Of a stretch of 64,000 nucleotides of DNA, positions 1-64,000 are shown one piece after another. The stretch is taken from positions 31,455 through 95,454 of the IMG/VR virus record IMGVR_UViG_3300042516_005631, one strand, 5' to 3'. Position numbers and translations under genes: made by a program. Position 1 is the stretch's first letter; every line of letters begins with the position of its first letter. This stretch comes from a virus. The notes under the pieces were generated by a model, which saw only the letters and a list, made by a program, of their open reading frames with translations, was not told the DNA's origin and ran no database searches.

Positions 1-470
1 GCTGTAGTAGCAGCAGTAGTATTAATACCAATACCTGTAAATGTGGACATTAAACGAACATCTGAAATAGTAGCTGAGTAACCGCTAGTTTCATAGGTTT
101 GAGTATTACCTAAATAATTTAAAGTTTGAGGAGTAACTGCAAGTGAAGCTCCTTGAACTAATGTAATAGCAGAATAACCTAAATCAAGTACAGGTAATTT
201 AGCTGTTCCACGAGGTAAAGTAGCTAATTTATATTTCATAATTTGAGTTTCAAGAGGAAATGCCTCAAGTAAAGGCATATTATCAATTGCTTCTCCATAA
301 AATGATGAACCTGAGGGGTGATTTGGATTATATAATGTATAATCTATCTCGTCATCTGCTAATGCAAATTGTGTAATTCTAAAAGAACCATCATTTTTAG
401 CTAAAAGTTCTCTACCTTTTGTTGTTAAAATTGCGTCTACTGTGACAACTTGATTATTTAAATATCCCAT
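1..470 (-). CDS. Conserved virion structural protein, probably a baseplate wedge component; 3' end runs off the window
   Basis: Not in the ORF track. Hand translation from the ATG at 470 gives MGYLNNQVVTVDAILTTKGRELLAKNDGSFRITQFALADDEIDYTLYNPNHPSG. It follows the baseplate genes and has a late motif at 502-509. Confidence 0.7.
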   Translation of the reverse strand, partial: MGYLNNQVVTVDAILTTKGRELLAKNDGSFRITQFALADDEIDYTLYNPNHPSGSSFYGEAIDNMPLLEAFPLETQIMKYKLATLPRGTAKLPVLDLGYSAITLVQGASLAVTPQTLNYLGNTQTYETSGYSATISDVRLMSTFTGIGINTTAATT

Positions 471-511
471 TATTTTGTTTTATTGTAGATGTATTATACT
501 AATAAATATTG

Positions 512-3500
512 TTAGAGCAAACCTTTCTGTGTAAGATCCGTAATAAATGTATCAACATTTTTATTTAATGATGGAGTTACATATTCTGGGGTTATGATAT
601 ATGGTCCTTCTGTTCCAGTAGGTCTAAATCCTTCAATTATAATTTGTGAAGCATCATCAACATATCTTCTGATTAAGAAATGATCTAAATCAATTGATGC
701 TGAAGGTAAATTGTTTCCAAATTGGACTTCAATTGATCCTGTTTGAGATACTCTTTCATTATCTGTTTCAACAGTATTATATACTTTTTTAACAACAAAT
801 GCGCTATTTTCGTTACCCTCAAATCTAAATTCATCTCCGTATTTTATAGACCATGGTAATGATATTGGGTTAAATCCAGAACCAGAAATGTCAACTTGGT
901 AGAATCCTTGATCATAAAATTCATTTAATATTGAATTAGATGATGTTATAGCATATAATTTTGTATTATCTGGGTAACCCCAAAGTGAATTAATGCCTGA
1001 AGATGTTACTTGAACATTTGTTGGGGATGGGATTTGGCTAACTTGAAAATAAGATGAGTTCTTTTTAAATCTAATTCCTGGGGAAATTGGTCCAAGAGTA
1101 GAGGTAAAATGTCCAGCTCTTACAAATATTTGATCATTTGGTTGAAGATCTTGTGGTTGAATAGAATAATTAAAATCAATACTACTAAATGAAATATCAT
1201 TTGGAGTTACATTATTTGGTTGGGGACCAACGTTTATAGATTGAGCAATTTCATCTAATATAGTTTCATCTGAACCCCTTCTTTTAATTAATCTAGCAAT
1301 AGCATAATGAGTTTGAGCAGCATACACACCAGCTCTTAATACAGGTTCAATATGAATTTTAATTTGTAAAGTTACATTTTCATCAATAACGCCTTGATCA
1401 ACTACATATGCATTACCTGACCATAAACCTGGGGAACCTATAGATACAACATTATTGAAATCTATTCCTGAATAGTTTCCATCTGTAAAAATAGGAAAAG
1501 AAGCTGATGGAGATGCTTTAGCAGTATAATTATCTACTGCTGAGGATCCAATAAAATCTGTGGTAAAAGACATAGTAACATTATTCCAAGATGCTGGGGA
1601 ATGTCCTATTTGGGTATATAAAATTGGTTCAATGCGGGTACCTCCTCTAATTACTGTTCTAAATTGAGAGGCTACTCCACTTCCTTGAGTTGGAGTTGTA
1701 ATTCTAATTCTATCTCCAGTTTGAAAATTTTGTTGAATTATTGGAAGTGAATTTTGGGATGTATTTGGAATACTTACATCTCCATTTTCATCAATTAAAT
1801 ATTTAACAAATATAGCAGATGCATTCATACGTTCAGGTGGCCATCCTCCAATTGAAGGAGCATAAGCTACATATGATTTTACACTTTCGATAGTTGGAAG
1901 TTTACCATATGTTCCTTGATCTGAATATCCAGGAATGGTATTTGGTGGGGAATATTGGTTTAGTTGTTGAGATGTTGATTTTGAACCTAAATATCTTGGT
2001 GTAATTACACGTTGTGAGGTATAATTTGAATCTTGTACTTTTGCTCTAGTTGCATTACCATTTATAAGAGCATTAAAATTAACTGGTTCTGTTAAACCTC
2101 TTGAATAATCAACATCCATATAGTATGAACTATTTCTTAATTCAAAAGCGTTATTTAATAATGCATTTTGATCACTATTATAGAAATTTGGGATACTTAT
2201 GTCTGGTTCAATTATAAATTGTCCACTAGAAGCACTTACTGCTCTACTTTGGGTAATAAGTAAATTTACCCCAGTAAGATTAACATCCTTTCCTCCTTTT
2301 CTTGTAAGGGTAATTATATCTTGTGAAAGTCCATAATATGAAGCTGATATAGTTCTAGTTCCTGTAAATGAAGAGGGGAAAGTGGTAGTTGATAAATTAG
2401 TTATATTACCTCCTCTATTAAGTGAAATAGAACAGGTTCCTGAACTTCCTGCACCTGATTGGGATATATTAAAAGATGATGTAATAGAAAGTAATGTATT
2501 TGGAGTATTTTCTAAAGTATATTCTCCTGATGAAGTATTAAAATACCCAATAATATTTCCTAATTCAATATTATAATTATTAATAGGTTGTTCTACAGGA
2601 TTAAATGAAATTAATGTTGTTCTAGAAGAGGAAACATAATAATTTAATACTTGGTTTTCAGTATCTGTTGGATTATATGTGTTATAAAGAGAATTAATAT
2701 TATTTGAAATTAAAGTTACAGTATAAATAAAATATTGAGATGTTTCATTTAATTTAATAACATCATATACTAAATTTACATTTTCTCCAAGTGAAAAAAT
2801 AGGGGTAGGAATTATTATTTTATCAAATTGATCTAAAGAAATACTATAATCATTCCCATTAAGGTCAATTTTAGCAATTTTTAAATATTTAGGAGTATAA
2901 TTTCCTGGGGAAATAAGTTTTTCAAAAAACAATATTTCTCCATTTTCTGGGGAAGTAAGAGGGTTTAAATAATTATTTTCAAATATTAAATCTTCTACAG
3001 ATGAAGTACCATAGTAATATACAGGTTTGTAAATCATAAGTGCATTATCATTAGGATATGCTTCACCTAATACACCATTTGATATTAATATTGTAGATCC
3101 GCTAAATTCACCGTTATAAAACTCATCTTGTGAATTGTGTAATACAAGTACTGAACCTGAAGGAGTAGTTAAATTTTCGTACCAACTTTGAGATACATTT
3201 GAAATTGAATTAAATGAGTCAAATACGCCTCCTGTTTGACCTTCAAAATGCTCTACAGTTCCTTCTTGATATCCATTCCAAGTTGGTTTTAAAGTACCCG
3301 AAATATCTAAATTTTGCCACTCCATTTGTGGTTGTGGGTATTTATTTCTTTCAAGTAAGTGTTGTTTAATTACAATTCCAGCTGCTAAACTCGTACGTGC
3401 AGGTACAAAGTCTCGAATCATTTTAAATAATGAATTGTCAAAGAATTTAATTAAACGAATAAAATCAACTAGATCATAATTTTTAGTATACTTTTGAAAG

Positions 3501-6500
3501 TATTCATTTCGTAATTGATCTAAAGCAGGGTATGTAACAGCTGAAGATGATCTTAATCTTGGGTCTCCAATAAATTCACCTATATTAAAATATCCTAATT
3601 GATCAACTATATCTTCATTTATTTCATTTTGGGGAGAAAAAGCTACCTCTAAATAATTAATACTTGGAGTATAACTTTGAGATATATTAGCCATTTGAGA
3701 TAATGACATGTAAGGAGATAAAGTATCTCCCTCAGGTATTACGTTATTTTCTACTCTAATTTTATCTGAAACTGTATTTCTAATGCCTGCTATTGGTTGG
3801 TCAGCAAATGTATATTCTATATTCGGGACAAAATTAGGTGAAGCATCATAATAAAAATTACTATCAGAGGCAAATGAATGAGTTATTTGCCAAGATCCAG
3901 TTATTTTAGGATGAATTGAAATCGATGCTGTATATAATTCTCCACCAATAGAGGCTCTAAAAGCTAATTCATTTGGTGAACTATTTAATGTATTTCCCTC
4001 AATTGAATGTGGATTCATTGTATAATCCGTAAATACACTTTCACTTATTGGAACTGTATAATATCTAATTTCTTGATATGAACCTGTAAATGGTATAAAT
4101 GATCCTGCTAGAGTTCCTGCTTCATCATATACTCCAACATCATATGCTGATATGTCATATCCTACAGTACCTGAAATGGAGAAACTAACAGGAAAATAAC
4201 TTGTAGAAGTATTAGTCCAAGCGTTAGTAGCATATGTTATGGAACTAGATGCTTTAAATCCTAAAATAGTTCCATTATCTCCCCCCTCATATATCTTATT
4301 TTGGGAATGTAATGTATAAGTATCTGATTCTTTTGTAATCATTACAGACCACCATCCACCATCATAAAATGGTAAATAAACACTTGCGGTTTGACTTGAA
4401 TTATTTATATCTGGGTAAAATACTACATTAGCGTATTGATAATAAGGGTCAATTATTGATCCTGAATATGATCCACTTGAATATGCTGATCCTGTGTATG
4501 TTAAGGTTAATGCACTCCCACCATCTCCATACCATAAACTTTGAGAGTATAATATGTTGGATGTAGGTAAACCATCTGTTTTAAATCGAAATGCTAATGT
4601 TGCGGGAACATCATTTGGAGCATTCCAATCTGGGTTTAATTTCCAAGATGAAGAAATAAAATTGCTTCCTGAGGTATTAAATGCATAGTTAAATTCATTT
4701 TGCCAATAATCCCAATCATTGTAATCTATTTTATCTTTTCCACCATATTCATTAATTCTTAATATAGTATCAGGAATACCATATGAAGTTATTAAAGCAC
4801 GTAAACCAGGTAATGTTCCTTTTGCTTTAAGTAGGTATGGTAAGTTATGGTAAATACGTTTATATAGCGATTTATTTACATCATCTAACGGCATATAATC
4901 ATTAGATGCAGATATAAAATATTCAATATATTCAAATCCAGAAGGAGCAGGTAAAGAACCTGTCATATTTGGGAAAGGAAATAAACCACCTTGAGGAGTT
5001 AAACCTAAAAATGCTGTATATAAATCCTCGTTTGAAAAATTATTTTGATATAATTTAATCCCAAAATCACGAATAACATCAGCTACTATATCTTTTGAAA
5101 CACCGTATTCTAATCGGTTATCAGCATTATATTTTTGAGTTACTTCATTATAATATATCCAAATATTATCGTAATGTTGAGCAACCATTTGAACAAACAA
5201 TTCATACTGTTGGTTAGCTGGATCGTCTCTTAAATATTCTGGAATAGAGTATAAAAGATTATCTTTATTGGTATTGTCATATAATGATGCTGAGTAAAGA
5301 AGTCCTCCAAAATATGGGCTATATTCATTTTCACTTCCAATCCAAGTTAAAACTACTACACTATCAGATTTAGCTAATTCATATGGTTTTTGTGTGTTTG
5401 TTTTAGGCCAAGCGTATGGGTTATTTTCATAATATAAAAAATATTCATAACCATCAAAATTAGTTATAATATTATTTATTTTACTTTCATATACTGCCGC
5501 ACTACTACTAATTGAAGTAGGTGAATTAATTGTATTATTTAATACAGCAATAGATGAAGAATACTGTTCTATTAATTGGATTTTAGAATAAAAATTTTCT
5601 AAACGAGTTTGGGCTGAACTAAAATGGATATAGTTTTCGAATGAAGTATAATCTACATTTATATCAATTTCTTTTTCTTCTAATAAACTGTTTAATTGTT
5701 GAATTGAACTTGTTAAAGAAGTAGATATTAAATCACTATATGATAAATTTTGAGTTGAATTATTTACTCTATCTTTTAAATCTATATTAAAGTTAGGTCC
5801 ACTTATGTTTTCAAAATCAACAAAAACAATAGGTTCATCCTCAAATGTGACTTGATATGCTGATGGTTCTTCAAAGGTGGTTACAATCCATAATGTAGAA
5901 TTTATATCAAATTCCTCTGGTAAAGGTTCATATAATTTAACAAGTACTGTTGGGTTAGTTGGATCAAGATTATCTAACTGGATGTTATTAGCTATAGGTA
6001 ATTGGTTGTCTCCAAAATTTAAATAGAAATCTAGGAAATAAGTACTAGTTTCTCTTTCTTGAATAAATTGAGTAGTTTGTTCAACTATATCTAAATTTAA
6101 AAGTGTAGTACTATCTAAACGTAGTTCAGTTCTGTCTGAGGATATTTCAGTTATGTATAGTTGTTGGAGATCAGAGCCTATTTTTTTATTAAGAAAATTA
6201 AAATACGTTATATATTCACCTTGATCAAATCCATTATCTATAAGTAATTGTTCAGGATCTATTGTAATTTGAGATACGTTTCCATCATTTCCAGCAGATT
6301 GACCATCATTTTGTATAGTATAGTCAATAAAATTATAATCAAAAGTAATTATATTACGATTATTATCATATACAAAATATTCTATGTAACTTGAAGGTCC
6401 AAAAGAAGTACTTAAATCAAATGTTGAAATTAAATTTGTATCTTGTCCTTCATATATTTGAGAAGTAAAATCTTGTGTATCTATTTGAATAATTTCTGCT

Positions 6501-6505
6501 GCCAT
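512..6505 (-). CDS. Large baseplate/tail structural protein (1997 aa)
   Basis: Contains KGTLPGLRALITSYGI, resembling the P2 gpI/T4 gp7-type wedge motif. S/T/N/G-rich beta regions; lies in the baseplate operon. Confidence 0.65.
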   Translation of the reverse strand: MAAEIIQIDTQDFTSQIYEGQDTNLISTFDLSTSFGPSSYIEYFVYDNNRNIITFDYNFIDYTIQNDGQSAGNDGNVSQITIDPEQLLIDNGFDQGEYITYFNFLNKKIGSDLQQLYITEISSDRTELRLDSTTLLNLDIVEQTTQFIQERETSTYFLDFYLNFGDNQLPIANNIQLDNLDPTNPTVLVKLYEPLPEEFDINSTLWIVTTFEEPSAYQVTFEDEPIVFVDFENISGPNFNIDLKDRVNNSTQNLSYSDLISTSLTSSIQQLNSLLEEKEIDINVDYTSFENYIHFSSAQTRLENFYSKIQLIEQYSSSIAVLNNTINSPTSISSSAAVYESKINNIITNFDGYEYFLYYENNPYAWPKTNTQKPYELAKSDSVVVLTWIGSENEYSPYFGGLLYSASLYDNTNKDNLLYSIPEYLRDDPANQQYELFVQMVAQHYDNIWIYYNEVTQKYNADNRLEYGVSKDIVADVIRDFGIKLYQNNFSNEDLYTAFLGLTPQGGLFPFPNMTGSLPAPSGFEYIEYFISASNDYMPLDDVNKSLYKRIYHNLPYLLKAKGTLPGLRALITSYGIPDTILRINEYGGKDKIDYNDWDYWQNEFNYAFNTSGSNFISSSWKLNPDWNAPNDVPATLAFRFKTDGLPTSNILYSQSLWYGDGGSALTLTYTGSAYSSGSYSGSIIDPYYQYANVVFYPDINNSSQTASVYLPFYDGGWWSVMITKESDTYTLHSQNKIYEGGDNGTILGFKASSSITYATNAWTNTSTSYFPVSFSISGTVGYDISAYDVGVYDEAGTLAGSFIPFTGSYQEIRYYTVPISESVFTDYTMNPHSIEGNTLNSSPNELAFRASIGGELYTASISIHPKITGSWQITHSFASDSNFYYDASPNFVPNIEYTFADQPIAGIRNTVSDKIRVENNVIPEGDTLSPYMSLSQMANISQSYTPSINYLEVAFSPQNEINEDIVDQLGYFNIGEFIGDPRLRSSSAVTYPALDQLRNEYFQKYTKNYDLVDFIRLIKFFDNSLFKMIRDFVPARTSLAAGIVIKQHLLERNKYPQPQMEWQNLDISGTLKPTWNGYQEGTVEHFEGQTGGVFDSFNSISNVSQSWYENLTTPSGSVLVLHNSQDEFYNGEFSGSTILISNGVLGEAYPNDNALMIYKPVYYYGTSSVEDLIFENNYLNPLTSPENGEILFFEKLISPGNYTPKYLKIAKIDLNGNDYSISLDQFDKIIIPTPIFSLGENVNLVYDVIKLNETSQYFIYTVTLISNNINSLYNTYNPTDTENQVLNYYVSSSRTTLISFNPVEQPINNYNIELGNIIGYFNTSSGEYTLENTPNTLLSITSSFNISQSGAGSSGTCSISLNRGGNITNLSTTTFPSSFTGTRTISASYYGLSQDIITLTRKGGKDVNLTGVNLLITQSRAVSASSGQFIIEPDISIPNFYNSDQNALLNNAFELRNSSYYMDVDYSRGLTEPVNFNALINGNATRAKVQDSNYTSQRVITPRYLGSKSTSQQLNQYSPPNTIPGYSDQGTYGKLPTIESVKSYVAYAPSIGGWPPERMNASAIFVKYLIDENGDVSIPNTSQNSLPIIQQNFQTGDRIRITTPTQGSGVASQFRTVIRGGTRIEPILYTQIGHSPASWNNVTMSFTTDFIGSSAVDNYTAKASPSASFPIFTDGNYSGIDFNNVVSIGSPGLWSGNAYVVDQGVIDENVTLQIKIHIEPVLRAGVYAAQTHYAIARLIKRRGSDETILDEIAQSINVGPQPNNVTPNDISFSSIDFNYSIQPQDLQPNDQIFVRAGHFTSTLGPISPGIRFKKNSSYFQVSQIPSPTNVQVTSSGINSLWGYPDNTKLYAITSSNSILNEFYDQGFYQVDISGSGFNPISLPWSIKYGDEFRFEGNENSAFVVKKVYNTVETDNERVSQTGSIEVQFGNNLPSASIDLDHFLIRRYVDDASQIIIEGFRPTGTEGPYIITPEYVTPSLNKNVDTFITDLTQKGLL

Positions 6506-6867
6506 TATTGTGGGTTAGCTAATGTTGTTCCTGTTTGTAACTCTACTATTTGTTTTTGAGCATCAAGTAATTCTGTTCTTAATTGAGCTATTTCGTTTTG
6601 TAATGCAGTTATTTCTTCTTGATTTGCTTCAAAATTAATATATTCACTACTTTTTTTAATTAAAAATTCATGTGAATTAATTTCCCCAGTTTCAGGTATA
6701 TCGTAAAATAACTCATTATACATTTCAAAAAAATCATTTACAGTAGGTTGTTCATCAATCTGTTGTTGGATTGTTTGAACACCTAACTGTTTGAAAGAAG
6801 TATCTATAACTTTAGTATAATCTCCTTTATTATATACTTGTTTATTAAATGTAATATTTTCAGCCAT
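6505..6867 (-). CDS. Structural-module protein with C-terminal coiled coil
   Basis: 120 aa, translationally coupled to both neighbours; heptad pattern EITALQNEIAQLRTEL. Confidence 0.55.
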   Translation of the reverse strand: MAENITFNKQVYNKGDYTKVIDTSFKQLGVQTIQQQIDEQPTVNDFFEMYNELFYDIPETGEINSHEFLIKKSSEYINFEANQEEITALQNEIAQLRTELLDAQKQIVELQTGTTLANPQ

Positions 6868-8042
6868 TAATTAATAACTTTAAAGTAATAATCATCATCA
6901 AATATTAATGTAGAACCATTAATTATAGTTTTAATTAAAATTTTATAATATCTTTCCGGTTCTAAACCACTCATATAAACATCAAAATAATTACCTTTAT
7001 TGTCAGAACTAATTTGAGTATATTGTTCATCGAAGTTAATAACAAATTCATTGGTAGCCAAGTCTTTTATAGCATAGTATGAACTAGTTGGTAAATAATT
7101 TAAATTAGTAAATAAAGAGGATGTTTGATATACTCTAGTAGGGTATAAAGGACTTACATTAATATAAAATCTATTTACACTCTCTGGGTTAAATATTCCT
7201 GGGTTTTCAGCTAAAGACATTTTAAGGTCTGTTGTATTAACAACAGGTGAATTTTCTGTTATGACTGAAGTATAATCTCTCCATCTAAATTCTAATTGGG
7301 GAGGGTAAATAGTATTAGTATCAACACTATAATATTTTAATACAGGTTGAACATATTGACTAGTATTAAATTCTTGTGAACCCGTTAATTTAACAATAAA
7401 TCCATAATTTGGAATAGTATCAGTATACCAAGTTTGAACTATTGGTTTTACATTTACTGTTATATCTTTATTATCTCGTAATCCAAAAGATTGAGTTTGG
7501 GGTAATCCCATACTACTACCTTGGATAAATGAAGGGTCAGCATATGTGTATGCTACATAAAATAAATCTTCGTTATCATAAAACCAATTTCCTCCTCCAG
7601 GTTCAGAATAAGTAGAATTATATGATCCAGTATATCCATACCCGTTATATGATCCACTTAGACTCCATAATCCTGAATTAGAGTAATTGGAATAGTTCCA
7701 GGAGGCTCCATCTTGAACTTGGGGGCTATCTAAGTAATGACCTGTTCCATTATTCCATTGTTGAGCTATAGGTCTAATTTCCAAAGAAGCATCTAAATTT
7801 ATACCTTGTGCTGTAGCTATGAAATTTCTTAAAAATACATCGTATTCTTTTTCTCCAATTTTATTAACAATATCTTTTATTTCATTATTGTCAAATTGAA
7901 TTAAATATCTAGAAACTGAAGGGTTTCCATCTATACCGAGGATATTGAATGCTTCACATATTGCATCTAATCCAGTATTCATTGAAGGGTAAGAGGAATA
8001 TAGAGTTGTATCCTGTTGAGGGAAAATTTTATAAATAGCCAT
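6867..8042 (-). CDS. Virion structural protein (DNRLRE/CBM96-like N-terminal domain)
   Basis: DTTLYS..P..NTG...SRYLIQFD...NYGFIVK...PQLEFRW pattern; late motif at 8058-8065. Confidence 0.55.
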   Translation of the reverse strand: MAIYKIFPQQDTTLYSSYPSMNTGLDAICEAFNILGIDGNPSVSRYLIQFDNNEIKDIVNKIGEKEYDVFLRNFIATAQGINLDASLEIRPIAQQWNNGTGHYLDSPQVQDGASWNYSNYSNSGLWSLSGSYNGYGYTGSYNSTYSEPGGGNWFYDNEDLFYVAYTYADPSFIQGSSMGLPQTQSFGLRDNKDITVNVKPIVQTWYTDTIPNYGFIVKLTGSQEFNTSQYVQPVLKYYSVDTNTIYPPQLEFRWRDYTSVITENSPVVNTTDLKMSLAENPGIFNPESVNRFYINVSPLYPTRVYQTSSLFTNLNYLPTSSYYAIKDLATNEFVINFDEQYTQISSDNKGNYFDVYMSGLEPERYYKILIKTIINGSTLIFDDDYYFKVIN

Positions 8043-8069
8043 TTATAATGTTTTATTATAAATATGCAA

Positions 8070-9914
8070 TTATAAAGGAACTACTTTACCTTTTATATCA
8101 GAATTTGGATATCTTACCTCAAAAATACTAGGATCTAATGATGGATAAATAACTAAATTTTGAGTAGCTGCTGTTATATCATAAGCATATTGGGAATATC
8201 CTGAAGAGGTTCCTGCTTTATTTGATATAGAAATATTTTTTACTGTTTGGACTCCTGAAATTTTATCAAGTAAGATATATAGATCTCTTAATATAATAGG
8301 TTGGTTGAGTTGCCATTTAGAAATAATAAAATAATCTTGTAAAGCTTTAATGCAACTTAATAGTACTTCATTATTATTATATTCTGGGAGAACTATGATT
8401 TCAAAATCAACTCCTATATTAATTATAAATGCATCTCTAATTTCAATATTATCACCAATCATTCTATATTGGGATAAATAGGTTCTTAAATTATTTTTTA
8501 AAGCACTTCCAGCATAATCTAATTGGCCACTTGAATTTTGAGATAAAACATATAGATTTAAAGTTTCAATAGTTGATACTTGATTATCTGTTAATTTAGG
8601 TTGTTCAATATATGCTTTAGATATAGCTCCATAATTTGAAGGCATACTTAAAGCTCTAATTAAATAGTCATCTGCTGTAACTGAACGTTTTTGGGATGCT
8701 ATAGAAACTAAAGTATTTTGACGGATTTCTTCAATTGTATCTCCTGCTTTACCACCTGAAGCTGCTAATGGGTTATTTGCTGCTAATGAATTAAATATAT
8801 AATTTGATATAACAGCATTTAAATTTATTTGATTAAATTTAGCACTGGTTGGGGATACAGTTGTTAATGTATTTGCTGGGATATTAGATTCAACTCCTCC
8901 ACCACTTAAATATCTTACTGTTAATGTAGTGTTTGATGGAGCAATACCGTATGTTCCTGTGTATAAAAAGTTAACAGGTGAATATGCTGTGGTTAGTTTA
9001 TCTTTAATAAAAGGTAAGCCTATACCTACATTATTTGCATTTGGAGATATTTCCTCATCTATATTATTTGGGGATCCTACACCAAATTGTAATTGAATCG
9101 TATCTGGTGATATAATTCTAGTAGCAAAACGTCTTTGGATTTTTTTTAATCGAAGTAAATAAGCAGCATCTGTTCCAGCATTTGGGTCATTTATGTTAGT
9201 ATTTTTAATACTATCTAAAACCATTTCTTGACCTAAATGATCTACTTCATACCACTTATTTCCATCTGAATCTGTAACATCTAGAATTTGAAGAAAATTA
9301 TTTGATGTTAAATTTATTGTTGCAAATTGTTCGGGGGTAGTAAAATTAAATGTTTGGGTTGAAATGTTTGAGGAAATAGCATTTCTACTTTTCTTTAAAA
9401 GAAAATATTGAGGTACATTTCCTGCTATTTGGTATACAGAAACTTCAGTTGGGTCTTGTGAACTTGAAATAGAAAAATCAACTTTATCTTGTATTAAGAA
9501 TGTTGTTCCGTTTTGGGATGATATTGTTGAATTTTCTGAAATAGTTAGAGCATAATCATAATCAGGGACAATTTCACCTCCTACATTTTTAGCAGGTAAC
9601 TGTTGGTAAAGATCTACAGTTACTTGAGCTGCTGTTGAAACTTTTGGTTTATATCCAAACATATATGCTAATTCATATACATTATTATTTTGTTGAGCAT
9701 ATTGGATAAATGTTTCTTGCAATTGGTTATCTAAATAGAAACTTAAAACATCCCCAACATATGCTGCTTGTTCCATAAACATCATACCAGGTGATGCAGG
9801 GGAAAAATCATTATATGTGTTTGGGAAATATGTTTGAGCATATTCGATTAATCGTTGTCTAAAATCTGAAAAATCGCGATTAATGTATTTTATATCTCTA
9901 TTTGTATTAGCCAT
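8070..9914 (-). CDS. Baseplate wedge subunit (T4 gp6/baseplate J-like)
   Basis: Motifs RDFSDFRQRLIEYAQTYFPNTYNDFS, GDVLSFYLD, GG..GDTIEEIR and RSVTADDY; adjacent to the gp25-like gene. Confidence 0.85.
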   Translation of the reverse strand: MANTNRDIKYINRDFSDFRQRLIEYAQTYFPNTYNDFSPASPGMMFMEQAAYVGDVLSFYLDNQLQETFIQYAQQNNNVYELAYMFGYKPKVSTAAQVTVDLYQQLPAKNVGGEIVPDYDYALTISENSTISSQNGTTFLIQDKVDFSISSSQDPTEVSVYQIAGNVPQYFLLKKSRNAISSNISTQTFNFTTPEQFATINLTSNNFLQILDVTDSDGNKWYEVDHLGQEMVLDSIKNTNINDPNAGTDAAYLLRLKKIQRRFATRIISPDTIQLQFGVGSPNNIDEEISPNANNVGIGLPFIKDKLTTAYSPVNFLYTGTYGIAPSNTTLTVRYLSGGGVESNIPANTLTTVSPTSAKFNQINLNAVISNYIFNSLAANNPLAASGGKAGDTIEEIRQNTLVSIASQKRSVTADDYLIRALSMPSNYGAISKAYIEQPKLTDNQVSTIETLNLYVLSQNSSGQLDYAGSALKNNLRTYLSQYRMIGDNIEIRDAFIINIGVDFEIIVLPEYNNNEVLLSCIKALQDYFIISKWQLNQPIILRDLYILLDKISGVQTVKNISISNKAGTSSGYSQYAYDITAATQNLVIYPSLDPSIFEVRYPNSDIKGKVVPL

Positions 9915-9916
9915 TT

Positions 9917-10321
9917 TTAAAGTTGTATTTCTAAAGTATCAGTTATATTAGTATTAATTACTGAATATTTAAGGGTTACAGTAATTTGGTTTAAATCTTC
10001 TTGTCCAGCTACAATTAAATCTGCTACATTTATATTTGGGAAATATAATGAAAGTTTAGCATTTATATCTTCTCTAAGAAAATTTAAATTATCTGCTGTA
10101 ATTTGTTCAAATATAAAAGCACGTAATCCACCTCCAAAAGTCGGATTTAATGGACGTTCTCCAGGATTAGTTAAAAAGAAATTAATTAAGTTGTTTTTAA
10201 TGGCATCCTTAGTTTGATAATTTGAAATAAAAACAGCAGGTCCATTTAATGGAAGATTTACCCCAACAGCAGCATTTGCATTTAAATCAATTGGATATAT
10301 CTGTTGAGGGCTAAATGCCAT
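9917..10321 (-). CDS. Baseplate wedge protein (T4 gp25/gpW-like)
   Basis: IKNNLINFFLTNPGERPLNPTFGGGLRAFIFE is the GPW_gp25 signature. Confidence 0.9.
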   Translation of the reverse strand: MAFSPQQIYPIDLNANAAVGVNLPLNGPAVFISNYQTKDAIKNNLINFFLTNPGERPLNPTFGGGLRAFIFEQITADNLNFLREDINAKLSLYFPNINVADLIVAGQEDLNQITVTLKYSVINTNITDTLEIQL

Positions 10322-10656
10322 TATTTAGTATTTAAAAGTCCCATAATTTGGTCCATTCCTAATTCACCAGTACCTAAATTACCATTTACAGGATCACTTG
10401 ATTGAGGTCTAAATGTTGATTGAACGTCATTTGAGGTAAAACTTAAAGCTGTTTCTCCCAATACATCTTTATATTTTTGTCTCAAATCCATAGTTGGTTG
10501 AGTAAATGTAGGTTTTGGAGTTTCTACGGGTTGGATAGATTCTCTAATAACTGTTTTAGGTGAGCGAACTGCTTCTAAAAGAATATCTTTTAATTCTTCT
10601 TGGATTGCCTCTCGTACTGCTTCTTTAATTAATTTTTTTAATCCGTCGGTTTTCAT
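10321..10656 (-). CDS. Late protein with LKKLIKEAVRE N-terminal motif (putative head-packaged protein)
   Basis: Late motif at 10663-10670; repeated [LIV]xE motifs at the N-terminus. Confidence 0.5.
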   Translation of the reverse strand: MKTDGLKKLIKEAVREAIQEELKDILLEAVRSPKTVIRESIQPVETPKPTFTQPTMDLRQKYKDVLGETALSFTSNDVQSTFRPQSSDPVNGNLGTGELGMDQIMGLLNTK

Positions 10657-10674
10657 ATGATTATAAATATAGGG

Positions 10675-12438
10675 TTAATCTGCTTTTAAATCATTTTGTT
10701 GTATATAAAATATAAGTTCATCAATTAATATCTGATCAATTGATGAAAAAGACCATTCTCCTTTCAACATTACTACACCACTTTTATTTCTAGCTATAGC
10801 TCTTCTACGTTTTAAAGAATTAGTTGTAGTTTCAGTTTCAACTCCCATTTCAAATCCATTTACATTTATTACTATAGGGGAATTATTTGATTGTTGTTGA
10901 GTTAAAGCTATTAATTCAGCTGAAAGTTGTTCTTGGGTTAATTCATTATTAGGTGAACATTGTTGAATTAAGGTATCGAGTAAACTTAAATATTGTAATA
11001 ATTGGGTTAAAACTTGTCTAACTATAACTAATATAGTTAATAAACCAACATTAGTTGATTTTAATCTATCAATAGTTTTACTCAATATTTTATTAATTCC
11101 TGGGGGAAATGGATTAAGGAATGATGGAGTATTATCTGCTGTAAAAAGGGTAGCATCTAATAATATTAAAGCTCCTTCTGTTATACCTAAAATTTTAGTA
11201 GCATTATCTATAATTTTTAATGAATTATTTATTTGTTTTACTAATTTATTTTTACGGGAAATTAATTTACTTAATTCCTCTGGGGTAGGGCAAGAAATTT
11301 TATCTTTTAAATCTGATGTTTTGGTTTTACCTTGATCTATTAATTGGGCGGCTTTTGTAATTCCAAATTGGGATATTAAAGTTATAGCTAATGGTAAAGC
11401 AGTTTGTTTGAGATTTATAACCAAATCTGTAAGTTTCTTTTGAGCAAAATATTCAGGGGTTTTCTTTGAATCAGATAATTTATTTATTTGATCTGGTTTT
11501 AACTGGGAGGCCTCTATTTTATCTGTTTCAGTAGCAGTTTGAATAGGGGTCATTTGAATAACACCTAAATCTTCTTTTACAGTACCATCTCCTTTATATG
11601 GATTTTTTTCTATAATTTCATAACCAGGAGCAGAAATAGTTACTGTAGGAGGTAATGGAGATTCAGGTAATTCAAGACTAACTTCTCCTTTACTATTTGA
11701 AGTTGTTGGTTGGGAAATTATTGATGTAGTGGAAGATGTTGGTTGAGTAATTTTAAATGGGGGGTATTTATTTAATGTTATTTCATCAGTATACCCATTA
11801 TCATTAATTTCTCTTAAAATACTAGCTTCATATTCTTCATATGTTTTATAAACTATATTATCAGCAACCTCTGAAAATTCAGGGTAATCACTACCATAAT
11901 ATATAGTTTGGATAAATTGACCATTATGATAAATCTTAGCTCCCCATTTAAAAAAATCTGGGTTATTTGGGTTATTAATAGGGATTTTGGTTATATTATA
12001 TGAATATGGGCCTACTTCAGTAGAATTAGGGATGGTGGTAGATTTATTAGTTGGTGGTGGTGGAGGTGGTTCGTTAATTGTTATTTTAGCTCCTTTAACT
12101 GGTTGATTTGAATTATTATCTATAATTTTACCTTCAGTTTTAGTTGTTGAGGTAGTTTTGGATGTTAAAGGAAGAATCTCAACAGGGGTATTAGGTGGGG
12201 GTGGAAATAAAGGTCTAGTAGTAACTAAATCTTGTAACATTCCATTAAGTATTTGAAACTCTACATCTTTTTCAACTTCAATTAATGTATAATTATTTTC
12301 ATATATTGGAATATTAGTACTAACTTCTTTGCCTTGATAGTATATTTTAATATCATAAAATATACCTTTTAAATTTTTTATTTCATATATTTCATATATA
12401 TAATCCCCAATCTTTTTCTTTAGTACTTTTGTTCCCAT
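10675..12438 (-). CDS. Hypothetical structural-module protein with carboxypeptidase-regulatory-like domain and helical C-terminus
   Basis: GKIIDNNSNQPVKGAKITI and VTISAPGY motifs, split by a Pro/Thr-linked insert. Confidence 0.45.
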   Translation of the reverse strand: MGTKVLKKKIGDYIYEIYEIKNLKGIFYDIKIYYQGKEVSTNIPIYENNYTLIEVEKDVEFQILNGMLQDLVTTRPLFPPPPNTPVEILPLTSKTTSTTKTEGKIIDNNSNQPVKGAKITINEPPPPPPTNKSTTIPNSTEVGPYSYNITKIPINNPNNPDFFKWGAKIYHNGQFIQTIYYGSDYPEFSEVADNIVYKTYEEYEASILREINDNGYTDEITLNKYPPFKITQPTSSTTSIISQPTTSNSKGEVSLELPESPLPPTVTISAPGYEIIEKNPYKGDGTVKEDLGVIQMTPIQTATETDKIEASQLKPDQINKLSDSKKTPEYFAQKKLTDLVINLKQTALPLAITLISQFGITKAAQLIDQGKTKTSDLKDKISCPTPEELSKLISRKNKLVKQINNSLKIIDNATKILGITEGALILLDATLFTADNTPSFLNPFPPGINKILSKTIDRLKSTNVGLLTILVIVRQVLTQLLQYLSLLDTLIQQCSPNNELTQEQLSAELIALTQQQSNNSPIVINVNGFEMGVETETTTNSLKRRRAIARNKSGVVMLKGEWSFSSIDQILIDELIFYIQQNDLKAD

Positions 12439-12439
12439 A

Positions 12440-13675
12440 TTAACTAGTCTTTACAAAATTAGATTTAATAGTATCTATTTGTTGTAAGATTCTATTTAAA
12501 TTATTTGAAGCAACAGTAGCTGTTGTATTCATTATAGCATCTGGGGTAGGTACTCCTCCTGGGTAAATTTGGGAGGATTGGAGTGCTGTTGAAATATTAA
12601 GTAATTCATTTATTACTATTTTTAATAATTGTACTGTATCATCTCCTTTTAGAACTGGTTGGGTAGCATTTTTATTACCTAATCTAATATCTCTTCCGTC
12701 TATATAGACTTGTTTAGCTTCTAAATTTATACTATCATTTGAGGATAAACCAATTGATTTTTGTCCACTGATTAAAACACTATCAGATTTTGCATTTAAA
12801 ATTACTCTATCTGAGTGTAAAATAATTTGAGGTAAATTAAATGTAGCTGGGGTAATTGGTGGTGTAGTATAGGAAATAAAATTTTCGTTAGCTAAACTTA
12901 AAGTAGATAATTTTTGGGTTGAAGTTAAATAAATTGAAGATAAATCTTTTTTTATATTTTCTATAATAGGCTCAGCCCCAAAATCACTTGAATTTGGGTC
13001 TTGTCCATTTCTTAATATTGTAATTGGATCACCATTATTTCCCGCTGAAGACCAAGTATTGGAATATTGTCCTGTAATTTTTGAAGTATTACCTAAACGT
13101 AAACTATTTCCCCATCTTCCTTCATATATTACGTCTCCTGAAAATGGGAGTAAAGGGTGAATATTACTTTTTTCATTGAAAGTATCTTGTGGTGAAGTTG
13201 AAGTGCTTACGGTAGGAAGATTATTATCTACCACGTTAACAGCTCCTACCCCTACTTGAGAATAATCAACTTTTTGAGAAGATGGTTTAGTATTATTATA
13301 TGGTGATGGTTGTATATTAGCGTTTGGAGCTGCCGCTCCATATAAAGAAACAGGTCCTTCCCAAACGTATTGACCACCAAAAGAATTAGGTGCTAATGTT
13401 TTCCAAACCCAAACATATTCATTTATTATAGGATATTTTCTTATAGATGTATTGGATGGATAAACGTTAGTAAGGATTTTTCCAGTATCAACTCCTGTTG
13501 GGCTAATTTTATTACCTGAAAGGACTCCTATCTGATCGAATCCTTGAGAAGGATCTAAATTTATTGAGGTAACTCTAATTAAAAATCTTGTTACTTCAGG
13601 TGTTGGATTTGGATTGGGTGATTTATTACCCAAAGCCCTATTGGTCATTGCAGGAAATCCAAACTTATGTGACAT
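12440..13675 (-). CDS. Baseplate central spike/hub protein (gp5/gpV-like)
   Basis: N-terminal OB-like region (YPIINEYVWV), GDVIYEGRWGNSLRLG, beta-helix-like repeats and QPVLKGD. Confidence 0.6.
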   Translation of the reverse strand: MSHKFGFPAMTNRALGNKSPNPNPTPEVTRFLIRVTSINLDPSQGFDQIGVLSGNKISPTGVDTGKILTNVYPSNTSIRKYPIINEYVWVWKTLAPNSFGGQYVWEGPVSLYGAAAPNANIQPSPYNNTKPSSQKVDYSQVGVGAVNVVDNNLPTVSTSTSPQDTFNEKSNIHPLLPFSGDVIYEGRWGNSLRLGNTSKITGQYSNTWSSAGNNGDPITILRNGQDPNSSDFGAEPIIENIKKDLSSIYLTSTQKLSTLSLANENFISYTTPPITPATFNLPQIILHSDRVILNAKSDSVLISGQKSIGLSSNDSINLEAKQVYIDGRDIRLGNKNATQPVLKGDDTVQLLKIVINELLNISTALQSSQIYPGGVPTPDAIMNTTATVASNNLNRILQQIDTIKSNFVKTS

Positions 13676-14013
13676 TAATTTTTTGGGTTAAATTTTTTAA
13701 CTTCGTTTAATAACTGTTGTTTTTCCTCTTCAGTCATACCAAACCCTTCTTCACTTGATTTACCACTAGCAATAGCACGTTGTGCTATAGTAGCCATTTT
13801 AATCAATTGTTCATCGTTTTTAATACCTAATTCCATATATTCTTTAATTAATGGAACTATTAGGGTAGCATCACCAATATCGTTTATGAGAGGTTTTAAT
13901 TCACCTATTAAAGCATTGATTTGGGCTTCTTTTTTCTTTGAGTTATCGTAAATTTCCTTTAATAAATCCGAAAATTTTTTCTTGCCCCAAATATTTTCTT
14001 CTAAGTTACTCAT
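13675..14013 (-). CDS. Hypothetical helical late protein
   Basis: 112-aa ORF with a late motif at 14026-14033. Confidence 0.5.
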   Translation of the reverse strand: MSNLEENIWGKKKFSDLLKEIYDNSKKKEAQINALIGELKPLINDIGDATLIVPLIKEYMELGIKNDEQLIKMATIAQRAIASGKSSEEGFGMTEEEKQQLLNEVKKFNPKN

Positions 14014-14039
14014 ATTATTTTGGGTATAAATATGAAAAA

Positions 14040-14741
14040 TTAAAATTCTATATATCCTTCATCTAGATAAAATAGATAATTCTTTTTAAATATATCGTAT
14101 AAAATATTCGCTATTTTTGTAATTTTGGGAGTCTTTACATCTGGGATCATTTCATGTATGTAAATGTAAAGTGCTTTTTTATTGAATATGTCTATTTGGT
14201 CTCGTTTTCTAAATAACTCTAAAATAGCATCTGCAATTTTTGCATCATATTCTTTTGGGAAAAAATCATATATGTTTTCTGTTACATAATCAACATATTG
14301 ATCTATAAAATAAGATAATTTATCTTTTTGAGGAGAAACAGAATCTAAAGTATATGAATATGAATCATCTTGTTCAAGTTCAGCGATGGCTACTTTTTTA
14401 ATTTTACTTTTATAATTTTTATCGTTATATAAAATACACCAACGTTTAACTATAGTTCCAAAATATGAATATGCTTTAGCTCCATTATTTGGATTAAATA
14501 AATGGATTTTGGAAAGTAAAAATACTATGATTTCATGTTGTAAATGCTCTAAATCCTCTACTTCAGTATGGTAAAATTTAAAAGTATGAATTATATTTTG
14601 AGTTAATTTAAAAAATGCATAATGTATTTTTTCCTCGTATATTTTACTTTTTAAAGCCGGGTTTTCAGTGTTATTATATAATACAATAGCATCTTCGGTT
14701 TCTTGGGTAAAGTAGTTTTTATTTTTAGCTTTCCTAGCCAT
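14040..14741 (-). CDS. Phage sigma factor, T4 gp55-like (region 2 type)
   Basis: LQHEIIVFLLSKIHLFNPNNGAKAYSYFGTIVKR resembles sigma region 2.2-2.4. Start moved to MARKAK because the track start overlaps the upstream gene. Confidence 0.7.
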   Translation of the reverse strand: MARKAKNKNYFTQETEDAIVLYNNTENPALKSKIYEEKIHYAFFKLTQNIIHTFKFYHTEVEDLEHLQHEIIVFLLSKIHLFNPNNGAKAYSYFGTIVKRWCILYNDKNYKSKIKKVAIAELEQDDSYSYTLDSVSPQKDKLSYFIDQYVDYVTENIYDFFPKEYDAKIADAILELFRKRDQIDIFNKKALYIYIHEMIPDVKTPKITKIANILYDIFKKNYLFYLDEGYIEF

Positions 14742-14742
14742 T

Positions 14743-15030
14743 TTAGTTGAACTTTCTAAGATTGAATTCATTTAGTATTTCTTGCAGGTTTACAATTGAT
14801 TGGAATATTACACCAACATCATCATCTTTTTCAAACATACCTCCACGGTCTATTTCTTTAAGTTTTTTGTCTGAAATTTCAATTACACGAGATAATCTGT
14901 CTAAATATTCCAGATAACCAGCTAAAATATCTTCTGATTTTTCTTGTTTTTTCATCAAGTTGAAAGTCGTGAATCCTAGAATCACGACTAACACTGATAA
15001 GACGCAAATGGCAACTATTAACCCTATCAT
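14743..15030 (-). CDS. Single-TM membrane protein
   Basis: N-terminal hydrophobic helix followed by a soluble domain. Confidence 0.55.
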   Translation of the reverse strand: MIGLIVAICVLSVLVVILGFTTFNLMKKQEKSEDILAGYLEYLDRLSRVIEISDKKLKEIDRGGMFEKDDDVGVIFQSIVNLQEILNEFNLRKFN

Positions 15031-15821
15031 ATATTATCTAATAAATTTTTTAAACCATTACTTTTAAATGAACCTAATGCCTTTTCCTTTGTTGAGGTCT
15101 TTTTAGACATGTTTGGTTTATTCCCCAATGTATAATTATCCTTTTTAATATCCACGGACTTTTTACCTTCTTTTAATTTAGGTAACCATTCACGTTCAAA
15201 TTCAATACGTGCTGCCATTAAGTCCGCCTGATGTAAAATAAAAGGAAGTGATGTTCTTGGTTTTTGTTCTGGCATGAAATTTAAGAGATATTTTTTATTT
15301 GCCTCATCGTATAAACCATCATGAGTTTGAATAGCAACCATTTCATTAAATGTATACTGGATACCATGGGATTGAAGTAAAAATAACCCTCTATCAGGTA
15401 CTGAAGCGAATGGAACTTTAGTATTAAACATATAATCTTCTCCAAGTTTATCTTTACGCCATTGATCAGTTTGAGGGATATATGAATCTTCTTCTTCACT
15501 ACCCATTTTACCTAAATCATGATTTAATGCTGAGAATATTAATTCTTCAACTGTGAAAGTAGACATATCAGCTTCTTCACTTGCCCATAAATCATATTGT
15601 TTTAAAGCACATCGAATAACGCGTAAAACATGTTCTACATATCCTCCAGGAAAAGCATTATGGTATTCTTTTTTATGCGCAGCAGGCATTAACATTAAAC
15701 GTTCAGAATATTGATTATAAAATTCTAAAACTTTTTCTTTACGTGGGGAAGAAATATAACCATCAATATAAGACATTAATTCTTCCCAATTATCTTGGAT
15801 TTGTTCGGCTGTTAGATTCAT
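15027..15821 (-). CDS. HD-domain phosphohydrolase, YhaM-like
   Basis: PAA..YHNAFPGGYVEHVLRV, LNHDLGK, THDG and ILHQAD motifs. Confidence 0.85.
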   Translation of the reverse strand: MNLTAEQIQDNWEELMSYIDGYISSPRKEKVLEFYNQYSERLMLMPAAHKKEYHNAFPGGYVEHVLRVIRCALKQYDLWASEEADMSTFTVEELIFSALNHDLGKMGSEEEDSYIPQTDQWRKDKLGEDYMFNTKVPFASVPDRGLFLLQSHGIQYTFNEMVAIQTHDGLYDEANKKYLLNFMPEQKPRTSLPFILHQADLMAARIEFEREWLPKLKEGKKSVDIKKDNYTLGNKPNMSKKTSTKEKALGSFKSNGLKNLLDNI

Positions 15822-15837
15822 AACTTTTATTTATTAA

Positions 15838-16005
15838 TTAATTTTCACGTTCTACAATTGATTGAGTATCGTCTCTCAATTCAAGTACTTCTTGTAATAT
15901 TTGACGAGCTGCTTCAACATTTCTTTCATTTAAAGCGTTTCTCATACGTTTTAATTTACTTTCTAGAGACTCCAAGCGTCTCAATACTAATTCTTTATTT
16001 TTCAT
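15838..16005 (-). CDS. Small coiled-coil protein (about 55 aa; not in track)
   Basis: Hand translation MKNKELVLRRLESLESKLKRMRNALNERNVEAARQILQEV; A-rich leader; fills the intergenic gap. Confidence 0.55.
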   Translation of the reverse strand: MKNKELVLRRLESLESKLKRMRNALNERNVEAARQILQEVLELRDDTQSIVEREN

Positions 16006-16100
16006 TTTTATTTATTTACTTATTTATTTATTTATTTTATAACCTTTATTTATTTCAATAATGTAATATTAAAATATAAATTAAAGATAATAACCTTCTT

Positions 16101-16553
16101 TTAGGGAGTCACGTTTTCTTTTTTAATTAGAGACCTTTTTACAAAATCTTGTATTTTTTTAAGGAAAGCACATTTTTCATATTCCTCCAAACCTTCAAAA
16201 TATCGTAATACCACTTCAAGATATTCTATAAAATCTTCTGAAGCATTATCCTGTAGAGCTAATTTCCAATCTTTTTTCCTTAAATTACATTCAGAAATCC
16301 AAAACCAAGCTCGATTATACATCATAAAATCCCCAGCTTCACCTAAATCGGCAGTATCCATTTTAGGTTGCATATTTGAGAAAAATTTTAGAAGTTGATT
16401 TTTAAACCCAATACCTTGAGATACCATTTTAATAAACATCTTAACTTTAAAATGGGGAGTTTCTTTAAAGGCCTCTAAATCTTTTTTGAGTTTCTTATCT
16501 TCCTTATCTCCTTCATTGAACCCAAATAATGCAAATATTCCTCCTATATTCAT
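16101..16553 (-). CDS. Hypothetical protein with C-terminal UVR-like motif
   Basis: LRYFEGLEEYEKCAFLKKI. Confidence 0.5.
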   Translation of the reverse strand: MNIGGIFALFGFNEGDKEDKKLKKDLEAFKETPHFKVKMFIKMVSQGIGFKNQLLKFFSNMQPKMDTADLGEAGDFMMYNRAWFWISECNLRKKDWKLALQDNASEDFIEYLEVVLRYFEGLEEYEKCAFLKKIQDFVKRSLIKKENVTP

Positions 16554-16594
16554 ACTCTTATATGTATATATAATTTCCTAATTGAATCCACGTA

Positions 16595-16855
16595 TTAATT
16601 CGTTGATTTTAAATGGTTAATTTTTGATTCTAAATTCTCAAGTTTAAGCTCTAATTGTGAAATTGATTTTTTCAAATCATCATAAGCTTTAATTGGATTG
16701 ATAAAATCGGGATTTGCAGGGTGATATTGCCAAAACTCATCCAACATCCCATAATCCTCCACCAATTGATTTTGAATGGATGCAACCTTCATTTCTAGTT
16801 CTTGCAGTTCCATATCTATAATTTGTTGATACATATTTAAATTTTTACTAGACAT
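16595..16855 (-). CDS. Hypothetical coiled-coil protein
   Basis: 86-aa ORF coupled to the upstream gene. Confidence 0.5.
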   Translation of the reverse strand: MSSKNLNMYQQIIDMELQELEMKVASIQNQLVEDYGMLDEFWQYHPANPDFINPIKAYDDLKKSISQLELKLENLESKINHLKSTN

Positions 16856-17300
16856 ATTTTTCTCCTATTTGTTCTATAACTTGTTTAGCCTCTTCCAACG
16901 ATACTCTAAAAAATTCTTTTTGAGTATTAACTCTTTGTTTTTTAAAATATTTATGAACTTCACCCTCTATACGCTCACCTTTAAAACACTTATAAGCCCA
17001 TTCAACCTCAAACCCTAAAGGTATTCCTGTTCCACGAGAAATTTGATTTGCTCTTATGAATGGATCTTTTGCAGTATAACCTATTTTAACCATTTCGGGC
17101 ATCGCGGGATTTGATAATATATAAACCCATTCATCACCCTCGCGGCCAACGAATAGACCTCGTTTTTTACCCGTGTAATACGTTATTTCATCCCAACCGT
17201 CTTGCTGCTCTTGAACCGTAAAATATGTTGGTGGATTATTTGAGTAATCTTCAGAACAAGGAATATATTTTTTAGCTTCTTCATGTGTAATTCGTTGCAT
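16848..17300 (-). CDS. T5orf172/GIY-YIG superfamily protein
   Basis: WVYILSNPAMPEMVKIGYT...R...E.EVH...RVNTQKEFF. Confidence 0.85.
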   Translation of the reverse strand: MQRITHEEAKKYIPCSEDYSNNPPTYFTVQEQQDGWDEITYYTGKKRGLFVGREGDEWVYILSNPAMPEMVKIGYTAKDPFIRANQISRGTGIPLGFEVEWAYKCFKGERIEGEVHKYFKKQRVNTQKEFFRVSLEEAKQVIEQIGEKYV

Positions 17301-17318
17301 AACCTTTATTTTTTACTT

Positions 17319-17561
17319 CTAAAACCTAGCTTGCGCTCCAGACCCTTTATACCAAGGTAATCCTTCTCTTGTGCGTAAACGCTCCTTCCACTGTTCCTCC
17401 GTATATTTAATCCCATTTAAATAATACTCGCGTAAACGCATGTTACCTTGTGGAATTACCGCGGGACCCTCCCAATTATGTAACTTACCATCAAACATAA
17501 ACATTTGAGTTCCATCAGCGGTTGTAATTTTTCTAGACGGTTGATACTTTTGATTTTCCAT
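17319..17561 (-). CDS. Small protein with one GKLH..GPAV...YYLNG repeat unit
   Basis: GKLHNWEGPAVIPQG...EYYLNG, a motif typical of large DNA viruses. Confidence 0.55.
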   Translation of the reverse strand: MENQKYQPSRKITTADGTQMFMFDGKLHNWEGPAVIPQGNMRLREYYLNGIKYTEEQWKERLRTREGLPWYKGSGAQARF

Positions 17562-17564
17562 AAT

Positions 17565-17813
17565 TTAAAATTGTTTATATTTATTAATTAAACTATTATT
17601 TTTCTTGATCATCAATGAACTAATAACACTAATAGTTCCAATTCCTAGAGCTATTAAAGCAAGACCAACAATTGTGAAAATATTGTTTTGAAATTTTTCC
17701 AACAACAACATGGAAGTTTGTGACAATGAAAACAACCCAAGTATAACAGCTTTTACTTTAAGTGATTTGTTTTCTTCTTTTAGCTCTTCAATTCTTTTTT
17801 CTATTTCAAACAT
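17565..17813 (-). CDS. Two-TM membrane protein
   Basis: Two hydrophobic segments; class B promoter at 17839-17867. Confidence 0.55.
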   Translation of the reverse strand: MFEIEKRIEELKEENKSLKVKAVILGLFSLSQTSMLLLEKFQNNIFTIVGLALIALGIGTISVISSLMIKKNNSLINKYKQF

Positions 17814-17902
17814 AACCTTTATTTTTATTTATACTACAAATATACAAACCAAAAATCAAGTAACCAAGGATCTTTTAAAGAATCTAATCACTAAGTTAAA
17901 CT

Positions 17903-18250
17903 TTAATAAGATAAAGCAAGAGTTATCCCACCAGTTCCTCTTAACCTTAAAGTAGTTCCATCAACATTAGTTGCTGGGGTAAAAATAAAGGAATTTGTTG
18001 ATGTTGGTAAAACAAACCCTGCAACATAATCTGTTATGTTTGAGCCGGCTATATTTGTAAGTGAGGAAAACGAGCCTGAAGTATTTTTTGGGGTTGAACC
18101 ATCAAACTGGTAGTTAAATGGTGTTTTCATAAAAAAGTAACTTGAACCTGAATTATTTGTTATAGAAAAGGTGTAAGCTGTTCCTGCTGTTAAATTAATT
18201 GAGGAAGTACCTTCATATAAAGAGGCAAAGGGATAATTTATAGTTGGCAT
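17903..18250 (-). CDS. Small S/T/G-rich late (virion?) protein
   Basis: Beta-rich composition; late motif at 18265-18272. Confidence 0.5.
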   Translation of the reverse strand: MPTINYPFASLYEGTSSINLTAGTAYTFSITNNSGSSYFFMKTPFNYQFDGSTPKNTSGSFSSLTNIAGSNITDYVAGFVLPTSTNSFIFTPATNVDGTTLRLRGTGGITLALSY

Positions 18251-18283
18251 TTATCGTTTTGACGATAAATATTTGAAAAAATA

Positions 18284-18520
18284 TTATTTTTTAACTGTCC
18301 AACTTAAAAAACCGTTAAGCCATTTTTTACGTTTAGTACAACTACATTCTTGTAGGCCAAAAAATTCTTTGTAACGTTCTTGGGTAATACCAAGTTTAGT
18401 TAAAGCAGATTCAACAACATCACCTAAACCAACTACTGTTGTTGGGTTTGTGTCTTGGGTAATTCCATTAGCTTCTAATTCTTGGATTAATTTGTCTAGT
18501 TCTGGTCTTACGTCGCTCAT
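18284..18520 (-). CDS. Conserved small phage protein (GLGD...CxC..RK..LN)
   Basis: Motif seen; late motif at 18537-18544. Confidence 0.55.
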   Translation of the reverse strand: MSDVRPELDKLIQELEANGITQDTNPTTVVGLGDVVESALTKLGITQERYKEFFGLQECSCTKRKKWLNGFLSWTVKK

Positions 18521-18750
18521 ATTTTTTTGTTTTGGAATAAATATTTGGAAAATTCATAATGTGCACAAATTATTATTGATATATAACCAAATAATAAAAG
18601 GAAAGGCATTTTAATTAAGTTTTTTATTGTTTTCATTATGTGTGTGTTAAATAGGCAATAGCTATACCCGCAAATATACCTATTAGGGTTCCATGAAGAA
18701 AACCCATCCACCAAATTTGTTGTTTTTTTTCGTCGTTATCTAAAAGCATT

Positions 18751-18966
18751 TTATTCTGATTTAAATGTTTTGTTGTAGTATTGTTCTGCTACGTTTGGAG
18801 TCATTTCTGCCCATTCATACCACGCATATTCAAAAGCATCAATTATCTGCTCCTTTTCTATTTGTAAAGCGTATTCAAAAGTTATTTTCCATTCATCATA
18901 ATCAAATGGTTTATCTTTTTGACCCTCTAATATTTTTAAAAGCCATTGTATTGCTGTTGGTTTCAT
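18751..18966 (-). CDS. Hypothetical phage protein (TAIQWL...EKEQIIDA family)
   Basis: Motif seen; class B promoter at 18975-19003. Confidence 0.6.
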   Translation of the reverse strand: MKPTAIQWLLKILEGQKDKPFDYDEWKITFEYALQIEKEQIIDAFEYAWYEWAEMTPNVAEQYYNKTFKSE

Positions 18967-19019
18967 ATGTTTGAAATATACGTATATCCTATGTCGATGC
19001 CAAGGATTTTTATAAAAGA

Positions 19020-19240
19020 AAAGATTTGATTTTTGTGAATTTTTATCCCCTTTTACATTTTGGAATTTTGGGTTTCATTTGGGGGTATATAAAGATATAC
19101 AATGTCGATGTGTAAAGATCGTTTACGAGCTGTGAAGTGGTCTAAGCACCGTCCCTCACCACCCCGCCATATATTGACAACGGCGCGCGTGGGGCGATAT
19201 GGCTATACCCATACCATATATATACGGCGGTACGGCCACA
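19020..19240. other. GC-rich palindromic non-coding junction (candidate terminus or packaging site)
   Basis: Locally high GC in an AT-rich genome; inverted repeats gccatat/atatggc, gtata/tatac and gtaaa/tttac; ggcgcgcg. Lies at the end of the cassette array. Confidence 0.35.
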
Positions 19241-19416
19241 GGATTACCACCCTTGTACTTTGATCTTAGATCCTACCACCACACCATTTTCAAACCAGTA
19301 AAACACCAGCTTACCCTCAGGCGTTAAGACCGTGATTGTGGCTTGATCTAAGTTACCGTCTATGTTCTGGATTCTGGGTCTATTAATCTTGATGAATGTG
19401 TCTACGCTCATGGCCC

Positions 19417-19439
19417 CAAAAGCCCGGATCAACCGGGCT
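19417..19439 (-). terminator. Intrinsic terminator closing the cassette array
   Basis: Stem agcccgg/ccgggct, followed by a T-run on the minus strand. Confidence 0.55.
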
Positions 19440-19487
19440 CACAGGGCGTATAATTAAAAAGATAAGTGCTGTCTCTCCAGCTGTCAT

Positions 19488-19556
19488 TTATTTCTCAAAT
19501 ACCATTATCATTACCGATCCAACAACCACTAAACCAAATATTACTGCTACCACCAT
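19488..19556 (-). CDS. 22-aa hydrophobic micropeptide MVVAVIFGLVVVGSVMIMVFEK
   Basis: Hand translation; ATG lies 1 nt after the upstream stop. Confidence 0.4.
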   Translation of the reverse strand: MVVAVIFGLVVVGSVMIMVFEK

Positions 19557-19557
19557 T

Positions 19558-19626
19558 TTATCCTAGATTTACTAATATCAAATATTTAACTCCAATTACC
19601 AAACAACTTAATCCTAATACTACCAT
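19558..19626 (-). CDS. 22-aa hydrophobic micropeptide MVVLGLSCLVIGVKYLILVNLG
   Basis: Hand translation; first ATG after the class A promoter at 19647. Confidence 0.4.
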   Translation of the reverse strand: MVVLGLSCLVIGVKYLILVNLG

Positions 19627-19678
19627 TTGCTCTTTATTTATACTTTAATATACGAACTTTATTTTAAATGAGGTAGTC

Positions 19679-19999
19679 CTAAGCTGCTACCTCATTACCA
19701 TCGCTCTTAACTTGAGCTGGTCGTCCTCGTTTCAAAGTACCATTTGCTCTTTTACTCTCTAATTCAGCTAATCTCATTTGTCTTACTGAATTTGGATTTA
19801 CAGGTCGTCCTTGGCCAATACCGTTTGCTTTATTCTCTGCTTGTTTAGCTAATCGAATTTGTCTTTCTGAATCAGCTACTACAGGTCGTCCTCGTTTCAA
19901 CTCTCCACTATTTCTTTTTAATTCTAATTCTTTTAATCTTAATTGTCTTACACTGTTTTCATTTACAGGACGTCCTAATTTTTTTACTTCATTTTTCAT
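19679..19999 (-). CDS. Basic DNA-binding protein with four AT-hook-like (R)GRP repeats
   Basis: LGRP, KRGRP, QGRP and KRGRP at about 27-30 aa periodicity, with a repeated S.RQ.RL helix. Confidence 0.7.
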   Translation of the reverse strand: MKNEVKKLGRPVNENSVRQLRLKELELKRNSGELKRGRPVVADSERQIRLAKQAENKANGIGQGRPVNPNSVRQMRLAELESKRANGTLKRGRPAQVKSDGNEVAA

Positions 20000-20075
20000 A
20001 ACTTTTTTCTTTTTAAATTTAACTTATTTTCTTAACTTATTTATACTGTAATATACGAATTACATTTTAATTAAC

Positions 20076-20225
20076 TTAGTCCTGAATTAACATTTTACTA
20101 ATAAATTCTAAACACTCATCTTTATTATTAAAACTAAATCTATTTCCATTTTCATCATTAAAAAACCACCCTACTCTTTCATCAAATTTAACTAATATTC
20201 CTCTATAAACAAACATATTATTCAT
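20076..20225 (-). CDS. 49-aa cassette protein; first 47 codons contain no C (not in track)
   Basis: MNNMFVYRGILVKFDERVGWFFNDENGNRFSFNNKDECLEFISKMLIQD, between the class A motifs at 20250 and 20050. Confidence 0.7.
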   Translation of the reverse strand: MNNMFVYRGILVKFDERVGWFFNDENGNRFSFNNKDECLEFISKMLIQD

Positions 20226-20266
20226 CTTTTATTTTTTTAATTATACATCAATATACGAATTACTTA

Positions 20267-20593
20267 TTAAATTAACTCTTCCTGTTTTAAAGCAAATTGT
20301 TTCAATTCTTCTAGTTTATTATTTAATAATTCAATCATTTCAAGTTCACTTCCTCCAAAATAAAATACTCTACTCTTCATTCCTGGTACTTTCATTTCAA
20401 AACAATTATACAATCCTTTAGCTAATCCTCTTCTAAGCATATCAGCATACTTCTTATTTGCTTCCCCTCCTTTACTCTTTCTATAATAACCAAATACTTC
20501 CTTTTGAATTTGTCCTTCAGTAGCTATAACTGTTAAATCTAAAAATTCTACTATTTGCTTTACACTGTTTTGTTTTCTTCCTTTAAACCCCAT
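20267..20593 (-). CDS. Hypothetical cassette protein (possible winged-helix)
   Basis: 108-aa ORF behind the class A motif at 20620. Confidence 0.6.
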   Translation of the reverse strand: MGFKGRKQNSVKQIVEFLDLTVIATEGQIQKEVFGYYRKSKGGEANKKYADMLRRGLAKGLYNCFEMKVPGMKSRVFYFGGSELEMIELLNNKLEELKQFALKQEELI

Positions 20594-20653
20594 TTTCTTA
20601 TCTTTTTTAATTATACTTCAATATACGAATTATTTATTAATTAATTTAGTCCT

Positions 20654-20760
20654 TTAATTTCTAAATAAAATACTTACAATTTTCTCATCTTCAACATTCA
20701 ATTCTTTCACATCTAAAGTTTGATAAAAGAATGTATCTTCATCTAAGTCATTATCACTTA
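20654..20760 (-). pseudogene. Start-less 3' gene fragment fused to a class A -10 box
   Basis: Open frame SDNDLDEDTFFYQTLDVKELNVEDEKIVSILFRN*, with no in-frame ATG, no A-rich leader, and an in-frame TGA just upstream inside the promoter. Confidence 0.5.
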
Positions 20761-20796
20761 AATATACGATTCAATACTAAATTAATTTACTCCTAA

Positions 20797-20952
20797 TTAA
20801 AACCCAATTAAATCAATTGCTATTTCTCCTGTACTTTTACCATTATAGGTAATCTCATAATTTGGGTCCATCCCGGAAATCATAATATGGGCGATAAGAT
20901 CCCCAATCGTTTTAAACTCTACCTCGTAATAATCACAATTTAAACTATACAT
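20797..20952 (-). CDS. 51-aa protein, paralog of 22847-23002 (not in track)
   Basis: MYSLNCDYYEVEFKTIGDLIAHIMISGMDPNYEITYNGKSTGEIAIDLIGF. Confidence 0.75.
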   Translation of the reverse strand: MYSLNCDYYEVEFKTIGDLIAHIMISGMDPNYEITYNGKSTGEIAIDLIGF

Positions 20953-21015
20953 AATTTATCATTTTTTAATTATACTTTAATATACGAATTATTTATTAAT
21001 TTTACTATTCCTAAC

Positions 21016-21216
21016 TCAACAAAACTTATCTAATAAACCCTTATTCTCTAATTTAATTAAACAATTATTAACATTATAAGGATTCTTTCTTTTATAATTT
21101 TTCAACTCATCATTTACTAAATCCAAAAACTCCTTTTCATCATCCTCACTTACAAAATCAACTTCATCATATTCATTAATAAACAAATTTAACTCTTTAA
21201 TACTTTCAAATTTCAT
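21016..21216 (-). CDS. Acidic 66-aa cassette protein; only 2 C in the CDS
   Basis: Behind the class A motif at 21241; both cytosines are in the single Pro codon. Confidence 0.7.
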   Translation of the reverse strand: MKFESIKELNLFINEYDEVDFVSEDDEKEFLDLVNDELKNYKRKNPYNVNNCLIKLENKGLLDKFC

Positions 21217-21272
21217 ATCTTATCTTTTTAATTATACTGAAATATACGAACTTAATTTTAACTCTGTTATTC

Positions 21273-21467
21273 CTATTTTAAATTAATAATTAAATCAAAT
21301 AATAAATCCTCTAAACTATCATCACCCTTCCAACCTCTCTTATACAAATAATACTCCTTTACATCTTCTAAAGTTTCTAATTTATCAATATCTTTTTTTA
21401 CCTCTAAAGCAAAATCCTCAAAACTCACTTCACATTCAAATTCAAATACTTTTTCTGTTAATGTCAT
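21273..21467 (-). CDS. Acidic 64-aa cassette protein
   Basis: Behind the class A motif at 21492. Confidence 0.7.
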   Translation of the reverse strand: MTLTEKVFEFECEVSFEDFALEVKKDIDKLETLEDVKEYYLYKRGWKGDDSLEDLLFDLIINLK

Positions 21468-21528
21468 CTTTTATTTTTTTAATTATACATCAATATACGA
21501 ATCTTAATTTAATTAACTTAGTCCTGAA

Positions 21529-21732
21529 TTAACTAAATGATTCAATCAAATCAGTTGCAATGTAAACGTCTCTACAAATCAATTCTTCAAATGAAAATAC
21601 CCCTACTGTACCAAATGCTAATTTTACTTGTGCGTCCCATAATTTGTAATTTGTAGTACGCTTTAAACGCTGTTCAATACCTTTTAATTTAATCGTTAAT
21701 TCTAATTTTTCTTTGTTGCTTAATCTGCTCAT
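21529..21732 (-). CDS. 67-aa cassette protein
   Basis: Behind the class A motif at 21755. Confidence 0.65.
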   Translation of the reverse strand: MSRLSNKEKLELTIKLKGIEQRLKRTTNYKLWDAQVKLAFGTVGVFSFEELICRDVYIATDLIESFS

Positions 21733-21772
21733 ATGTCTTTTTTAATTATACCTGAATATACGAATTATATTT

Positions 21773-21886
21773 TTACTCTACTATTCCTAAAATTAAACTT
21801 AATATATATAAAACAATTAAAGGCATTGCAATTGGGAATACTACTTTACCAAATAAATCATTTAAACCCTTGTTTCTCTTTTTCAT
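21773..21886 (-). CDS. 37-aa single-TM peptide (not in track)
   Basis: MKKRNKGLNDLFGKVVFPIAMPLIVLYILSLILGIVE. Confidence 0.5.
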   Translation of the reverse strand: MKKRNKGLNDLFGKVVFPIAMPLIVLYILSLILGIVE

Positions 21887-21889
21887 ATC

Positions 21890-22015
21890 TTAATTCCATC
21901 TAATTACACAATCATCAAATTCTAGTATTTCTAATAGGTTTGAATTTAAAATAATTCCAACAGCCATCTCTTGTTTGATTAATAATCTCAATAATTTAAT
22001 TTCTGCTTTTGTCAT
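21890..22015 (-). CDS. 41-aa cassette protein (not in track)
   Basis: MTKAEIKLLRLLIKQEMAVGIILNSNLLEILEFDDCVIRWN; behind the class A motif at 22040. Confidence 0.55.
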   Translation of the reverse strand: MTKAEIKLLRLLIKQEMAVGIILNSNLLEILEFDDCVIRWN

Positions 22016-22384
22016 AACGTTTCTTTTTAATTATACTTTAATATACGAATCAATTTTTAAAGACACTAGTCCTTAATTAAGCAGTAAGGTGGCCTGCAAT
22101 TTATTGCAAGCTTTTCTTTTATTTTAACAAACGTTCCATCACAGGTCATTCTGATGGGCTTATCCTGGGTATGTTTTGTTGTAGGAGAACATCCAAACTC
22201 ATTCATTTACCAACACGAATACGCTATTTTCCGCCATGTTTTGTAGGTCCTGGGGATATTTCTGTGTCCTAATGCTGTTGCTATCCGTTACCCGTTTCCA
22301 TTATGGAGAATACATTGTATTCAGTAATACATATGTGAAGGTAATGCCTTTTTATTGCTTTTCCAACTATTTTTTTAATTTCTT

Positions 22385-22846
22385 TTACCCCCCTCTCCCC
22401 CAAGGGGGACGGGGGAGTCGCATTTTTTGTATATATTTTTGGAAAGAACGTAAAGGGGACGTGGCGATGTGGGGAAGGGTTAGACCCTAACATTCCCTAA
22501 CACACCCTTAGTGACCTATATTTTCCACATACTATTTTAATTAATTTTCATTTCATTTGATAATTGACGTTTTGTGGTGATTGACATCCTTTCGGTAATT
22601 TCTGTTATTTATTGACGTTTTTCGTTCCGTGACGATTTTCATTGGTAATTTTTATTTTATGATAATTTCCGTTTTGTGGTGATTTTCATTGACGATTTTC
22701 ATTCCCCATGTTGATTTTCATTCCACATAAACTAATCTAAACATTAGTTTAGCTTACATGTTAATTTCTATTCCTTGCGTTTATCTGTTGGTGATTTCTA
22801 TCTTTGACGATTTCCTTGATAATTGACGTTCCTCGTTTTATACACG
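22385..22846. repeat. Iteron-like array (about 17 TG[AGT]YRATT-type units) with a GC hairpin and an AT-rich tract; candidate replication origin
   Basis: tgataatt, tgacgatt, tggtgatt and tggtaatt repeated across 22558-22831. C-run/G-run hairpin at 22389-22417, ccctaa-like x3 at 22485-22510, AT tract at 22533-22558. Confidence 0.5.
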
Positions 22847-23002
22847 TTAAAATCCAATTAATTCAATTAACATTTCCCCTGTTAATTTTCCATTTCTAGT
22901 TATTTCATAATTAGGATCCATTCCTACTTGCATCGCATAATTAATCAATTCATCTATTGAACTAAACTCCTCTACAAAATAATTACAATTTAAACTATAC
23001 AT
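22847..23002 (-). CDS. 51-aa protein, paralog of 20797-20952 (not in track)
   Basis: MYSLNCNYFVEEFSSIDELINYAMQVGMDPNYEITRNGKLTGEMLIELIGF. Confidence 0.75.
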   Translation of the reverse strand: MYSLNCNYFVEEFSSIDELINYAMQVGMDPNYEITRNGKLTGEMLIELIGF

Positions 23003-23054
23003 TTTTTTCTTTTTTTATTTATATCCTGAATATACGATCTCTATTTTATGTTTC

Positions 23055-23255
23055 TTAGTCCTCTAAATCTTCTATAAATTTAGTTTTGGTAAGTATTTCT
23101 GTTCCCCATTCAATGTCATCATCCACTTCCTCACCTTCACCACGTTCTTCTCCTTCTATTATTTTCAATTCTGCTTCTTCTTGTGAATTAGCTTCAACAA
23201 TATATTGTATTGTTTTAGTTGATTTTACTTCTGTTGTAATTCTAAATACTTTCAT
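23055..23255 (-). CDS. Acidic small protein, paralog of 23493-23681
   Basis: Shared FR..TEV....TI.Y..EA.S.EEA...WG.E pattern. Confidence 0.7.
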   Translation of the reverse strand: MKVFRITTEVKSTKTIQYIVEANSQEEAELKIIEGEERGEGEEVDDDIEWGTEILTKTKFIEDLED

Positions 23256-23264
23256 TTTTTTTTC

Positions 23265-23444
23265 TTAATTATATCGTTGCATAATAATATCAGCAAATGC
23301 ATAAAACTGATCAAAATCATCCTCTCTCATTAATGTTACTGCACTTTGAAATTCTAATATAAATGCTTCTCGTTTTGGTGAATTATCAACCAATTCAATA
23401 TCATCTGCTAAGTGTTCAATTTGTTCAAACATTTTTTCTTTCAT
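23265..23444 (-). CDS. 59-aa cassette protein (not in track)
   Basis: Begins MKEKMFEQIEHLADDIELVDNSPKREAF; behind the class A motif at 23473. Confidence 0.6.
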   Translation of the reverse strand: MKEKMFEQIEHLADDIELVDNSPKREAFILEFQSAVTLMREDDFDQFYAFADIIMQRYN

Positions 23445-23492
23445 AACTTTTTTCTCTCTTTATTTATACCGTAATATACGAAATTTATTTTA

Positions 23493-23681
23493 CTAATCTA
23501 TTTCCTCTTCTACAGTAATTACTTCACTTCCCCAATCATATTGTTCATCAAATGTTATTCCATCACATCGGTGTTCTCCGTTTTGTAATTGTTCAAGTGC
23601 TTCCTCTAGTGAATCCGCTTCAATAAGATATTCTATTGTTGCTTTTACTTGTACCTCTGTTTCAAATCTGAATTGTCCCAT
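23493..23681 (-). CDS. Acidic small protein, paralog of 23055-23255
   Basis: Same shared pattern as 23055-23255. Confidence 0.7.
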   Translation of the reverse strand: MGQFRFETEVQVKATIEYLIEADSLEEALEQLQNGEHRCDGITFDEQYDWGSEVITVEEEID

Positions 23682-23682
23682 T

Positions 23683-23979
23683 TTATCTACTTGTTACTGA
23701 TTCGATTACTTCTGTTCCTGAATTGATCATTGCTATTACTCCACCCCACATATTTTCATCTGCTTCCCATTCTACTTCGTGTTTTGCATGTTTCATTTGC
23801 CAATTACTTATTGAAAATCCCATTCCATCTATTTTAAAATCACCTTCACTATTTTTCTTAAATCTTAAATAATGAACATTATCACACATACATGATACTG
23901 TTTTGAATATGACCTCTCTAGCTCCTTCTTTAATAGTTAATTTAGGTTGGTTTAATCTTAATTCTCTGTATTTACTCAT
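23683..23979 (-). CDS. Hypothetical cassette protein (CMC motif)
   Basis: Behind the class A motif at 24014. Confidence 0.65.
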   Translation of the reverse strand: MSKYRELRLNQPKLTIKEGAREVIFKTVSCMCDNVHYLRFKKNSEGDFKIDGMGFSISNWQMKHAKHEVEWEADENMWGGVIAMINSGTEVIESVTSR

Positions 23980-24285
23980 AACTTTTTATTTTTTCTTTTT
24001 TTATTTATACTGTAATATACGAACTTTATTTTAAATCTCTATTTCCCTAAAATTTCATCTAAATTTTCTTTAATATATTCCTTTACATCACTATACTCAA
24101 ATCCATCATTTAACATTTGATCTGCTATTTCATTAATAGCTGTTGTTAATTGTACTGCTGATTCGAATGTTAATAGATTTTCAATTCGTTCTCTTTTTTC
24201 AAAATTCATGTCTTTCTTTTTTATTTACTGAAATATACGAAAGCCCCTTTAATTTGGGGCTTCCTTTACTAAATTTTATTTTAAT

Positions 24286-24633
24286 TTATTCCTCTGTTGA
24301 ATTTTCATCTTCAATGTCATCTTCTTCCTCAACCATAAATTCATCAAGTACTGCATTTACATGTTCCATTATTTCATAAACATTAACATCTATATCAGTT
24401 ACTCGAATAGTATTATTGTAATCTAATTCCAATTCTACACTATCTAGATCAACTAAACCACGACTATTATTATCCATTACTAACTCAATTTTGTTAGATA
24501 TTTTATCTACTAGTTTTGGGGTAAGTCCTCCTGTCTCAATTTGTTTAATCAATTCAATTACTTTATCAATATCAACTGTTGATGATAATACTTTTGCTGT
24601 TTCTAGTTGTTCAATTAAATGTTCTTTTTTCAT
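24286..24633 (-). CDS. Hypothetical acidic cassette protein
   Basis: Behind the class A motif at 24660. Confidence 0.65.
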   Translation of the reverse strand: MKKEHLIEQLETAKVLSSTVDIDKVIELIKQIETGGLTPKLVDKISNKIELVMDNNSRGLVDLDSVELELDYNNTIRVTDIDVNVYEIMEHVNAVLDEFMVEEEDDIEDENSTEE

Positions 24634-24676
24634 ATCTTTTTCTTTTTTTATTTGAGTGAAATATACGAAAGCCCTT

Positions 24677-24919
24677 TTAAATAAGGGCTTCCTTTTTTGT
24701 TTTCTCTACTATAAAAGAAATTGCTCTTTGGTTTTCTGGTAATGTATTATCTGGTTTAATTCCCAAATCTTCCATTAACCCGTTTATTTTAGCCCAATCT
24801 GATACTGAACGTAGTGTAATGTTATTATCTTTTCCAAATAGACTTTCATCTACTTTAATTTGTAAAAATAATTCTGCTTCTTTTTGTTGAATTACTTCAA
24901 TCATTTGTTTTTTTGTCAT
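24677..24919 (-). CDS. Hypothetical cassette protein
   Basis: Behind the class A motif at 24936. Confidence 0.65.
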   Translation of the reverse strand: MTKKQMIEVIQQKEAELFLQIKVDESLFGKDNNITLRSVSDWAKINGLMEDLGIKPDNTLPENQRAISFIVEKTKKEALI

Positions 24920-25262
24920 AACCTTTATTTTCTTTAATATACGAACTTAAATTGGATAACCTATGTCCCTTGCTCCAAAATCTAGCTCTTCCATTTGAGC
25001 TAGTATTGCTAATGCTTCCTCGTCACTCATTTGTTTAGTTTCATTTTTAACTTTAAATCACTAATTGTCATTTCAACAAAACCAGCAGTCATTATTGGTG
25101 TTTTTCCACTTTGCTCTACTTTTTCAATTTCAGCGATCATATCTGCTTGTACTTTGTCTAATCCATCATTGATTAGAAACTTCTCAAAACCATTTAATTT
25201 GCTCATAACTTTTATTTCTTTTTTTATTTATACTGTAATATACGAAATTTCTATTAAATCTC

Positions 25263-25493
25263 CTATGCCCTCATTACTAAATTTAAGGGCACATTAAAAC
25301 CGTCCGGATCAATTACAGGTACAAATTCACCTTCATCTTCATCCATCACGTATTCAATATCTAACCAATCTGTAACATCACAATCTTCATTATTTATTAC
25401 TAGTTTTGCTGCTTCACCACAATCTGAGAGTATAACACCATAACCACAACAATTTGAATATGTGTAATAACCATGGATTTTTTCTTTTAACAT
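25263..25493 (-). CDS. Hypothetical cassette protein
   Basis: Behind the class A motif at 25518. Confidence 0.65.
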   Translation of the reverse strand: MLKEKIHGYYTYSNCCGYGVILSDCGEAAKLVINNEDCDVTDWLDIEYVMDEDEGEFVPVIDPDGFNVPLNLVMRA

Positions 25494-25534
25494 AACCTTT
25501 ATTTCTTTTTATACTTTAATATACGAAATCTATT

Positions 25535-25912
25535 TTAATCTTCTTCGTCCTCTATTTCAAACGTTTTATTTTTTAATTCTACTTTAAGTGCGTCCAATTC
25601 TTCTTTTAATCGTTCAATAAACGATTCTTCTCCATCATCACCTGCCAATAACCAATCTATACGTTGAGCATATATTTCTGCTTTGCGGAGCATTTCATAG
25701 CCTTTTTTAAATTCCTCTATAATTTCATCTGAGTATTTGTAGTGGTTTAGGTCCTCTGGGTATTTTTCGTACCATTCTCTATCTCTGTAATAGCCTTCTT
25801 CTTTTAATTCACGTGGTGTTTTTGGTCTACCACTTCTAGCTATTTCTTGTTCAATATCATCAGCTATGTATCTGATTTTGTATTGGTTGTAATCAAATGT
25901 TCCTCCACTCAT
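25535..25912 (-). CDS. Conserved phage protein (MSGG.FDY...RIDWLL.GDDGEESF)
   Basis: Motif seen; behind the class A motif at 25932. Confidence 0.7.
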   Translation of the reverse strand: MSGGTFDYNQYKIRYIADDIEQEIARSGRPKTPRELKEEGYYRDREWYEKYPEDLNHYKYSDEIIEEFKKGYEMLRKAEIYAQRIDWLLAGDDGEESFIERLKEELDALKVELKNKTFEIEDEED

Positions 25913-25948
25913 AATTTTCTTAATTTATTTTAATATACGAAATTTATT

Positions 25949-26356
25949 TTAATAACCTTCGTCCTTTACTATCCAACCTTTATCAATCAAATGACCAATA
26001 AACCCTCTAAATTCAGCTATGCCTTGTTCATCTAACATTTCCTCTGCTTCCGGCATACTTTCAGGATTTCCTTCATAAACACCTATAAACCATCTAGGAT
26101 TATCTGAATTATCTTTTTTCCAATCATCTCTATTTGCAGGGCGTTTATCTGTTATTTCAACCCAGGAATCAGCATAAATATCTGTTAAATCTTTTGCTTC
26201 GTCTTTCAATATAACTGTTGCTTCAAAACACCATTCATCTGATTCCCAAGTACAACTTAAACTATTTGTAACATCTCTTGGTTTGATTTCCACTATTGGT
26301 AATGTAGATGTTTCTCTAACATACCATACTCCGTCTACTTGTATTCTATCTTTCAT
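25949..26356 (-). CDS. Cassette protein, paralog of 30000-30389
   Basis: Shared RIQV.GVWYVRET, WES..WCF.ATVI and ITDKRPA.R.DW. Confidence 0.75.
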   Translation of the reverse strand: MKDRIQVDGVWYVRETSTLPIVEIKPRDVTNSLSCTWESDEWCFEATVILKDEAKDLTDIYADSWVEITDKRPANRDDWKKDNSDNPRWFIGVYEGNPESMPEAEEMLDEQGIAEFRGFIGHLIDKGWIVKDEGY

Positions 26357-26392
26357 TTTCTTTTTAATTTATTGGAATATACGAAAAGGGTA

Positions 26393-26776
26393 TTAAATAC
26401 CCTCTTCCTCTAATTCTTCTACTAAAATATCTACTGTTGAACGTCCTAATTTATTTACTAACCAAATACCACCTATAGTTAAACAATAAATATATTCTAT
26501 TCCACTTTCAAACCCATAATCAAACAAATCTGGTACATTTGGAAATGTTTTGAAATGTAAATCTTCTCCTCTATCACGATGATATGCTATTGTCCATAAG
26601 ATTGATTCCCCTAACGCTGAGATATCCCCTAGTTCCATTAGTTTTTCGGTTTTTTCTCTATCGTAGTGGTTAAATAATTTTTTACCTACTCCATCTAAAT
26701 AACCATCAAAATGACAATAAATTGATGTTACTGTTCCGTCTTGATTTTCAATTGCTATTCTACTTCTTGTTGCCAT
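26393..26776 (-). CDS. Conserved phage protein (M.TRS.I...SIYCHFDGY family)
   Basis: MATRSRIA...IYCHFDGYLDGVG...GDISAL...AYHRDRGE...EYIY. Confidence 0.7.
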   Translation of the reverse strand: MATRSRIAIENQDGTVTSIYCHFDGYLDGVGKKLFNHYDREKTEKLMELGDISALGESILWTIAYHRDRGEDLHFKTFPNVPDLFDYGFESGIEYIYCLTIGGIWLVNKLGRSTVDILVEELEEEGI

Positions 26777-26834
26777 AATTTTTCTCTTTATTTATACTGT
26801 AATATACGAAATTTCTTTAATATCTTCTATTCCT

Positions 26835-27215
26835 CTATTTTTTATCAATTATCACTTCAACTTTAATTTCTCCATCTACAAAACGACTAACCTGAAAGTA
26901 TTCTACTTCATCCATTGCTTTAATGTCTTTCTTTAATTTGTTTAAAGTTGTTTTATTTTTAATTGAGCCACAACTAAATGCAGGTGAATCAAAATACTTG
27001 ATTCGATATGCTCCATACGGGTTTGTGTTTTTAACTATTTTCCAATCATCATCAGTCAATAAGTCTAGTCTTTTATTTCTATCTTTAATTGTTGCTGAGT
27101 AGTGGTAGCCACAATTTTGGCAATTTACATATTGTTCTCCTGTTTTGTAATAGAAATCACTAAACGCTTCGTGTTCACAGTTTGGACACTCTATTTCATC
27201 TATAAAACTTCCCAT
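26835..27215 (-). CDS. Zinc-ribbon protein
   Basis: CPNC...CQNC. Confidence 0.65.
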   Translation of the reverse strand: MGSFIDEIECPNCEHEAFSDFYYKTGEQYVNCQNCGYHYSATIKDRNKRLDLLTDDDWKIVKNTNPYGAYRIKYFDSPAFSCGSIKNKTTLNKLKKDIKAMDEVEYFQVSRFVDGEIKVEVIIDKK

Positions 27216-27216
27216 T

Positions 27217-27789
27217 TTAATCTTCTCTTGTAATACTTTCTAAACCAAACAAATAAGCTAATACTGTTTCTTCCATTCCTTCATAACATGTAAGTTCCAT
27301 TGATGTTAATATCTCAGCTACAGTTGATGAATTTTGTACCTTTTCAATAGCTTTCATACAATGGTTAGTGTTAGTTTTGATTGTTTTAATAATATCTTCA
27401 ATTTGATCTACTGTATCGTCGTCAATATCTTGTATTGACATTTTAACATCTTGTAGCATATCAAATTCAAAATCTTCAATATGTCCTTCTAACATATTTA
27501 TAACTCGTTGCTTACCTTCTTTAAAATTAAATTTCATAACTTTCTTATTTTCTTCAAATATACGACCTTCTTTTTGCTGAGAAACTTCCTCTACTTTTGT
27601 AAATTGATGTTCAAAATAACCACCATCTGCTTGTTCACCTGATAATTCATCTCGAATCCATTTTACAAAAACATATTCTTCATCATTCCATCCAATGTAA
27701 TACTCTTCAACTATAGCTGTTGCTCCTTTTTTAGCTGCGTATGTACCTTCTCCTTCAAATTCTACTATGTCTCCTTTTTTAAATTTCAT
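27217..27789 (-). CDS. In-frame fusion of two cassettes: SH3/KOW-like N-terminal part plus a helical part with its own promoter and ATG at 27537
   Basis: Internal class A motif at 27557-27590 and an AAAGTTATG start context inside the ORF. Confidence 0.6.
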   Translation of the reverse strand: MKFKKGDIVEFEGEGTYAAKKGATAIVEEYYIGWNDEEYVFVKWIRDELSGEQADGGYFEHQFTKVEEVSQQKEGRIFEENKKVMKFNFKEGKQRVINMLEGHIEDFEFDMLQDVKMSIQDIDDDTVDQIEDIIKTIKTNTNHCMKAIEKVQNSSTVAEILTSMELTCYEGMEETVLAYLFGLESITRED

Positions 27790-27987
27790 CTTCTAATTTC
27801 TTTTTTATTCCATCCAATATCATATTTACCCCATCATATACTTCATCAATTAGATAAAGGTTAGGATGGTATTCATCTATAAGTTCATTTAATTGAAATA
27901 CAAATGCTTTTAATCGTTCTGGGTTGTTTTCTGCAAATTTATTCATAACTTTTATTTTTTTCTTACTTGAAATATACGAAAGGCTCT

Positions 27988-28749
27988 TTAATTAGAGCCT
28001 TCCTTTTTTACTTGTTTTGAAAATTTATCTAACAATTCCTCTGAATTCATTTTCTCAAATTCAGCATCATATTTTTTATGAAGAATTTCTTTATTTTGAT
28101 ATGTGTTTAATGTAAGCTGAATGTAACTACCTGATTCAAATTTAACTTCAATAACATCAAATGTACCACTATATCTTGAATAGTCACTTTTAACCGTTAT
28201 TGTAGCATTTGGGTACAATTTTGTATACTTTTCAACTGTACTTAGTTTTAAACCGTTTTTCTTTTTATATTCCTCCAACAATTGTTCTTGACGGGAATTG
28301 TATGTTTTTAATTTTTCAAGTAATGTTGCAGGTTTAATGTAGCGATAATTATCTTGAATAGTACTACAATTAACTTTATCTCTTTCAAATTCAATATTGA
28401 ATGTAGAATCAACCAATTCATTTGGTTTTGAATATGTATCAAATTGTTTTCCTTTCAAAAAAATACCCCCACCAATTGCTTTATATGTTATTTCAGCTCT
28501 AAAATCAGTTTTGTTATAGGAATAACCTATTGTTGTTTCATTAGTAACAGTTTCTACTTTAAATGTATTAACAAAATCAACATCTTTAACAAAACCATTG
28601 TTGATAAGCAATTGCTCGCGTTGTTTGTTTATACTCTCATTTGTATTAGCAATATCTTCTCTAATTTTGATAAATTCTGCTATTTTTTGTTCTTGTTCAG
28701 GTGTAAATAATATACCATCAAATAAACTTAATTGAATTCCTTCTTTCAT
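27988..28749 (-). CDS. Hypothetical protein with N-terminal QLSLF clamp-binding-like motif
   Basis: MKEGIQLSLFD; behind the class A motif at 28775. Confidence 0.65.
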   Translation of the reverse strand: MKEGIQLSLFDGILFTPEQEQKIAEFIKIREDIANTNESINKQREQLLINNGFVKDVDFVNTFKVETVTNETTIGYSYNKTDFRAEITYKAIGGGIFLKGKQFDTYSKPNELVDSTFNIEFERDKVNCSTIQDNYRYIKPATLLEKLKTYNSRQEQLLEEYKKKNGLKLSTVEKYTKLYPNATITVKSDYSRYSGTFDVIEVKFESGSYIQLTLNTYQNKEILHKKYDAEFEKMNSEELLDKFSKQVKKEGSN

Positions 28750-29004
28750 AACTTTCTTTTTTTATTTATACTTTAATATACGAAATCTATTTTACTTTTC
28801 TTTGTCCTTCATTAATTCTTCTCCAAAATCAGAATTTTTACACCACAATTCCCACATTGCATTAAACCATGCTGGGCCATCTTCTTCATATGTTAGTCCT
28901 TCAACAGTTGCATGTGTGTTTCTAACCAAAAACGCTGTCCAATTTAATAACCAAGGTTCCATTTTCTTTTAATTTATACTTTAATATACGAAATCTCTTT
29001 TAAA

Positions 29005-29391
29005 TTAACTATTCCTTTTTGCTAATATCTTTTGATATTCTTCTTCACATAAAGTTGTATACCAACCTATATCTGTTCTCAATTGTCCTGGTTTGCCTGT
29101 TACCTCGCATGTTTGGTAGCTTAAATCTTCTGCTTTGCTTATACGCGCATGCATTTCATCTGATGCTTCATTGATATAGAAGCGTAGACCACCAAATTTT
29201 TCCTTTATTTGGCATACTTCTTTGTTCCAACCCAATTCAATCAAATCAGTGATAAGGTCTTTTATTAGTTGATACCAACCTGAATCGCATTCAAAGAATC
29301 CTGCATTCGTTATTGGTTCTCTATTTGAGTACATGCCATTTTCCAACCCACCTATGGATTGTAGAAAATCGTTCATTTCTTGTTCTGTCAT
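29005..29391 (-). CDS. Conserved phage protein (QIKEKFGGLRFY...CEVTG family)
   Basis: Motif seen. Confidence 0.7.
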   Translation of the reverse strand: MTEQEMNDFLQSIGGLENGMYSNREPITNAGFFECDSGWYQLIKDLITDLIELGWNKEVCQIKEKFGGLRFYINEASDEMHARISKAEDLSYQTCEVTGKPGQLRTDIGWYTTLCEEEYQKILAKRNS

Positions 29392-29639
29392 AGTTGTTCT
29401 ATTTCTTGTTTAACTTGTTGCCAACTCGTTAAAGAGCCTGCGATAAGGCCTTTAGCATGTGGGTGTAAATCTTCTGCTACTTCAAGTGATTCTTTTAAGT
29501 CTTTTAATATCTCATCTACTGCAATTAAAGCACATTGTTTAGCTGTTGGATGATAAATTATAGAATAGTCTGCTAACTTCTGTTTTCTTATGTTCATAAA
29601 AGCTTCAACTAGCTCTTCTGCTTTTTCTTTTGGTGTCAT
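29388..29639 (-). CDS. Hypothetical phage protein (MTPKEKA...AKQCALIAVDE family)
   Basis: Start moved to MTPKEKA. Confidence 0.65.
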   Translation of the reverse strand: MTPKEKAEELVEAFMNIRKQKLADYSIIYHPTAKQCALIAVDEILKDLKESLEVAEDLHPHAKGLIAGSLTSWQQVKQEIEQL

Positions 29640-29640
29640 T

Positions 29641-29949
29641 TTATTCTGGTTCTTGGTATAATCCTGCTGATTCATCATCTTTCATCATTTGAATCAATTT
29701 TGATTCCCTAACATATTTTCGAATTAAAGCAATAATTACTTTAGGTTCCTCAGCAAATTTTATTTTATCATCATTTTTAATTCCAAACCAAGCAATGTTG
29801 AAACCATGATTTGCTGTAAAATCTTCTGATTTAATTCGAATACCATTTACTTTATCTAAGTAGATCCATGGATAATTTCCAACCAATTCTATTTCGATAC
29901 CACAACGTCTTAATCGTTTAACTAAAATTGAAATTACGTCTTCTCCCAT
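29641..29949 (-). CDS. Hypothetical cassette protein (GNYPWIYL)
   Basis: Behind the class A motif at 29966. Confidence 0.65.
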   Translation of the reverse strand: MGEDVISILVKRLRRCGIEIELVGNYPWIYLDKVNGIRIKSEDFTANHGFNIAWFGIKNDDKIKFAEEPKVIIALIRKYVRESKLIQMMKDDESAGLYQEPE

Positions 29950-29999
29950 TTTTTTAATTTAATTTAATATACGAAAGCTCTCTTACGAGAACTAGTCCT

Positions 30000-30389
30000 T
30001 TATTTTGTTAACCAACCAATACTATTCAAATATAAAAGAAATGCTTTAAATTCCTCTAAACCTTGTTTATCAAACATTTCTCTTGCATCAATCATTGAAT
30101 CAGGATTATCTTCTAACACACCAAACATAAAGTTCGGATTATCAACATCATCTTCAACCCAATCTTTTCTATCTGCAGGACGTTTATCTGTTATTTTAAT
30201 GTATGGGTCCGGGTAATGATCATCTAATGTTTCTGCTCCATCTAACATAATCACAGTTGCAACAAAACACCAGTCGTTTGATTCCCAAATACGTTCCATA
30301 CTGAATGTAATATCTTTTTCTTTTATTTCAGGTGTTGGGTTAGTTTCTCTAACATACCATACACCGTTTACTTGAATTCTTTCTTCCAT
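30000..30389 (-). CDS. Cassette protein, paralog of 25949-26356
   Basis: Same shared motifs as 25949-26356. Confidence 0.75.
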   Translation of the reverse strand: MEERIQVNGVWYVRETNPTPEIKEKDITFSMERIWESNDWCFVATVIMLDGAETLDDHYPDPYIKITDKRPADRKDWVEDDVDNPNFMFGVLEDNPDSMIDAREMFDKQGLEEFKAFLLYLNSIGWLTK

Positions 30390-30390
30390 A

Positions 30391-30747
30391 TCATTTATTT
30401 TCAGTTATTTCAATTAACTTTTTAAGACAAGCAAATTCTGCTTCTTCATAGGTGGTAAAATTTTCAAATCCATGTTCATTATTTCCTAAATCTTCCCATC
30501 CACTACAAAAACCATCACCACTAAAGTTAATAAAATTACATAATTGATACTTCTCTCTAAACCATCTAAATGCTTGTTGGTATAGTGGTGCTGATGTAAA
30601 TCCTCTTCTTGAGTAGTTAGGGGATGTATTTTTCATGTTGTCTAAAACAAATTCATTTTCAACCCCATAGTATCCAAAACAAGGTTCATCAAATCCAAGT
30701 TGCTTCATCTTTAAAGCTAACTCATAAGGTACAAATTCTTTTTCCAT
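30391..30747 (-). CDS. Hypothetical phage protein (EFVPYELA.K.KQLGFDEPC family)
   Basis: Behind the class A motif at 30764. Confidence 0.65.
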   Translation of the reverse strand: MEKEFVPYELALKMKQLGFDEPCFGYYGVENEFVLDNMKNTSPNYSRRGFTSAPLYQQAFRWFREKYQLCNFINFSGDGFCSGWEDLGNNEHGFENFTTYEEAEFACLKKLIEITENK

Positions 30748-30797
30748 TCTCTTAATTTTCTCAAATATACGAAATTTTTACTTTAAAACCTATTCCT

Positions 30798-31052
30798 TTA
30801 CTTTAATATAAAATACATTGACAACAAAGCACCTATTGTATAACCTAAAGAACTAGCCAATGCTAAAAAAAACCTACCTTTCCATGTTTTTTCATCTGCA
30901 ACAAAACCAGCAAATGGTAAAGCAATAAACGGACCTACAAATGCCCAAAACATTGTGCTTGTAATGCTTTTATCTGCTACTGAGCTGATGTACATTGTAC
31001 TTCCAACTTCTAAAATTAGAGCTGATATAGAAATGATTAAATACCTATTCAT
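30798..31052 (-). CDS. Three-TM membrane protein
   Basis: Start moved to MNRYLII, which overlaps the stop of 31045-31278. Confidence 0.55.
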   Translation of the reverse strand: MNRYLIISISALILEVGSTMYISSVADKSITSTMFWAFVGPFIALPFAGFVADEKTWKGRFFLALASSLGYTIGALLSMYFILK

Positions 31053-31278
31053 GGTAATTAAAGCAAACAGCCATATATGTTGGTACATAAAACATTTGTC
31101 CTGCACATTCATTATATTTTGTATGTTCTTCGTGTGGCAGGACTTCAAAGTATGACTTTTCCTCGTCATACGAAATTAGACGTGCTTTCATAGTTGGAGA
31201 GATGTTGGTAAATGTTACTCTACCAACTGCCTCTCTAATATGGTTAAGAGTTTTAACACGTTGTGTTACTTGTCTCAT
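31045..31278 (-). CDS. Hypothetical protein
   Basis: Translationally coupled to both neighbours. Confidence 0.55.
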   Translation of the reverse strand: MRQVTQRVKTLNHIREAVGRVTFTNISPTMKARLISYDEEKSYFEVLPHEEHTKYNECAGQMFYVPTYMAVCFNYHE

Positions 31279-31478
31279 TTTTTCATTCTATAAACTATAA
31301 ATGCAATCAAAAGAGCTGTTCCTGCAATCAGTATAGCTGCTGAAATTGGTATCCAAAGCGGGGCTGTAACCCACCACCAACTCCAAGTAATATGACCTGT
31401 TAATTTTAAAGTCATAAATATAAGGAATAGTATCATACCAATTCCAATTCCGTTTGTGTTTGTTTTTTTATCGCTCAT
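31275..31478 (-). CDS. Small membrane protein (LKLTG.I.WSWWWV.APLW family)
   Basis: Motif seen. Confidence 0.7.
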   Translation of the reverse strand: MSDKKTNTNGIGIGMILFLIFMTLKLTGHITWSWWWVTAPLWIPISAAILIAGTALLIAFIVYRMKK

Positions 31479-31582
31479 TTATATATTTTTCTGTTATTTT
31501 AATTTGACGCTCTAATATGTCTATATACTTGTCACGTGATTCAATGTCTTTCTTTAAAATTTCAATTATTTCCTGTTGAATC

Positions 31583-31771
31583 TCAATTATTTTCTCTAGT
31601 TGTTTTCTCTTCATTTTTATTTTCTTTAGATTCTTTTATTTCAGCATAAATTATAGCATAAACAATTGTTAGAATAAATAGAAATAGTGTTTCTACTGTG
31701 AAAAAATAAAGCCCTGCTACTATAGCGGCTAATACTAAAAGTGTTGTTGTTGTTTGTAAATGTGTATTCAT
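31583..31771 (-). CDS. Two-TM small membrane protein
   Basis: Behind the class A motif at 31794. Confidence 0.6.
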   Translation of the reverse strand: MNTHLQTTTTLLVLAAIVAGLYFFTVETLFLFILTIVYAIIYAEIKESKENKNEEKTTRENN

Positions 31772-31832
31772 TTTCTTTTTTTTAATTTATGTTAATATAC
31801 GAAATTTCTTTTGCTCATAAACGTCCTTTTTT

Positions 31833-31868
31833 AAAAAACCTGCCGTATGTTCGTATCCACACGGCAGG
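31833..31868 (-). terminator. Intrinsic terminator after the tRNA-like RNA
   Basis: Stem cctgccgt/acggcagg with a T-run on the minus strand. Confidence 0.7.
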
Positions 31869-31894
31869 AAAAGAAACGGTTATGAAGCGTTTTG

Positions 31895-32001
31895 TAGTCA
31901 GAACAGGATTCGAACCTGTAAGTGGGTTTATTCATTTCATTCTTATATCACCCTTTCATATAATCTTCTAGATAGCGTCTAACCAATTCCGCCACCTGAC
32001 T
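31895..32001 (-). ncRNA. tRNA-like RNA with Leu-type D arm and the anticodon/variable region replaced by an insert of about 55 nt
   Basis: Acceptor AGTCAGG/TCTGACT+A, D region GGCGGAATTGGTTAGACGC, T arm ACAGG-TTCGAAT-CCTGT; no 5-bp/7-nt anticodon arm can be formed. Confidence 0.75.
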
Positions 32002-32010
32002 ATTTTTTGC

Positions 32011-32814
32011 TTAGGCAGCTATAAATTCAGCTGCCATTGCAAATAATTTTTGATTGATTTCTAGGTCTTGTTTGAAATTTTTCACTTTACGTGCTTTTCT
32101 TATTTTAGCACCTGACATATATGTGAATCCTCCATCCAATATTTTCTCTTGGATCACATTAAATACTGACCATAAATCACTGCCTTTATCTTCAGGGCGA
32201 GTTGGTTCAAGTAACAAATCTAAATCAATGTTCATTGCCTCAACTTGTTCTTCCTCGAATCGAGTTGTCAATGCTTTTTTAGCTAATTCTTTTGCTTGCT
32301 CCTCATTCAATTGGATAGCTTTCATTTTATTCATTGATTCAACTGTTAATGGTAATTGTTCAACCATAGCACGGATTTGTGTTTGCAATTCCTCAAATGT
32401 GTAACCCATGTGACGCATTTTTACATCATTGAATTGCTCAGTGGAAATAACTAAACCATTTTCACATACCAAACGAAACAAACCAGCTGTAAATGTAAAT
32501 GCATTTTTTCCGTCATTTGAATTTGTTAATAGGATTTGTGGAAATACTGTATCACCATCTGCTCCATTAATTACTACATCTGGGTTACGGAATACAACTA
32601 AGTGTTTTTGGAAACCAACACCTTTTCTCGCTTTAACTTCTTTAGCATCAATTACACTCCATCCTAATTGAGCCATATCCTCAATTACTTTGTAAGTTGG
32701 AATATGTGTGAATTTAGATGAAACTGTTGGGGAAGCTGTTTCGGTGAATACTGATTTTGCTCTTTCTTTGATTTCGTTGGTTGTTAAAAAACCATCACTT
32801 TTCAAATTTAACAT
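32011..32814 (-). CDS. DUF932/DUF945-family protein
   Basis: VSSKF.HIPT..VI...GW, KHLVVFR, PQILLTNSNDG..AF...AGLFRLVCENGL and LWSVFNVIQE. Confidence 0.8.
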   Translation of the reverse strand: MLNLKSDGFLTTNEIKERAKSVFTETASPTVSSKFTHIPTYKVIEDMAQLGWSVIDAKEVKARKGVGFQKHLVVFRNPDVVINGADGDTVFPQILLTNSNDGKNAFTFTAGLFRLVCENGLVISTEQFNDVKMRHMGYTFEELQTQIRAMVEQLPLTVESMNKMKAIQLNEEQAKELAKKALTTRFEEEQVEAMNIDLDLLLEPTRPEDKGSDLWSVFNVIQEKILDGGFTYMSGAKIRKARKVKNFKQDLEINQKLFAMAAEFIAA

Positions 32815-32890
32815 AACTTTTCTTTTTTTAATTTAACTTTCTTTTCTTAATTTACTTTAATATACGAAAACTTTTTTAAATATCCAAATT

Positions 32891-33226
32891 TTATTTGTAA
32901 AATTTATTATCATCTATTTCAAAATCGAAATCATCTTCTACCTTGTAATAGTCATCTTCTATTTCCAAATCATCAAATTCATCTTCTGGGTCTCTATATT
33001 CAGGTAACAATCCAGCTTTCTCTACTATCCACCAAACTCTATCTTTGAATAGATCAATTGAAGTGCCATTTATTTCTGTAATACCATTTTCGGTAAGTAA
33101 TGCTAGTTCCATAATTAACTCGCATGTTAAATCATCAATTTGCTCTGTTGTCAATTCACCTGCTTTGAATTTTGTCTTTAAATCCAAAAATTTTGTCTCG
33201 ATAATGTGTTTTTCTTTCTTTGCCAT
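32891..33226 (-). CDS. Hypothetical protein with very acidic C-terminal tail
   Basis: D/E-rich tail of about 30 aa. Confidence 0.6.
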   Translation of the reverse strand: MAKKEKHIIETKFLDLKTKFKAGELTTEQIDDLTCELIMELALLTENGITEINGTSIDLFKDRVWWIVEKAGLLPEYRDPEDEFDDLEIEDDYYKVEDDFDFEIDDNKFYK

Positions 33227-33231
33227 AACTT

Positions 33232-33459
33232 TTATTTGTTTAATTCGTCTCTAATAACTACTGCCAGTTCATATTCTTCATTTTCAATAGCGTATTGTAA
33301 CATATCTTCAATTAATGCTCTAAAATCACCATCAAACGCATCATCAAGAATACGTTGTAATCTTATTTTATCATCAATGTCTAATTTACTATCTCTGATA
33401 ATTGGGTAAAAATCATTGTTGCTTCTTGCTATTTGCTCTAAAATTCTTCTTTCGTTCAT
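33232..33459 (-). CDS. UVR (UvrB/UvrC) motif protein
   Basis: LQYAIENEEYELAVVIRDEL. Confidence 0.75.
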   Translation of the reverse strand: MNERRILEQIARSNNDFYPIIRDSKLDIDDKIRLQRILDDAFDGDFRALIEDMLQYAIENEEYELAVVIRDELNK

Positions 33460-33520
33460 AACCTTTATTTTTTTCTTACTTGAAATATACGAAAGCCCTC
33501 TTACGAGGGCTATTCCTCTT

Positions 33521-34282
33521 TTAAAGAGCTAATGCGTATTGATCAGCTAAGCTAAATAATTGCTGATTTAAAATAATATCAGTGTTGAAATTAGATACAT
33601 CAGCAGTTAGATTTTCTTGTACTCTGTTGAATACTGTCCATAAATCATTGCTTTCATCTTCAATTCGATTAACTGAAAGTAAATCATTTATAGTAATGTC
33701 AGATATTTGATCTTCGCTATATCTTAATTGAGCGGCTTTATGAGCAAATTCTCTTGCTTCCTCTACAGTCATATTTTTGTTTTGTAATATACCAAAACTC
33801 TCTAATACTTTATCTGTTTTGTTATTTACTGATTGAATAAATCGCTGTAAATCTCTAGCATTAATTTCGGTATGTTTGATTTGCGTGCTTTCTCCGTGTT
33901 GATCAAAAGCAATTGCTCCATTGGAACATACCTGTCTATATATTCCTAAATCCATTGTTAATGGTTTATTTCCGTTACAACTATTTGATATAGTAAGAGA
34001 TGATACAGCTTCTGTTTTACCTAGTTTATTTTTTAAACTGAAATCAGGATGATGTAATTGAACATAATTTGATGTTATTTTACGATTTTTTCCTCTTTGT
34101 TCAGCTACTCCTTTTAATAGCCAACCATCGTTCTGTAACATTTCAAGTACTTCTAATGTTGGAATATAGAATGGTTTTTGTTTGATTCGTTGAACATTTT
34201 TAATGTTGTTTGAATCTAATGTGTTAGCAAATGCTACTGCTTTGTTGATGTTGTTATCAACAGGGATAAATTTGTACTTCAT
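33521..34282 (-). CDS. DUF932/DUF945-family protein (second paralog)
   Basis: YIPT.EV...GW, LTISNSCNG, GIYRQVCSNGAI and LWTVFNRVQE. Confidence 0.8.
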   Translation of the reverse strand: MKYKFIPVDNNINKAVAFANTLDSNNIKNVQRIKQKPFYIPTLEVLEMLQNDGWLLKGVAEQRGKNRKITSNYVQLHHPDFSLKNKLGKTEAVSSLTISNSCNGNKPLTMDLGIYRQVCSNGAIAFDQHGESTQIKHTEINARDLQRFIQSVNNKTDKVLESFGILQNKNMTVEEAREFAHKAAQLRYSEDQISDITINDLLSVNRIEDESNDLWTVFNRVQENLTADVSNFNTDIILNQQLFSLADQYALAL

Positions 34283-34341
34283 AGTTTTTCTTTTTTAATT
34301 ATACTTTAATATACGAAAGGGAGATTACTCTCCCTATTCCT

Positions 34342-35145
34342 TTAATCAGCTTTTTCCATCTCGTATGCGTAATGTACTCCTTCGTTATAGATTGAAAAGA
34401 ATACTTTAAAGTCCTTATCGCAATCTCTATTTTTTTCAAAAAACAACGAACGCTCTAATCCATCTTTACTTCTTTCTACTTTACAAAATGCTTCCATCAT
34501 ATGTTTCAATCTGTTTGATCCTGCAAAATCATCTGATTTTGTTACTTGTTGAATATTGATGAATGATGTATAGTAACCGTTTTTATTTTTACCTTTTTTA
34601 GTATCGTCTTGTAACTTCAAAAACCATGATTCAGCTTGTTTTGATGTACCTCCGTTTTGATCTTTATACATATCTAATACTTCTGCAATTGAATCTATTC
34701 CTATTACATCATATCCTAAGTTAAATACATATTCAATCGTTTCCTTTACATTGCTCATATGATCTTTCAAAAACAATGTTTGAACACAACTAAATGAAGG
34801 CATTCTTCTACAGTATTTGTAATGTCCTATTTGATCCATTTCTCCTTGTATCAACAAACATTTCAATCCTTGCATAGTAAATTTAGATAACATATCCATT
34901 ACTATAGTTGATTTACCTGAACCTGGTCCGCCTGCAATCATCATTGACGTACCTGGCATTAAACCGCCTTCAGTAGATAAAATAACATCTATTTCTGTAT
35001 TTGTTTTTAATGGTCTAAATAACGATTCATTGAATTGTAAATCACTACCTCTAAATAGTTTTACTTCATTTGGATTAAACTCTACAATTGGAGCTTGTTT
35101 TGCTGGTCTTCCTCTTCGCTTCATTTCTCTTTTTTCAATTTTCAT
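34342..35145 (-). CDS. RadA/Sms-like RecA-fold ATPase with N-terminal AT-hook; no Zn finger or Lon-like domain
   Basis: GGLMPG, Walker A GGPGSGKST, Walker B IGIDSI, QVTKSDDFAGSNRLKHM, KNR; N-terminal KRRGRPAK. Confidence 0.8.
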   Translation of the reverse strand: MKIEKREMKRRGRPAKQAPIVEFNPNEVKLFRGSDLQFNESLFRPLKTNTEIDVILSTEGGLMPGTSMMIAGGPGSGKSTIVMDMLSKFTMQGLKCLLIQGEMDQIGHYKYCRRMPSFSCVQTLFLKDHMSNVKETIEYVFNLGYDVIGIDSIAEVLDMYKDQNGGTSKQAESWFLKLQDDTKKGKNKNGYYTSFINIQQVTKSDDFAGSNRLKHMMEAFCKVERSKDGLERSLFFEKNRDCDKDFKVFFSIYNEGVHYAYEMEKAD

Positions 35146-35209
35146 AACTTTTCTTTTTTTAATTTATACTTTAATATACGAATTTACTTTAATATCTTCT
35201 ATTCCTCTG

Positions 35210-35431
35210 TTAATGATTTTTAACATTACGTTCCCAATATACATAACCAGGAGTAGTATCTTCAATTGGGGGATTTGCTTTTGCGTTGAAATATATTCCT
35301 ATTGATAGTATTGTATTCAACCAAAACCATATAGCATATTTACCTGTATGTCCTTTAATATACCATCTAACAAACCAAATTGCTAATCCAATTACAAATA
35401 AAGATGATATTAATTTAAATATTGCTTTCAT
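35210..35431 (-). CDS. Two-TM membrane protein
   Basis: Behind the class A motif at 35450. Confidence 0.6.
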   Translation of the reverse strand: MKAIFKLISSLFVIGLAIWFVRWYIKGHTGKYAIWFWLNTILSIGIYFNAKANPPIEDTTPGYVYWERNVKNH

Positions 35432-35483
35432 TTTCTCAATTTATACTTTAATATACGAACTTTCTTTTAAATATCTTTGTCCT

Positions 35484-35690
35484 TTACAAAAAATATTTTT
35501 CTAATTTAAATGAAGTCCCTCTTTGAATTGTTTTAACTTGAGAGTCGTTTGTTAATGGTTTAGCTTCATCTAAATCATCACTAAATGCTGGGTAACCGCC
35601 TTTCAATCCACAGAATACTTGAGCGTATTCGTTTAGAACTATGAATTGAATTTCTTTTTGTTTGAGTTTTTTATCTAATACTATTTTCAT
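35484..35690 (-). CDS. Hypothetical protein
   Basis: Behind the class A motif at 35709. Confidence 0.6.
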   Translation of the reverse strand: MKIVLDKKLKQKEIQFIVLNEYAQVFCGLKGGYPAFSDDLDEAKPLTNDSQVKTIQRGTSFKLEKYFL

Positions 35691-35725
35691 TCCCTTTTAT
35701 TTGACGGGAATATACGAAAGAGATT

Positions 35726-35944
35726 TTAAATAACCTCTTCCTCTATAATTTCTGCTTCTTGAACAGTTTCAACAAACATAAAATGTATTTCATTTCTCAA
35801 TACGTGATCAACTTTGTATAGAGTTTCCATACATTCTTTAACCATATCTAACTCAATTTTACCACTTGCATGAGTAAATGATGCTAAAGGTATTTTTTTA
35901 TGTATAATATAATATTTGTCGTTATGTTTGTATAGTTGTTTCAT
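35726..35944 (-). CDS. Hypothetical protein
   Basis: ATGA coupling to the upstream gene. Confidence 0.6.
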   Translation of the reverse strand: MKQLYKHNDKYYIIHKKIPLASFTHASGKIELDMVKECMETLYKVDHVLRNEIHFMFVETVQEAEIIEEEVI

Positions 35945-36177
35945 TTAATGTTATATTGTTTTTTAAATGATGCTATAAATGACTTTCCAATCCCAATATC
36001 AACCACATCACACCCATCTGGTATGAGTGGCTTTCGTTTTGAAGGGTTCAATATTGTGTCAACTTCAGATTCAGTAACCAACATATAGTATTTTTTTCCA
36101 GTTGGTTTTTTATATACTACCACTATTGGTATTTTTTCCTCTGATGGTCTGCCTTTACCCTCGTGTGTTATTTTCAT
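35941..36177 (-). CDS. Hypothetical protein with N-terminal KGRP
   Basis: ATGA coupling on both sides. Confidence 0.6.
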   Translation of the reverse strand: MKITHEGKGRPSEEKIPIVVVYKKPTGKKYYMLVTESEVDTILNPSKRKPLIPDGCDVVDIGIGKSFIASFKKQYNIK

Positions 36178-36767
36178 TTTAAGTATTTTTTACGTAAAAT
36201 TAAATCGTAGTAATTGATTGTTTCCTCTCCTTCTTTTGAATGTCTAGTCCAAATGTTTGGAAATTCTGTTTTACATTGCTCAATACGCTCTGCTTTTGAT
36301 TTTATTTTGTCAGTGTAATATTCATAGTATATCCATGACTCCCAATAATGATCTTGTTCAGGTGCATTCCATGTAATTGCTATTTGATATCCAAAAAACA
36401 CAAATGACCAAACTGGAGCCCATTCAAAACGAATATCTTTATCTGTCCATTTTGTTTTCCATCCCAATTCAACAAAGTCAATACCAATACGTTTGTTTTT
36501 TGGGTAGGTATATCTCATTGCGCGAGCATATGCAGTGTCATAATCGGGTACTGTTTGGGGTGATCCATATTTTGCATTGCGTTCATTAAAATCTTCTACA
36601 CGTTTTATCTGGCGTAATGCATCTTCGTGAGCTAATGCCGGAGTTGCTTTAACCCATTTACGTGGGTAGAAGTATGGTGTACCAACAGCTGTTTTCCCAA
36701 TATAAAACCTTGGTTTAAGTGGTTTGAATGGAGAGAAATATGCTTTTAAATATCTTAAATTTTTCAT
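36174..36767 (-). CDS. Hypothetical Trp-rich protein
   Basis: Behind the class A motif at 36778. Confidence 0.65.
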   Translation of the reverse strand: MKNLRYLKAYFSPFKPLKPRFYIGKTAVGTPYFYPRKWVKATPALAHEDALRQIKRVEDFNERNAKYGSPQTVPDYDTAYARAMRYTYPKNKRIGIDFVELGWKTKWTDKDIRFEWAPVWSFVFFGYQIAITWNAPEQDHYWESWIYYEYYTDKIKSKAERIEQCKTEFPNIWTRHSKEGEETINYYDLILRKKYLK

Positions 36768-36811
36768 TTTTTCTTTTAATATACAAAACCTTTTTTAAAT
36801 AACCTAGTCCT

Positions 36812-37396
36812 TTAATCCCACCAAGATTCAATATTCTCCTCTAGTATTTTAAATAATAGTTTACGAGAGCGTTCTTGATTTTCATGTGCTACAAACATTG
36901 CAATTCTACGTTTGTCATTTGAATCCATAATATCGTCTTTTTCTAGATATTTGGATAATGCATCTCCACCATTTAGTACTTTTTTGTATTGTCTAGGATA
37001 TTTGGCAAAGTATTCATCGTAACTTTCTGAATGTGTGGTGTCTTTTATTTCAAACCATTGTTTGGTCTCGTCTGTTGGAACAAATTCATATTCAACATCG
37101 TGGTAGTCTAGATGTTCAGTTCCATATAGATCTTCTATTTGGATTTGAATTAAACGAGCACATAAAAACATTTTTTCAGCATCACGTTCTGCTTCAGTAT
37201 GGAAACCATTTTTATGAATATGTTGTGCTTGAAATTCTAGTTTGGTTTTAAGTATTTTGTAAATATAGTGTTGATCCCAATCTCGATCTTCCCATATTAC
37301 AGGAAACCATTTCCATAGGTTTTTAACACCATTAGCAAAGTTTTTATGATAATATCTACCATCAAATTTCCACCACAATCTAATTCTTTCGATCAT
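36812..37396 (-). CDS. Conserved phage protein (W.P.IW.DRDWD...WWD family)
   Basis: Motif seen. Confidence 0.7.
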   Translation of the reverse strand: MIERIRLWWKFDGRYYHKNFANGVKNLWKWFPVIWEDRDWDQHYIYKILKTKLEFQAQHIHKNGFHTEAERDAEKMFLCARLIQIQIEDLYGTEHLDYHDVEYEFVPTDETKQWFEIKDTTHSESYDEYFAKYPRQYKKVLNGGDALSKYLEKDDIMDSNDKRRIAMFVAHENQERSRKLLFKILEENIESWWD

Positions 37397-37716
37397 ATTT
37401 TAAATAATTCGTAATTGCTATTTTGTGTTTTGAATTTAATATAGTCTTCTTTTTGCTCTACAATTTCAGTTACATCTGTGGTTTGCCAAACAAAGAACTG
37501 ATTGAATGGAGACATTAATAATGATCTACCTATTGCTGGTTCTGTATGTTTTTCTTTGAAACGTCCTTCTTCATTGAATTCCAACCACATTACATCTTCT
37601 GATTGTTTTGTTAAGCCATCACGTTCTCTTACGAGCCTATATTTTGGTTGAACAGTTATAACTTCAGCTAAATCTTCTAGATTAACTGGTATTTTAATTT
37701 GATTCAGTTTGCTCAT
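37393..37716 (-). CDS. Conserved phage protein (W.TT.VTEI...FKT.NS.Y)
   Basis: Motif seen. Confidence 0.65.
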   Translation of the reverse strand: MSKLNQIKIPVNLEDLAEVITVQPKYRLVRERDGLTKQSEDVMWLEFNEEGRFKEKHTEPAIGRSLLMSPFNQFFVWQTTDVTEIVEQKEDYIKFKTQNSNYELFKI

Positions 37717-38008
37717 TTGTTGTATATGTTAAATTGCTAAATTTCAATCCCCACATTAATCCAATCATTTGCATTTGACGCTCAGCCATTTTAGCATAGT
37801 ATCTGAGATTCTTCATAAGATATTTCTTGCCCCATTTTTGCCATTCATCATATTGAGTTTCAGTCATAGTCCATTCTTGATACCAAGCATCTTTACGATC
37901 CTTTACATCATCATATGTCACATTATGACCAGCAATTTCAAACATTTTGTTGATCATATCAACAACCATTTGTTTTTCTTTTTCGTCTCTACTTAATCTC
38001 TTTGCCAT
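37694..38008 (-). CDS. Hypothetical protein
   Basis: Start moved to MAKRLS, just downstream of the class A motif at 38024. Confidence 0.6.
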   Translation of the reverse strand: MAKRLSRDEKEKQMVVDMINKMFEIAGHNVTYDDVKDRKDAWYQEWTMTETQYDEWQKWGKKYLMKNLRYYAKMAERQMQMIGLMWGLKFSNLTYTTNEQTESN

Positions 38009-38058
38009 CTTATTTTTTCTTTTAATATACAAAACTTTTTTTAAATATCCTATTCCTT

Positions 38059-38775
38059 TTACAACCACTTAATCTCATTAGTGATATTGTCCCATTCAAT
38101 TGTTAATGGTAAATTTGTATACATGTAACGCTCATTTAACACTGCTGCATTTATAAAATGTGTATACCCATTAAAATAATATCCTGCGCTACCATGAATA
38201 TGACCAAATACATGTATTTTTGGTTTGATTTGATCTACTCGATAACGTAACATTTCACAACCAACTCGCAAACTTGAACCACCTGGTATATCTAAGTGCC
38301 CATAAGGTGGGCCATGTGTAATTAATATGTCTGTATTGTCAGGTATAGCATCCCAATGTGCTTTCATTTCATCCCCATTTCGAGGTAAATTGAATGCCCA
38401 ATTGTAAAATTCAGGTTGCCACGGTGAACCGTAAATGCGAATGTTGTCTTCTGTATGTTCTCCGTTTGGTCCATCATAATAATCAACCCAAGATTCATCT
38501 TGTAGATATTCTATTGTTTTATATTCATCTAAAATGAATTTAACCCATTCAGGATCATTTTCAAATAAACGATCGTGATTACCAGCAATGAATATTTTAT
38601 CTGTATAGTTATCTATTTTATCAAACCACTCTAGAAATTGAGTTGCTTCTGTTTGATGATAACCTGAGTTCATAAAATCACCGGCATGAATTAATATATC
38701 TCCACCTGGTAAATCTTTATTTAGTTGGTTATGTTTTCCGTGAGTATCTGATATAAATGTAATTTTCAATTTCAT
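38059..38775 (-). CDS. Metallophosphoesterase (MPPED/calcineurin-like)
   Basis: SDTH, HAGD, GNHD, THGPP and GHIH motifs; class B promoter at 38782. Confidence 0.9.
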   Translation of the reverse strand: MKLKITFISDTHGKHNQLNKDLPGGDILIHAGDFMNSGYHQTEATQFLEWFDKIDNYTDKIFIAGNHDRLFENDPEWVKFILDEYKTIEYLQDESWVDYYDGPNGEHTEDNIRIYGSPWQPEFYNWAFNLPRNGDEMKAHWDAIPDNTDILITHGPPYGHLDIPGGSSLRVGCEMLRYRVDQIKPKIHVFGHIHGSAGYYFNGYTHFINAAVLNERYMYTNLPLTIEWDNITNEIKWL

Positions 38776-38811
38776 ATTTTTAATATACAAAAGAAAAATC
38801 AGATATCCAAA

Positions 38812-40887
38812 TTATCTTATAGTTTTCTTTGATGTACCATCGTTATATATTTCAAACACAACTCCTTTATATCCAGGCCCTACTTCTTGTCCAGCTAAAT
38901 TAATATATTTAACTACTTGTTTATTATTTGAGTTGTCTAGAGCAATTGGGCCATATATTTTAAATTGACCATCAATATCATATTGAACTAGTCTGTAATA
39001 GTGAATTGTAAATTGATTAATTACATCTAAATATGAATAATTAATTTGGGTAGTTGAGTTTACTGCTGATGCTTTTGTTCCAACTACTCTCCATTCAATT
39101 CCATCTGTTGAACGTTCTATATCAAAATAAGATGAATTATGTTCTGAGGCTGTTGCCCATTTTAACATATTGAATGTTGGGTATTTTATTCCATCAAAAT
39201 ATAGAAGTTCAACTGGAAGTGGTTGGGTGGTTGATACTGAAAGTTTAAATGTTCCTGTTGTTCCACCTCCATACTCCCAAACACGAATATAAATTGTTTC
39301 ATTAGCTACAAAATCTGATCGGGTAATATAAGACATTGCCCCATTTGGACTATCATCATCATCGCATTCAATTTCAGTTAACGAGCCAATTGTTCCTCTA
39401 TAAATTGACATTCCAGCATCTGTAATATCACCCGTTTGTGTATCGAATTCTAAAGTATTTACATTAAATGGTGGGACTGTTATTTTGAACCAAACATCCT
39501 CCCCAGCGTATGAAGCACATGATGGTGTAGATTCTGTTGTTGTATTTGTTGAATATAAGTTTGTATATGTTGAATATGTTACGGTACTATTTACAGTTAA
39601 TTGAATAGCATTACTTGGATTATCATTTGAAGGCGGTGATGGTGGGGCAGTACATGTTCTACTTATTGTGAAAGTACCAGTAGTAGTATTACCTGCTGAA
39701 TAGTGAGCAATCCAAACATAATATTGTTGTGAATTTGTTGTGGTAAATATATAACTTTCAGCAACATTTGATATATTATCATCTTTAGAGGCAATAATTG
39801 AAAATGAGCCACATGAATTACCTGTTAAAATAACCATTTCATGATCAAATACTGCTGTAGAAGAAATTGTTGTTTGCTGCCCATCTCCTGTAAATGAATA
39901 CCATACTCCAAAATTGGAAGTTAATGCACTTGCTGGGGGAGTTTCCGATATAGCATTTACTGTTGTACCAGCTAAATTAGATGTTGCACAAGGTAAAGAT
40001 GTTGCTCCTGAACATAAATCGTTTGATGGGGGTATTATTGTTGTAAACGACCAAGTAGAACATCCTGTTGCTAAACCAACCGAATTTCTAGGAACAATTT
40101 TCCAATAATAAGTTACACCAGTAGAAAGTGTAGGTGTATATGAAGTACCAGCTTGATTTGTTGATACTAATGGAGGTGTTGCAGAATTTCCAAAATAAAC
40201 ATCATATCCAGTAGCTCCACTTGCAGCTGCCCAAGATAAAACTTGATTTGTTGCTACATTTGTTGCACCATTTGTAGGTGCTGTTGGAGACGCCACACAT
40301 GAAGGGGCTGTACTTGCTGGAGTATATGTTACTGTAATATTGTCAATTAATGCTGGAGTTGATCCTGCCGAACTATCATTTCTCCAAGTAAATATTATTC
40401 TTCTTGTTGTTCCAGCTACCCCAGTCAATGTGTATGTAGTTGTTGAACATATAGCACTATTTGAAATGGTTCCTAATAGTACTCTATTAGCATTTGCTGT
40501 AATTAAAGTTCCCGCTGTTGGTGCAAAAGTATTTATACAAGACCAAGTTTGTAAATAGTCACAAGTAGAACAAGTAGTTTCTCCAACAATTTTCCTATTA
40601 AAACTTAGTTGTATACTTGTAGCCCCAGCAGGAATTACTACATCAAAATATGCATGAACAACAGAAGTAGATGTGTTTGTGTAAGTGTATGCTGATGAAT
40701 TATTACTTATGTAAAGAGCTGATAAACCATTGCATTGATTTGCTGAGCCACGAAACCATTTATTTGTTTGAGTTCCATTTGTTAAAGTTAATGAATTAGC
40801 TGATTCAAATGTTTCACTGAAAGCAGTGGTTTGGGCATTTAAGGAAATGCCTATCAATAAAAAAATAAATAAAATTAGGTTTCTCAT
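38812..40887 (-). CDS. Secreted multi-domain protein resembling Bacteroidota T9SS cargo
   Basis: Signal peptide MRNLILFIFLLIGISLNA|Q, Fn3-like domain (ATGYDVYFG...TYYWKI), two PSND-type beta domains, PLPVELLYF motif, and a C-terminal YINLAGQEV...KKTIR CTD-like tail. Confidence 0.75.
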   Translation of the reverse strand: MRNLILFIFLLIGISLNAQTTAFSETFESANSLTLTNGTQTNKWFRGSANQCNGLSALYISNNSSAYTYTNTSTSVVHAYFDVVIPAGATSIQLSFNRKIVGETTCSTCDYLQTWSCINTFAPTAGTLITANANRVLLGTISNSAICSTTTYTLTGVAGTTRRIIFTWRNDSSAGSTPALIDNITVTYTPASTAPSCVASPTAPTNGATNVATNQVLSWAAASGATGYDVYFGNSATPPLVSTNQAGTSYTPTLSTGVTYYWKIVPRNSVGLATGCSTWSFTTIIPPSNDLCSGATSLPCATSNLAGTTVNAISETPPASALTSNFGVWYSFTGDGQQTTISSTAVFDHEMVILTGNSCGSFSIIASKDDNISNVAESYIFTTTNSQQYYVWIAHYSAGNTTTGTFTISRTCTAPPSPPSNDNPSNAIQLTVNSTVTYSTYTNLYSTNTTTESTPSCASYAGEDVWFKITVPPFNVNTLEFDTQTGDITDAGMSIYRGTIGSLTEIECDDDDSPNGAMSYITRSDFVANETIYIRVWEYGGGTTGTFKLSVSTTQPLPVELLYFDGIKYPTFNMLKWATASEHNSSYFDIERSTDGIEWRVVGTKASAVNSTTQINYSYLDVINQFTIHYYRLVQYDIDGQFKIYGPIALDNSNNKQVVKYINLAGQEVGPGYKGVVFEIYNDGTSKKTIR

Positions 40888-41023
40888 ATCAAAAAAATTA
40901 ATACTCACTTGAAGAACCTTTGTAAGAAACCCCCATCTTCCATGGGCCGGTTGAGTTTTATTTATAAATATTTTAAATTAATAAAAGCATATACATTTTA
41001 GCAGGGTTAATTACTATTTATCG

Positions 41024-41224
41024 TTATCCTTTGAGTATTTGTTTAGTAAATTCTTTAGCTTTTTCATGTTTATGTATGTTTTCCATTGTTTTGGAAACCA
41101 TGTTTAAGTCATGATTGATTGATTTTATTTCCTTCCCAAAATCAGTTAATTGTTTTTTTATATCCAATACCTTTTCTAGTAAAAGCAAACAAAACGCTAA
41201 AAGTATTCCAATAATAATTTCCAT
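41024..41224 (-). CDS. N-terminal TM plus coiled-coil protein
   Basis: Class B promoter at 41246. Confidence 0.55.
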   Translation of the reverse strand: MEIIIGILLAFCLLLLEKVLDIKKQLTDFGKEIKSINHDLNMVSKTMENIHKHEKAKEFTKQILKG

Positions 41225-41275
41225 ATTTTTAAATTTTATTTCCTTAATATAATATTCCCTCTTTAAATAACCAAG

Positions 41276-41305
41276 AAAAAAGAAACCCTACTTTACAGTA
41301 GGGTT
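41276..41305 (-). terminator. Intrinsic terminator after tRNA-Ala
   Basis: Stem aaccctac/gtagggtt followed by a T-rich tract on the minus strand. Confidence 0.75.
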
Positions 41306-41309
41306 AAAG

Positions 41310-41767
<458 letters not shown>

Positions 41768-41784
<17 letters not shown>

Positions 41785-41963
41785 TGTTTTTTCTGTATTG
41801 AAGGTACCAAACTAAATTTGCTGTAAAACCTCCATACACTGCAATGAATGTAGCTATTTTCAAATACCAATCATCTAGGTAACCATTTGCTAACCAAAAT
41901 GGCCATAAAATACTTGCAACACCCAAAAATATAATTGATAATATGCTAGTTATGTTGTTCATG
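41768..41963 (-). CDS. Two-TM membrane protein
   Basis: Start moved to MNNITS because the track start overlaps tRNA-Ser; late motif at 41967-41974. Start coordinate approximate. Confidence 0.5.
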
Positions 41964-41978
41964 TTTATACATATTAAG

Positions 41979-42065
41979 CGGAAGTGGTAGGATTCGAACC
42001 TACGGAACCCTTTCGAATTCACTGGTTTTCAAGACCAGCCTTTTAAACCGCTCAAGCACACTTCC
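41979..42065 (-). tRNA. tRNA-Ser(UGA)
   Basis: Cloverleaf with long variable arm; CTGGT-CTTGAAA-ACCAG. Confidence 0.95.
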
Positions 42066-42080
42066 GTTTTGTTATACATA

Positions 42081-42527
42081 TTAAACTCTAGTTTTATTTC
42101 TAAAAGTATCTGTTTGACAATGGCAATTTGGACAAAGAAATCTTAAATTACTTTTTCTATGTTCTTTCCCATTTCCGTTAATATGGTCTAAATCTAATGT
42201 AATTGATTTTCCTCTCCATTCATCTAACCCACATTCAGAACATATGTAAGGAATTAAATTATATTTTTTTATATTTGTCAAAATAGCAGCCCTAGCTATG
42301 TTTATTACTTTATCTGAGTTCCAATCTTCTAGATTAAATACTTGGTTGGGATGACCTTTTGGGAATTTAATCGTATTTTTTCCTCCTACATTGGGTCTCC
42401 AACATCCTAACTGTTTAGCTTTTCCCTTTAACCATCTGATGCTTACTCCAAGTTTTAAACTTGCTTCCCCCATGTTTATACTCTCAGTACAAACTTTTAC
42501 TATAATATCATTTTCAATTTTGATCAT
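42081..42527 (-). CDS. HNH (homing) endonuclease with N-terminal HTH-like region
   Basis: CSECG...LDLDHINGNGKEHRKSNLRFLCPNCH. Confidence 0.9.
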   Translation of the reverse strand: MIKIENDIIVKVCTESINMGEASLKLGVSIRWLKGKAKQLGCWRPNVGGKNTIKFPKGHPNQVFNLEDWNSDKVINIARAAILTNIKKYNLIPYICSECGLDEWRGKSITLDLDHINGNGKEHRKSNLRFLCPNCHCQTDTFRNKTRV

Positions 42528-42588
42528 AAAAAGGCTATTTTCATTCGGTTATACATATTACCGTATTCTGCCTTTTCACAAAATCCCA

Positions 42589-42744
42589 CTAAACATTTTT
42601 TAAACTACGAATTGTAGCTTGCAAATGTGTAATTGTATCACTTAAATTTTTTGAAGGAAATTGAGTATATTTTTCCTCTAATTTAGCTAGAACACTCTCT
42701 AGTGATCCAAGTTCCACTTTTATTTTCAATTGTTTTTCTTTCAT
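42589..42744 (-). CDS. 51-aa helical protein
   Basis: Start moved to MKEKQL, immediately after the 3' end of tRNA-Asp. Confidence 0.5.
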   Translation of the reverse strand: MKEKQLKIKVELGSLESVLAKLEEKYTQFPSKNLSDTITHLQATIRSLKNV

Positions 42745-42745
42745 G

Positions 42746-42819
42746 CGGTGCGTACGAGACTCGAACTCGTGACCTTCTATGTGACAGACAGATATTCTAA
42801 CCAACTGAACTAACGCACC
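42746..42819 (-). tRNA. tRNA-Asp(GUC)
   Basis: Cloverleaf; TCTGT-CTGTCAC-ATAGA. Confidence 0.95.
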
Positions 42820-42823
42820 ATTG

Positions 42824-42896
42824 AGCCGATGGAGGGACTCGAACCCACGACCTGCTGATTACAAATCAGCTGCTCTACCAGCTGAGCTACATCGGC
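42824..42896 (-). tRNA. tRNA-Thr(UGU)
   Basis: Cloverleaf; GCTGA-TTTGTAA-TCAGC. Confidence 0.95.
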
Positions 42897-42900
42897 AAAA

Positions 42901-43163
42901 AAAAAACCCTAGAGGTATCTATTGATCAAGTAGACCATCTAGGGGGTGATATTGGTTATATGGTAGTTCGTAAAGGCAACGCGTTTGCACTTACAAAGCA
43001 TCCCAATTTCCCAATACCGATAAGTCCAGTGTAGTGAGCAGATCTTACGAGATGCTGTCTGGATCTGGGCCTATGGCTATCTCACCACAGGGGGGAACAA
43101 AAGACCTACCCTGGTACGCTCGATCGCGGTCACCACAGTCCAGAAGCGTGGTAGGTACTTGTT
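42901..43163 (-). ncRNA. Unrecognised multi-stem RNA of about 260 nt
   Basis: Own late motif at 43165-43172; stems ACCTACC/GGTAGGT, ACGCT/AGCGT, CCTGTGG/CCATAGG, TCCAG/CTGGA, GGTATTGG/CCAATATC and CCCTAGA/TCTAGGG + T10; GC-rich. Confidence 0.65.
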
Positions 43164-43227
43164 TATAAATATTTGAACTTCTAAAACCCACCATAGGGCA
43201 AGGAAACTCCATTCAATGTTTTTTGCG

Positions 43228-43290
43228 TGGTCAAGGGGGGACTCGAACCCCCTGCTGAGTATAGTGCGTTTACCCTTACGCAACATGACC
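43228..43290 (-). ncRNA. 63-nt tRNA-like RNA lacking an anticodon arm
   Basis: Acceptor GGTCATG/CTTGACC+A, D arm GCGT-AAGGGTAA-ACGC, T arm GGGGG-TTCGAGT-CCCCC; only 13 nt between the D and T arms. Confidence 0.75.
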
Positions 43291-43294
43291 ATTG

Positions 43295-43362
43295 TAGTGG
43301 AGATTTGTAACCAACGCATGATCACCCCTACGTTTCGTTTCTTTTGTCTTCGGCACTCCACT
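43295..43362 (-). ncRNA. 68-nt RNA closed by an acceptor-like 7-bp stem
   Basis: AGTGGAG/CTCCACT followed by A-CAA; inner stem ACGTA/TGCGT. Confidence 0.45.
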
Positions 43363-43455
43363 GTTGCAAGTACTCCTTATCTTGCGCCGCCGTTCGTGAA
43401 TCTTCCGAAATTCCAACGACTGTTACTGTTAACTATCGGAGTCAAGTAACTGCTG
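43363..43455 (-). ncRNA. Three-hairpin RNA of about 90 nt with possible loop-loop pairing
   Basis: GTTACT/AGTAAC, GTCGTT/AACGGC and GCAAG/CTTGC stems; ACTCC is complementary to loop GGAGT. Confidence 0.45.
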
Positions 43456-43528
43456 TTGTCCCACAAGGGCTCGAACCTCAACTCTTCTGAATCAAAATCA
43501 GACGTGTTGCCAGTTACACCATAGGACA
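43456..43528 (-). tRNA. tRNA-Gln(UUG)
   Basis: Cloverleaf; TCTGA-TTTTGAT-TCAGA. Confidence 0.95.
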
Positions 43529-43532
43529 ATTT

Positions 43533-43654
43533 GCAGGACATCGCTTAACCTGCGGTGCTGCCAGCATTACACACCTTTGATGTTTCCATCACGCGATTTT
43601 TTTAATCGCAGGACCCGCTCCCTGCTCTGAACGTGTACTTTGTTCTATTAAGCG
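43533..43654 (-). ncRNA. Pseudoknotted RNA of about 120 nt between tRNA-Glu and tRNA-Gln
   Basis: 5' CGCTTAA pairs with TTAAGCG in the loop of the 3' hairpin GCAGG/CCTGC; also TACAC/GTGTA, GCGATT/AATCGC and TGATG-GAAA-CATCA. Confidence 0.6.
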
Positions 43655-43662
43655 TTTTTTTG

Positions 43663-43734
43663 TAGTCCCACGGGGAATCGAACCCCGCTTTCTAGGATGA
43701 AAACCTAACGTCCTAACCGATAGACGATGGGACC
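43663..43734 (-). tRNA. tRNA-Glu(UUC)
   Basis: Cloverleaf; TTAGG-TTTTCAT-CCTAG. Confidence 0.95.
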
Positions 43735-43859
43735 AAATTTTATTTTCTTTTACCTTTTCTGATTGCCTCTGCTTTTACAAACGACAACCAACCTTGTAAT
43801 GTCTCCAATCTTTGTTTTGCGCTAATTTTACTCATGTTTTTATTTTAAATATATAAATT

Positions 43860-44306
43860 TTACTTTACTAATCCAAGTTCTTTTTCTACTTCCCGAATAT
43901 GCTTACACTTTCTATCTTTTGCTCTCCAAAATCCCATACAATTGCAACTTAATTTACCCATATTCTCTCTTACTGTATATGAACCCTCTGAACTAGCTGA
44001 ATCAAATTTCCACGTATGTTTTTCTCTTGGTTTCTTTTCCTCTACTACTGTTGGGTTCAAATCAATTTCAACAATATCATCCAATGTTGTTTTTGGATGG
44101 CATGGTATGCCCGCTGGCATAATCATGGTTTTATCTGAGTATCTAACTATGGCTATGCATAAGTATGGATGTTTTTCTATTTGATATTTGAATGGTTGGC
44201 AGCTTGCGTGTTTGATGTTTTTAGTTTTGAGGGAAGTTTCACTGTTATGAACTACTTTCTCTACTTGCAACCCATCCTCGTATTCAATAAACATTTTACT
44301 TAACAT
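43860..44306 (-). CDS. SWIM zinc-finger protein
   Basis: YTV...SCNCMGF.....CKHI. Confidence 0.8.
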   Translation of the reverse strand: MLSKMFIEYEDGLQVEKVVHNSETSLKTKNIKHASCQPFKYQIEKHPYLCIAIVRYSDKTMIMPAGIPCHPKTTLDDIVEIDLNPTVVEEKKPREKHTWKFDSASSEGSYTVRENMGKLSCNCMGFWRAKDRKCKHIREVEKELGLVK

Positions 44307-44358
44307 AACCTTTCTTTCTTTTAAATTTAATATACGAAAGAAAGATCAAGTAGCCAAA

Positions 44359-44712
44359 TTATTTTTTAGATCTCTTTTTACTTTCTTTTACATCTTCAAG
44401 TATATCTTTTGTTTTCAAAAACTTAATTGCTTTTACAATCTCAGCACATCCTTCATACAATTCGTTTTCCTCGTATATAGGTAAATTACTTTCTAAAGTA
44501 GATACAAAATCTTGTCTATCTACTGTTACATCATATATTGTTTCTTCAGTTTCAACTAAAACTGAAAGTGCATGGATGTATCTTTTTCTTCCTGTTAGGT
44601 TTTTTAAGATGGTTTCAACCAATGCTTTTGAAATTCTTAGATCACGTTTAGCAATCATTTTTTCAAATTCCTCACTATCAAATACACTAATTTCTATTGC
44701 CATGTCTCTCAT
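44359..44712 (-). CDS. Hypothetical protein with UVR-like motif
   Basis: LPIYEENELYEGCAEIVKAI. Confidence 0.55.
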   Translation of the reverse strand: MRDMAIEISVFDSEEFEKMIAKRDLRISKALVETILKNLTGRKRYIHALSVLVETEETIYDVTVDRQDFVSTLESNLPIYEENELYEGCAEIVKAIKFLKTKDILEDVKESKKRSKK

Positions 44713-44884
44713 ATTTAAAATAAATCTAAAAATCCAGGATTAATTTCCTTCCCCTTTAATTTACTAAACTTCTCATCAGTTTCTAGCATTTTATTAGCTA
44801 ATTTTTCTAGATGAAGTTGTTTTTGTTTATCAAAATCCTTCTCAATTTTTTTATGTTTTTTGCTCTTCATTTCACTGATAAATA

Positions 44885-45532
44885 TTACTTTTTTCTTGAA
44901 ACTAGATCGTACGGGTCATCACTTACTTTAACATCAAAGTTACCAAGTTCCTCTAAACGTTTTCTAGTATACTCGTCTACTTGAAAATCAATTGCATCTG
45001 TTGTTTTGTAAACGGTATGTCCTTCAATTGCCTCTATATCTTTGTCTGTGAATACGCTTCCAATTTGCAAAAAATAGCAATTATAGCAACTTAATTGAGC
45101 ATTTCCGTTTGTAAAATCATATTTTTTACTATTTAAAAATGTTAAGAGTAACGGTGTTTTACCGTCAACTTGTCGTCTTTCACCAAACCCGCAATAATAA
45201 CATTGTTCCAACATATAACCCGCCTCAATTAATTTGAATTTAAGTTTTTCAGCATTAAAGGAAGAAGCATCTACTTTACCATTTACAATTTCCTCAATCG
45301 GGGCTATTTTATCTAAATGGTCACTGGTGATAAATTTTGGAATACCTTTTCCACTTTGGTTTTTATGTAAATCAAATAAAGATAAGCCGGTTTCCTCGTC
45401 TTTATATGCCTTCATAAAAGGTTTTAAGTGCTGGTAAGAACAATGTAAATAACGAGCAGCAGCTCTAACTGAGCGAGTGTGTTTCATTGCTGCTATGCAT
45501 TGTTCTTTTGATATAGGTTTTGGTTGAGCCAT
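44885..45532 (-). CDS. HTH plus degenerate, probably inactive HNH/Zn-finger protein
   Basis: SVRAAARYLHCSY HTH; CYYCG...PLLLTFLNS...NAQLSCYNC keeps the Cys residues but lacks the catalytic His. Confidence 0.65.
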   Translation of the reverse strand: MAQPKPISKEQCIAAMKHTRSVRAAARYLHCSYQHLKPFMKAYKDEETGLSLFDLHKNQSGKGIPKFITSDHLDKIAPIEEIVNGKVDASSFNAEKLKFKLIEAGYMLEQCYYCGFGERRQVDGKTPLLLTFLNSKKYDFTNGNAQLSCYNCYFLQIGSVFTDKDIEAIEGHTVYKTTDAIDFQVDEYTRKRLEELGNFDVKVSDDPYDLVSRKK

Positions 45533-45533
45533 A

Positions 45534-45842
45534 TTACATATCCTCTAATCCATCCAACAATGTATTGTCCCATAATTTCATATCCTCGTCTGAATCATCA
45601 TTTAATTCTATTTTATCAAATGATGTAAATTTGGGTTGTTTGGTTCTTTCTATTCTATCGGCATCACTTGCCTCAACTATAATCATATCGTTCCATGTAT
45701 GGTCTTTTTCTCCAAATACCATTGACATTCCTTTTTTTGCTCCAACTGTAGAGCAATCAACACATGTTTTTGTATTTGGTAATGCTTTTACTCTTAGTGG
45801 GTTGATTTCTTGTTTGCAATATACACAGTTTCTACTTTCCAT
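45534..45842 (-). CDS. DksA/TraR-type C4 zinc-finger protein
   Basis: CVYCKQEINPLRVKALPNTKTCVDC. Confidence 0.8.
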   Translation of the reverse strand: MESRNCVYCKQEINPLRVKALPNTKTCVDCSTVGAKKGMSMVFGEKDHTWNDMIIVEASDADRIERTKQPKFTSFDKIELNDDSDEDMKLWDNTLLDGLEDM

Positions 45843-46236
45843 CGTATCGTTTTAAAAATTTATATAATTGTTGAGGTGTTCTGATTATATGTCTTTGATT
45901 TTGCTCATCTAAAAGTGGATAAACTCCACCTTCAGGATCAATACTATCAAACACCCACCATAAAATAATTTCGGTTTTAATTTCACCAAAATGTTTTTCC
46001 ATCATCATTCTAATTGAGCGTACATAAGGGTTATCATATTTTGAAATGTAAACTCCAACTGTACCTAAAACAGCGCTTACGGCCTCAATTTGACACATGT
46101 TTTCTAAAAGTTCCATAAAAAACTTTTCCTCTTCTTTTTTGGTTGATTTTACACTTTTAGCCACACCAATTCCTTTACCTAAAATCTCTGATATGTTTTT
46201 AAATTTTGGCTCTTTCATTTTGGTTAGTTTTAACAT
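45832..46236 (-). CDS. Hypothetical protein
   Basis: 134-aa ORF; the start is probably MKEPKF. Confidence 0.55.
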   Translation of the reverse strand: MLKLTKMKEPKFKNISEILGKGIGVAKSVKSTKKEEEKFFMELLENMCQIEAVSAVLGTVGVYISKYDNPYVRSIRMMMEKHFGEIKTEIILWWVFDSIDPEGGVYPLLDEQNQRHIIRTPQQLYKFLKRYDGK

Positions 46237-46346
46237 TAAATACTTGTAAAAAAGTATCTAGATCCATTTGTTTTACATTTGCTGCTTTTTTAATAGCATC
46301 TGTAATATTTGTTGCCTCTATTTTACCTTGTGCCTCTTGAGATGAA

Positions 46347-47558
46347 TCACGTTTGTTGTAATAAATATATGTTTTCATTTTTTATATTAATTAAATTATT
46401 TTGATATTCCTCTAAATGATTTATAGTTATTTTAAATATATCAAGTTCAAATTGGCCTATTTCACCACTTTCTTTAATAATAGGAGGTATTTGTTGAAGT
46501 AAATGGAAGTTTTGTTGAGTTAATTGAGTAGCATTAAATTCAATTACTATATCGTTTTCTCCAATTGGATCATTATGTCCTACATGAAACACTCGTTTAG
46601 TCAAATCAAATGAAGTATTTGATTGTTCTTGTTCAATATAAGAATCAATTATAACATGCATGTTATCTTCAATATAAATTCTATCACACCACGGTTCCAA
46701 TACTTTGACTAAGTCCATATTACAATTTTTGACTACATAAGCAATGTTATATTTTGGTGATATAATTGGATCCATTAAAGCAGTATGTTTAACGTTTGAG
46801 CCCCATTTACGGATAAATTCAAAAGTAGATTTATCCATATCTGCTTTCCATTTTGCATGTCTTTCTGGGTCCCCATCAAAGCTACCTGCTCCTCTACCTG
46901 TTAAATGGTATACAAGTGAGTTCCATGGTTGAATAAATTCAAACCCATCTAATTTCATTCGATTAAATATATCTGAGTCTTCTCTACAGGAGTGTAAAAT
47001 TGGGTCATGGCCTCCAAGTTCAAGATATTCGTTTTTATACATCATCCAAGGGGCAAAAATACCATTTGTAATTTTAGTGTCCTCAAGATGTTCATTTACA
47101 TATTGATTAAATTCCTCCTTTTTAAATTCTTCAGGCCATATTCCAAAATTAAGTAATATTTTTTCACCTCCGTTTGGGTGTAAAGGTGGTTCAACACGAG
47201 TTGAACAAACTACTGTTTTTGATTTTAAATGGTTAAATGCTTTCAAATCAGCATCTTTACCTAACATCATATCAGCATGAAATATCATAAAAATATCTGT
47301 TGTAGATTGTTCAATACAATAATCATATGCTTTACCAATACCAAACAATTTTTCACCTAAATTAGGATTAACAAAATATATTAAATTATATTCATCTTTA
47401 ACTTGTTCTAGCCATTCAATAGTTCCATCTTCATCTGAATCAACAAATACTAATATGTCATGGTCTTTTCTAAAGGCATTTTCCCTAATTGAGGGAATAC
47501 AAGTTTTAAGATATCGTAGATTGTTCTTGCTTGGAATACAGAATGTTATTTTATCCAT
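46347..47558 (-). CDS. Glycosyltransferase family 2
   Basis: ITFCIPSKN, VFVDSDEDGT, FHADM, GGHD and EDSD. Confidence 0.85.
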   Translation of the reverse strand: MDKITFCIPSKNNLRYLKTCIPSIRENAFRKDHDILVFVDSDEDGTIEWLEQVKDEYNLIYFVNPNLGEKLFGIGKAYDYCIEQSTTDIFMIFHADMMLGKDADLKAFNHLKSKTVVCSTRVEPPLHPNGGEKILLNFGIWPEEFKKEEFNQYVNEHLEDTKITNGIFAPWMMYKNEYLELGGHDPILHSCREDSDIFNRMKLDGFEFIQPWNSLVYHLTGRGAGSFDGDPERHAKWKADMDKSTFEFIRKWGSNVKHTALMDPIISPKYNIAYVVKNCNMDLVKVLEPWCDRIYIEDNMHVIIDSYIEQEQSNTSFDLTKRVFHVGHNDPIGENDIVIEFNATQLTQQNFHLLQQIPPIIKESGEIGQFELDIFKITINHLEEYQNNLINIKNENIYLLQQT

Positions 47559-48292
47559 TTTATATAAGTTTGTGTTTCTATAAATTTTATTTCTTCTATA
47601 TGCTTATCCGGGTATAACAATATACAATCTTCTTGATTTTCAGTACATAAAAGTCTATATGTTACATACCCCCATTTTTCTAATAATTTAATAACTTGTT
47701 GATCTTTTTCTCCATCTAGGTAATTTTCTATAAACATTAATGGATGATTATGTTTTATAGTTTTTTCTCCCCCTTTAATAGTTTCTAATTCAAAACCTTG
47801 TACATCTAATTTAATTAGATCTAATTTAGGTAGGTTTAAAGAATCAATTGTGATAATTTCAACATCTTCTTCTCCCTCATCAAGATTAGTTAATCCTCGT
47901 CCTCCATAATTAATACAATCTTCTGAAAAAAATTGGTCTTTAAGTGGGGACATTTTTAATTGTTCTTTTTTATCTCCTAAACCTAATCTAAATTGTTTTA
48001 CTATATCTGAAGCTCCATTAATTAATATATTAGTGGATAATAAATTAAATATTAATGGTTGGGGTTCAAAGCAATATACTTTTCCTTGGTTAGCTAAAGC
48101 AGCGAAACAGATTGTATGAAACCCTAGATTAGCTCCTCCATCTAAAATTATGTAATCTTGTTTAATAAAATTACTATAGAAAAGATATAGATGAGGTTCC
48201 CAAGACCCATAATTAGATATACAATTACTAATTAAATCTTTTTCTAGTAAACAAAATGTTCCGTAATTAGTTTCTTTAAAATTTATATTCAT
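47546..48292 (-). CDS. FkbM-family methyltransferase
   Basis: LDGGANLGFH, FEPQ and IKLDVQGFE. Confidence 0.9.
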   Translation of the reverse strand: MNINFKETNYGTFCLLEKDLISNCISNYGSWEPHLYLFYSNFIKQDYIILDGGANLGFHTICFAALANQGKVYCFEPQPLIFNLLSTNILINGASDIVKQFRLGLGDKKEQLKMSPLKDQFFSEDCINYGGRGLTNLDEGEEDVEIITIDSLNLPKLDLIKLDVQGFELETIKGGEKTIKHNHPLMFIENYLDGEKDQQVIKLLEKWGYVTYRLLCTENQEDCILLYPDKHIEEIKFIETQTYIKWIK

Positions 48293-49164
48293 ATTTTATT
48301 TATAAAATTTTGTATTTCCTTACTTAAATTAGACTCAGCTATTTGTCTAAATTCAATTTGTTTATCTATTAAAGATAAATAATCTTTATAGGGATTCCAA
48401 CGATATTTAAAGTTTTCAATAACTACTGAATTTTCTAAAACATATTGTTGGATATTATATCCTTTTTGTTTAATTATTCCACAACAAATCATAACGTATG
48501 TATCATCCACCCCATAAGGACCAAATGAATCAGGCATATCAGTCAATTGTAAAAGTTTAGTAGATAATAAATTAAACCATCCACCCCCAAATTTAAATGT
48601 TTCTATTGGTTTAAGATTTAAATCTTCTTGTACATACGTTATAACCTTAAATGGGTCGTTAGCGTAATATGTTTCCATACTAGCTGGGGTAGGTAGGTAT
48701 TTTTGGTTAACTAGTGCATCCCAACTGCTATCCCACATTCTAACTGTTTGAGGGGAAATTATATAATATTCGTTTTCTATTAGTTTAGCAGCCATAATCA
48801 TATAATTCAATAACCTAGATTCAAATACTAAATCAGTATCTAAATATAAAATATTATCTGCTTGGGTAGATCGAATTGCCTCTCTACGTTTATCATCACA
48901 CCCTAAACACTTATTTTCTTGATCAACTATAAATTGTGTTTGACACCAATCACATAGTTTTTCTATTTGTTTAAATTTATCAATGAAAAATTGTTTGGGG
49001 AGTTGTGATTGACTCCAATCAATTAAATTTAAATTTAAAGTAACATCTATTATTATATTGTCTTCTTTTTCTAGATGATAACTACCTTGTTTTAATTGTT
49101 TAATTTGCCATTCAAACCAATCAATTTCATGGGGTAGTAAATGTATAACTATTTGAGTAATCAT
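48289..49164 (-). CDS. Putative GT-A fold glycosyltransferase
   Basis: LYLDTD (DxD) and GPYGVDD; cluster context. Confidence 0.6.
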   Translation of the reverse strand: MITQIVIHLLPHEIDWFEWQIKQLKQGSYHLEKEDNIIIDVTLNLNLIDWSQSQLPKQFFIDKFKQIEKLCDWCQTQFIVDQENKCLGCDDKRREAIRSTQADNILYLDTDLVFESRLLNYMIMAAKLIENEYYIISPQTVRMWDSSWDALVNQKYLPTPASMETYYANDPFKVITYVQEDLNLKPIETFKFGGGWFNLLSTKLLQLTDMPDSFGPYGVDDTYVMICCGIIKQKGYNIQQYVLENSVVIENFKYRWNPYKDYLSLIDKQIEFRQIAESNLSKEIQNFINKI

Positions 49165-49862
49165 ATAAAATTTAATTCAATATCAGAAATAGATACATTG
49201 TTAGGATAATCTAGACCCCATATTGGATATGAGTCTTGAGATTTTTCAAATTTATCAATACATTTTTTATTAATAAAAGATAATTCTAATACATTAGGTA
49301 AAGTATGAGATTCATAGCTCCATGTTGAACCATAATTATTAGCATGAATATGATTTAAAATAAAATATTCATTTAAATTATTCATTAGATTTACAAATCT
49401 AGGTAAAATATCAGGACTATCAATCCAATGAACCTCTAATAATAACCCTGTAGTAATTTGGCTTATTTGAGATAAATCTGTATTTTCAAAATAGGAATAT
49501 TCATTTCCCTCAATATCTATTTTAAGAAGAACATCTCCTTTAAGTTGGAATTCCTTATAATGTTCCAAAAAATCTTTACATTGATACTCAAATCCAAGAC
49601 CTTCAGGAATATATTTTAATAAACCTTTTTCCCAAGGTGATTGATTTATAGTATGGTCAAATAAATATGCTGGTTTGTTATAGTTGTTTGAAAATGATTC
49701 TTCATATCTTATGTCTTGGGCTACTCCATATGTAAAAAGAAAATCACATTCTTTTAAAGCAACTTCAGAAATAACATACCCTCCATCACAATTAGGACCA
49801 AGACGAAGTTTTGGAGAAGAAACATCATATGGTGTCAATAAAGAAATTAAATTTGAATTCAT
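49161..49862 (-). CDS. Putative methyltransferase (Methyltransf_22/FkbM-like)
   Basis: RLG...DGGYVI, LKIDIEGNEY, HIHANNY and PNVLELSF. Confidence 0.75.
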   Translation of the reverse strand: MNSNLISLLTPYDVSSPKLRLGPNCDGGYVISEVALKECDFLFTYGVAQDIRYEESFSNNYNKPAYLFDHTINQSPWEKGLLKYIPEGLGFEYQCKDFLEHYKEFQLKGDVLLKIDIEGNEYSYFENTDLSQISQITTGLLLEVHWIDSPDILPRFVNLMNNLNEYFILNHIHANNYGSTWSYESHTLPNVLELSFINKKCIDKFEKSQDSYPIWGLDYPNNVSISDIELNFI

Positions 49863-49872
49863 ATTTTTGGTT

Positions 49873-50637
49873 TTAAATAAATTTACGAGCTATTTTATTA
49901 TATGTTGTGTTATGTTCTTTTATATATTCTGGGGTTAAATTTTTCAAATATGGATCCCATGACATTGTTTCCCAAACATGATGACAATATGCTGAAGAAA
50001 AATCTAAATCGTTTTCAAATAAATCTTTAATTCCTATATTATGGTATAATGGATAATGGAAACTATTATACGGTTCAATATGGAGTAATTCTGGGTATTG
50101 AGTGGAAAGGTAATGGGGCATTCTTACTGCGTGTTCATCCCAATATTGATCTCTTCCTTTGGATTTGTGGGATTGGTAACTTAAAAGCCAGTGCTGGATA
50201 AATTCACTGTTTGATTCAGCTAATATAACGCCATCACATAAACCTTCTACAGTTCCATCAGGATGACCTTGAATTCCTAGAACACATTTATTATTTAATA
50301 ATGGGGTAAAAGGTTTTACAGATATTGTATCTACATCCATGTATATTCCTCCTTCTTCCAATAATACTTGAAGTCTTATGACTCCTGTTTGGTGTGCTAT
50401 ATGAAGTAAAGGTCTTCCAAATATTTCTGTGGGTGGGTCTATTTGAACTAATTCAAGCTTATCTTCAATTTTTTCAAACCATTCCCCTGTAGGTTTATAT
50501 TTGTAATACAAATATGCTTTTTCAGGATTATTCAATTCAATAGCTGATTTAACTGCTAAATAATGGCAAAGACTCCAAGGTTTTCCTCCAAAAGTTTCAG
50601 ATAAACCAAATACAAAATGTAATTTATTAGGTATCAT
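49873..50637 (-). CDS. GT32-type (DxD, OCH1/A4GalT-like) glycosyltransferase
   Basis: IPNKLHFVF and RLQVLLEEGGIYMDVD. Confidence 0.85.
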   Translation of the reverse strand: MIPNKLHFVFGLSETFGGKPWSLCHYLAVKSAIELNNPEKAYLYYKYKPTGEWFEKIEDKLELVQIDPPTEIFGRPLLHIAHQTGVIRLQVLLEEGGIYMDVDTISVKPFTPLLNNKCVLGIQGHPDGTVEGLCDGVILAESNSEFIQHWLLSYQSHKSKGRDQYWDEHAVRMPHYLSTQYPELLHIEPYNSFHYPLYHNIGIKDLFENDLDFSSAYCHHVWETMSWDPYLKNLTPEYIKEHNTTYNKIARKFI

Positions 50638-50638
50638 T

Positions 50639-51649
50639 TTATTTTTTTAAAAGATTAATATCATTTATTACCATTTTAGTTACCATGTCACTAAAACTAG
50701 TTCTAGGTTCCCAGCCTAACATTTGTTTAGCTTTGGTATAATTTCCTCTCAATATATCAACTTCTGCAGGTCTCATAAATCTTGGATCTTGTTTAATATA
50801 TTGCTTCCAATTTTCAATTCCAATTACTTTAAATGCTTCATCTAAAAACTCTCTAATGGATCTAGTTTCTCCTGTAGCAATAACGTAATCATCTGGGGTG
50901 TCTTGTTGGAGCATTAACCACATGGCTTCAACATAGTCTGGGGCGTATCCCCAATCTCTTTTAGCATCTAAATTTCCAAGAGAAATATGGTCTGAAAGTC
51001 CTAGATGGATTCTAGCTACTCCATCAGATATTTTTCTAGTAACAAATTCAATTCCTCTTCTTTCAGATTCATGATTAAATAAAATACCTGAACAGGCAAA
51101 CATATCATATGATTCGCGATAGTTTTTAGTAATCCAATGCCCGTACAATTTTGCTACTCCGTATGGTGAGCGTGGATAAAATGGGGTATTTTCATTAGCT
51201 GGATTTTCAACCATGCGACCAAACATTTCTGAGCTTGATGCTTGGTAAAATTTAATATTAGGATTAAATTCTCTAATAGCTTCTAAAATCCTTAATACAC
51301 CTAATCCTGTAACTTCAGAAGTATGTTCTGGGGTTTGCCAGCTTTGTCCTACGAATGATTGGGCAGCTAAATTATAAATTTCATCGGGATTAGTTTCTTT
51401 TAAAACTCTAAATAAACTATTCTGGTCTGTTAAATCTCCATCAACGAAAGTTATTTTATTTTCCAAATGGGAAGTATTAGTTCGTTGTTTAGAAGAACTT
51501 CTCCTTTCCATTCCATACACATTGTAATCTTTTTCTAAAAGAAAATCAGCTAAATGACTTCCATCCATTCCATTTATTCCTGTAATTAGAGCTGTTTTCT
51601 TTGGAGTATAACTTGGCCTTTCCAAGTCAGTATAGATTTCATTTTTCAT
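50639..51649 (-). CDS. gmd: GDP-mannose 4,6-dehydratase
   Basis: ALITGINGMDGSHLA, NLAAQSFV, YQASSSEMFG, PRSPYGVAK, FNHES and GNLDAKRDWG. Confidence 0.95.
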   Translation of the reverse strand: MKNEIYTDLERPSYTPKKTALITGINGMDGSHLADFLLEKDYNVYGMERRSSSKQRTNTSHLENKITFVDGDLTDQNSLFRVLKETNPDEIYNLAAQSFVGQSWQTPEHTSEVTGLGVLRILEAIREFNPNIKFYQASSSEMFGRMVENPANENTPFYPRSPYGVAKLYGHWITKNYRESYDMFACSGILFNHESERRGIEFVTRKISDGVARIHLGLSDHISLGNLDAKRDWGYAPDYVEAMWLMLQQDTPDDYVIATGETRSIREFLDEAFKVIGIENWKQYIKQDPRFMRPAEVDILRGNYTKAKQMLGWEPRTSFSDMVTKMVINDINLLKK

Positions 51650-51652
51650 AAT

Positions 51653-52372
51653 TTATTTTAATTTAAAAATTTCATTAAAAGTGGTATATGACCTACCCCC
51701 CCCATCATTACCCCATCCACCATATGGACCAGGACCAAATTTTCCAGGAGAATATAAAGATGATACATCATCTATGTTAGAGTCATTAATATTTAATTCT
51801 TTTAATTTTTTTCTAGAAACAAAAAAAGCATTTACTCCTCTTGAATCTGTACCAACTAAAGAATAATCAAATAGATTACATAATTTAGTAAAACTTAATA
51901 ATGAAGCCCCATAATAGTTACTTCCATTCCATGATAATTGAGAATCATATACAACTACTTTATCTTCATCTGGGCCCAGAGCTACATTATATTCACACAC
52001 AATTATATCAGATTCGTAATGTTTTAATATTTCATGTAAAACATAAAAATCAGTAGAATCTATATCAATTGAAAGTAATTCTAATTTTTTAGGTACATTT
52101 AATGTTTGCAAAATGTCTATAATATTTTCTTTATTTACAAAGTATTTAAATAAATTAATTGATTCATTTTGATGACCTCCATCTATCATTACTCCATTCC
52201 ATTGAAAATTTTCCCTAAGATATCTAGTATTACATTCAACACCACTTTCTGTTCCTATTTCCAAATATGTTTTGTTATATACGTTTTGATATAAAAGACC
52301 AATTAGATATTCTATTATACCGTCTTCTCCATTTTGGGAGAATACTTTTTTTTCGTAAAGATGTAAATTCAT
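51653..52372 (-). CDS. FkbM-like methyltransferase-fold protein
   Basis: SQNGEDGII, LSIDIDSTD, CEYN and YYGASL. Confidence 0.7.
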   Translation of the reverse strand: MNLHLYEKKVFSQNGEDGIIEYLIGLLYQNVYNKTYLEIGTESGVECNTRYLRENFQWNGVMIDGGHQNESINLFKYFVNKENIIDILQTLNVPKKLELLSIDIDSTDFYVLHEILKHYESDIIVCEYNVALGPDEDKVVVYDSQLSWNGSNYYGASLLSFTKLCNLFDYSLVGTDSRGVNAFFVSRKKLKELNINDSNIDDVSSLYSPGKFGPGPYGGWGNDGGGRSYTTFNEIFKLK

Positions 52373-52998
52373 TATGTTAAATTATTGTATAAATTGTTTT
52401 GTTTTTCTTGTTTTTCTATTGTTTTTGGATGATATAGAGCAAATTCTTCAATTATTGGTAAATGAGTCCAAACTTTAAACCCCTCTAATCGCTCATGCAC
52501 TTTATTTACCCATTTAATTTCCGGTTTATTTTTATATATTCTCCATTGCTCATCAGGCCAGTTAACCCAACCCTTTTCATCTACTCGCCATCCCCATTTT
52601 TGAATATGTTCTTGAGTTAAACCCTTTACTGTATTAACTCTAGGTACCATAATCACATCACATTCTATATTTTCCTCTAGAATTTCTGGGAGTACTTCAA
52701 TGAGTTTTTCATGGGGTATTTCATCTGCATCAATTTGGAAAATATAATCTCCACTGCAAAATGAAGTTAATTTGTTTTTCCAGTTGGCGAAATGCCTGTC
52801 AAATTTTGCTTTATGCCAGGCAAATTCACCATTAACTGAATGGGAGCGGAGAAAACTCTCTATCTCGGGGTCACCATTTGCTTCATCATATAGGATTACA
52901 ATATTGTCTTGGGTACGTTTATGCCGAAGCAAAAAGTGCACTAAACGTTGAATTTCAATGAATTCGTTACAAACTGTAATTGCGTATGTAATTGTCAT
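52372..52998 (-). CDS. Glycosyltransferase family 2 (WaaE/KdtX-like)
   Basis: FANWKN, IFQIDADE and WVNKVHE. Confidence 0.85.
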   Translation of the reverse strand: MTITYAITVCNEFIEIQRLVHFLLRHKRTQDNIVILYDEANGDPEIESFLRSHSVNGEFAWHKAKFDRHFANWKNKLTSFCSGDYIFQIDADEIPHEKLIEVLPEILEENIECDVIMVPRVNTVKGLTQEHIQKWGWRVDEKGWVNWPDEQWRIYKNKPEIKWVNKVHERLEGFKVWTHLPIIEEFALYHPKTIEKQEKQNNLYNNLT

Positions 52999-53043
52999 AT
53001 AACTTTTATTTTCTTGGAGTATACAAAACTTTTTTCAAATGTC

Positions 53044-53511
53044 CTAGTTATTTTGGAAAATTCCAATATAATCTAGAGCTTCAATATAGTCACGCTCATC
53101 AAACATTCTCATGTTTTGCATGTCCATTTTGTATTCCATGAACTCTCCCGGTTTACCTGGGACTGGATGGTTTAATCTTTCGTTTTCTGGGATTTTGATT
53201 GATTTGACTGCTGCCCAACCCCAATCTTTTATATCGGTTCCGTTAGCAAATACCATTCCTAAACCTGGTTGGTTAATTGTGTTTGGGATCCAAGTTAATC
53301 CTGTTTTTTCATCTACCCAAGATAAATCTTTATACAATTCAGGTAAAGTTTCCATTTGTACTTCATAGAATTCTTCACCTTCTTTCATTAAACTGTTGGT
53401 CCAAAAACCACAGCTCAAACTCATGTAGTTTGAAATATCAGGGGTAACCTGTGTTTTGTAACATAAGTCACCTCCTGATTTGGGGCAATTAATTATTTCT
53501 TCGTGTTGCAT
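53044..53511 (-). CDS. Conserved hypothetical protein
   Basis: 155-aa ORF with Cys residues at the N-terminus. Confidence 0.55.
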   Translation of the reverse strand: MQHEEIINCPKSGGDLCYKTQVTPDISNYMSLSCGFWTNSLMKEGEEFYEVQMETLPELYKDLSWVDEKTGLTWIPNTINQPGLGMVFANGTDIKDWGWAAVKSIKIPENERLNHPVPGKPGEFMEYKMDMQNMRMFDERDYIEALDYIGIFQNN

Positions 53512-53515
53512 ATTT

Positions 53516-54028
53516 TTATTTTTTTAAGATTTGCACCCCTCCACTTTCATTGGTTAATAAAGTATAGTTTAGAGGAATATCTATACCTTTTAAAGCATAT
53601 TTGTAGATCGCGTTCTTTTGTCCTTTTTTTCCTATATTTTCTTTTGTAAAACTATCTTCACCTTCTATATATAATCCTTTAGGAAAATATTCTTTTATGA
53701 ACTGCTCTATACATTTAAATACTGTTGATATTAAAGAAGTATATTCTTTAAGAGAATAATTTATATCTAAATTTTCATAACTACTTCCATTTACCGTAAA
53801 ATCTATTTCATAGAATTCACTATTTAATTTGTGAAATATAACTTGAATATTGTTTTCTTGGTTATCTTTAAAAGGTTCACATTTAATTTCATGCCCAGAA
53901 TCAAAAAATATAAATTCTGTTTTAAAAGGGGATGAGTCAAATATTTCTTGTAAAGATAATTGTTTTTGAATTTCCTCCTTAATAACTTGTTTTAAAGAAT
54001 TTTTATAGTTATAACTTCTGAGTTTCAT
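53516..54028 (-). CDS. Hypothetical protein with LKQVIKEE N-terminal motif
   Basis: Motif shared with other putative head-packaged proteins. Confidence 0.55.
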   Translation of the reverse strand: MKLRSYNYKNSLKQVIKEEIQKQLSLQEIFDSSPFKTEFIFFDSGHEIKCEPFKDNQENNIQVIFHKLNSEFYEIDFTVNGSSYENLDINYSLKEYTSLISTVFKCIEQFIKEYFPKGLYIEGEDSFTKENIGKKGQKNAIYKYALKGIDIPLNYTLLTNESGGVQILKK

Positions 54029-55319
54029 TTGTTTCTACTTTTTTGAGTTTTGGAAGCTCTATTTTGGAAAGTTTTGGTAATTGCAGTTGCACATGTTTTG
54101 GAAACTCAGGTATACGTTGAGTGAATACAGTATCCAATTTTTCTTTCATTGCATCAAACGAAAATTTAGATCTTGATTGGAATCCTTGTCGTTTTGCATT
54201 GTCTGCATATCCTTTATAGTTTTCAAATACATCTTTTAAATAGTGTCCAACATGTCCAGTATCAACAGAAAACCATTGTGATTCAGCTAGTAACATATTA
54301 TTTGCCGCACTCGGGTGTACATTTGTTAATTGACCAGGTAATAACGTTGTAAATTCAGGATTTAAATAATCAATATGACCGCTCCAATTTGTTGTAATGA
54401 TTGGTTTGTTTACTAAAGAAAACTCAAGTAATGGACGACCAAACCCTTCTCCTTTAGTTAAATTAACCATTGCTTTAACTTTTGAATGATTATATATCTC
54501 ATTCATTTCCTCGTTTGTAAATTCACCATGTAGTAAATAAACATTAGGTAAGTTATTTGATTTGCAAGTATCCTTAATTGCTTTAATTTTCTTTAATAGT
54601 TCATCTCTATCCATATAAGAGGATCCTACTTGAGATGTTTTTAAAATTAACGCTGGTTTTTTGCTTTTGTTTTTAAATGTTTCAAAGAATGCTTTTACAA
54701 GTAATCCTACATTTTTTCTATCCTCACCTAATTGTCCTTGCATCCAATGACCTACAAATAAATAAGCAAATTCCTCTTTAATTGAAGATAAATCAAAAGT
54801 TGATTTGGTTGGTTTATATGTTTCAATGTCTGCTCCCTCAAATATAACCTCACTATTTCCATTCCACTCAACCATTCCTACCGTTTGGTTTGTTTGTTGA
54901 TCACGTTTTTCAAATTTGCTATTTTTAAGTACCTCAATTGTATGTTTTGAGGAACCTAAAATTAAATTCATACGTGAACATCCTTCAACCCATTCTGCTG
55001 GGGCAATTGTTGTTTCAATTCCTGCGGTACAACCAATGTTGTATTTTCCAATTGGTTGAAATTCATTTGGAACTGTAATTTGCATCCAAATTTCAGGTTG
55101 TGCATTTAATTGAGGTGAGGATAAAATATGTGGTGTTAAAAATGACCATTCGGGATTATCTTTAATAAATCCTTTAGGTGTTGCACCCCATCGTTGAGGT
55201 AAAACTTTAACATCATATTTGTCTAGTTCAATGATTGCTTTAACTATATCTCTAGAACGTGCTCCATATCCACTATAAGTGTCAATTGGGCAACTAATTA
55301 CAAAAACTGGTTTGCTCAT
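54009..55319 (-). CDS. Glycosyltransferase, GT-B (GT4-like)
   Basis: SGYGARSR, RKNVG and GEGFGRPLLE...PIITTNWSG. Confidence 0.85.
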   Translation of the reverse strand: MSKPVFVISCPIDTYSGYGARSRDIVKAIIELDKYDVKVLPQRWGATPKGFIKDNPEWSFLTPHILSSPQLNAQPEIWMQITVPNEFQPIGKYNIGCTAGIETTIAPAEWVEGCSRMNLILGSSKHTIEVLKNSKFEKRDQQTNQTVGMVEWNGNSEVIFEGADIETYKPTKSTFDLSSIKEEFAYLFVGHWMQGQLGEDRKNVGLLVKAFFETFKNKSKKPALILKTSQVGSSYMDRDELLKKIKAIKDTCKSNNLPNVYLLHGEFTNEEMNEIYNHSKVKAMVNLTKGEGFGRPLLEFSLVNKPIITTNWSGHIDYLNPEFTTLLPGQLTNVHPSAANNMLLAESQWFSVDTGHVGHYLKDVFENYKGYADNAKRQGFQSRSKFSFDAMKEKLDTVFTQRIPEFPKHVQLQLPKLSKIELPKLKKVETNETQKL

Positions 55320-55323
55320 AATT

Positions 55324-56763
55324 TTAGTATAATAATTCGTGTTTAATTGTATCTTCTTTTATTTCATTACAGTTGATTAACTCATATTTTGAGCGTGGAG
55401 TCCACGTGTCAAATAATTGATCTATCGCGTTAATTGCTCTAACTCCCATATGCTCACCAGTTAAACCAGCTTCATTTAAAGCCCAATGTCTTCCTGTTTT
55501 ACCAAGTTCTTTTCTTGTTTTTCTATCTATTGCATATACTTCGGATATACGAGCGGCTGCATCCTCTGCTGTACATCTATCATCCCAAATATAAGGTGTT
55601 TTAGGTGAACCTTGAATTGAACGATTTGTTGGATAAACCGGAAATGCCCATGAACCATGATTTTTTAATCTACCTGTATTGTTTGAAGGTAATTTTGGTG
55701 TTGGTGTAAACCAATTTCCATACTCGTCTTCAAATCGCATTTGATCTTGCATTCCACCAGTTACATTAGCTATAATTATAGTTCCTGCTAAAATTGCTTC
55801 TGTTAATGATAAGCCCCAACCCTCGTTTGATGTTAATAAAATTTGAGCATCCGCAATGTTATACAACATGTTTAGTTGTCTATGGTCTAATTTATTTGTT
55901 GAAAAATAAATTGCGTTTGGATAATCTTGGAATAATATTTTTCTAACTGCCTCTAAATCAGTTCCATGCTCCGAAATTATTTCGGTATGTAAAACCATAG
56001 CACATTTTTCTGCTTTTTCTTTTGGCAATGTATCTAAAAAGAATCTAAACGCAAGCATCGTATCCGGAATCTGTTTACGTCTAATATTTCTTGAATTAAA
56101 AAATACTATAAAATCTTTTTCTTCTCCCAAAAACAAATTTTTCTTGAATATCTCTAATTCTGTTAATTCATCTGCTTTTTCAATCGGATAAAAATGCTCT
56201 TCGTTTAAACCATGAGGAACGTACTCAATTACTTTATTTTTTGCTTTTTCACCTAAAACAAGTTCATTAATTAATTTTGTTTGTTTTGAAATTGCAAGTA
56301 ATGCATCACACGACTCGTAAAATGCTTTGTTGTACAACGGTGCTGGATAATCATCCCAGATGTTCAAATAAATGATTGGTATGTGTTTTCTGATCTCGTT
56401 TTCAATCATAAACAACCACTCAAAATATCTTGGATCCGTTATAAGCATAATTGCATCTGGTTTTTCCAATTCAATCATATGTCTGATTAAATCGGCATCA
56501 CCGTAACCATTTACCGGATATAAGAAAACAGAAGCATCTGTTATACCCGAGTTGGTGTTTGTATCTGCTGATAAATCAAAGCGTTTTCCTTGTTCTGGAT
56601 GATTAATTGCTCCTGCAATATTAACCCAATTGAAATGTTGGGCTGTGTTTAAAACTAATTCACGCGCAACTGTTGCTACACCCGAGTGTACTCTAATGTC
56701 GTCGCAAATTAATAGAATTTTTTTCCTCTTGTTTTGAGGTAAATAACCAAATTTTTCTTTCAT
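55324..56763 (-). CDS. Glycosyltransferase, GT-B (GT4-like)
   Basis: SGVATV, VPHG, RNIRRK and NEGWGLSLTEA...GG. Confidence 0.85.
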   Translation of the reverse strand: MKEKFGYLPQNKRKKILLICDDIRVHSGVATVARELVLNTAQHFNWVNIAGAINHPEQGKRFDLSADTNTNSGITDASVFLYPVNGYGDADLIRHMIELEKPDAIMLITDPRYFEWLFMIENEIRKHIPIIYLNIWDDYPAPLYNKAFYESCDALLAISKQTKLINELVLGEKAKNKVIEYVPHGLNEEHFYPIEKADELTELEIFKKNLFLGEEKDFIVFFNSRNIRRKQIPDTMLAFRFFLDTLPKEKAEKCAMVLHTEIISEHGTDLEAVRKILFQDYPNAIYFSTNKLDHRQLNMLYNIADAQILLTSNEGWGLSLTEAILAGTIIIANVTGGMQDQMRFEDEYGNWFTPTPKLPSNNTGRLKNHGSWAFPVYPTNRSIQGSPKTPYIWDDRCTAEDAAARISEVYAIDRKTRKELGKTGRHWALNEAGLTGEHMGVRAINAIDQLFDTWTPRSKYELINCNEIKEDTIKHELLY

Positions 56764-56814
56764 GTAACTTTTATTTTATTTTTAAATGTAAAAAATTAAT
56801 TTTTGTTTTCCAAG

Positions 56815-57351
56815 TTATTTATTTAAAATCAATATTTCTTTTCCAAATTGTTTAATTTCTAGATATGGATATTTCTCTTTACATACTTCTGCTGCTTTCC
56901 AAAATATGTTAAAGCGATATTCATCTATTGGGTGAATTTTAATCATTGAGAGTTTATTAGCTAAAAATCTAGGGACAATTTCATCTCTTAAAATTTTAAC
57001 CCAAGTATCGGATCTTCTATCATCTGAACCACCTTGGAATGAAGTTGGGTCAACTTGATCTTTTACTTTTTGGTAATCAAATACCCTGATTTCTTCTCCT
57101 TTTAAATTTTTAACTATGTAAAAAGTTTCAAAATATTTATTGATTGGATTAAATCTTACTCCAATAGTATTTCCATATTTATCTTGAAATATCCACTCAT
57201 TTTCACTAATCTCTTCAAAATCATAAGCCATTTCGGGATTAGCTAATTCTTGAATATATCTACTTTCTTCATACCAAGTAGCTTCATATTCATTTAAATT
57301 TCTTTCTTGGGACTCTTTTATGATATTTCCCAATAGTTTCATTAATCGCAT
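56815..57351 (-). CDS. Hypothetical protein with MKLLGNIIKE N-terminal motif
   Basis: Motif shared with other putative head-packaged proteins. Confidence 0.55.
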   Translation of the reverse strand: MRLMKLLGNIIKESQERNLNEYEATWYEESRYIQELANPEMAYDFEEISENEWIFQDKYGNTIGVRFNPINKYFETFYIVKNLKGEEIRVFDYQKVKDQVDPTSFQGGSDDRRSDTWVKILRDEIVPRFLANKLSMIKIHPIDEYRFNIFWKAAEVCKEKYPYLEIKQFGKEILILNK

Positions 57352-57352
57352 T

Positions 57353-57544
57353 CTATTCTCCTATACTTAAGTCGTTGTGGTTGTGAACTTTTTTTCTAAA
57401 TTCCTCGTCTGTTAAGTAAAGATGAATTGCTCGCTCACTTAGTTTTTGAAACGAGAATTTACGCTTGATGCACTCGATTTTAAATTTGTCGAATAGGTCC
57501 GTATCAATTTTTACGGATGTTAATTGTTGGTTTTTTTCACTCAT
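57353..57544 (-). CDS. Ribbon-helix-helix-like small DNA-binding protein
   Basis: LTSVKID strand followed by two helices; late motif at 57571. Confidence 0.55.
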   Translation of the reverse strand: MSEKNQQLTSVKIDTDLFDKFKIECIKRKFSFQKLSERAIHLYLTDEEFRKKVHNHNDLSIGE

Positions 57545-57587
57545 ATGTTTTTAATTTTATGTTATCGTATATACATATGGCGGTATA

Positions 57588-58526
57588 TTAGTAGGTCGCA
57601 GAACATAAGTGAGTCTTGTAAAAAGGACAATACTTGCAATTACCATTTATTTTAGGTTGATGTTCTACTTGTTTAAAACCATTCCAATCAAATGCTTGTT
57701 CTACAAATTTTTCTATTGATTTTGCAACTCGATTTAATTTTACTTTACCTGCTGCTGGTTTGTGGATTTGTACACGTTTGATTACGAATTGCTCGCTTTC
57801 AAATATTTTACGTTTTACAATTAAAAATTCAACTTCAATATTTTCTAGTGGTATATTGTAAATTTCGGAAAAATATTTTTTATATGCTATAAGTTGGAAT
57901 TGTTTATTTTCGTCCGCTTTTTGTTTTTTGTTCCAACCGTTATATGATGTTTTAATATCTATAATTCTAATTTTGTTTGTTGGTTCGTGATATAAAACAA
58001 CGTCAATAAATCCTTGAAGCAATACGTTTTGGTATTTTGAGTGTGGGGTTAATACAATAGGTATTTCACACCCCACTAAATGCCATCCTCGTTTACCAAA
58101 ATATTTGTTTTTGTCTTTAGCTAACTCTCTTATAATTTCAACTCCATCCTCGTAAAATTCTCTAAGTTCATCTGGGGATACAAAGTGTTGGTTATTGTTT
58201 GATTTGTATTGTTCTTTATATATTTCTCTCATTCGCTCCTTTAGCATTTCAGATGTGTTGATTTTATCTGCTTCTGCTCCGCTTTTTTCGTAATATATAG
58301 TTAGGTAATGCTGGAGTGTTTCATGGAATGCAGTTCCAAAAACAGTATGGATGGAGGAGGTAAATTGTTTAAATCCTTCTTTGTATTGGAGTGACCATTT
58401 TTTAGGGCAATCATTGAACATTGATAATTGAGAGTATGAAATGGACTTTTGAGTTGCGTAGTCAATTTGGGGTAAAACCTTGGTTTTGATTTCCTTTAAT
58501 ATGGAAGGTAGTTTCTTTTTGGTCAT
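57588..58526 (-). CDS. PD-(D/E)xK Cas4/AddB-like exonuclease with Fe-S cysteines
   Basis: SYSQL...CPKK, GTAFHE, GFID, IIDIKT, QL..Y and CKYCPF....C; start moved to MTKKK, downstream of the class B promoter. Confidence 0.85.
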   Translation of the reverse strand: MTKKKLPSILKEIKTKVLPQIDYATQKSISYSQLSMFNDCPKKWSLQYKEGFKQFTSSIHTVFGTAFHETLQHYLTIYYEKSGAEADKINTSEMLKERMREIYKEQYKSNNNQHFVSPDELREFYEDGVEIIRELAKDKNKYFGKRGWHLVGCEIPIVLTPHSKYQNVLLQGFIDVVLYHEPTNKIRIIDIKTSYNGWNKKQKADENKQFQLIAYKKYFSEIYNIPLENIEVEFLIVKRKIFESEQFVIKRVQIHKPAAGKVKLNRVAKSIEKFVEQAFDWNGFKQVEHQPKINGNCKYCPFYKTHLCSATY

Positions 58527-58640
58527 AATATAAAGATACAAAAAAAGCCTGCCAAAGGCAAGCTTTCTTGAGAATATCTTGATAGCGATAAAAGTATTCT
58601 CTTGCTATAACTAGCAAACGGTCCTAAGCCGTATTTTGAA

Positions 58641-58874
58641 TTATTTTATAATACCGGCTCTTAATTGCCAAAGTTTAATTTCTTCAATGTTTTCTTGAGG
58701 TCCAACTATGTTTTCGTAATCGATCATCCCTAAGGTTCCACCTAAACGAGACAAGTCAATTGCGTTTTCTGCTATGCGGTGCAGATCCATATCGTCTTTT
58801 GCATCCTCTCTAGCATATTCGAGTAAACGAATGAATAAAGGTATGTCTAATTTAACTGTGTCTCTTGGGTTCAT
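58641..58874 (-). CDS. Small protein ending in LRAGIIK
   Basis: DIPLFIRLLEYAREDA..DMDLH; C-terminal motif shared with 62027-62989. Confidence 0.65.
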   Translation of the reverse strand: MNPRDTVKLDIPLFIRLLEYAREDAKDDMDLHRIAENAIDLSRLGGTLGMIDYENIVGPQENIEEIKLWQLRAGIIK

Positions 58875-58875
58875 G

Positions 58876-59439
58876 TTAGTAGTTATTTGGTTCTTCTACT
58901 TCTTTACCTTCGTCTAAATCCTCTTCTTCTTCATCCTCTTCTTTTTCTTCACCTTCATTTAACTCATATTTTGAGTTCAAAAAGTATTCAAAAGCATCTT
59001 CGTATACTTCTTTTTTACGTCCTTCAAATGGGTTATTAATTGCTCCAACTCCTACAATTCCTCCTGCAACGTAGTGTTCGTTTAATGAATTTTTTTCCTC
59101 AGTTGAGTTAAGTTCTTCTAATTTTACTTTGTATTCGCTTTCTGTGATTACACCTGAAAGAAATTGCATGCGTAGTTGTTCTTGTGTCATTTGTTTTTGG
59201 TTTTCTAATATAATATTAAATTTAGTTTCAAAATCATCTAATAAGGAATCTAAATAATCAAATGTATAATCTTCCTCTTCTAAATCTAGTTCCCCAGACA
59301 TTATATCTTGGTAAGGAATTTCAACATATTGTTTAAACCAATCTAGTAGATCAGTTTTACTATTTTGAATATAATCTAAGGCTTTGTCTATTCGTTTTCC
59401 TAAATAAACAAAATCACTACTTTCCTCATTTAATTCCAT
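58876..59439 (-). CDS. Acidic protein with RMQFLSGVITE motif (possibly two fused genes)
   Basis: Internal A-rich start at MTQEQLRMQ. Confidence 0.55.
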   Translation of the reverse strand: MELNEESSDFVYLGKRIDKALDYIQNSKTDLLDWFKQYVEIPYQDIMSGELDLEEEDYTFDYLDSLLDDFETKFNIILENQKQMTQEQLRMQFLSGVITESEYKVKLEELNSTEEKNSLNEHYVAGGIVGVGAINNPFEGRKKEVYEDAFEYFLNSKYELNEGEEKEEDEEEEDLDEGKEVEEPNNY

Positions 59440-59596
59440 CTAAATCTTTTCTACTATTAATAGCTAATTGATCTATTTTTTCTTTAAATTCGGGGGATAA
59501 TGTTTTTTTATTCTCTTGAATACCTGCTAATTTTTTCATACGTTTTTTTTCGTTGAAATTAATAGCTGCCTTTTCGTATATTCCCTTATTTTTCAT
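59426..59596 (-). CDS. 56-aa late protein with RMKKLAGIQE motif (not in track)
   Basis: Hand translation MKNKGIYEKAAINFNEKKRMKKLAGIQENKK; late motif at 59602-59609. Confidence 0.6.
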   Translation of the reverse strand: MKNKGIYEKAAINFNEKKRMKKLAGIQENKKTLSPEFKEKIDQLAINSRKDLDGIK

Positions 59597-59608
59597 TTAT
59601 GATAAATA

Positions 59609-59827
59609 TTATGGAGTTTTTGATTCACGCAATGTTTTTAGAGCTTTCTGGATATATAGAATATCGTCCATTTTTTCTTGTAGGCTATGTTCGAGCCAAT
59701 CCTCTAAAGATAAGTCTTGTCTATCTAAATCTGTTCCATATTTTGCTTTCCCTACAGTAGCTCTTTCAACAAATTTGTCTATAATTGAATCTACAACTGA
59801 ATCTGTAATCTTAATTTCTCTATTCAT
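59609..59827 (-). CDS. Small all-alpha protein, possibly MazG-like nucleotide pyrophosphohydrolase fold
   Basis: R...GKAKYG......WLEHSLQEKMDDILY. Confidence 0.45.
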   Translation of the reverse strand: MNREIKITDSVVDSIIDKFVERATVGKAKYGTDLDRQDLSLEDWLEHSLQEKMDDILYIQKALKTLRESKTP

Positions 59828-60255
59828 TTTTTCAATAACTTGTCTATTTCTTTGTCCTCTACTCCCATATCGTATAGTACTCTTCTAGTTCCATTTTCAC
59901 GGAGTATGTCAATGTATTCTTCTGCTTCCCCTAAGCTACATTCAAAATGTTTTGCTACATACTCTACCAATGTAGCAGGCTGTTTCTTTGTTCTTGACTT
60001 GATATATTTCAAGAACGTTTTTTGTTTTGGAATCATCTCTCTATAAATTTGATATATTTGTTGTTTGTTATCGTAGGGTATAGTTTGAATATAATTTGCT
60101 ATTTCAATATAGTTTATATTCATAGATACATATCGATGTATCATATAAGAGTTCCATTTATCCCACGATTCCTCGGAGATATTTTCAATTGGGGTTTTAT
60201 AGAGGGTGATTTCATTCAACCACCCCCAAATATCTTTTATCTGTTTTTTAGACAT
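59824..60255 (-). CDS. Clamp loader small subunit (T4 gp62-like)
   Basis: YMIHRYVSM and VAKHFECSLGEAEEYIDIL; near the clamp loader ATPase. Confidence 0.65.
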   Translation of the reverse strand: MSKKQIKDIWGWLNEITLYKTPIENISEESWDKWNSYMIHRYVSMNINYIEIANYIQTIPYDNKQQIYQIYREMIPKQKTFLKYIKSRTKKQPATLVEYVAKHFECSLGEAEEYIDILRENGTRRVLYDMGVEDKEIDKLLKK

Positions 60256-60490
60256 CTAAAGTAATATCTTTATATTCGTCACGTAGTTCTTTTGGAAGTG
60301 AATCAGGTAATATTTTTTTACTTTCCAAATCATAAAATACTGGGATTGGGATAAGCATGTCCTCGTCTGCTCCAACTAAAAATTTAGATACTTTACGAAT
60401 AATTACTGCTTGTCCGAATAATTTGCCTCCATCAAATCCTTCAACTGAGGTGGTGTTTTGAAAATCAATGTTTAATTGTGGTTGTTCCAT
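60248..60490 (-). CDS. Conserved hypothetical protein
   Basis: IRKVSKF.G...D.LIPIPVF. Confidence 0.6.
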   Translation of the reverse strand: MEQPQLNIDFQNTTSVEGFDGGKLFGQAVIIRKVSKFLVGADEDMLIPIPVFYDLESKKILPDSLPKELRDEYKDITLDV

Positions 60491-60491
60491 T

Positions 60492-60704
60492 TTATTTGTT
60501 TTTGTTGGTTACTTTTTCTTTTCTATATTCTATAAAATCATGTATGAATCCTGCTGCAACAATTAAATTCATACCAACAGATGCTATTATTTCGTATATG
60601 TCTTTATACACATTTGTGCTTAAGTGAATATGACCTACCATCCAAAAAGGTACGGCTAAATTTTGAGATACCCACGAAAGAGTGTATTTTATGAAATGTT
60701 TCAT
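60492..60704 (-). CDS. Small membrane protein
   Basis: ATGA coupling; hydrophobic. Confidence 0.55.
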   Translation of the reverse strand: MKHFIKYTLSWVSQNLAVPFWMVGHIHLSTNVYKDIYEIIASVGMNLIVAAGFIHDFIEYRKEKVTNKNK

Positions 60705-61609
60705 ATTGCCTCTATAATCTTTGCAATTGCGGACATTACATTGATCTCTTTATCTATCCTAAAATTTGCTTGATATAAATGCTCATTTAATATAATTGCA
60801 ACCATGCCTTCTTTTCCAGGTGCATATTTTGAAGCATACTCAAATAGTGAACGATATAGTTCCTCGTAGTCCTTAACATTTGAATCTGCTATAATTTGTC
60901 TAATAGATATCCAACTTTTCTTACCTGCTAGTTCTTTCAATACCTCTTTAATATAGTTGTTTGAGGTTAAAACTGTTTCATCTAATTCAATAATACCATC
61001 TTTTACAGACATTTGTAAAACGTTTAACATTTTACGCATATCAGGATAGTATTTTACAATCAATGATTTTAAACCATCAGGGTAATAGTCAATAGATAAT
61101 TGTTCCTCTAGTATCCAAACTAAATGATTGTACACATCTTGTTTAGTTGGTGGAACAATTTTAAGTGTTTGGCATCTGGATTGTAAAGGATCAATTATTC
61201 GTTCTATAAAGTTACAAGTTAAAATGAAACGTGTTGAGCGAGAAAATGTTTCAATTACGTTACGTAATGCGGCTTGTCCCTGAATAGTGATGAAATCTGC
61301 TTCATCTAGGATTACTACTTTGATTCCTTTCCAAGATGCAGCACTAGCAAATCCCTTTACTTTCTCTCTAATAGTATCAATTCCATTTTCATCTGATGCA
61401 TTTATGTAAAGGTAATCGCAATCTAAATTTTTAACTATAATTTTAGCTAATGTAGTTTTACCTGTACCAGCAGGACCATAAAATATAAAGTTTTGAATAT
61501 CACCTTGGTCAAGGTATTTTTGGATTGTGTCTTTAACGTTTTCGTTTCCAACGTAGTATTTTAGTTCGGTAGGGCGAAAACGCTCTACATATAACGTATT
61601 TTCTTTCAT
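60701..61609 (-). CDS. Clamp loader AAA+ subunit (T4 gp44/RFC small subunit-like)
   Basis: ERFRP, GPAGTGKTT, NASDENG, ILDEAD and SRC. Confidence 0.95.
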   Translation of the reverse strand: MKENTLYVERFRPTELKYYVGNENVKDTIQKYLDQGDIQNFIFYGPAGTGKTTLAKIIVKNLDCDYLYINASDENGIDTIREKVKGFASAASWKGIKVVILDEADFITIQGQAALRNVIETFSRSTRFILTCNFIERIIDPLQSRCQTLKIVPPTKQDVYNHLVWILEEQLSIDYYPDGLKSLIVKYYPDMRKMLNVLQMSVKDGIIELDETVLTSNNYIKEVLKELAGKKSWISIRQIIADSNVKDYEELYRSLFEYASKYAPGKEGMVAIILNEHLYQANFRIDKEINVMSAIAKIIEAI

Positions 61610-61653
61610 AACCATAATATACAAAAAAAGCTTGTCATAGACAAGCTCTTTAT

Positions 61654-62025
61654 TTAAATATTTTTTGATCTCATATAGGCTTTTTCTAATGTTTCACCTG
61701 GTCCTCTATCTCTATATTTTCCACCTACATCACCAACTGCAACTCTATACATTGGATCGTTTATTAATTCATCCATTGCTGCTTTTACTTTAGCTAGATA
61801 TGCTTTATACCCTTCTGAAATTCTAATTAGCTCTGCTTTTTCTTCTGGGGTGTCATAGAAGCGGTATAGGTTTCCACTTTCTTCTGCTTCTAGTTTATCT
61901 GCTTTTTCCTTAGTAAATAAACCAACTTGTGAAATCATTTCACCTGCTGTGTAGTATAAATCATTATCTTCAGCTTCATTTAGCTTACTTTCAGATAAAT
62001 ATTTTTTTAAATCGAAATTGTCCAT
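61654..62025 (-). CDS. Hypothetical protein with FDLKKYLSE.KLNE N-terminal motif
   Basis: Motif seen; downstream of the late-motif gene at 62027. Confidence 0.6.
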   Translation of the reverse strand: MDNFDLKKYLSESKLNEAEDNDLYYTAGEMISQVGLFTKEKADKLEAEESGNLYRFYDTPEEKAELIRISEGYKAYLAKVKAAMDELINDPMYRVAVGDVGGKYRDRGPGETLEKAYMRSKNI

Positions 62026-62026
62026 T

Positions 62027-62989
62027 TTATTTAATTATTCCAGCTCGTCTAAGCATCTGGTATTGTTCAAAATCAAATTCTTGTTCTTCTTTTAAAGTTG
62101 TTTTTTTAACTAGAAGTTTTTGTCTTTGATCTTTTGAAATGCCAGTTACTACTAGTTTATATTGTCTTCCAGCTTCTGTTTCAACAGGTTGGATTTCGTA
62201 TTTTGCATTTGGAACTTCTCCAATTTCTTTTTGGAATGCTGCTCTTGCTTTTTCAACTTTGTCTCTTGAATCAGCAGTGTAAGATAGAGGTGGTACCTCT
62301 TCTGTTTTTGGTTTTTCAACTGTTTTAGGTGCCTCTACATCTTGTTCTACATCTATAAGTTTAAATCCAACTCCAGCATTGTCCATAATGGTTTTCAATA
62401 CTTTGGACAAGTATGGTTTTGTTTTGTATGGATTTTCTAGAGTATGGGGGAAAACAATTTTATCGCCTTTAACTACATAGTGAATATCTTGCTCTAATTT
62501 ACCACCATATTTTTTTAAGTTGTCTGGGGTTTTCATTGGGTAGTAATTGGCTCCGTATTTTCCAATAATATCTTTTGGTAATTCTTTACCTGTAAGGGAA
62601 AATAAATAGTCGTTTAGGCTTCCATCATTTCCTTCGGCTTGCCATCTTTCATACCCAGCTTGTGCTTCTGCTTCTGCTTTTGTCCACGCTTCTGGTACTC
62701 TATTTTTAATATCAATTAACTTGAATGCTTTTTCGTCATCCGAGCGAGAATCCCAATCTTTCCAAGCAGCTCCAGCTTTTTGTGCAGGAATTGAAGGACC
62801 AAATGCTTTTTTAATAGCTTCTGGGTCTCTCATGTTTTGTGCGTAAATACCGTAGTTTTTGGTATCGTTTAAAGCAGCTAACGCAGCATCTAAATTTTCG
62901 GGTTGAACGGCCAAGTCGTAACGAACCTTTAATTGGCCCATTCCATCTTCCTCTCCTTCAATCTCACGTAAAATATCTGTTAATTTCAT
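62027..62989 (-). CDS. Late protein with MKLTDILRE N-terminus and RRAGIIK C-terminus
   Basis: Late motif at 62994-63001. Confidence 0.6.
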   Translation of the reverse strand: MKLTDILREIEGEEDGMGQLKVRYDLAVQPENLDAALAALNDTKNYGIYAQNMRDPEAIKKAFGPSIPAQKAGAAWKDWDSRSDDEKAFKLIDIKNRVPEAWTKAEAEAQAGYERWQAEGNDGSLNDYLFSLTGKELPKDIIGKYGANYYPMKTPDNLKKYGGKLEQDIHYVVKGDKIVFPHTLENPYKTKPYLSKVLKTIMDNAGVGFKLIDVEQDVEAPKTVEKPKTEEVPPLSYTADSRDKVEKARAAFQKEIGEVPNAKYEIQPVETEAGRQYKLVVTGISKDQRQKLLVKKTTLKEEQEFDFEQYQMLRRAGIIK

Positions 62990-63018
62990 AATTATACATA
63001 TTTAAAAAAAGGGACCCG

Positions 63019-63282
63019 TTACATCGGATCCCCATAAATGTTATATCGTTTAGCTGGTTCAGGTTGAATCTCTTTTTCCTCGCTTCGTATAGCATAAAGT
63101 TTACTATCTAGAGGGGCTAAACGAAATTCTACTTTTTCTTGATTTACCTCAAACCATGCCTCTAAAGCATCTGTAAGTGATTTGTGGATTACTTTATTTT
63201 TGTCCTCCACGAGCACCCATTGATCACCTGGGGGTACTCGTGTTGCAATTAACTCGTTATATTCTTCTATTTCTATTTGCAT
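63019..63282 (-). CDS. Hypothetical protein
   Basis: TAATG coupling to groEL. Confidence 0.55.
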   Translation of the reverse strand: MQIEIEEYNELIATRVPPGDQWVLVEDKNKVIHKSLTDALEAWFEVNQEKVEFRLAPLDSKLYAIRSEEKEIQPEPAKRYNIYGDPM

Positions 63283-64000
63283 TACATCATCATTGAAGGA
63301 TCATACATTGGTTGCTCTTGCTTTTTGTCCTCTGGAGTATCTATTACAACACATTCTGTTAATAGGATAGTTCCAGCAATTGAGGCGGCATTCAATAGTG
63401 CATTTTTAGTTACTTTTTGTGGATCAATAATGCCAGCCTCTTTCATATTAACGATAGTTTCTGTTTTAATATTGTAACCATTCCAAACCCCATCTTGTTT
63501 TCCAATTTCCATATTGATTGGATACATCTCACTTTCAGCGTATCCTGCATTTGATAGAATTTGCTCAAATGGTTTACCACATGCTCTATAAACTAAACGT
63601 TTTCCATAATTAAAGTCGTCCCCATCTGTTTTAGTTTGGGTAATACCTTCACGAGCATATAATAAAGCTGAACCACCACCTGGTACAATTCCATCTTCTA
63701 GAGCACATTGTGTAGCGTGTAGAGCATCATCTACTCTATCTTTTTTCTCTTTCATTTCAGTTTCAGTACTTCCACCTACGTGAACCAAAGCAACTCCACC
63801 TACAAATTTAGATAAACGTTCTTGTAGTTTTTCTACCTCAAATGGGGTTTGTGCTTTTTCAATTTGTGCTTGTAATTCTTCTGCTCTAGCTGTAATTGCT
63901 TCTGCTGTTCCGTTTCCATCAATTATAGTGGTTTTTTCTTTAGTTACAGTAACTGTTTTAGCTTCACCAAACCATTCCCAATTGAATTTGTCTAGTTTCA
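63282..64000 (-). CDS. groEL: Chaperonin GroEL (5' part outside the window)
   Basis: LQERLSKFVGGVA, VGGSTETEMKEKKDRVDDAL, GIVPGGG, GIIDP.KV..AL.NAASIA and an MMM tail. Confidence 0.95.
   Translation of the reverse strand, partial: KLDKFNWEWFGEAKTVTVTKEKTTIIDGNGTAEAITARAEELQAQIEKAQTPFEVEKLQERLSKFVGGVALVHVGGSTETEMKEKKDRVDDALHATQCALEDGIVPGGGSALLYAREGITQTKTDGDDFNYGKRLVYRACGKPFEQILSNAGYAESEMYPINMEIGKQDGVWNGYNIKTETIVNMKEAGIIDPQKVTKNALLNAASIAGTILLTECVVIDTPEDKKQEQPMYDPSMMM

What the first reader, a model, noticed from the sequence alone, without database searches (positions are those of the whole stretch)
19647..38057. 35-cassette gene array, each headed by AGGA-N20-TTCGTATATT with an invariant spacer: candidate new phage transcription-takeover system
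Seen: 35 co-oriented copies in 18.4 kb, each with exactly 20 nt between an (A/G)GGA box and TTCGTATATT, and nearly all 10-50 nt upstream of a start codon. Elsewhere in the window the same -10-like box pairs with TTG(G) at N15 (class B; canonical 17-bp spacing). In class A the upstream element is therefore different and sits 5 bp (half a turn) further out, where sigma region 4 would not normally read it. The AGGA box often lies inside the previous CDS and dictates its last residues (-ED, -QD, -EEEGI, -KKEALI), which indicates strong constraint. Known analogy: T4 middle promoters keep the host -10 and replace -35 with a MotA box. Inference: a phage activator or alternative sigma reads AGGA at about -40. 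Candidates in this window are the AT-hook protein (19679), the TraR-type zinc finger (45534) and the HTH/dead-HNH protein (44885).
Basis: partly seen in the sequence, partly recalled or inferred. Interest (0 to 1): 0.85.

Follow-up and report, generated by a model that had tools for sequence, protein, structure and literature searches.

The report
Promoter-cassette array in Flavobacterium-type phage
An uncultured freshwater phage related to a Flavobacterium phage puts about 35 copies of one compact promoter in front of small accessory genes. The promoter keeps the normal downstream box but swaps the normal upstream box for an AGGA box 5 bp further out, and what reads that box is unknown.

Summary
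The core 10-mer (TTCG-TATATT) occurs 33 times in the window against 0.36 expected. There are 37 co-oriented copies (one mismatch allowed) at 19647-38033, and 34-35 carry (A/G)GG(A) exactly 20 nt upstream.

The repeated unit is about 45 nt: AGGA, an A-tract box, the core, and a GTATAA box at the likely start site. It lies a median of 24 nt before a start codon.

The same unit heads similar arrays in at least 10 related IMG/VR phage contigs. The spacer is exactly 20 nt in 171 of 191 AGGA boxes found near cores.

The closest cultured relative, Flavobacterium phage immuto, drives its syntenic array with a canonical Bacteroidota promoter (TTG, 20 nt, then the same box). This phage also uses that canonical form elsewhere ("class B"). 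The AGGA class is therefore a derived promoter without the usual -33 box.

Its reader was not identified. I found no MotA, AsiA, T7-type RNA polymerase or sigma region-4 homologue. The one phage sigma is gp55-like, is shared with immuto, and fits a separate late box.

This scan found the same kind of array earlier in two related genomes, and both were judged PeSL-like. My verdict is a new variant of a known kind. The "takeover system" reading is plausible but unproven.

The parts
19636..38057 (-). Whole array: 35 class A promoter units plus one class B unit, heading about 60 small ORFs, all on the minus strand
19636..19680 (-). class A unit (core 19647-19656), the last of the array
20039..20083 (-). 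class A unit; heads the AT-hook gene 19679-19999
20239..20283 (-). class A unit
20609..20653 (-). class A unit
20750..20794 (-). class A unit, 1 mismatch in core
20968..21012 (-). class A unit
21230..21274 (-). class A unit
21481..21525 (-). class A unit
21744..21788 (-). class A unit
22029..22073 (-). class A unit
23018..23062 (-). class A unit, 1 mismatch in core
23462..23506 (-). class A unit
24003..24047 (-). class A unit (GGGA)
24221..24265 (-). class A unit with a GC hairpin (about -12 kcal/mol) fitted into the 20-nt spacer
24649..24693 (-). class A unit with spacer hairpin
24925..24969 (-). class A unit (GGGA)
25226..25270 (-). class A-like unit (GGGC in place of AGGA)
25507..25551 (-). 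class A unit
25921..25965 (-). class A unit
26365..26409 (-). class A unit with spacer hairpin
26790..26834 (-). class A unit
27546..27590 (-). class A unit, 1 mismatch, inside ORF 27217-27789; the site is conserved in relative G001
27960..28004 (-). class A unit with spacer hairpin
28764..28808 (-). class A unit
28972..29016 (-). class A unit
29955..29999 (-). class A unit with spacer hairpin
30753..30797 (-). class A unit
31783..31827 (-). class A unit; a strong terminator hairpin lies just upstream at 31839-31868
32848..32887 (-). class B unit inside the array (TTGG-N15-core); heads the DUF932 gene 32011-32814
33473..33517 (-). class A unit with spacer hairpin
34297..34341 (-). class A unit with spacer hairpin
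35162..35206 (-). class A unit
35439..35483 (-). class A unit
35698..35742 (-). class A unit with spacer hairpin; the orthologous gene in G001 has a class B promoter
36767..36811 (-). class A unit (core begins TTTG)
38013..38057 (-). class A unit (core begins TTTG), the first of the array
38782..38810 (-). class B promoter heading the metallophosphoesterase gene 38059-38775
44329..44357 (-). class B promoter heading the SWIM zinc-finger gene 43860-44306
17839..17867 (-). class B promoter downstream of the array
18975..19003 (-). class B promoter downstream of the array
14043..14771 (-). Phage sigma factor: gp55-like N-terminal domain plus a C-terminal helix-turn-helix domain. It is the probable reader of the late box, not of AGGA.
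19679..19999 (-). 106-aa protein with four GRP (AT-hook-like) repeats; found in all four AGGA-clade genomes checked and not in immuto

Best explanation
The block is an array of about 35 compact promoter cassettes, some with a built-in terminator. Each drives one to three small accessory genes of host-takeover type, as PeSL/PmSL cassettes do in T4-type phages.

The promoter is a derived form of the phage's own host-type promoter. It keeps the -7/-10-like core that the canonical class B promoters use, presumably read by domain 2 of the host primary sigma. It has lost the -33 TTG box. In its place it has an AGGA box at about -40..-37, an A-tract at about -27..-22 and a conserved start region.

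Inferred mechanism: host RNA polymerase binds the core, and an accessory factor docked at AGGA supplies the upstream contact. The factor is most likely a small early phage protein, formally like MotA at T4 middle promoters. This would make the array a separately timed, delayed-early class.

Shown: the motif, its geometry, its conservation, its position before genes, its derivation from a canonical promoter, and three promoter classes.

Inferred: the start site, the sigma used, and the existence and origin of the AGGA reader.

My sub-odds are 0.85 that these are promoter cassettes and about 0.45 that AGGA needs a dedicated factor other than host sigma region 4.
For: 1. Strong excess, strict co-orientation and a fixed place before start codons.
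2. Information is confined to four boxes and the flanks carry about 0 bits, so the copies are not recent duplications.
3. The spacing is invariant: 171 of 191 AGGA boxes near cores lie at exactly N20, one at N21 and none at N19, across 10 sources.
4. The same core pairs with TTGG at the canonical distance in class B, here and across the complete relative G001.
5. The syntenic array of the cultured Flavobacterium phage immuto has TTG-N20 before the same box and a similar leader. This geometry fits the published Flavobacterium sigma-A signals, -33 TTG and -7 TAnnTTTG at -12..-5 (PMC9723704).
6. Terminator hairpins are built into the 20-nt spacer without moving AGGA or the A-tract, in 8 of 37 copies.
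7. AGGA and TTGG can stand side by side in 7 hybrid promoters, and 2 of 37 orthologous cassettes switch class between phages. AGGA is therefore a separate module that can stand in for the -33 box.
8. The composite motif is no more frequent than its reversed control in 151 genomes of the genus of a Flavobacterium alvei genome (G006). It is therefore not a host promoter class in that exact form.
9. Homology blocks between relatives end at the units: 50% of ends lie within 40 nt of a core against 16% at random, and only 6 of 58 blocks span a unit.
Against: There are no transcription start data. The only RNA run held just short contigs of a related strain.

No candidate reader has any positive evidence. 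No MotA, AsiA or region-4 sigma homologue was detected, although such factors are small and fast-evolving.

Arrays of small genes are usually immediate-early, and immediate-early promoters must work with unmodified host polymerase. The extreme conservation of the core would also fit very strong host-only promoters.

Rare class A/B switches at orthologous genes suggest the two classes may not differ much in timing.

The total information in the unit, about 35 bits, exceeds what recognition needs. Part of the conservation may come from gene conversion between copies.
Confidence: 0.55

Rival explanations
1. Class A units are immediate-early promoters read by the unmodified host holoenzyme alone. 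The extended core (TTCG in front of the -7-like box) would make the -33 box dispensable. AGGA and the A-tract would act as auxiliary contacts, for example for the alpha subunit or through DNA shape, or they would merely tune strength.
For: The array holds small ORFan genes, as in the early regions of other large phages. The core is identical to that of class B, which has a canonical -33 box. Orthologous cassettes can switch between classes A and B. No activator was detected. A weak remnant of the -33 box (T at -19, G at -17/-16) persists in many class A copies.
Against: GG at -23/-22 is the most conserved part outside the core, in 148 of 164 exact cores across the clade. Known alpha-subunit (UP) sites are A/T-rich (my knowledge). 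No comparable host promoters were found in 151 genomes of the Flavobacterium alvei genus. The immuto array shows that the canonical form works, so the replacement needs a reason.
Confidence: 0.28
2. AGGA is conserved mainly for reasons other than promoter recognition. It could be part of the recombination and gene-conversion substrate that shuffles cassettes (PeSL-type), the foot of a terminator stem, or an RNA-level signal at the 3' end of the upstream message.
For: The unit holds more information than recognition needs. Homology blocks end at the units. Metagenome contigs join different copies at the core, although short-k assembly can also create such joins. In hairpin copies the stem extends into GGAA and the TTC of the core.
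Against: 29 of 37 copies have no hairpin yet keep AGGA. There is no compensatory change between position -20 (A or C) and its would-be partner (my reading). Recombination alone would conserve a contiguous stretch, not separated boxes around a free 9-nt and 4-nt spacer. The distance to stop codons varies from -28 to -8, while the distance to the core is fixed.
Confidence: 0.1
3. The phage's own sigma (243 aa, 14043-14771), which has a C-terminal helix-turn-helix domain in addition to a gp55-like domain, reads class A as a two-part promoter.
For: It is the only sigma-like protein found, and it has two domains. Whole sigma factors align over 157-184 of its residues.
Against: It is conserved at 45% identity in immuto, which has no AGGA promoters. 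Its best structural match is the T4 late sigma gp55 (Z 10.5, rmsd 2.9 A over 97 residues). A separate single-box late motif (ATATTTAT) precedes structural genes in this phage, in G001 and in immuto, with no upstream element. The gene lies downstream of the array behind class B promoters.
Confidence: 0.05
4. Class A mimics a host ECF-type sigma promoter, with GGAA as the -35 box and CGT as the -10 box.
For: The core contains CGTATA. Two Flavobacterium psychrophilum ECF-class promoters that I read in the supplement of PMC9723704 carry CGTATA or CGTTTA at -10.
Against: Those two host promoters have an AAC box 16 nt before CGT. Here GGA(A/C)T ends 20 nt before CGT and there is no AAC at the expected place. 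Class B pairs the same core with a primary-sigma -33 box. There is no excess of the composite in Flavobacterium genomes.
Confidence: 0.02

Closest known systems
PeSL and PmSL cassettes (promoter-early / promoter-middle stem-loops) of T4-type phages (Arbiol et al. 2010, PMC2839356; Comeau et al. 2014, PMC4122927)
   Same: Both are many near-identical composite promoter(-terminator) motifs in front of small variable ORFs within plastic regions. Gene gain, loss and replacement between relatives is bounded by the motifs. The PmSL subtype of phage nt-1 even replaces the -35 box with an activator (Mot) box.
   Different: The host phylum and promoter grammar differ (Bacteroidota type, not sigma-70 TTGACA-N17-TATAAT). 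Here the stem-loop is optional (8 of 37) and lies inside the promoter spacer rather than upstream. The upstream box is AGGA at about -40, not a Mot box at -30. Density is higher: 35 units in 18.4 kb, often overlapping the previous gene's last codons.
T4 middle promoters with MotA/AsiA sigma appropriation (Hinton 2010, PMC2988021; PMC6755090)
   Same: The host-type downstream box is kept, and the upstream box is replaced by a different short element at a fixed distance. Canonical and late (gp55-type) classes coexist in one phage.
   Different: No MotA or AsiA homologue was found. The box position is about 10 bp further upstream. Dependence on a phage protein is untested.
[quoted passage not shown]
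   Same: It is a syntenic array of small genes between the HNH-like/DksA-like genes and the T5orf172, phosphohydrolase and sigma genes. Each unit has the same -7-like box, a similar conserved leader and occasional spacer hairpins.
   Different: immuto uses a canonical TTG box 20 nt before the -7-like box and has no AGGA box.
Host-takeover module of Bacillus phage SPO1 (from my own knowledge, not checked here)
   Same: It is a dense cluster of small early genes, each group with its own strong promoter.
   Different: The SPO1 promoters are canonical host sigma-A promoters, and no alternative upstream box is involved.

Membership tests
PeSL-type promoter cassettes | Many copies of one composite promoter motif heading small ORFs in a plastic genome region | tested here: met
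   35 units in 18.4 kb heading ORFs of 41-267 aa, most without a family match
PeSL-type promoter cassettes | A stem-loop/terminator joined to the promoter | tested here: inconclusive
   Only 8 of 37 units have a stable hairpin (dG of -5 or lower), and it lies within the promoter spacer
PeSL-type promoter cassettes | Insertions, deletions and replacements between relatives are bounded by the motifs | tested here: met
   50% of homology-block ends lie within 40 nt of a core against 16% at random (maximum 28%). Only 6 of 58 blocks span a unit. Gene order against G001 is colinear, with cassette presence/absence. Gene boundaries coincide with the motifs, so part of this is expected anyway.
PeSL-type promoter cassettes | Promoter of the host primary-sigma (-35/-10) type | tested here: not met
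   The canonical upstream box is absent from class A, although the downstream box is of host type. This is closer to the PmSL subtype.
MotA/AsiA-type middle promoters | Host-type -10 box kept, -35 box replaced by an activator box at a fixed distance | tested here: met
   In form only: AGGA at exactly N20 from the core, but at about -40 rather than -30
MotA/AsiA-type middle promoters | Phage encodes MotA and AsiA homologues | tested here: inconclusive
   No match to Pfam MotCF or AsiA at E of 1 or better in 5 genomes, 2 of them near-complete. Divergent analogues would be missed.
MotA/AsiA-type middle promoters | Activity depends on early phage proteins | not testable with these tools
   This needs start-site mapping with and without a protein-synthesis block, or in vitro transcription
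Bacteroidota primary-sigma promoter (-33 TTTG / -7 TAnnTTTG; PMC9723704) | -7 box TAnnTTTG | tested here: inconclusive
   The core gives TA..TT but not the final TG. immuto has TAnnTTTA.
Bacteroidota primary-sigma promoter (-33 TTTG / -7 TAnnTTTG; PMC9723704) | -33 TTG about 19-21 nt upstream of the -7 box | tested here: not met
   Class A has (A/C)TA(G/A) at that place. Class B and immuto meet this feature.
ECF sigma promoter | AAC-type -35 box 16-17 nt before a CGT -10 box | tested here: not met
   CGT is present, but there is no AAC and the spacing is 20 nt. Two host examples in the supplement of PMC9723704 show AAC-N16-CGT.
T4 gp55-type late sigma (for the 243-aa protein at 14043-14771) | Sigma domain-2 fold closest to gp55 | tested here: met
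   Model pLDDT 89.9. Best match 7d7d_F (gp55): Z 10.5, rmsd 2.9 A, 97 residues aligned. 17 of 80 family members hit Pfam Sigma70_r2 (best E 8e-8). The family profile hits gp55 weakly (E 0.31) over residues 10-159.
T4 gp55-type late sigma (for the 243-aa protein at 14043-14771) | Single-box late promoters before structural genes | tested here: met
   The ATATTTAT box occurs 18 times on the coding strand of this contig, and 26 against 9 on the two strands of G001. It is also present in immuto, with no upstream element. That this protein reads the box is inferred.

The most novel reading that the evidence does not exclude
The AGGA box may be the docking site of an undescribed sigma-appropriation-like system of Bacteroidota phages. 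Because near-complete relatives carry the DpdA/QueC/D/E pathway, and their cultured relative replaces every G by a 7-deazaguanine derivative (PMC10516641), the two G's of the box would be modified bases in phage DNA. A reader specific for modified GG could then mark phage promoters as 'self' and time a whole gene class independently of the host -33 signal.
Probability: 0.12. Interest if true: 0.85.

Novelty: new variant of a known kind. Interest (0 to 1): 0.5.

Why it matters
Almost nothing is known about how large lytic phages of Bacteroidota schedule transcription. This clade appears widespread in freshwater metagenomes. Its sigma-like protein has more than 8000 close database relatives, most from ENA and JGI records, and the array itself was found in lake and freshwater runs from 14 studies.

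The clade shows three sequence-defined promoter classes in one genome. One of them is a derived class in which a short G-containing box at about -40 has taken the place of the host -33 box in about 35 promoters. If a phage factor reads that box, it would be the first MotA-like device outside the T4 and proteobacterial world.

The array also gives a clean natural set of over 200 promoter variants for dissecting Bacteroidota promoter grammar, and a further example of promoter-bounded gene shuffling. If the host polymerase reads the box unaided, the finding is an ordinary but unusually regular early-promoter array.

Tried and rejected
1. Direct start-site evidence. One metatranscriptome run (X24) held the region only as short Logan contigs of a related strain (3-8% different). 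One contig bridges a promoter and others stop near units. Contigs cannot show starts or strand, so nothing can be concluded.
2. Joints between different motif copies in DNA contigs could be real cassette variants or short-k assembly artefacts at the repeat. I did not use them as evidence.
3. A scan of bacterial genome contigs for the gapped motif gave only single scattered matches in unrelated taxa. It revealed no host regulon or prophage and gave no information on the host.
4. The composite pattern in 151 genomes of the genus of a Flavobacterium alvei genome gave 87 matches, many of them one conserved coding sequence. This is no more than the reversed control: by my count of the first 44 genomes, 25 against 36.
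5. Searches with T7-type RNA polymerase, Sigma70_r4_2, MotCF and AsiA found no matches. The RNA polymerase search had no positive control.
6. PHROGs and Pfam gave no informative hits on the clade-specific small proteins.
7. The sigma family profile gave no significant sequence match to solved structures; the best were E 0.14 and 0.31.
8. Rfam found no known RNA family in 19000-39000.
9. An E. coli-type promoter scan found fewer sites than shuffles did (90 against 109), as expected for a host that does not use sigma-70-type promoters.
10. I tried reading the second box (GTATAA) as the true -10 box, and TTCG as a -33 box for a downstream promoter. Neither gives a partner box at the required distance (my reading).
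11. Megablast against cultured phages gave no nucleotide-level relative.

Full report
OBSERVATION

The core 10-mer (TTCG followed by TATATT) occurs 33 times in the 64-kb window against 0.36 expected. Of these, 31 lie on the minus strand between 19647 and 35718. The gapped pattern (A/G)GGA-N20-core has 29 exact matches against none in 100 shuffles.

With one mismatch allowed in the core there are 37 minus-strand sites from 19647 to 38033. Their upstream boxes break down as follows:
- 34 carry (A/G)GGA exactly 20 nt upstream.
- One (25237) has GGGC.
- One (32859) has the other upstream box, class B.
- One (33786) lies inside an ORF and looks like chance.

The whole contig (95,454 bp, an IMG/VR record estimated 59% complete; the window is its 31455-95454) has no further copies in its first 31 kb. 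All of its genes are on the minus strand.

ANATOMY

Positions are counted from the first T of the core. A position-by-position count shows information only in four boxes, with the flanks at about zero:
- AGGA at -24..-21, followed by (A/C)TAG.
- TTTAAAA at -11..-6, present in 32-36 of 37 copies.
- The core at 0..9.
- GTATAA(A/T)T at 13..20, a direct repeat of the GTATAT part of the core one helical turn downstream, followed by an A-rich leader.

The next ATG lies a median of 24 nt after the core, and 10-50 nt after it in 33 of 37 copies.

The stop codon of the preceding ORF falls between -28 and -8 in nearly all units. It is often the TAG/TAA right after AGGA or the TAA inside the A-tract box, so the upstream half of the unit is frequently coding.

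Eight units carry a GC-rich hairpin fitted exactly between AGGA and the core, with the A-tract kept in the loop.

RELATIVES

The gapped motif found arrays in many IMG/VR contigs. Some carry 10-39 copies each: L012, and the contigs I call G001 to G005. They are about 70-80% identical to the window in patches.

G001 is 173,789 bp and rated complete. Its copies form one array that runs across the contig ends.

Of 164 unique exact cores pooled from these sources, 148 have GG at -23/-22, and position -21 is A in 98% of those.

Over ten sources, 171 of the 191 AGGA boxes found near cores lie exactly 20 nt from the core, one at 21 nt and none at 19 nt. The loci were retrieved with the AGGA pattern, which biases loci that have only one or two copies. 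Within the long arrays, however, I searched again with the core alone.

The DNA occurs in lake and freshwater metagenomes from 14 studies.

THE CANONICAL COUNTERPART

Elsewhere in this phage and all over G001 the same core is preceded by TTGG-N15. This puts TTG 20 nt before the TATATT part. That is the geometry published for Flavobacterium primary-sigma promoters: -33 TTG and a -7 box TAnnTTTG at -12..-5 (PMC9723704).

The closest cultured relative by protein is Flavobacterium phage vB_FspM_immuto (about 45% identity on the baseplate wedge protein). It has a syntenic small-gene array between the same landmark genes. Every unit there reads TTG, 20 nt, then TAT(A/C)TTTAGG and a conserved leader, again with occasional spacer hairpins and with no AGGA.

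The AGGA class is thus a derived version of an ordinary host-type phage promoter. The -33 box has decayed to T-A-(G/A), which doubles as a stop codon, and a new box has appeared 5 bp further out.

AGGA behaves as a separate module:
- Seven promoters in the clade carry AGGA directly followed by A and TTGG.
- Among 37 cassette families shared by at least two phages, two have class A in some phages and class B in others. One of them is the gene at 35484-35690.

A THIRD CLASS AND THE PHAGE SIGMA

Structural genes are preceded by a single box, ATATTTAT, often with A on both sides. It occurs 18 times on the coding strand of this contig and 26 against 9 on the two strands of G001. It is also present in immuto and has no upstream element.

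A 243-aa protein at 14043-14771 gave a weak Sigma70_r2 signal that is conserved in four genomes. The evidence on it is:
- Its family has 1960 clusters at 50% identity.
- 17 of 80 members hit Sigma70_r2 (best E 8e-8).
- The family profile aligns weakly with T4 gp55 over residues 10-159 (E 0.31).
- A confident model (pLDDT 89.9) matches gp55 best: 7d7d_F, Z 10.5, rmsd 2.9 A over 97 residues. Many sigma domain-2 structures follow.
- It has an extra C-terminal helix-turn-helix domain (residues 148-238), which matches sigma domain 4 and winged-helix proteins only weakly (Z 5-6).
- It is conserved in immuto at 45% identity.
- It lies downstream of class B promoters.

I therefore assign it to the late box, by inference. 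The phage also has a T4-like clamp loader.

The programme thus looks T4-like in outline: host-type promoters, a class with a replaced upstream box, and a gp55-type late class.

WHO READS AGGA?

This is not resolved. No T7-type polymerase, sigma region 4, MotA C-terminal domain or AsiA was found in five genomes.

The composite motif is not over-represented in 151 genomes of the genus of a Flavobacterium alvei genome. It does not fit the ECF geometry seen in two F. psychrophilum promoters, which have AAC 16 nt before CGT.

Only 11 ORFs are shared by G001, G002 and G003 and undetected in immuto, with G000 homologues wherever its contig covers the region. The small ones are:
- The four-fold GRP (AT-hook-like) protein at 19679-19999. 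As a minor-groove binder of A/T DNA it is more likely to touch the A-tract than GG.
- An 80-aa protein at 17319-17561.
- A 134-aa protein at 45832-46236.

A SWIM zinc-finger protein at 43860-44306 lies directly behind a class B promoter just upstream of the array in both G000 and G001, and is also present in G002.

None of these has positive evidence.

MECHANISM AND ODDS

It is very likely (about 0.85) that these are promoters. They are of the PeSL/PmSL kind: regulatory cassettes that also bound gene gain and loss. Homology blocks between relatives end at the units (50% of ends within 40 nt against 16% at random), and only 6 of 58 blocks span one.

My odds for how the upstream contact is made are:
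- About 0.45: AGGA is the docking site of a dedicated accessory factor, which makes the array a separately timed class.
- About 0.3: the host holoenzyme reads the unit unaided.
- The remainder: conservation through recombination or gene conversion, a terminator-foot or RNA role, the phage sigma, or an ECF sigma.

A CAVEAT FOR EXPERIMENTS

G001 and G002 encode DpdA, QueC, QueD and QueE, and G001 also encodes FolE. In immuto every G is replaced by a formylated preQ1 derivative (PMC10516641). The G's of AGGA, TTGG and TTCG are therefore probably modified in phage DNA. Plasmid reporters may not behave like the phage.

COMPARISON AND NOVELTY

The closest described systems are these:
- PeSLs of T4-type phages (PMC2839356).
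- PmSLs of phage nt-1, in which a Mot box replaces the -35 box (PMC4122927).
- T4 middle promoters (PMC2988021).

What is new here is the host phylum and its promoter grammar, the box and its position, and the placement of the terminator inside the spacer. A further new point is the direct evidence from a cultured relative that the class derives from a canonical promoter.

This scan found the same kind of array earlier in two related genomes (e1-5667590 and e1-5702859). Both follow-ups also judged it PeSL-like, and my analysis was done independently and agrees.

I rate it a new variant of a known kind, of moderate interest. It would rise sharply if a reader of AGGA were found.

Noticed in passing
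window 14043-14771 (-): A phage sigma factor with a gp55-like N-terminal domain and an additional C-terminal helix-turn-helix domain that T4 gp55 lacks. Its family is very large (1960 clusters at 50% identity), and the 120 close relatives listed (78% identity or more) are all unnamed or 'hypothetical protein'. It could be a fused gp55 plus domain-4-like (or gp33-like) late sigma.
   Followed up: partly
window 18545, 18273, 14034, 8066, 510 and others (-): A late-type single-box promoter, ATATTTAT, lies 10-25 nt before structural genes. It is shared with relative G001 and with phage immuto.
   Followed up: partly
   Followed up: no
G001:116008-131581 and G002:112139-117831 (relatives; the region is not in this contig): DpdA, QueC, QueD and QueE homologues, plus FolE in G001, indicate 7-deazaguanine DNA modification in the clade, as was measured for phage immuto.
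   Followed up: partly
window 19679-19999 (-): A 106-aa protein made of four GRP-type (AT-hook-like) repeats. It is the last gene of the array, conserved in all four AGGA-clade genomes checked and absent from immuto. It may be a nucleoid or A/T-DNA binder.
   Followed up: partly
window 43860-44306 (-): A 148-aa protein with a C-terminal SWIM-type zinc finger (CxC...CxH). It is the first gene behind a class B promoter just upstream of the tRNA cluster and the array. It is present in G001 and G002 and not detected in immuto.
   Followed up: partly
window 60701-61615 and 59824-60255 (-): T4-like clamp-loader subunits: a strong AAA+/DNA_pol3_delta2 match for the large subunit and only a weak Phage_clamp_A match (E 0.045) for the small one. 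They are highly conserved in the clade (92% and 88% with G001) and not detected in immuto, which suggests a swapped replication module.
   Followed up: no
window 38812-40887 (-): A 691-aa ORF with no Pfam or PHROG match and no homologue in G001 or immuto, inserted between the tRNA cluster and the array.
   Followed up: no
window 41309-43734 (-): A cluster of six tRNA genes (Ala, Ser, Asp, Thr, Gln, Glu) with unassigned GC-rich spacers between them.
   Followed up: no
window 19976, 21489, 24938, 25932, 27938-27961, 35709: Lake metagenome DNA contigs join different promoter copies to one another. These are either cassette-content variants in the population or assembly artefacts at the repeat.
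   Followed up: no
window 16848-17300 (-): A T5orf172 (GIY-YIG-related) domain protein, syntenic with immuto gp123.
   Followed up: no
window 46347-56763 (-): A run of glycosyltransferase, methyltransferase and sugar-epimerase genes, partly shared with immuto. Part of it (48289-52372) is absent from G001.
   Followed up: no

Follow-up and report, generated by a model that had tools for sequence, protein, structure and literature searches.

Why should a phage carry genes whose messages contain almost no cytosine, and what keeps them in that state? The question is raised by a stretch of 64,000 nucleotides (the window) from an uncultured phage which is T4-like and of the Flavobacterium-phage type. 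A DNA similarity search of the window against known phages gave no match; the closest cultured relative is Flavobacterium phage immuto, whose major capsid protein is 59% identical, and the terminase is of the T4 type. The window's contig (G000) is 59% complete and collinear with that of a relative, G001; a further genome in the comparison, G004, is likewise a fragment. Homologues were surveyed in 80 related contigs.

Cytosine-free genes at the end of a cassette array

The genes occupy the final 2.5 kb of an array of 35 co-oriented promoter cassettes of the TCGTATAT type (19648–35710, minus strand). The 35 copies of TTCGTATATT-N4-TATAA(T/A), about 36 nt ahead of the start codons, are putative promoters, and the leaders are A-rich and lack a Shine-Dalgarno sequence. 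The boxes of C-free gene A, described below (TTCGTATATT-N4-TATAAT; 20240–20259, minus strand) have the architecture found in the other 34 cassettes. A separate promoter class was considered and rejected, as the C-free cassettes are built and spaced like the normal ones, their TATAAT being only slightly better. At the end of the array is a terminator-like G-C hairpin, AGCCCGG-TTGAT-CCGGGCT followed by TTT (19421–19439, minus strand), which was read off the sequence, the terminator scan having missed it. Just past it the C content jumps, the gene at 19244–19411 having C at 14/25 third positions. The scan gave no terminator-like hairpin between 19.6 and 22 kb, its sole match lying at 24239–24264; since G-C stems are impossible in C-free RNA, the C-free zone cannot form stem-loop terminators. 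The upstream edge of the C-poor zone, in the window and in the relatives, is a C-rich non-coding island with iteron-like repeats (22076–22846).

Gene A (49 amino acids; 20076–20225, minus strand) has 2 C in 150 nt. Both are in its final two codons, CAG GAC, which form the CAGGAC box of the next cassette, the AGGA-box overlap described in the original prediction. Exact recounts agreed with its other counts: no G on the plus strand across the 172 nt of 20085–20256, 26 C and 0 G in 20101–20220, 9 G per 480 nt in 21001–21480, and 2 G each in 20076–20225 and 21016–21216. The 172-nt G-free run, corresponding to mRNA without C, is the longest in the window; it is bounded on one side by the C of TTCG in the promoter and extends on the other to the following CAGGAC box. 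The next-longest G-free runs (157, 106 and 93 nt) lie within the same 1.5 kb, outside of which the longest is 97 nt. For comparison, the longest runs in the window without A, C and T are 30, 90 and 24 nt, respectively.

Gene B (66 amino acids, family F32; 21016–21216, minus strand) has 2 C, both in its sole proline codon, CCT, and its product is predicted to be a three-helix bundle. Gene C (64 amino acids; 21273–21467, minus strand) has 4 C, three of them for threonine and one for alanine. Coding-strand C is 0.013, 0.010 and 0.021 in genes A, B and C (genome-wide 0.13–0.15), and their third-position C/(C+T) values are 1/26, 0/35 and 0/27 (genome-wide 0.19). Serine is always encoded by AGT, leucine by TTA or TTG, and arginine by AGA. 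With the proteins fixed and the codon usage of the genome, 10.2, 13.7 and 14.3 C would be expected (P ≤ 1e-4), and random genes of the same lengths would contain 21–28 (P < 5e-5). The depletion goes far beyond what codon and amino-acid usage would give, and it extends into the proteins, as had been noticed at the outset. The effect is confined to one strand, G on the coding strand not being avoided (0.20–0.29). C is replaced mainly by T (0.38 vs 0.28); T rises to 0.36–0.39, and purines only from about 0.57 to 0.60. For none of the C-free proteins did Pfam, PHROG, PDB-fold, BFVD-fold or Atlas searches suggest a function.

The neighbouring genes differ in how far they share this state. In a 108-amino acid gene (20267–20593, minus strand) the purge is synonymous only (19 C; third-position C/(C+T) 1/36); its likely immuto homologue, recognized by eye from shared motifs in unaligned sequences, has normal C (0.120; 7/49). 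A 51-amino acid gene between C-free cassettes (20797–20952, minus strand) has normal C (16 C; 6/30), and its 51-amino acid paralogue upstream of the non-coding island (22847–23002, minus strand) again shows a synonymous-only purge (7 C; 0/22). Normal C is also found in a 67-amino acid gene within the zone (21529–21732, minus strand; 21 C; 7/27) and in a 106-amino acid AT-hook gene with a GRP repeat (19679–19999, minus strand; 0.121). The other cassette genes are without graded depletion, third-position C/(C+T) being 0.189 inside the array vs 0.196 outside it. C-free and C-normal cassettes adjoin with no terminator between them, and this speaks against a regional mutational cause.

The rule in related phages

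In the 80 related contigs the C content of the ORFs is bimodal, with a distinct peak at 0–0.02, and about 26 unrelated small-protein families fall below 0.03. A 138-amino acid ORF of contig L004 has 0 C in 417 nt, and L018 has 977 nt without C spanning four promoters, where TTCG is replaced by TTTT, TTAG or TTTG. Codon choice in the C-free genes follows the same rule: arginine is AGR rather than CGN by 56 to 1, leucine TTR rather than CTN by 163 to 1, and serine AGY rather than TCN by 86 to 4, while only 16 of the 791 third positions ending in Y are C. The residual C is tilted to the 3' half (24 vs 41, p 0.046, a weak trend in clustered counts), and the first fifth of the ORFs is lowest in C.

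Low C is kept by the homologues. Neither of the two outcomes that the original prediction had named as refuting it, a depletion explained by codon and amino-acid usage or homologues of random C content, was obtained. Family F32 keeps exactly 2 C at a pS of 0.27 and a pN/pS of 0.07 (5 distinct sequences), and C is involved in none of the 171 pairwise differences, compared with about 30% in control families. Among the 31 full-length F32 variants the variable sites sample up to 8 residues each and stay within the C-free alphabet, residues requiring C occurring only as singletons.

Cassette content and order vary among contigs whose copies of the 66-amino acid gene are 88–91% identical, and C-free genes shift position and are absent from some relatives, for which reason a role of the zone as a replication origin or in R-loops was set aside. 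Phage immuto has a single one, gp143 (C 0.014; third-position 0/61). On these sequence comparisons the C-free genes are a discrete, mobile class of small cassette genes under a class-wide rule, and no oddity of one phage; we infer that they are early genes. Natural selection, acting on nucleic acid and not on protein, seems to maintain the exclusion. C is the sole base which can be dropped while keeping ATG, the three stop codons and a workable alphabet of 15 amino acids.

Candidate causes of cytosine exclusion

In phage immuto all dG is replaced by fdPreQ1 through DpdA3, and the modification confers resistance at G-containing restriction sites (PMC10516641). In CP220, which has DpdA3, all G is replaced by dADG, and in phiST all of it by dDG; the published measurements of the replacement are those for these three phages. 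Since the Pfam TGT model (PF01702) misses DpdA3, the immuto protein was used as the query instead. It revealed DpdA3 in G001, G002 and G003 (E values of 1e-46 to 1e-48), which also encode QueC and FolE. QueC and FolE were not found in G000 and G004, both fragments, and the G000 contig is also without DpdA3; it stops 7–13 kb short of the syntenic DpdA3/QueC/FolE cluster of collinear G001. We infer that the window's phage carries the genes of this pathway beyond the contig end, and in its clade a bulky fdPreQ1-type 7-deazaguanine very probably takes the place of every G in the virion DNA. Because the complete relatives encode the modification genes in that position, "no C in the mRNA" would be equivalent to "no modified G in the template". 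A search for an hmC route (thymidylate-synthase-like and dCMP deaminase genes) revealed none that was conserved, ThyA being present in G002 only.

The explanation which we tentatively place first, as a possible one, is that selection keeps these cassette genes C-free because their template must lack the bulky modified G. A coding strand without C gives a template strand without G. Synonymous sites, six-fold codons, amino-acid make-up and, in some relatives, promoters and spacers are all written in A, G and T only. Such a template would be the only stretch which host RNA polymerase reads without meeting the modified base. While the infecting genome is fully modified, the C-free genes might be the quickest to be expressed, or their expression might be the same in any modification state; this would matter most for accessory genes needed first. 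A more specific form, which we consider rather doubtful, is that G hypermodification costs transcription and that the swappable three-letter cassettes serve as a pre-early "fast lane", for example for counter-defence. Nothing else in the infecting DNA could be read by the unmodified host polymerase without its touching a modified base.

Bulky 7-substituted 7-deazaguanine is the strongest template-modification inhibitor of bacterial RNA polymerases in vitro, where the block is at initiation and elongation is unaffected (PMC4838386). When ten genomes were scanned in full, every genome with C-free genes also had the preQ/DpdA pathway, although these genomes are three in number and form one clade, so that common ancestry confounds the association. 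In the complete relative G002 the pathway is present with just one gene at 0.027 C. CP220 and phiST have no C-free gene, their lowest gene C contents being 0.064 and 0.077, respectively; full G replacement is therefore not sufficient, and the link to modified G is not proven. The earlier suggestion that the template avoids a bulky modified G has gained from the fdPreQ1 of immuto and the DpdA3, QueC and FolE of the relatives, and has lost by these two phages. Economy of the modified base was rejected, as coding-strand G is not reduced.

A serious rival, though on balance somewhat unlikely, places the target not in DNA but in the C of nascent RNA or in CTP, the C-free genes being those which must work under threat, as in counter-defence. 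Examples of such agents are ddhCTP, a chain terminator which a host viperin would make, endoribonucleases which require C (MazF-like enzymes or a phage shut-off nuclease), and Rho acting on YC-rich RNA. This would agree with a class that is discrete, accessory and variable among phages, like anti-defence repertoires, and with the lack of graded depletion in other early genes. One hit per C would be a reason to reach zero, selection can act gene by gene where each cassette has its own promoter, and the weak 3' tilt of the residual C points the same way. Strand composition driven by Rho is documented in B. subtilis (PMC13323073). Against Rho, every array gene already has about twice as much G as C, and C has been exchanged mainly for T, and in B. 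subtilis a sequence richer in T has a higher Rho target score (PMC13323073). Site-specific RNases would not account for avoidance of all C, in every context and codon position, rather than of one motif. More generally, most phage genes keep 13–15% C and would remain exposed, the candidate host factor is only hypothetical here, and a target in RNA or CTP gives no reason for the confinement of the rule, as known to date, to a clade which replaces G.

It is improbable that the exclusion is a mutational footprint, in which deamination turns the C of an exposed non-template strand into T until all of it has gone. The exposure could come from heavy transcription, from R-loops by a candidate origin, or from time spent single-stranded, for example as mobile cassette circles. 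The bias is indeed strand-specific and mostly C to T, the zone lies directly downstream of the iteron island, read-through would accumulate where there are no terminators, and C changes sharply at the terminator-like hairpin. In relatives the C content of the AT-hook family follows that of its unrelated neighbours (rho 0.72). Genes at 6/30 and 7/27, however, stand amid genes at 0/35, 0/27 and 1/36 with no terminator between. Family F24 is C-normal beside C-free genes in many phages, F32 keeps its 2 C in five different neighbourhoods ranging from 0.014 to 0.103 C, and immuto gp143 has normal genes on both sides. The C losses at first and second positions in F15 number 12, of which 9 are transversions and 3 are C-to-T, and the changes of arginine from CGN to AGR and of serine from TCN to AGY cannot be reached by C-to-T changes. 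A-to-G is barely up (third-position G/(A+G) about 0.17 vs 0.14), and proteins held at a pN/pS of 0.07 still go without five amino acids. Transcription-associated C-to-T deamination, one of the first proposals for this locus, is unlikely in view of the interleaved C-normal cassettes, the inheritance of the state by family and the F15 transversions.

We give little credence to selection for unfoldable mRNA, in which the absence of C, and with it of G-C pairs, would aid Shine-Dalgarno-free Bacteroidota translation, growth in the cold, or escape from sensors or nucleases of structured RNA. The median folding energy per nt is lower (-0.108 vs -0.167), the scan gave no G-C hairpins or intrinsic terminators in the zone, and the A-rich leaders without Shine-Dalgarno sequences and the C-poor first fifth of the ORFs would also fit. 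The gain is modest, though (about 35%), in a message already AT-rich. Structure declines gradually with C, leaving little reason to purge the last one or two C or those distant from the start, and nothing in this reading accounts for the effect being confined to certain cassettes.

It is very improbable that the rule serves to protect the DNA injected first from restriction, or that it follows incidentally from selection on proteins or on tRNA supply. Palindromic four-mers containing G or C are about 3.5-fold rarer in the zone (4.7 vs 17.3 per kb), as the restriction proposal had foreseen, yet the zone is mid-genome in the complete, circularly assembled G001 (62.6–65.9 of 166 kb, the end repeat of the record being a 127-bp assembly overlap) and the terminase is T4-type. 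A single cut elsewhere would still kill the phage, and in the cultured relative immuto the G modification already blocks restriction (PMC10516641). As for tRNA supply, the codon families avoided by the C-free genes include those read by four of the six phage tRNAs (Ala, Ser-UGA, Thr and Gln); the idea was rejected, as a single tRNA serves NNC and NNT and NNC is nevertheless avoided. Selection on proteins or tRNAs cannot yield the preference for NNT over NNC when one tRNA reads both, and it leaves the C-free promoters and spacers unaccounted for.

Comparison with known systems and significance

Messages without ACA resist MazF: they are recoded synonymously and by choice of amino acids, so that the agent finds no target. 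There one short motif is avoided, whereas here it is a whole base, with promoters and spacers included. In the laboratory, C-less and G-less cassettes permit a transcript lacking one nucleotide to be made without that NTP or its template partner. Those constructs are artificial, short and non-coding, whereas the present genes are natural and encode conserved folded proteins. C-less templates are used for in-vitro transcription (PMC9303389).

The PeSL (promoter-early stem-loop) elements are mobile cassettes of the T4-type phages RB49 and phi1 (Arbiol et al. 2010, PMC2839356). They resemble the present array in that a T4-type phage carries arrays of small non-essential ORFs, each headed by a repeated strong promoter-like element, and that cassettes are shuffled among close relatives, with recombination at the repeats. 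PeSL cassettes differ in having a terminator stem-loop, which the C-free zone is without, and a base-exclusion rule has not been described for them (PMC2839356). The DpdA3 system of immuto is matched by the DpdA3, QueC and FolE of the relatives and by immuto's own C-free gene; the paper on it (PMC10516641) covers the base and its synthesis and not gene composition or transcription. In the window's phage the base is a probable one, and CP220 and phiST have full G replacement with no C-free genes. In the Rho-avoiding purine bias of B. subtilis, selection on the coding strand protects nascent RNA, and C over G is a liability (Dierksheide et al. 2026, PMC13323073). G is far above C here too, but that bias is genome-wide and graded and disfavours T, whereas the exclusion described here is discrete and total, is limited to a few cassettes and raises T. 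In the literature searched there is no description of natural genes which lack one base and encode conserved folded proteins from an alphabet of 15 amino acids.

The agent enforcing the rule acts on one elementary event, a C in RNA or a G in the template. If modified G is the cause, the C-free genes reveal a hidden cost of phage DNA hypermodification together with a genomic workaround, and if the fast-lane reading is true there would be no earlier example of a modified DNA base shaping the alphabet in which genes are written. If an agent acting on RNA is responsible, they would point to a means of defence or shut-off in Bacteroidota which depends on C and has gone unrecognised. In either case C-free ORFs provide a simple signature by which a special class of early phage genes may be recognized in metagenomes, and a natural example of reduced-alphabet proteins.

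Composition and setting of the C-poor zone

The window makes up the right-hand two-thirds of an IMG/VR virus record that is 95,454 bp long and rated 59% complete; almost every gene lies on one strand. Among the structural genes, which are T4-like, are those for the gp23 capsid and gp20 portal proteins, a prohead protease and a T4-type terminase. Start codons are preceded by A-rich leaders without a Shine-Dalgarno sequence, which would fit a Bacteroidota host. An array of 35 promoter-like cassettes, each carrying TTCGTATATT-N4-TATAAT/A approximately 36 nt before an ATG, occupies 19648-35710 on the minus strand. The C-free genes, those whose coding strand is nearly without C, are found within its final 2.5 kb.

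Exact counts upheld the original observation of nearly cytosine-free genes: on the plus strand there is no G in the 172 nt at 20085-20256, 26 C and no G at 20101-20220, 9 G in the 480 nt at 21001-21480, and two G in each of the genes at 20076-20225 and 21016-21216. No other G-free run in the window is as long as that of 172 nt, and the next three (157, 106 and 93 nt) fall inside the same 1.5 kb; the longest runs without A, C and T are 30, 90 and 24 nt, respectively. Since the genes of the zone are all on the minus strand, it is C that is missing from the mRNAs. Coding-strand C is 0.013 in the 49-aa gene (20076-20225), 0.010 in the 66-aa gene (21016-21216) and 0.021 in a third (21273-21467), against 0.13-0.15 in most of the genome. 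In the 49-aa gene C is confined to the final two codons, CAG GAC, which are also the CAGGAC box of the next cassette, while both C of the 66-aa gene belong to its one Pro codon. In all three Ser is always AGT, Leu always TTR and Arg always AGA. When synonymous codons were sampled from the genome's own usage with the protein sequences fixed, 10.2, 13.7 and 14.3 C were expected where 2, 2 and 4 are observed (P ≤ 1e-4); length-matched random genes would hold 21-28. Third-position C/(C+T) is 1/26, 0/35 and 0/27, the genome value being 0.19-0.20. The depletion thus far exceeds chance, codon usage and amino acid usage. In two further minus-strand genes the purge is limited to synonymous sites (20267-20593, 1/36; 22847-23002, 0/22), and two C-normal genes stand on the same strand among the C-free ones (20797-20952, 6/30; 21529-21732, 7/27).

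The zone is bordered by a terminator-like G-C hairpin (19421-19439) and by a 770-bp C-rich non-coding island with iteron-like repeats (22076-22846); a hairpin scan found no terminator-like hairpins within it. Numerous GAAAATCGTCAA / ACGTCAAT-like repeats in a shared orientation accompany a C-run/G-run hairpin in the island, which may serve as an origin or as a binding region with multiple sites. An equivalent island borders the zone in each relative examined and in Flavobacterium phage immuto, the closest cultured relative (major capsid protein 59% identical). The first gene past the hairpin (19244-19411), specifying a conserved 55-aa protein and adjoining ca. 300 nt of C-rich non-coding DNA, has the reversed bias, with third-position C/(C+T) of 14/25 (11/23 to 17/28 in relatives), the top values seen. 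Two C-poor ORFs for hydrophobic peptides of some 22 aa, MVVLGLSCLVIGVKYLILVNLG and MVVAVIFGLVVVGSVMIMVFEK, lie beyond the last cassette promoter (19648), at 19500-19630; family F48, C-free membrane peptides of 42-47 aa, is located at the same array end in related phages.

Elsewhere, the array includes two DUF932 paralogues (32011-32814 and 33521-34282) adjoining a KaiC/AAA-like ATPase (34342-35145), and the immuto array also holds a DUF932 gene. Six phage tRNAs (Ala-UGC, Ser-UGA, Asp, Thr-UGU, Gln-UUG and Glu) are encoded at 41309-43734, four of which read precisely the codon families avoided by C-free genes. A large cluster for sugar chemistry at 46347-56763 specifies GDP-mannose 4,6-dehydratase, several family-2 and other glycosyltransferases, and FkbM methyltransferases; virion proteins, host surface glycans or DNA could be what it glycosylates. 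The comparable immuto cluster is annotated as glycosyltransferases, aminotransferases and a "pilin glycosylation protein".

C exclusion as the rule of a gene class

Relatives comprised six IMG/VR contigs with the 66-aa gene at 88-91% identity and 80 more with a nearby 264-aa gene; gene content near both is mosaic between contigs. Coding-strand C has a bimodal distribution over the 1,784 ORFs called, one peak standing apart at 0-0.02, and some 26 unrelated small-protein families remain below 0.03 C. Family counts are approximate, since ORFs were called by a simple rule (longest non-overlapping frame from ATG) and many of the contigs are related to one another. One contig (L004) has adjacent ORFs of 138 aa, one without C and one with 2 C in its 417 nt; another (L018) has 977 consecutive nt without C, spanning four cassettes (3638-4614). 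In this block the promoter TTCG is changed to TTTT, TTAG or TTTG, TTTTATATATT, TTTAGTATATT and TTTTGTATATT standing in place of TTCGTATATT with the conserved C gone, and the AGGAC box reads AGGAA. As these promoters are kept, the conserved C is dispensable for retention of the element. In the complete 166-kb relative G001, every gene below 0.03 C sits at 62.6-65.9 kb. C exclusion is therefore the rule of a gene class and no quirk of one contig.

The C-free state is inherited and maintained. Family F32, to which the 66-aa gene belongs, is represented by five distinct nucleotide sequences (pS 0.27, pN/pS 0.07). C takes part in none of their 171 pairwise differences, compared with ca. 30% for control families taken from the same contigs. 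Among 31 full-length variants in a collection of 5.8 billion proteins, variable sites accept up to eight residues each, almost always inside the 15-residue C-free alphabet (F L I M V Y N K D E C W S R G); Thr and Gln occur as singletons only, and the lone Pro is Ser in six variants. With one representative per C-free family, Arg is AGR 56 times and CGN once, Leu TTR 163 times and CTN once, and Ser AGY 86 times and TCN four times; C occupies 16 of 791 Y-ending third positions, and coding-strand G is not reduced. AlphaFold gives the 66-aa protein a confident three-helix bundle (pLDDT 88), indicating that C-free genes encode real folded proteins; fold and family searches produced no match pointing to a function. 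Selection at the protein or tRNA level was rejected: NNC is avoided though its tRNA is shared with NNT, and promoters and spacers are sometimes C-free too.

Possible causes

The best single reading, with modest confidence, is that the template strand avoids a bulky modified G. In immuto DNA dG is undetectable, all being replaced by 7-(formylamino)methyl-7-deazaguanine (fdPreQ1) through FolE, QueD, QueE, QueC, QueF, DpdA3 and DpdN, and the DNA resists restriction enzymes with G-containing sites (PMC10516641). Immuto also has a lone C-free gene, that of gp143 (117 aa, C 0.014, third positions 0/61), about 1 kb past its C-rich island. QueC, FolE and a homologue of DpdA3, which the Pfam TGT model fails to detect, are encoded by the complete relatives G001 and G002 and by G003 (77% complete). 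The window's record is collinear with G001 over 12.2-108.3 kb and stops 7-13 kb short of this cluster, so its lack of these genes is most simply put down to truncation. No C in the mRNA would then very probably equal no modified G in the template strand.

ORFs were called in ten genomes and genes below 0.03 C scored. Such genes are present in the window's record (59% complete, Dpd region cut off), G001 and immuto, and marginally in G002. The ORF scan found none in Microcystis phage Mel-JY01, Rhodothermus phage RM378 and the 484-kb LR756508, capsid relatives without QueC, nor in Campylobacter phage CP220 (DpdA3; all G as dADG) or Cellulophaga phage phiST (all G as dDG), nor in phiSM. Among these ten genomes C-free genes are so far restricted to phages that replace G or very probably do so, the positives being one clade, and CP220 and phiST demonstrate that full G replacement is insufficient for them. 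Bulky 7-substituents on 7-deazaG are the strongest template-modification inhibitors of E. coli and B. subtilis RNA polymerases in vitro, whereas both tolerate the unsubstituted base; the block acts at initiation, elongation being unaffected (PMC4838386). This dependence on bulk could separate fdPreQ1 from the dDG of phiST. The remaining early cassettes lack graded depletion at synonymous sites (0.189 vs 0.196), which fits a special gene class better than a general cost.

A serious rival is an agent targeting C in RNA, or CTP. It would account for a discrete, accessory, fast-changing class and give a reason to purge C down to zero, but leaves the tie to G-replacing phages unexplained. Were Rho this agent, one must consider that G is already double C over the whole array, and that T, which favours Rho in B. 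subtilis, rises in C-free genes. Structure-free mRNA is a real consequence of C removal (folding energy -0.108 vs -0.167 per nt), but a weak reason for removing the final C.

A regional mutational cause, such as the transcription-associated C-to-T deamination originally proposed, is unlikely. C-normal and C-free cassettes alternate inside one terminator-less unit, F32 keeps its two C, no more and no fewer, across five neighbourhoods with C anywhere between 0.014 and 0.103, another family (F24) remains C-normal next to C-free genes in many phages, and the C-free gene of immuto has normal genes on both sides. Transversions make up 9 of the 12 C losses at first and second positions in the AT-hook (GRP repeat) family, which has C-poor copies alongside C-normal ones. 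A-to-G is scarcely elevated. The C content of the AT-hook family nevertheless follows that of unrelated neighbours (rho 0.72), so there is a context effect too, fitting a shared expression class or read-through. We say only "unlikely" because selection and very strong biased mutation are indistinguishable at compositional equilibrium. The AT-hook protein (19679-19999 in the window) has two paralogues in some phages (contig L028, 2664-2987 and 5649-5984), a C-poor copy (0.059) in the zone, with Val, Lys, Glu or Ser in place of Ala, and a C-normal one (0.125) at the zone end; the pair is natural material for testing the protein-level cost of C removal.

Restriction avoidance in first-injected DNA, also proposed earlier, is unsupported, the zone being mid-genome, the terminase T4-type and restriction already blocked by G modification in immuto. 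The 127-bp "direct terminal repeat" listed by IMG/VR for G001 (the record behind contig L029) has the appearance of an assembler overlap in a circular or permuted genome and not of a physical terminal repeat.

Why C is the excluded base

A literature search turned up no earlier account of natural C-free genes. The genetic code by itself allows only C to be dropped while ATG, the three stop codons and a chemically broad set of amino acids stay. Where there is pressure towards a three-letter message, or towards a strand lacking one base, C must consequently be the base excluded, and the question "why C" may need no further answer.
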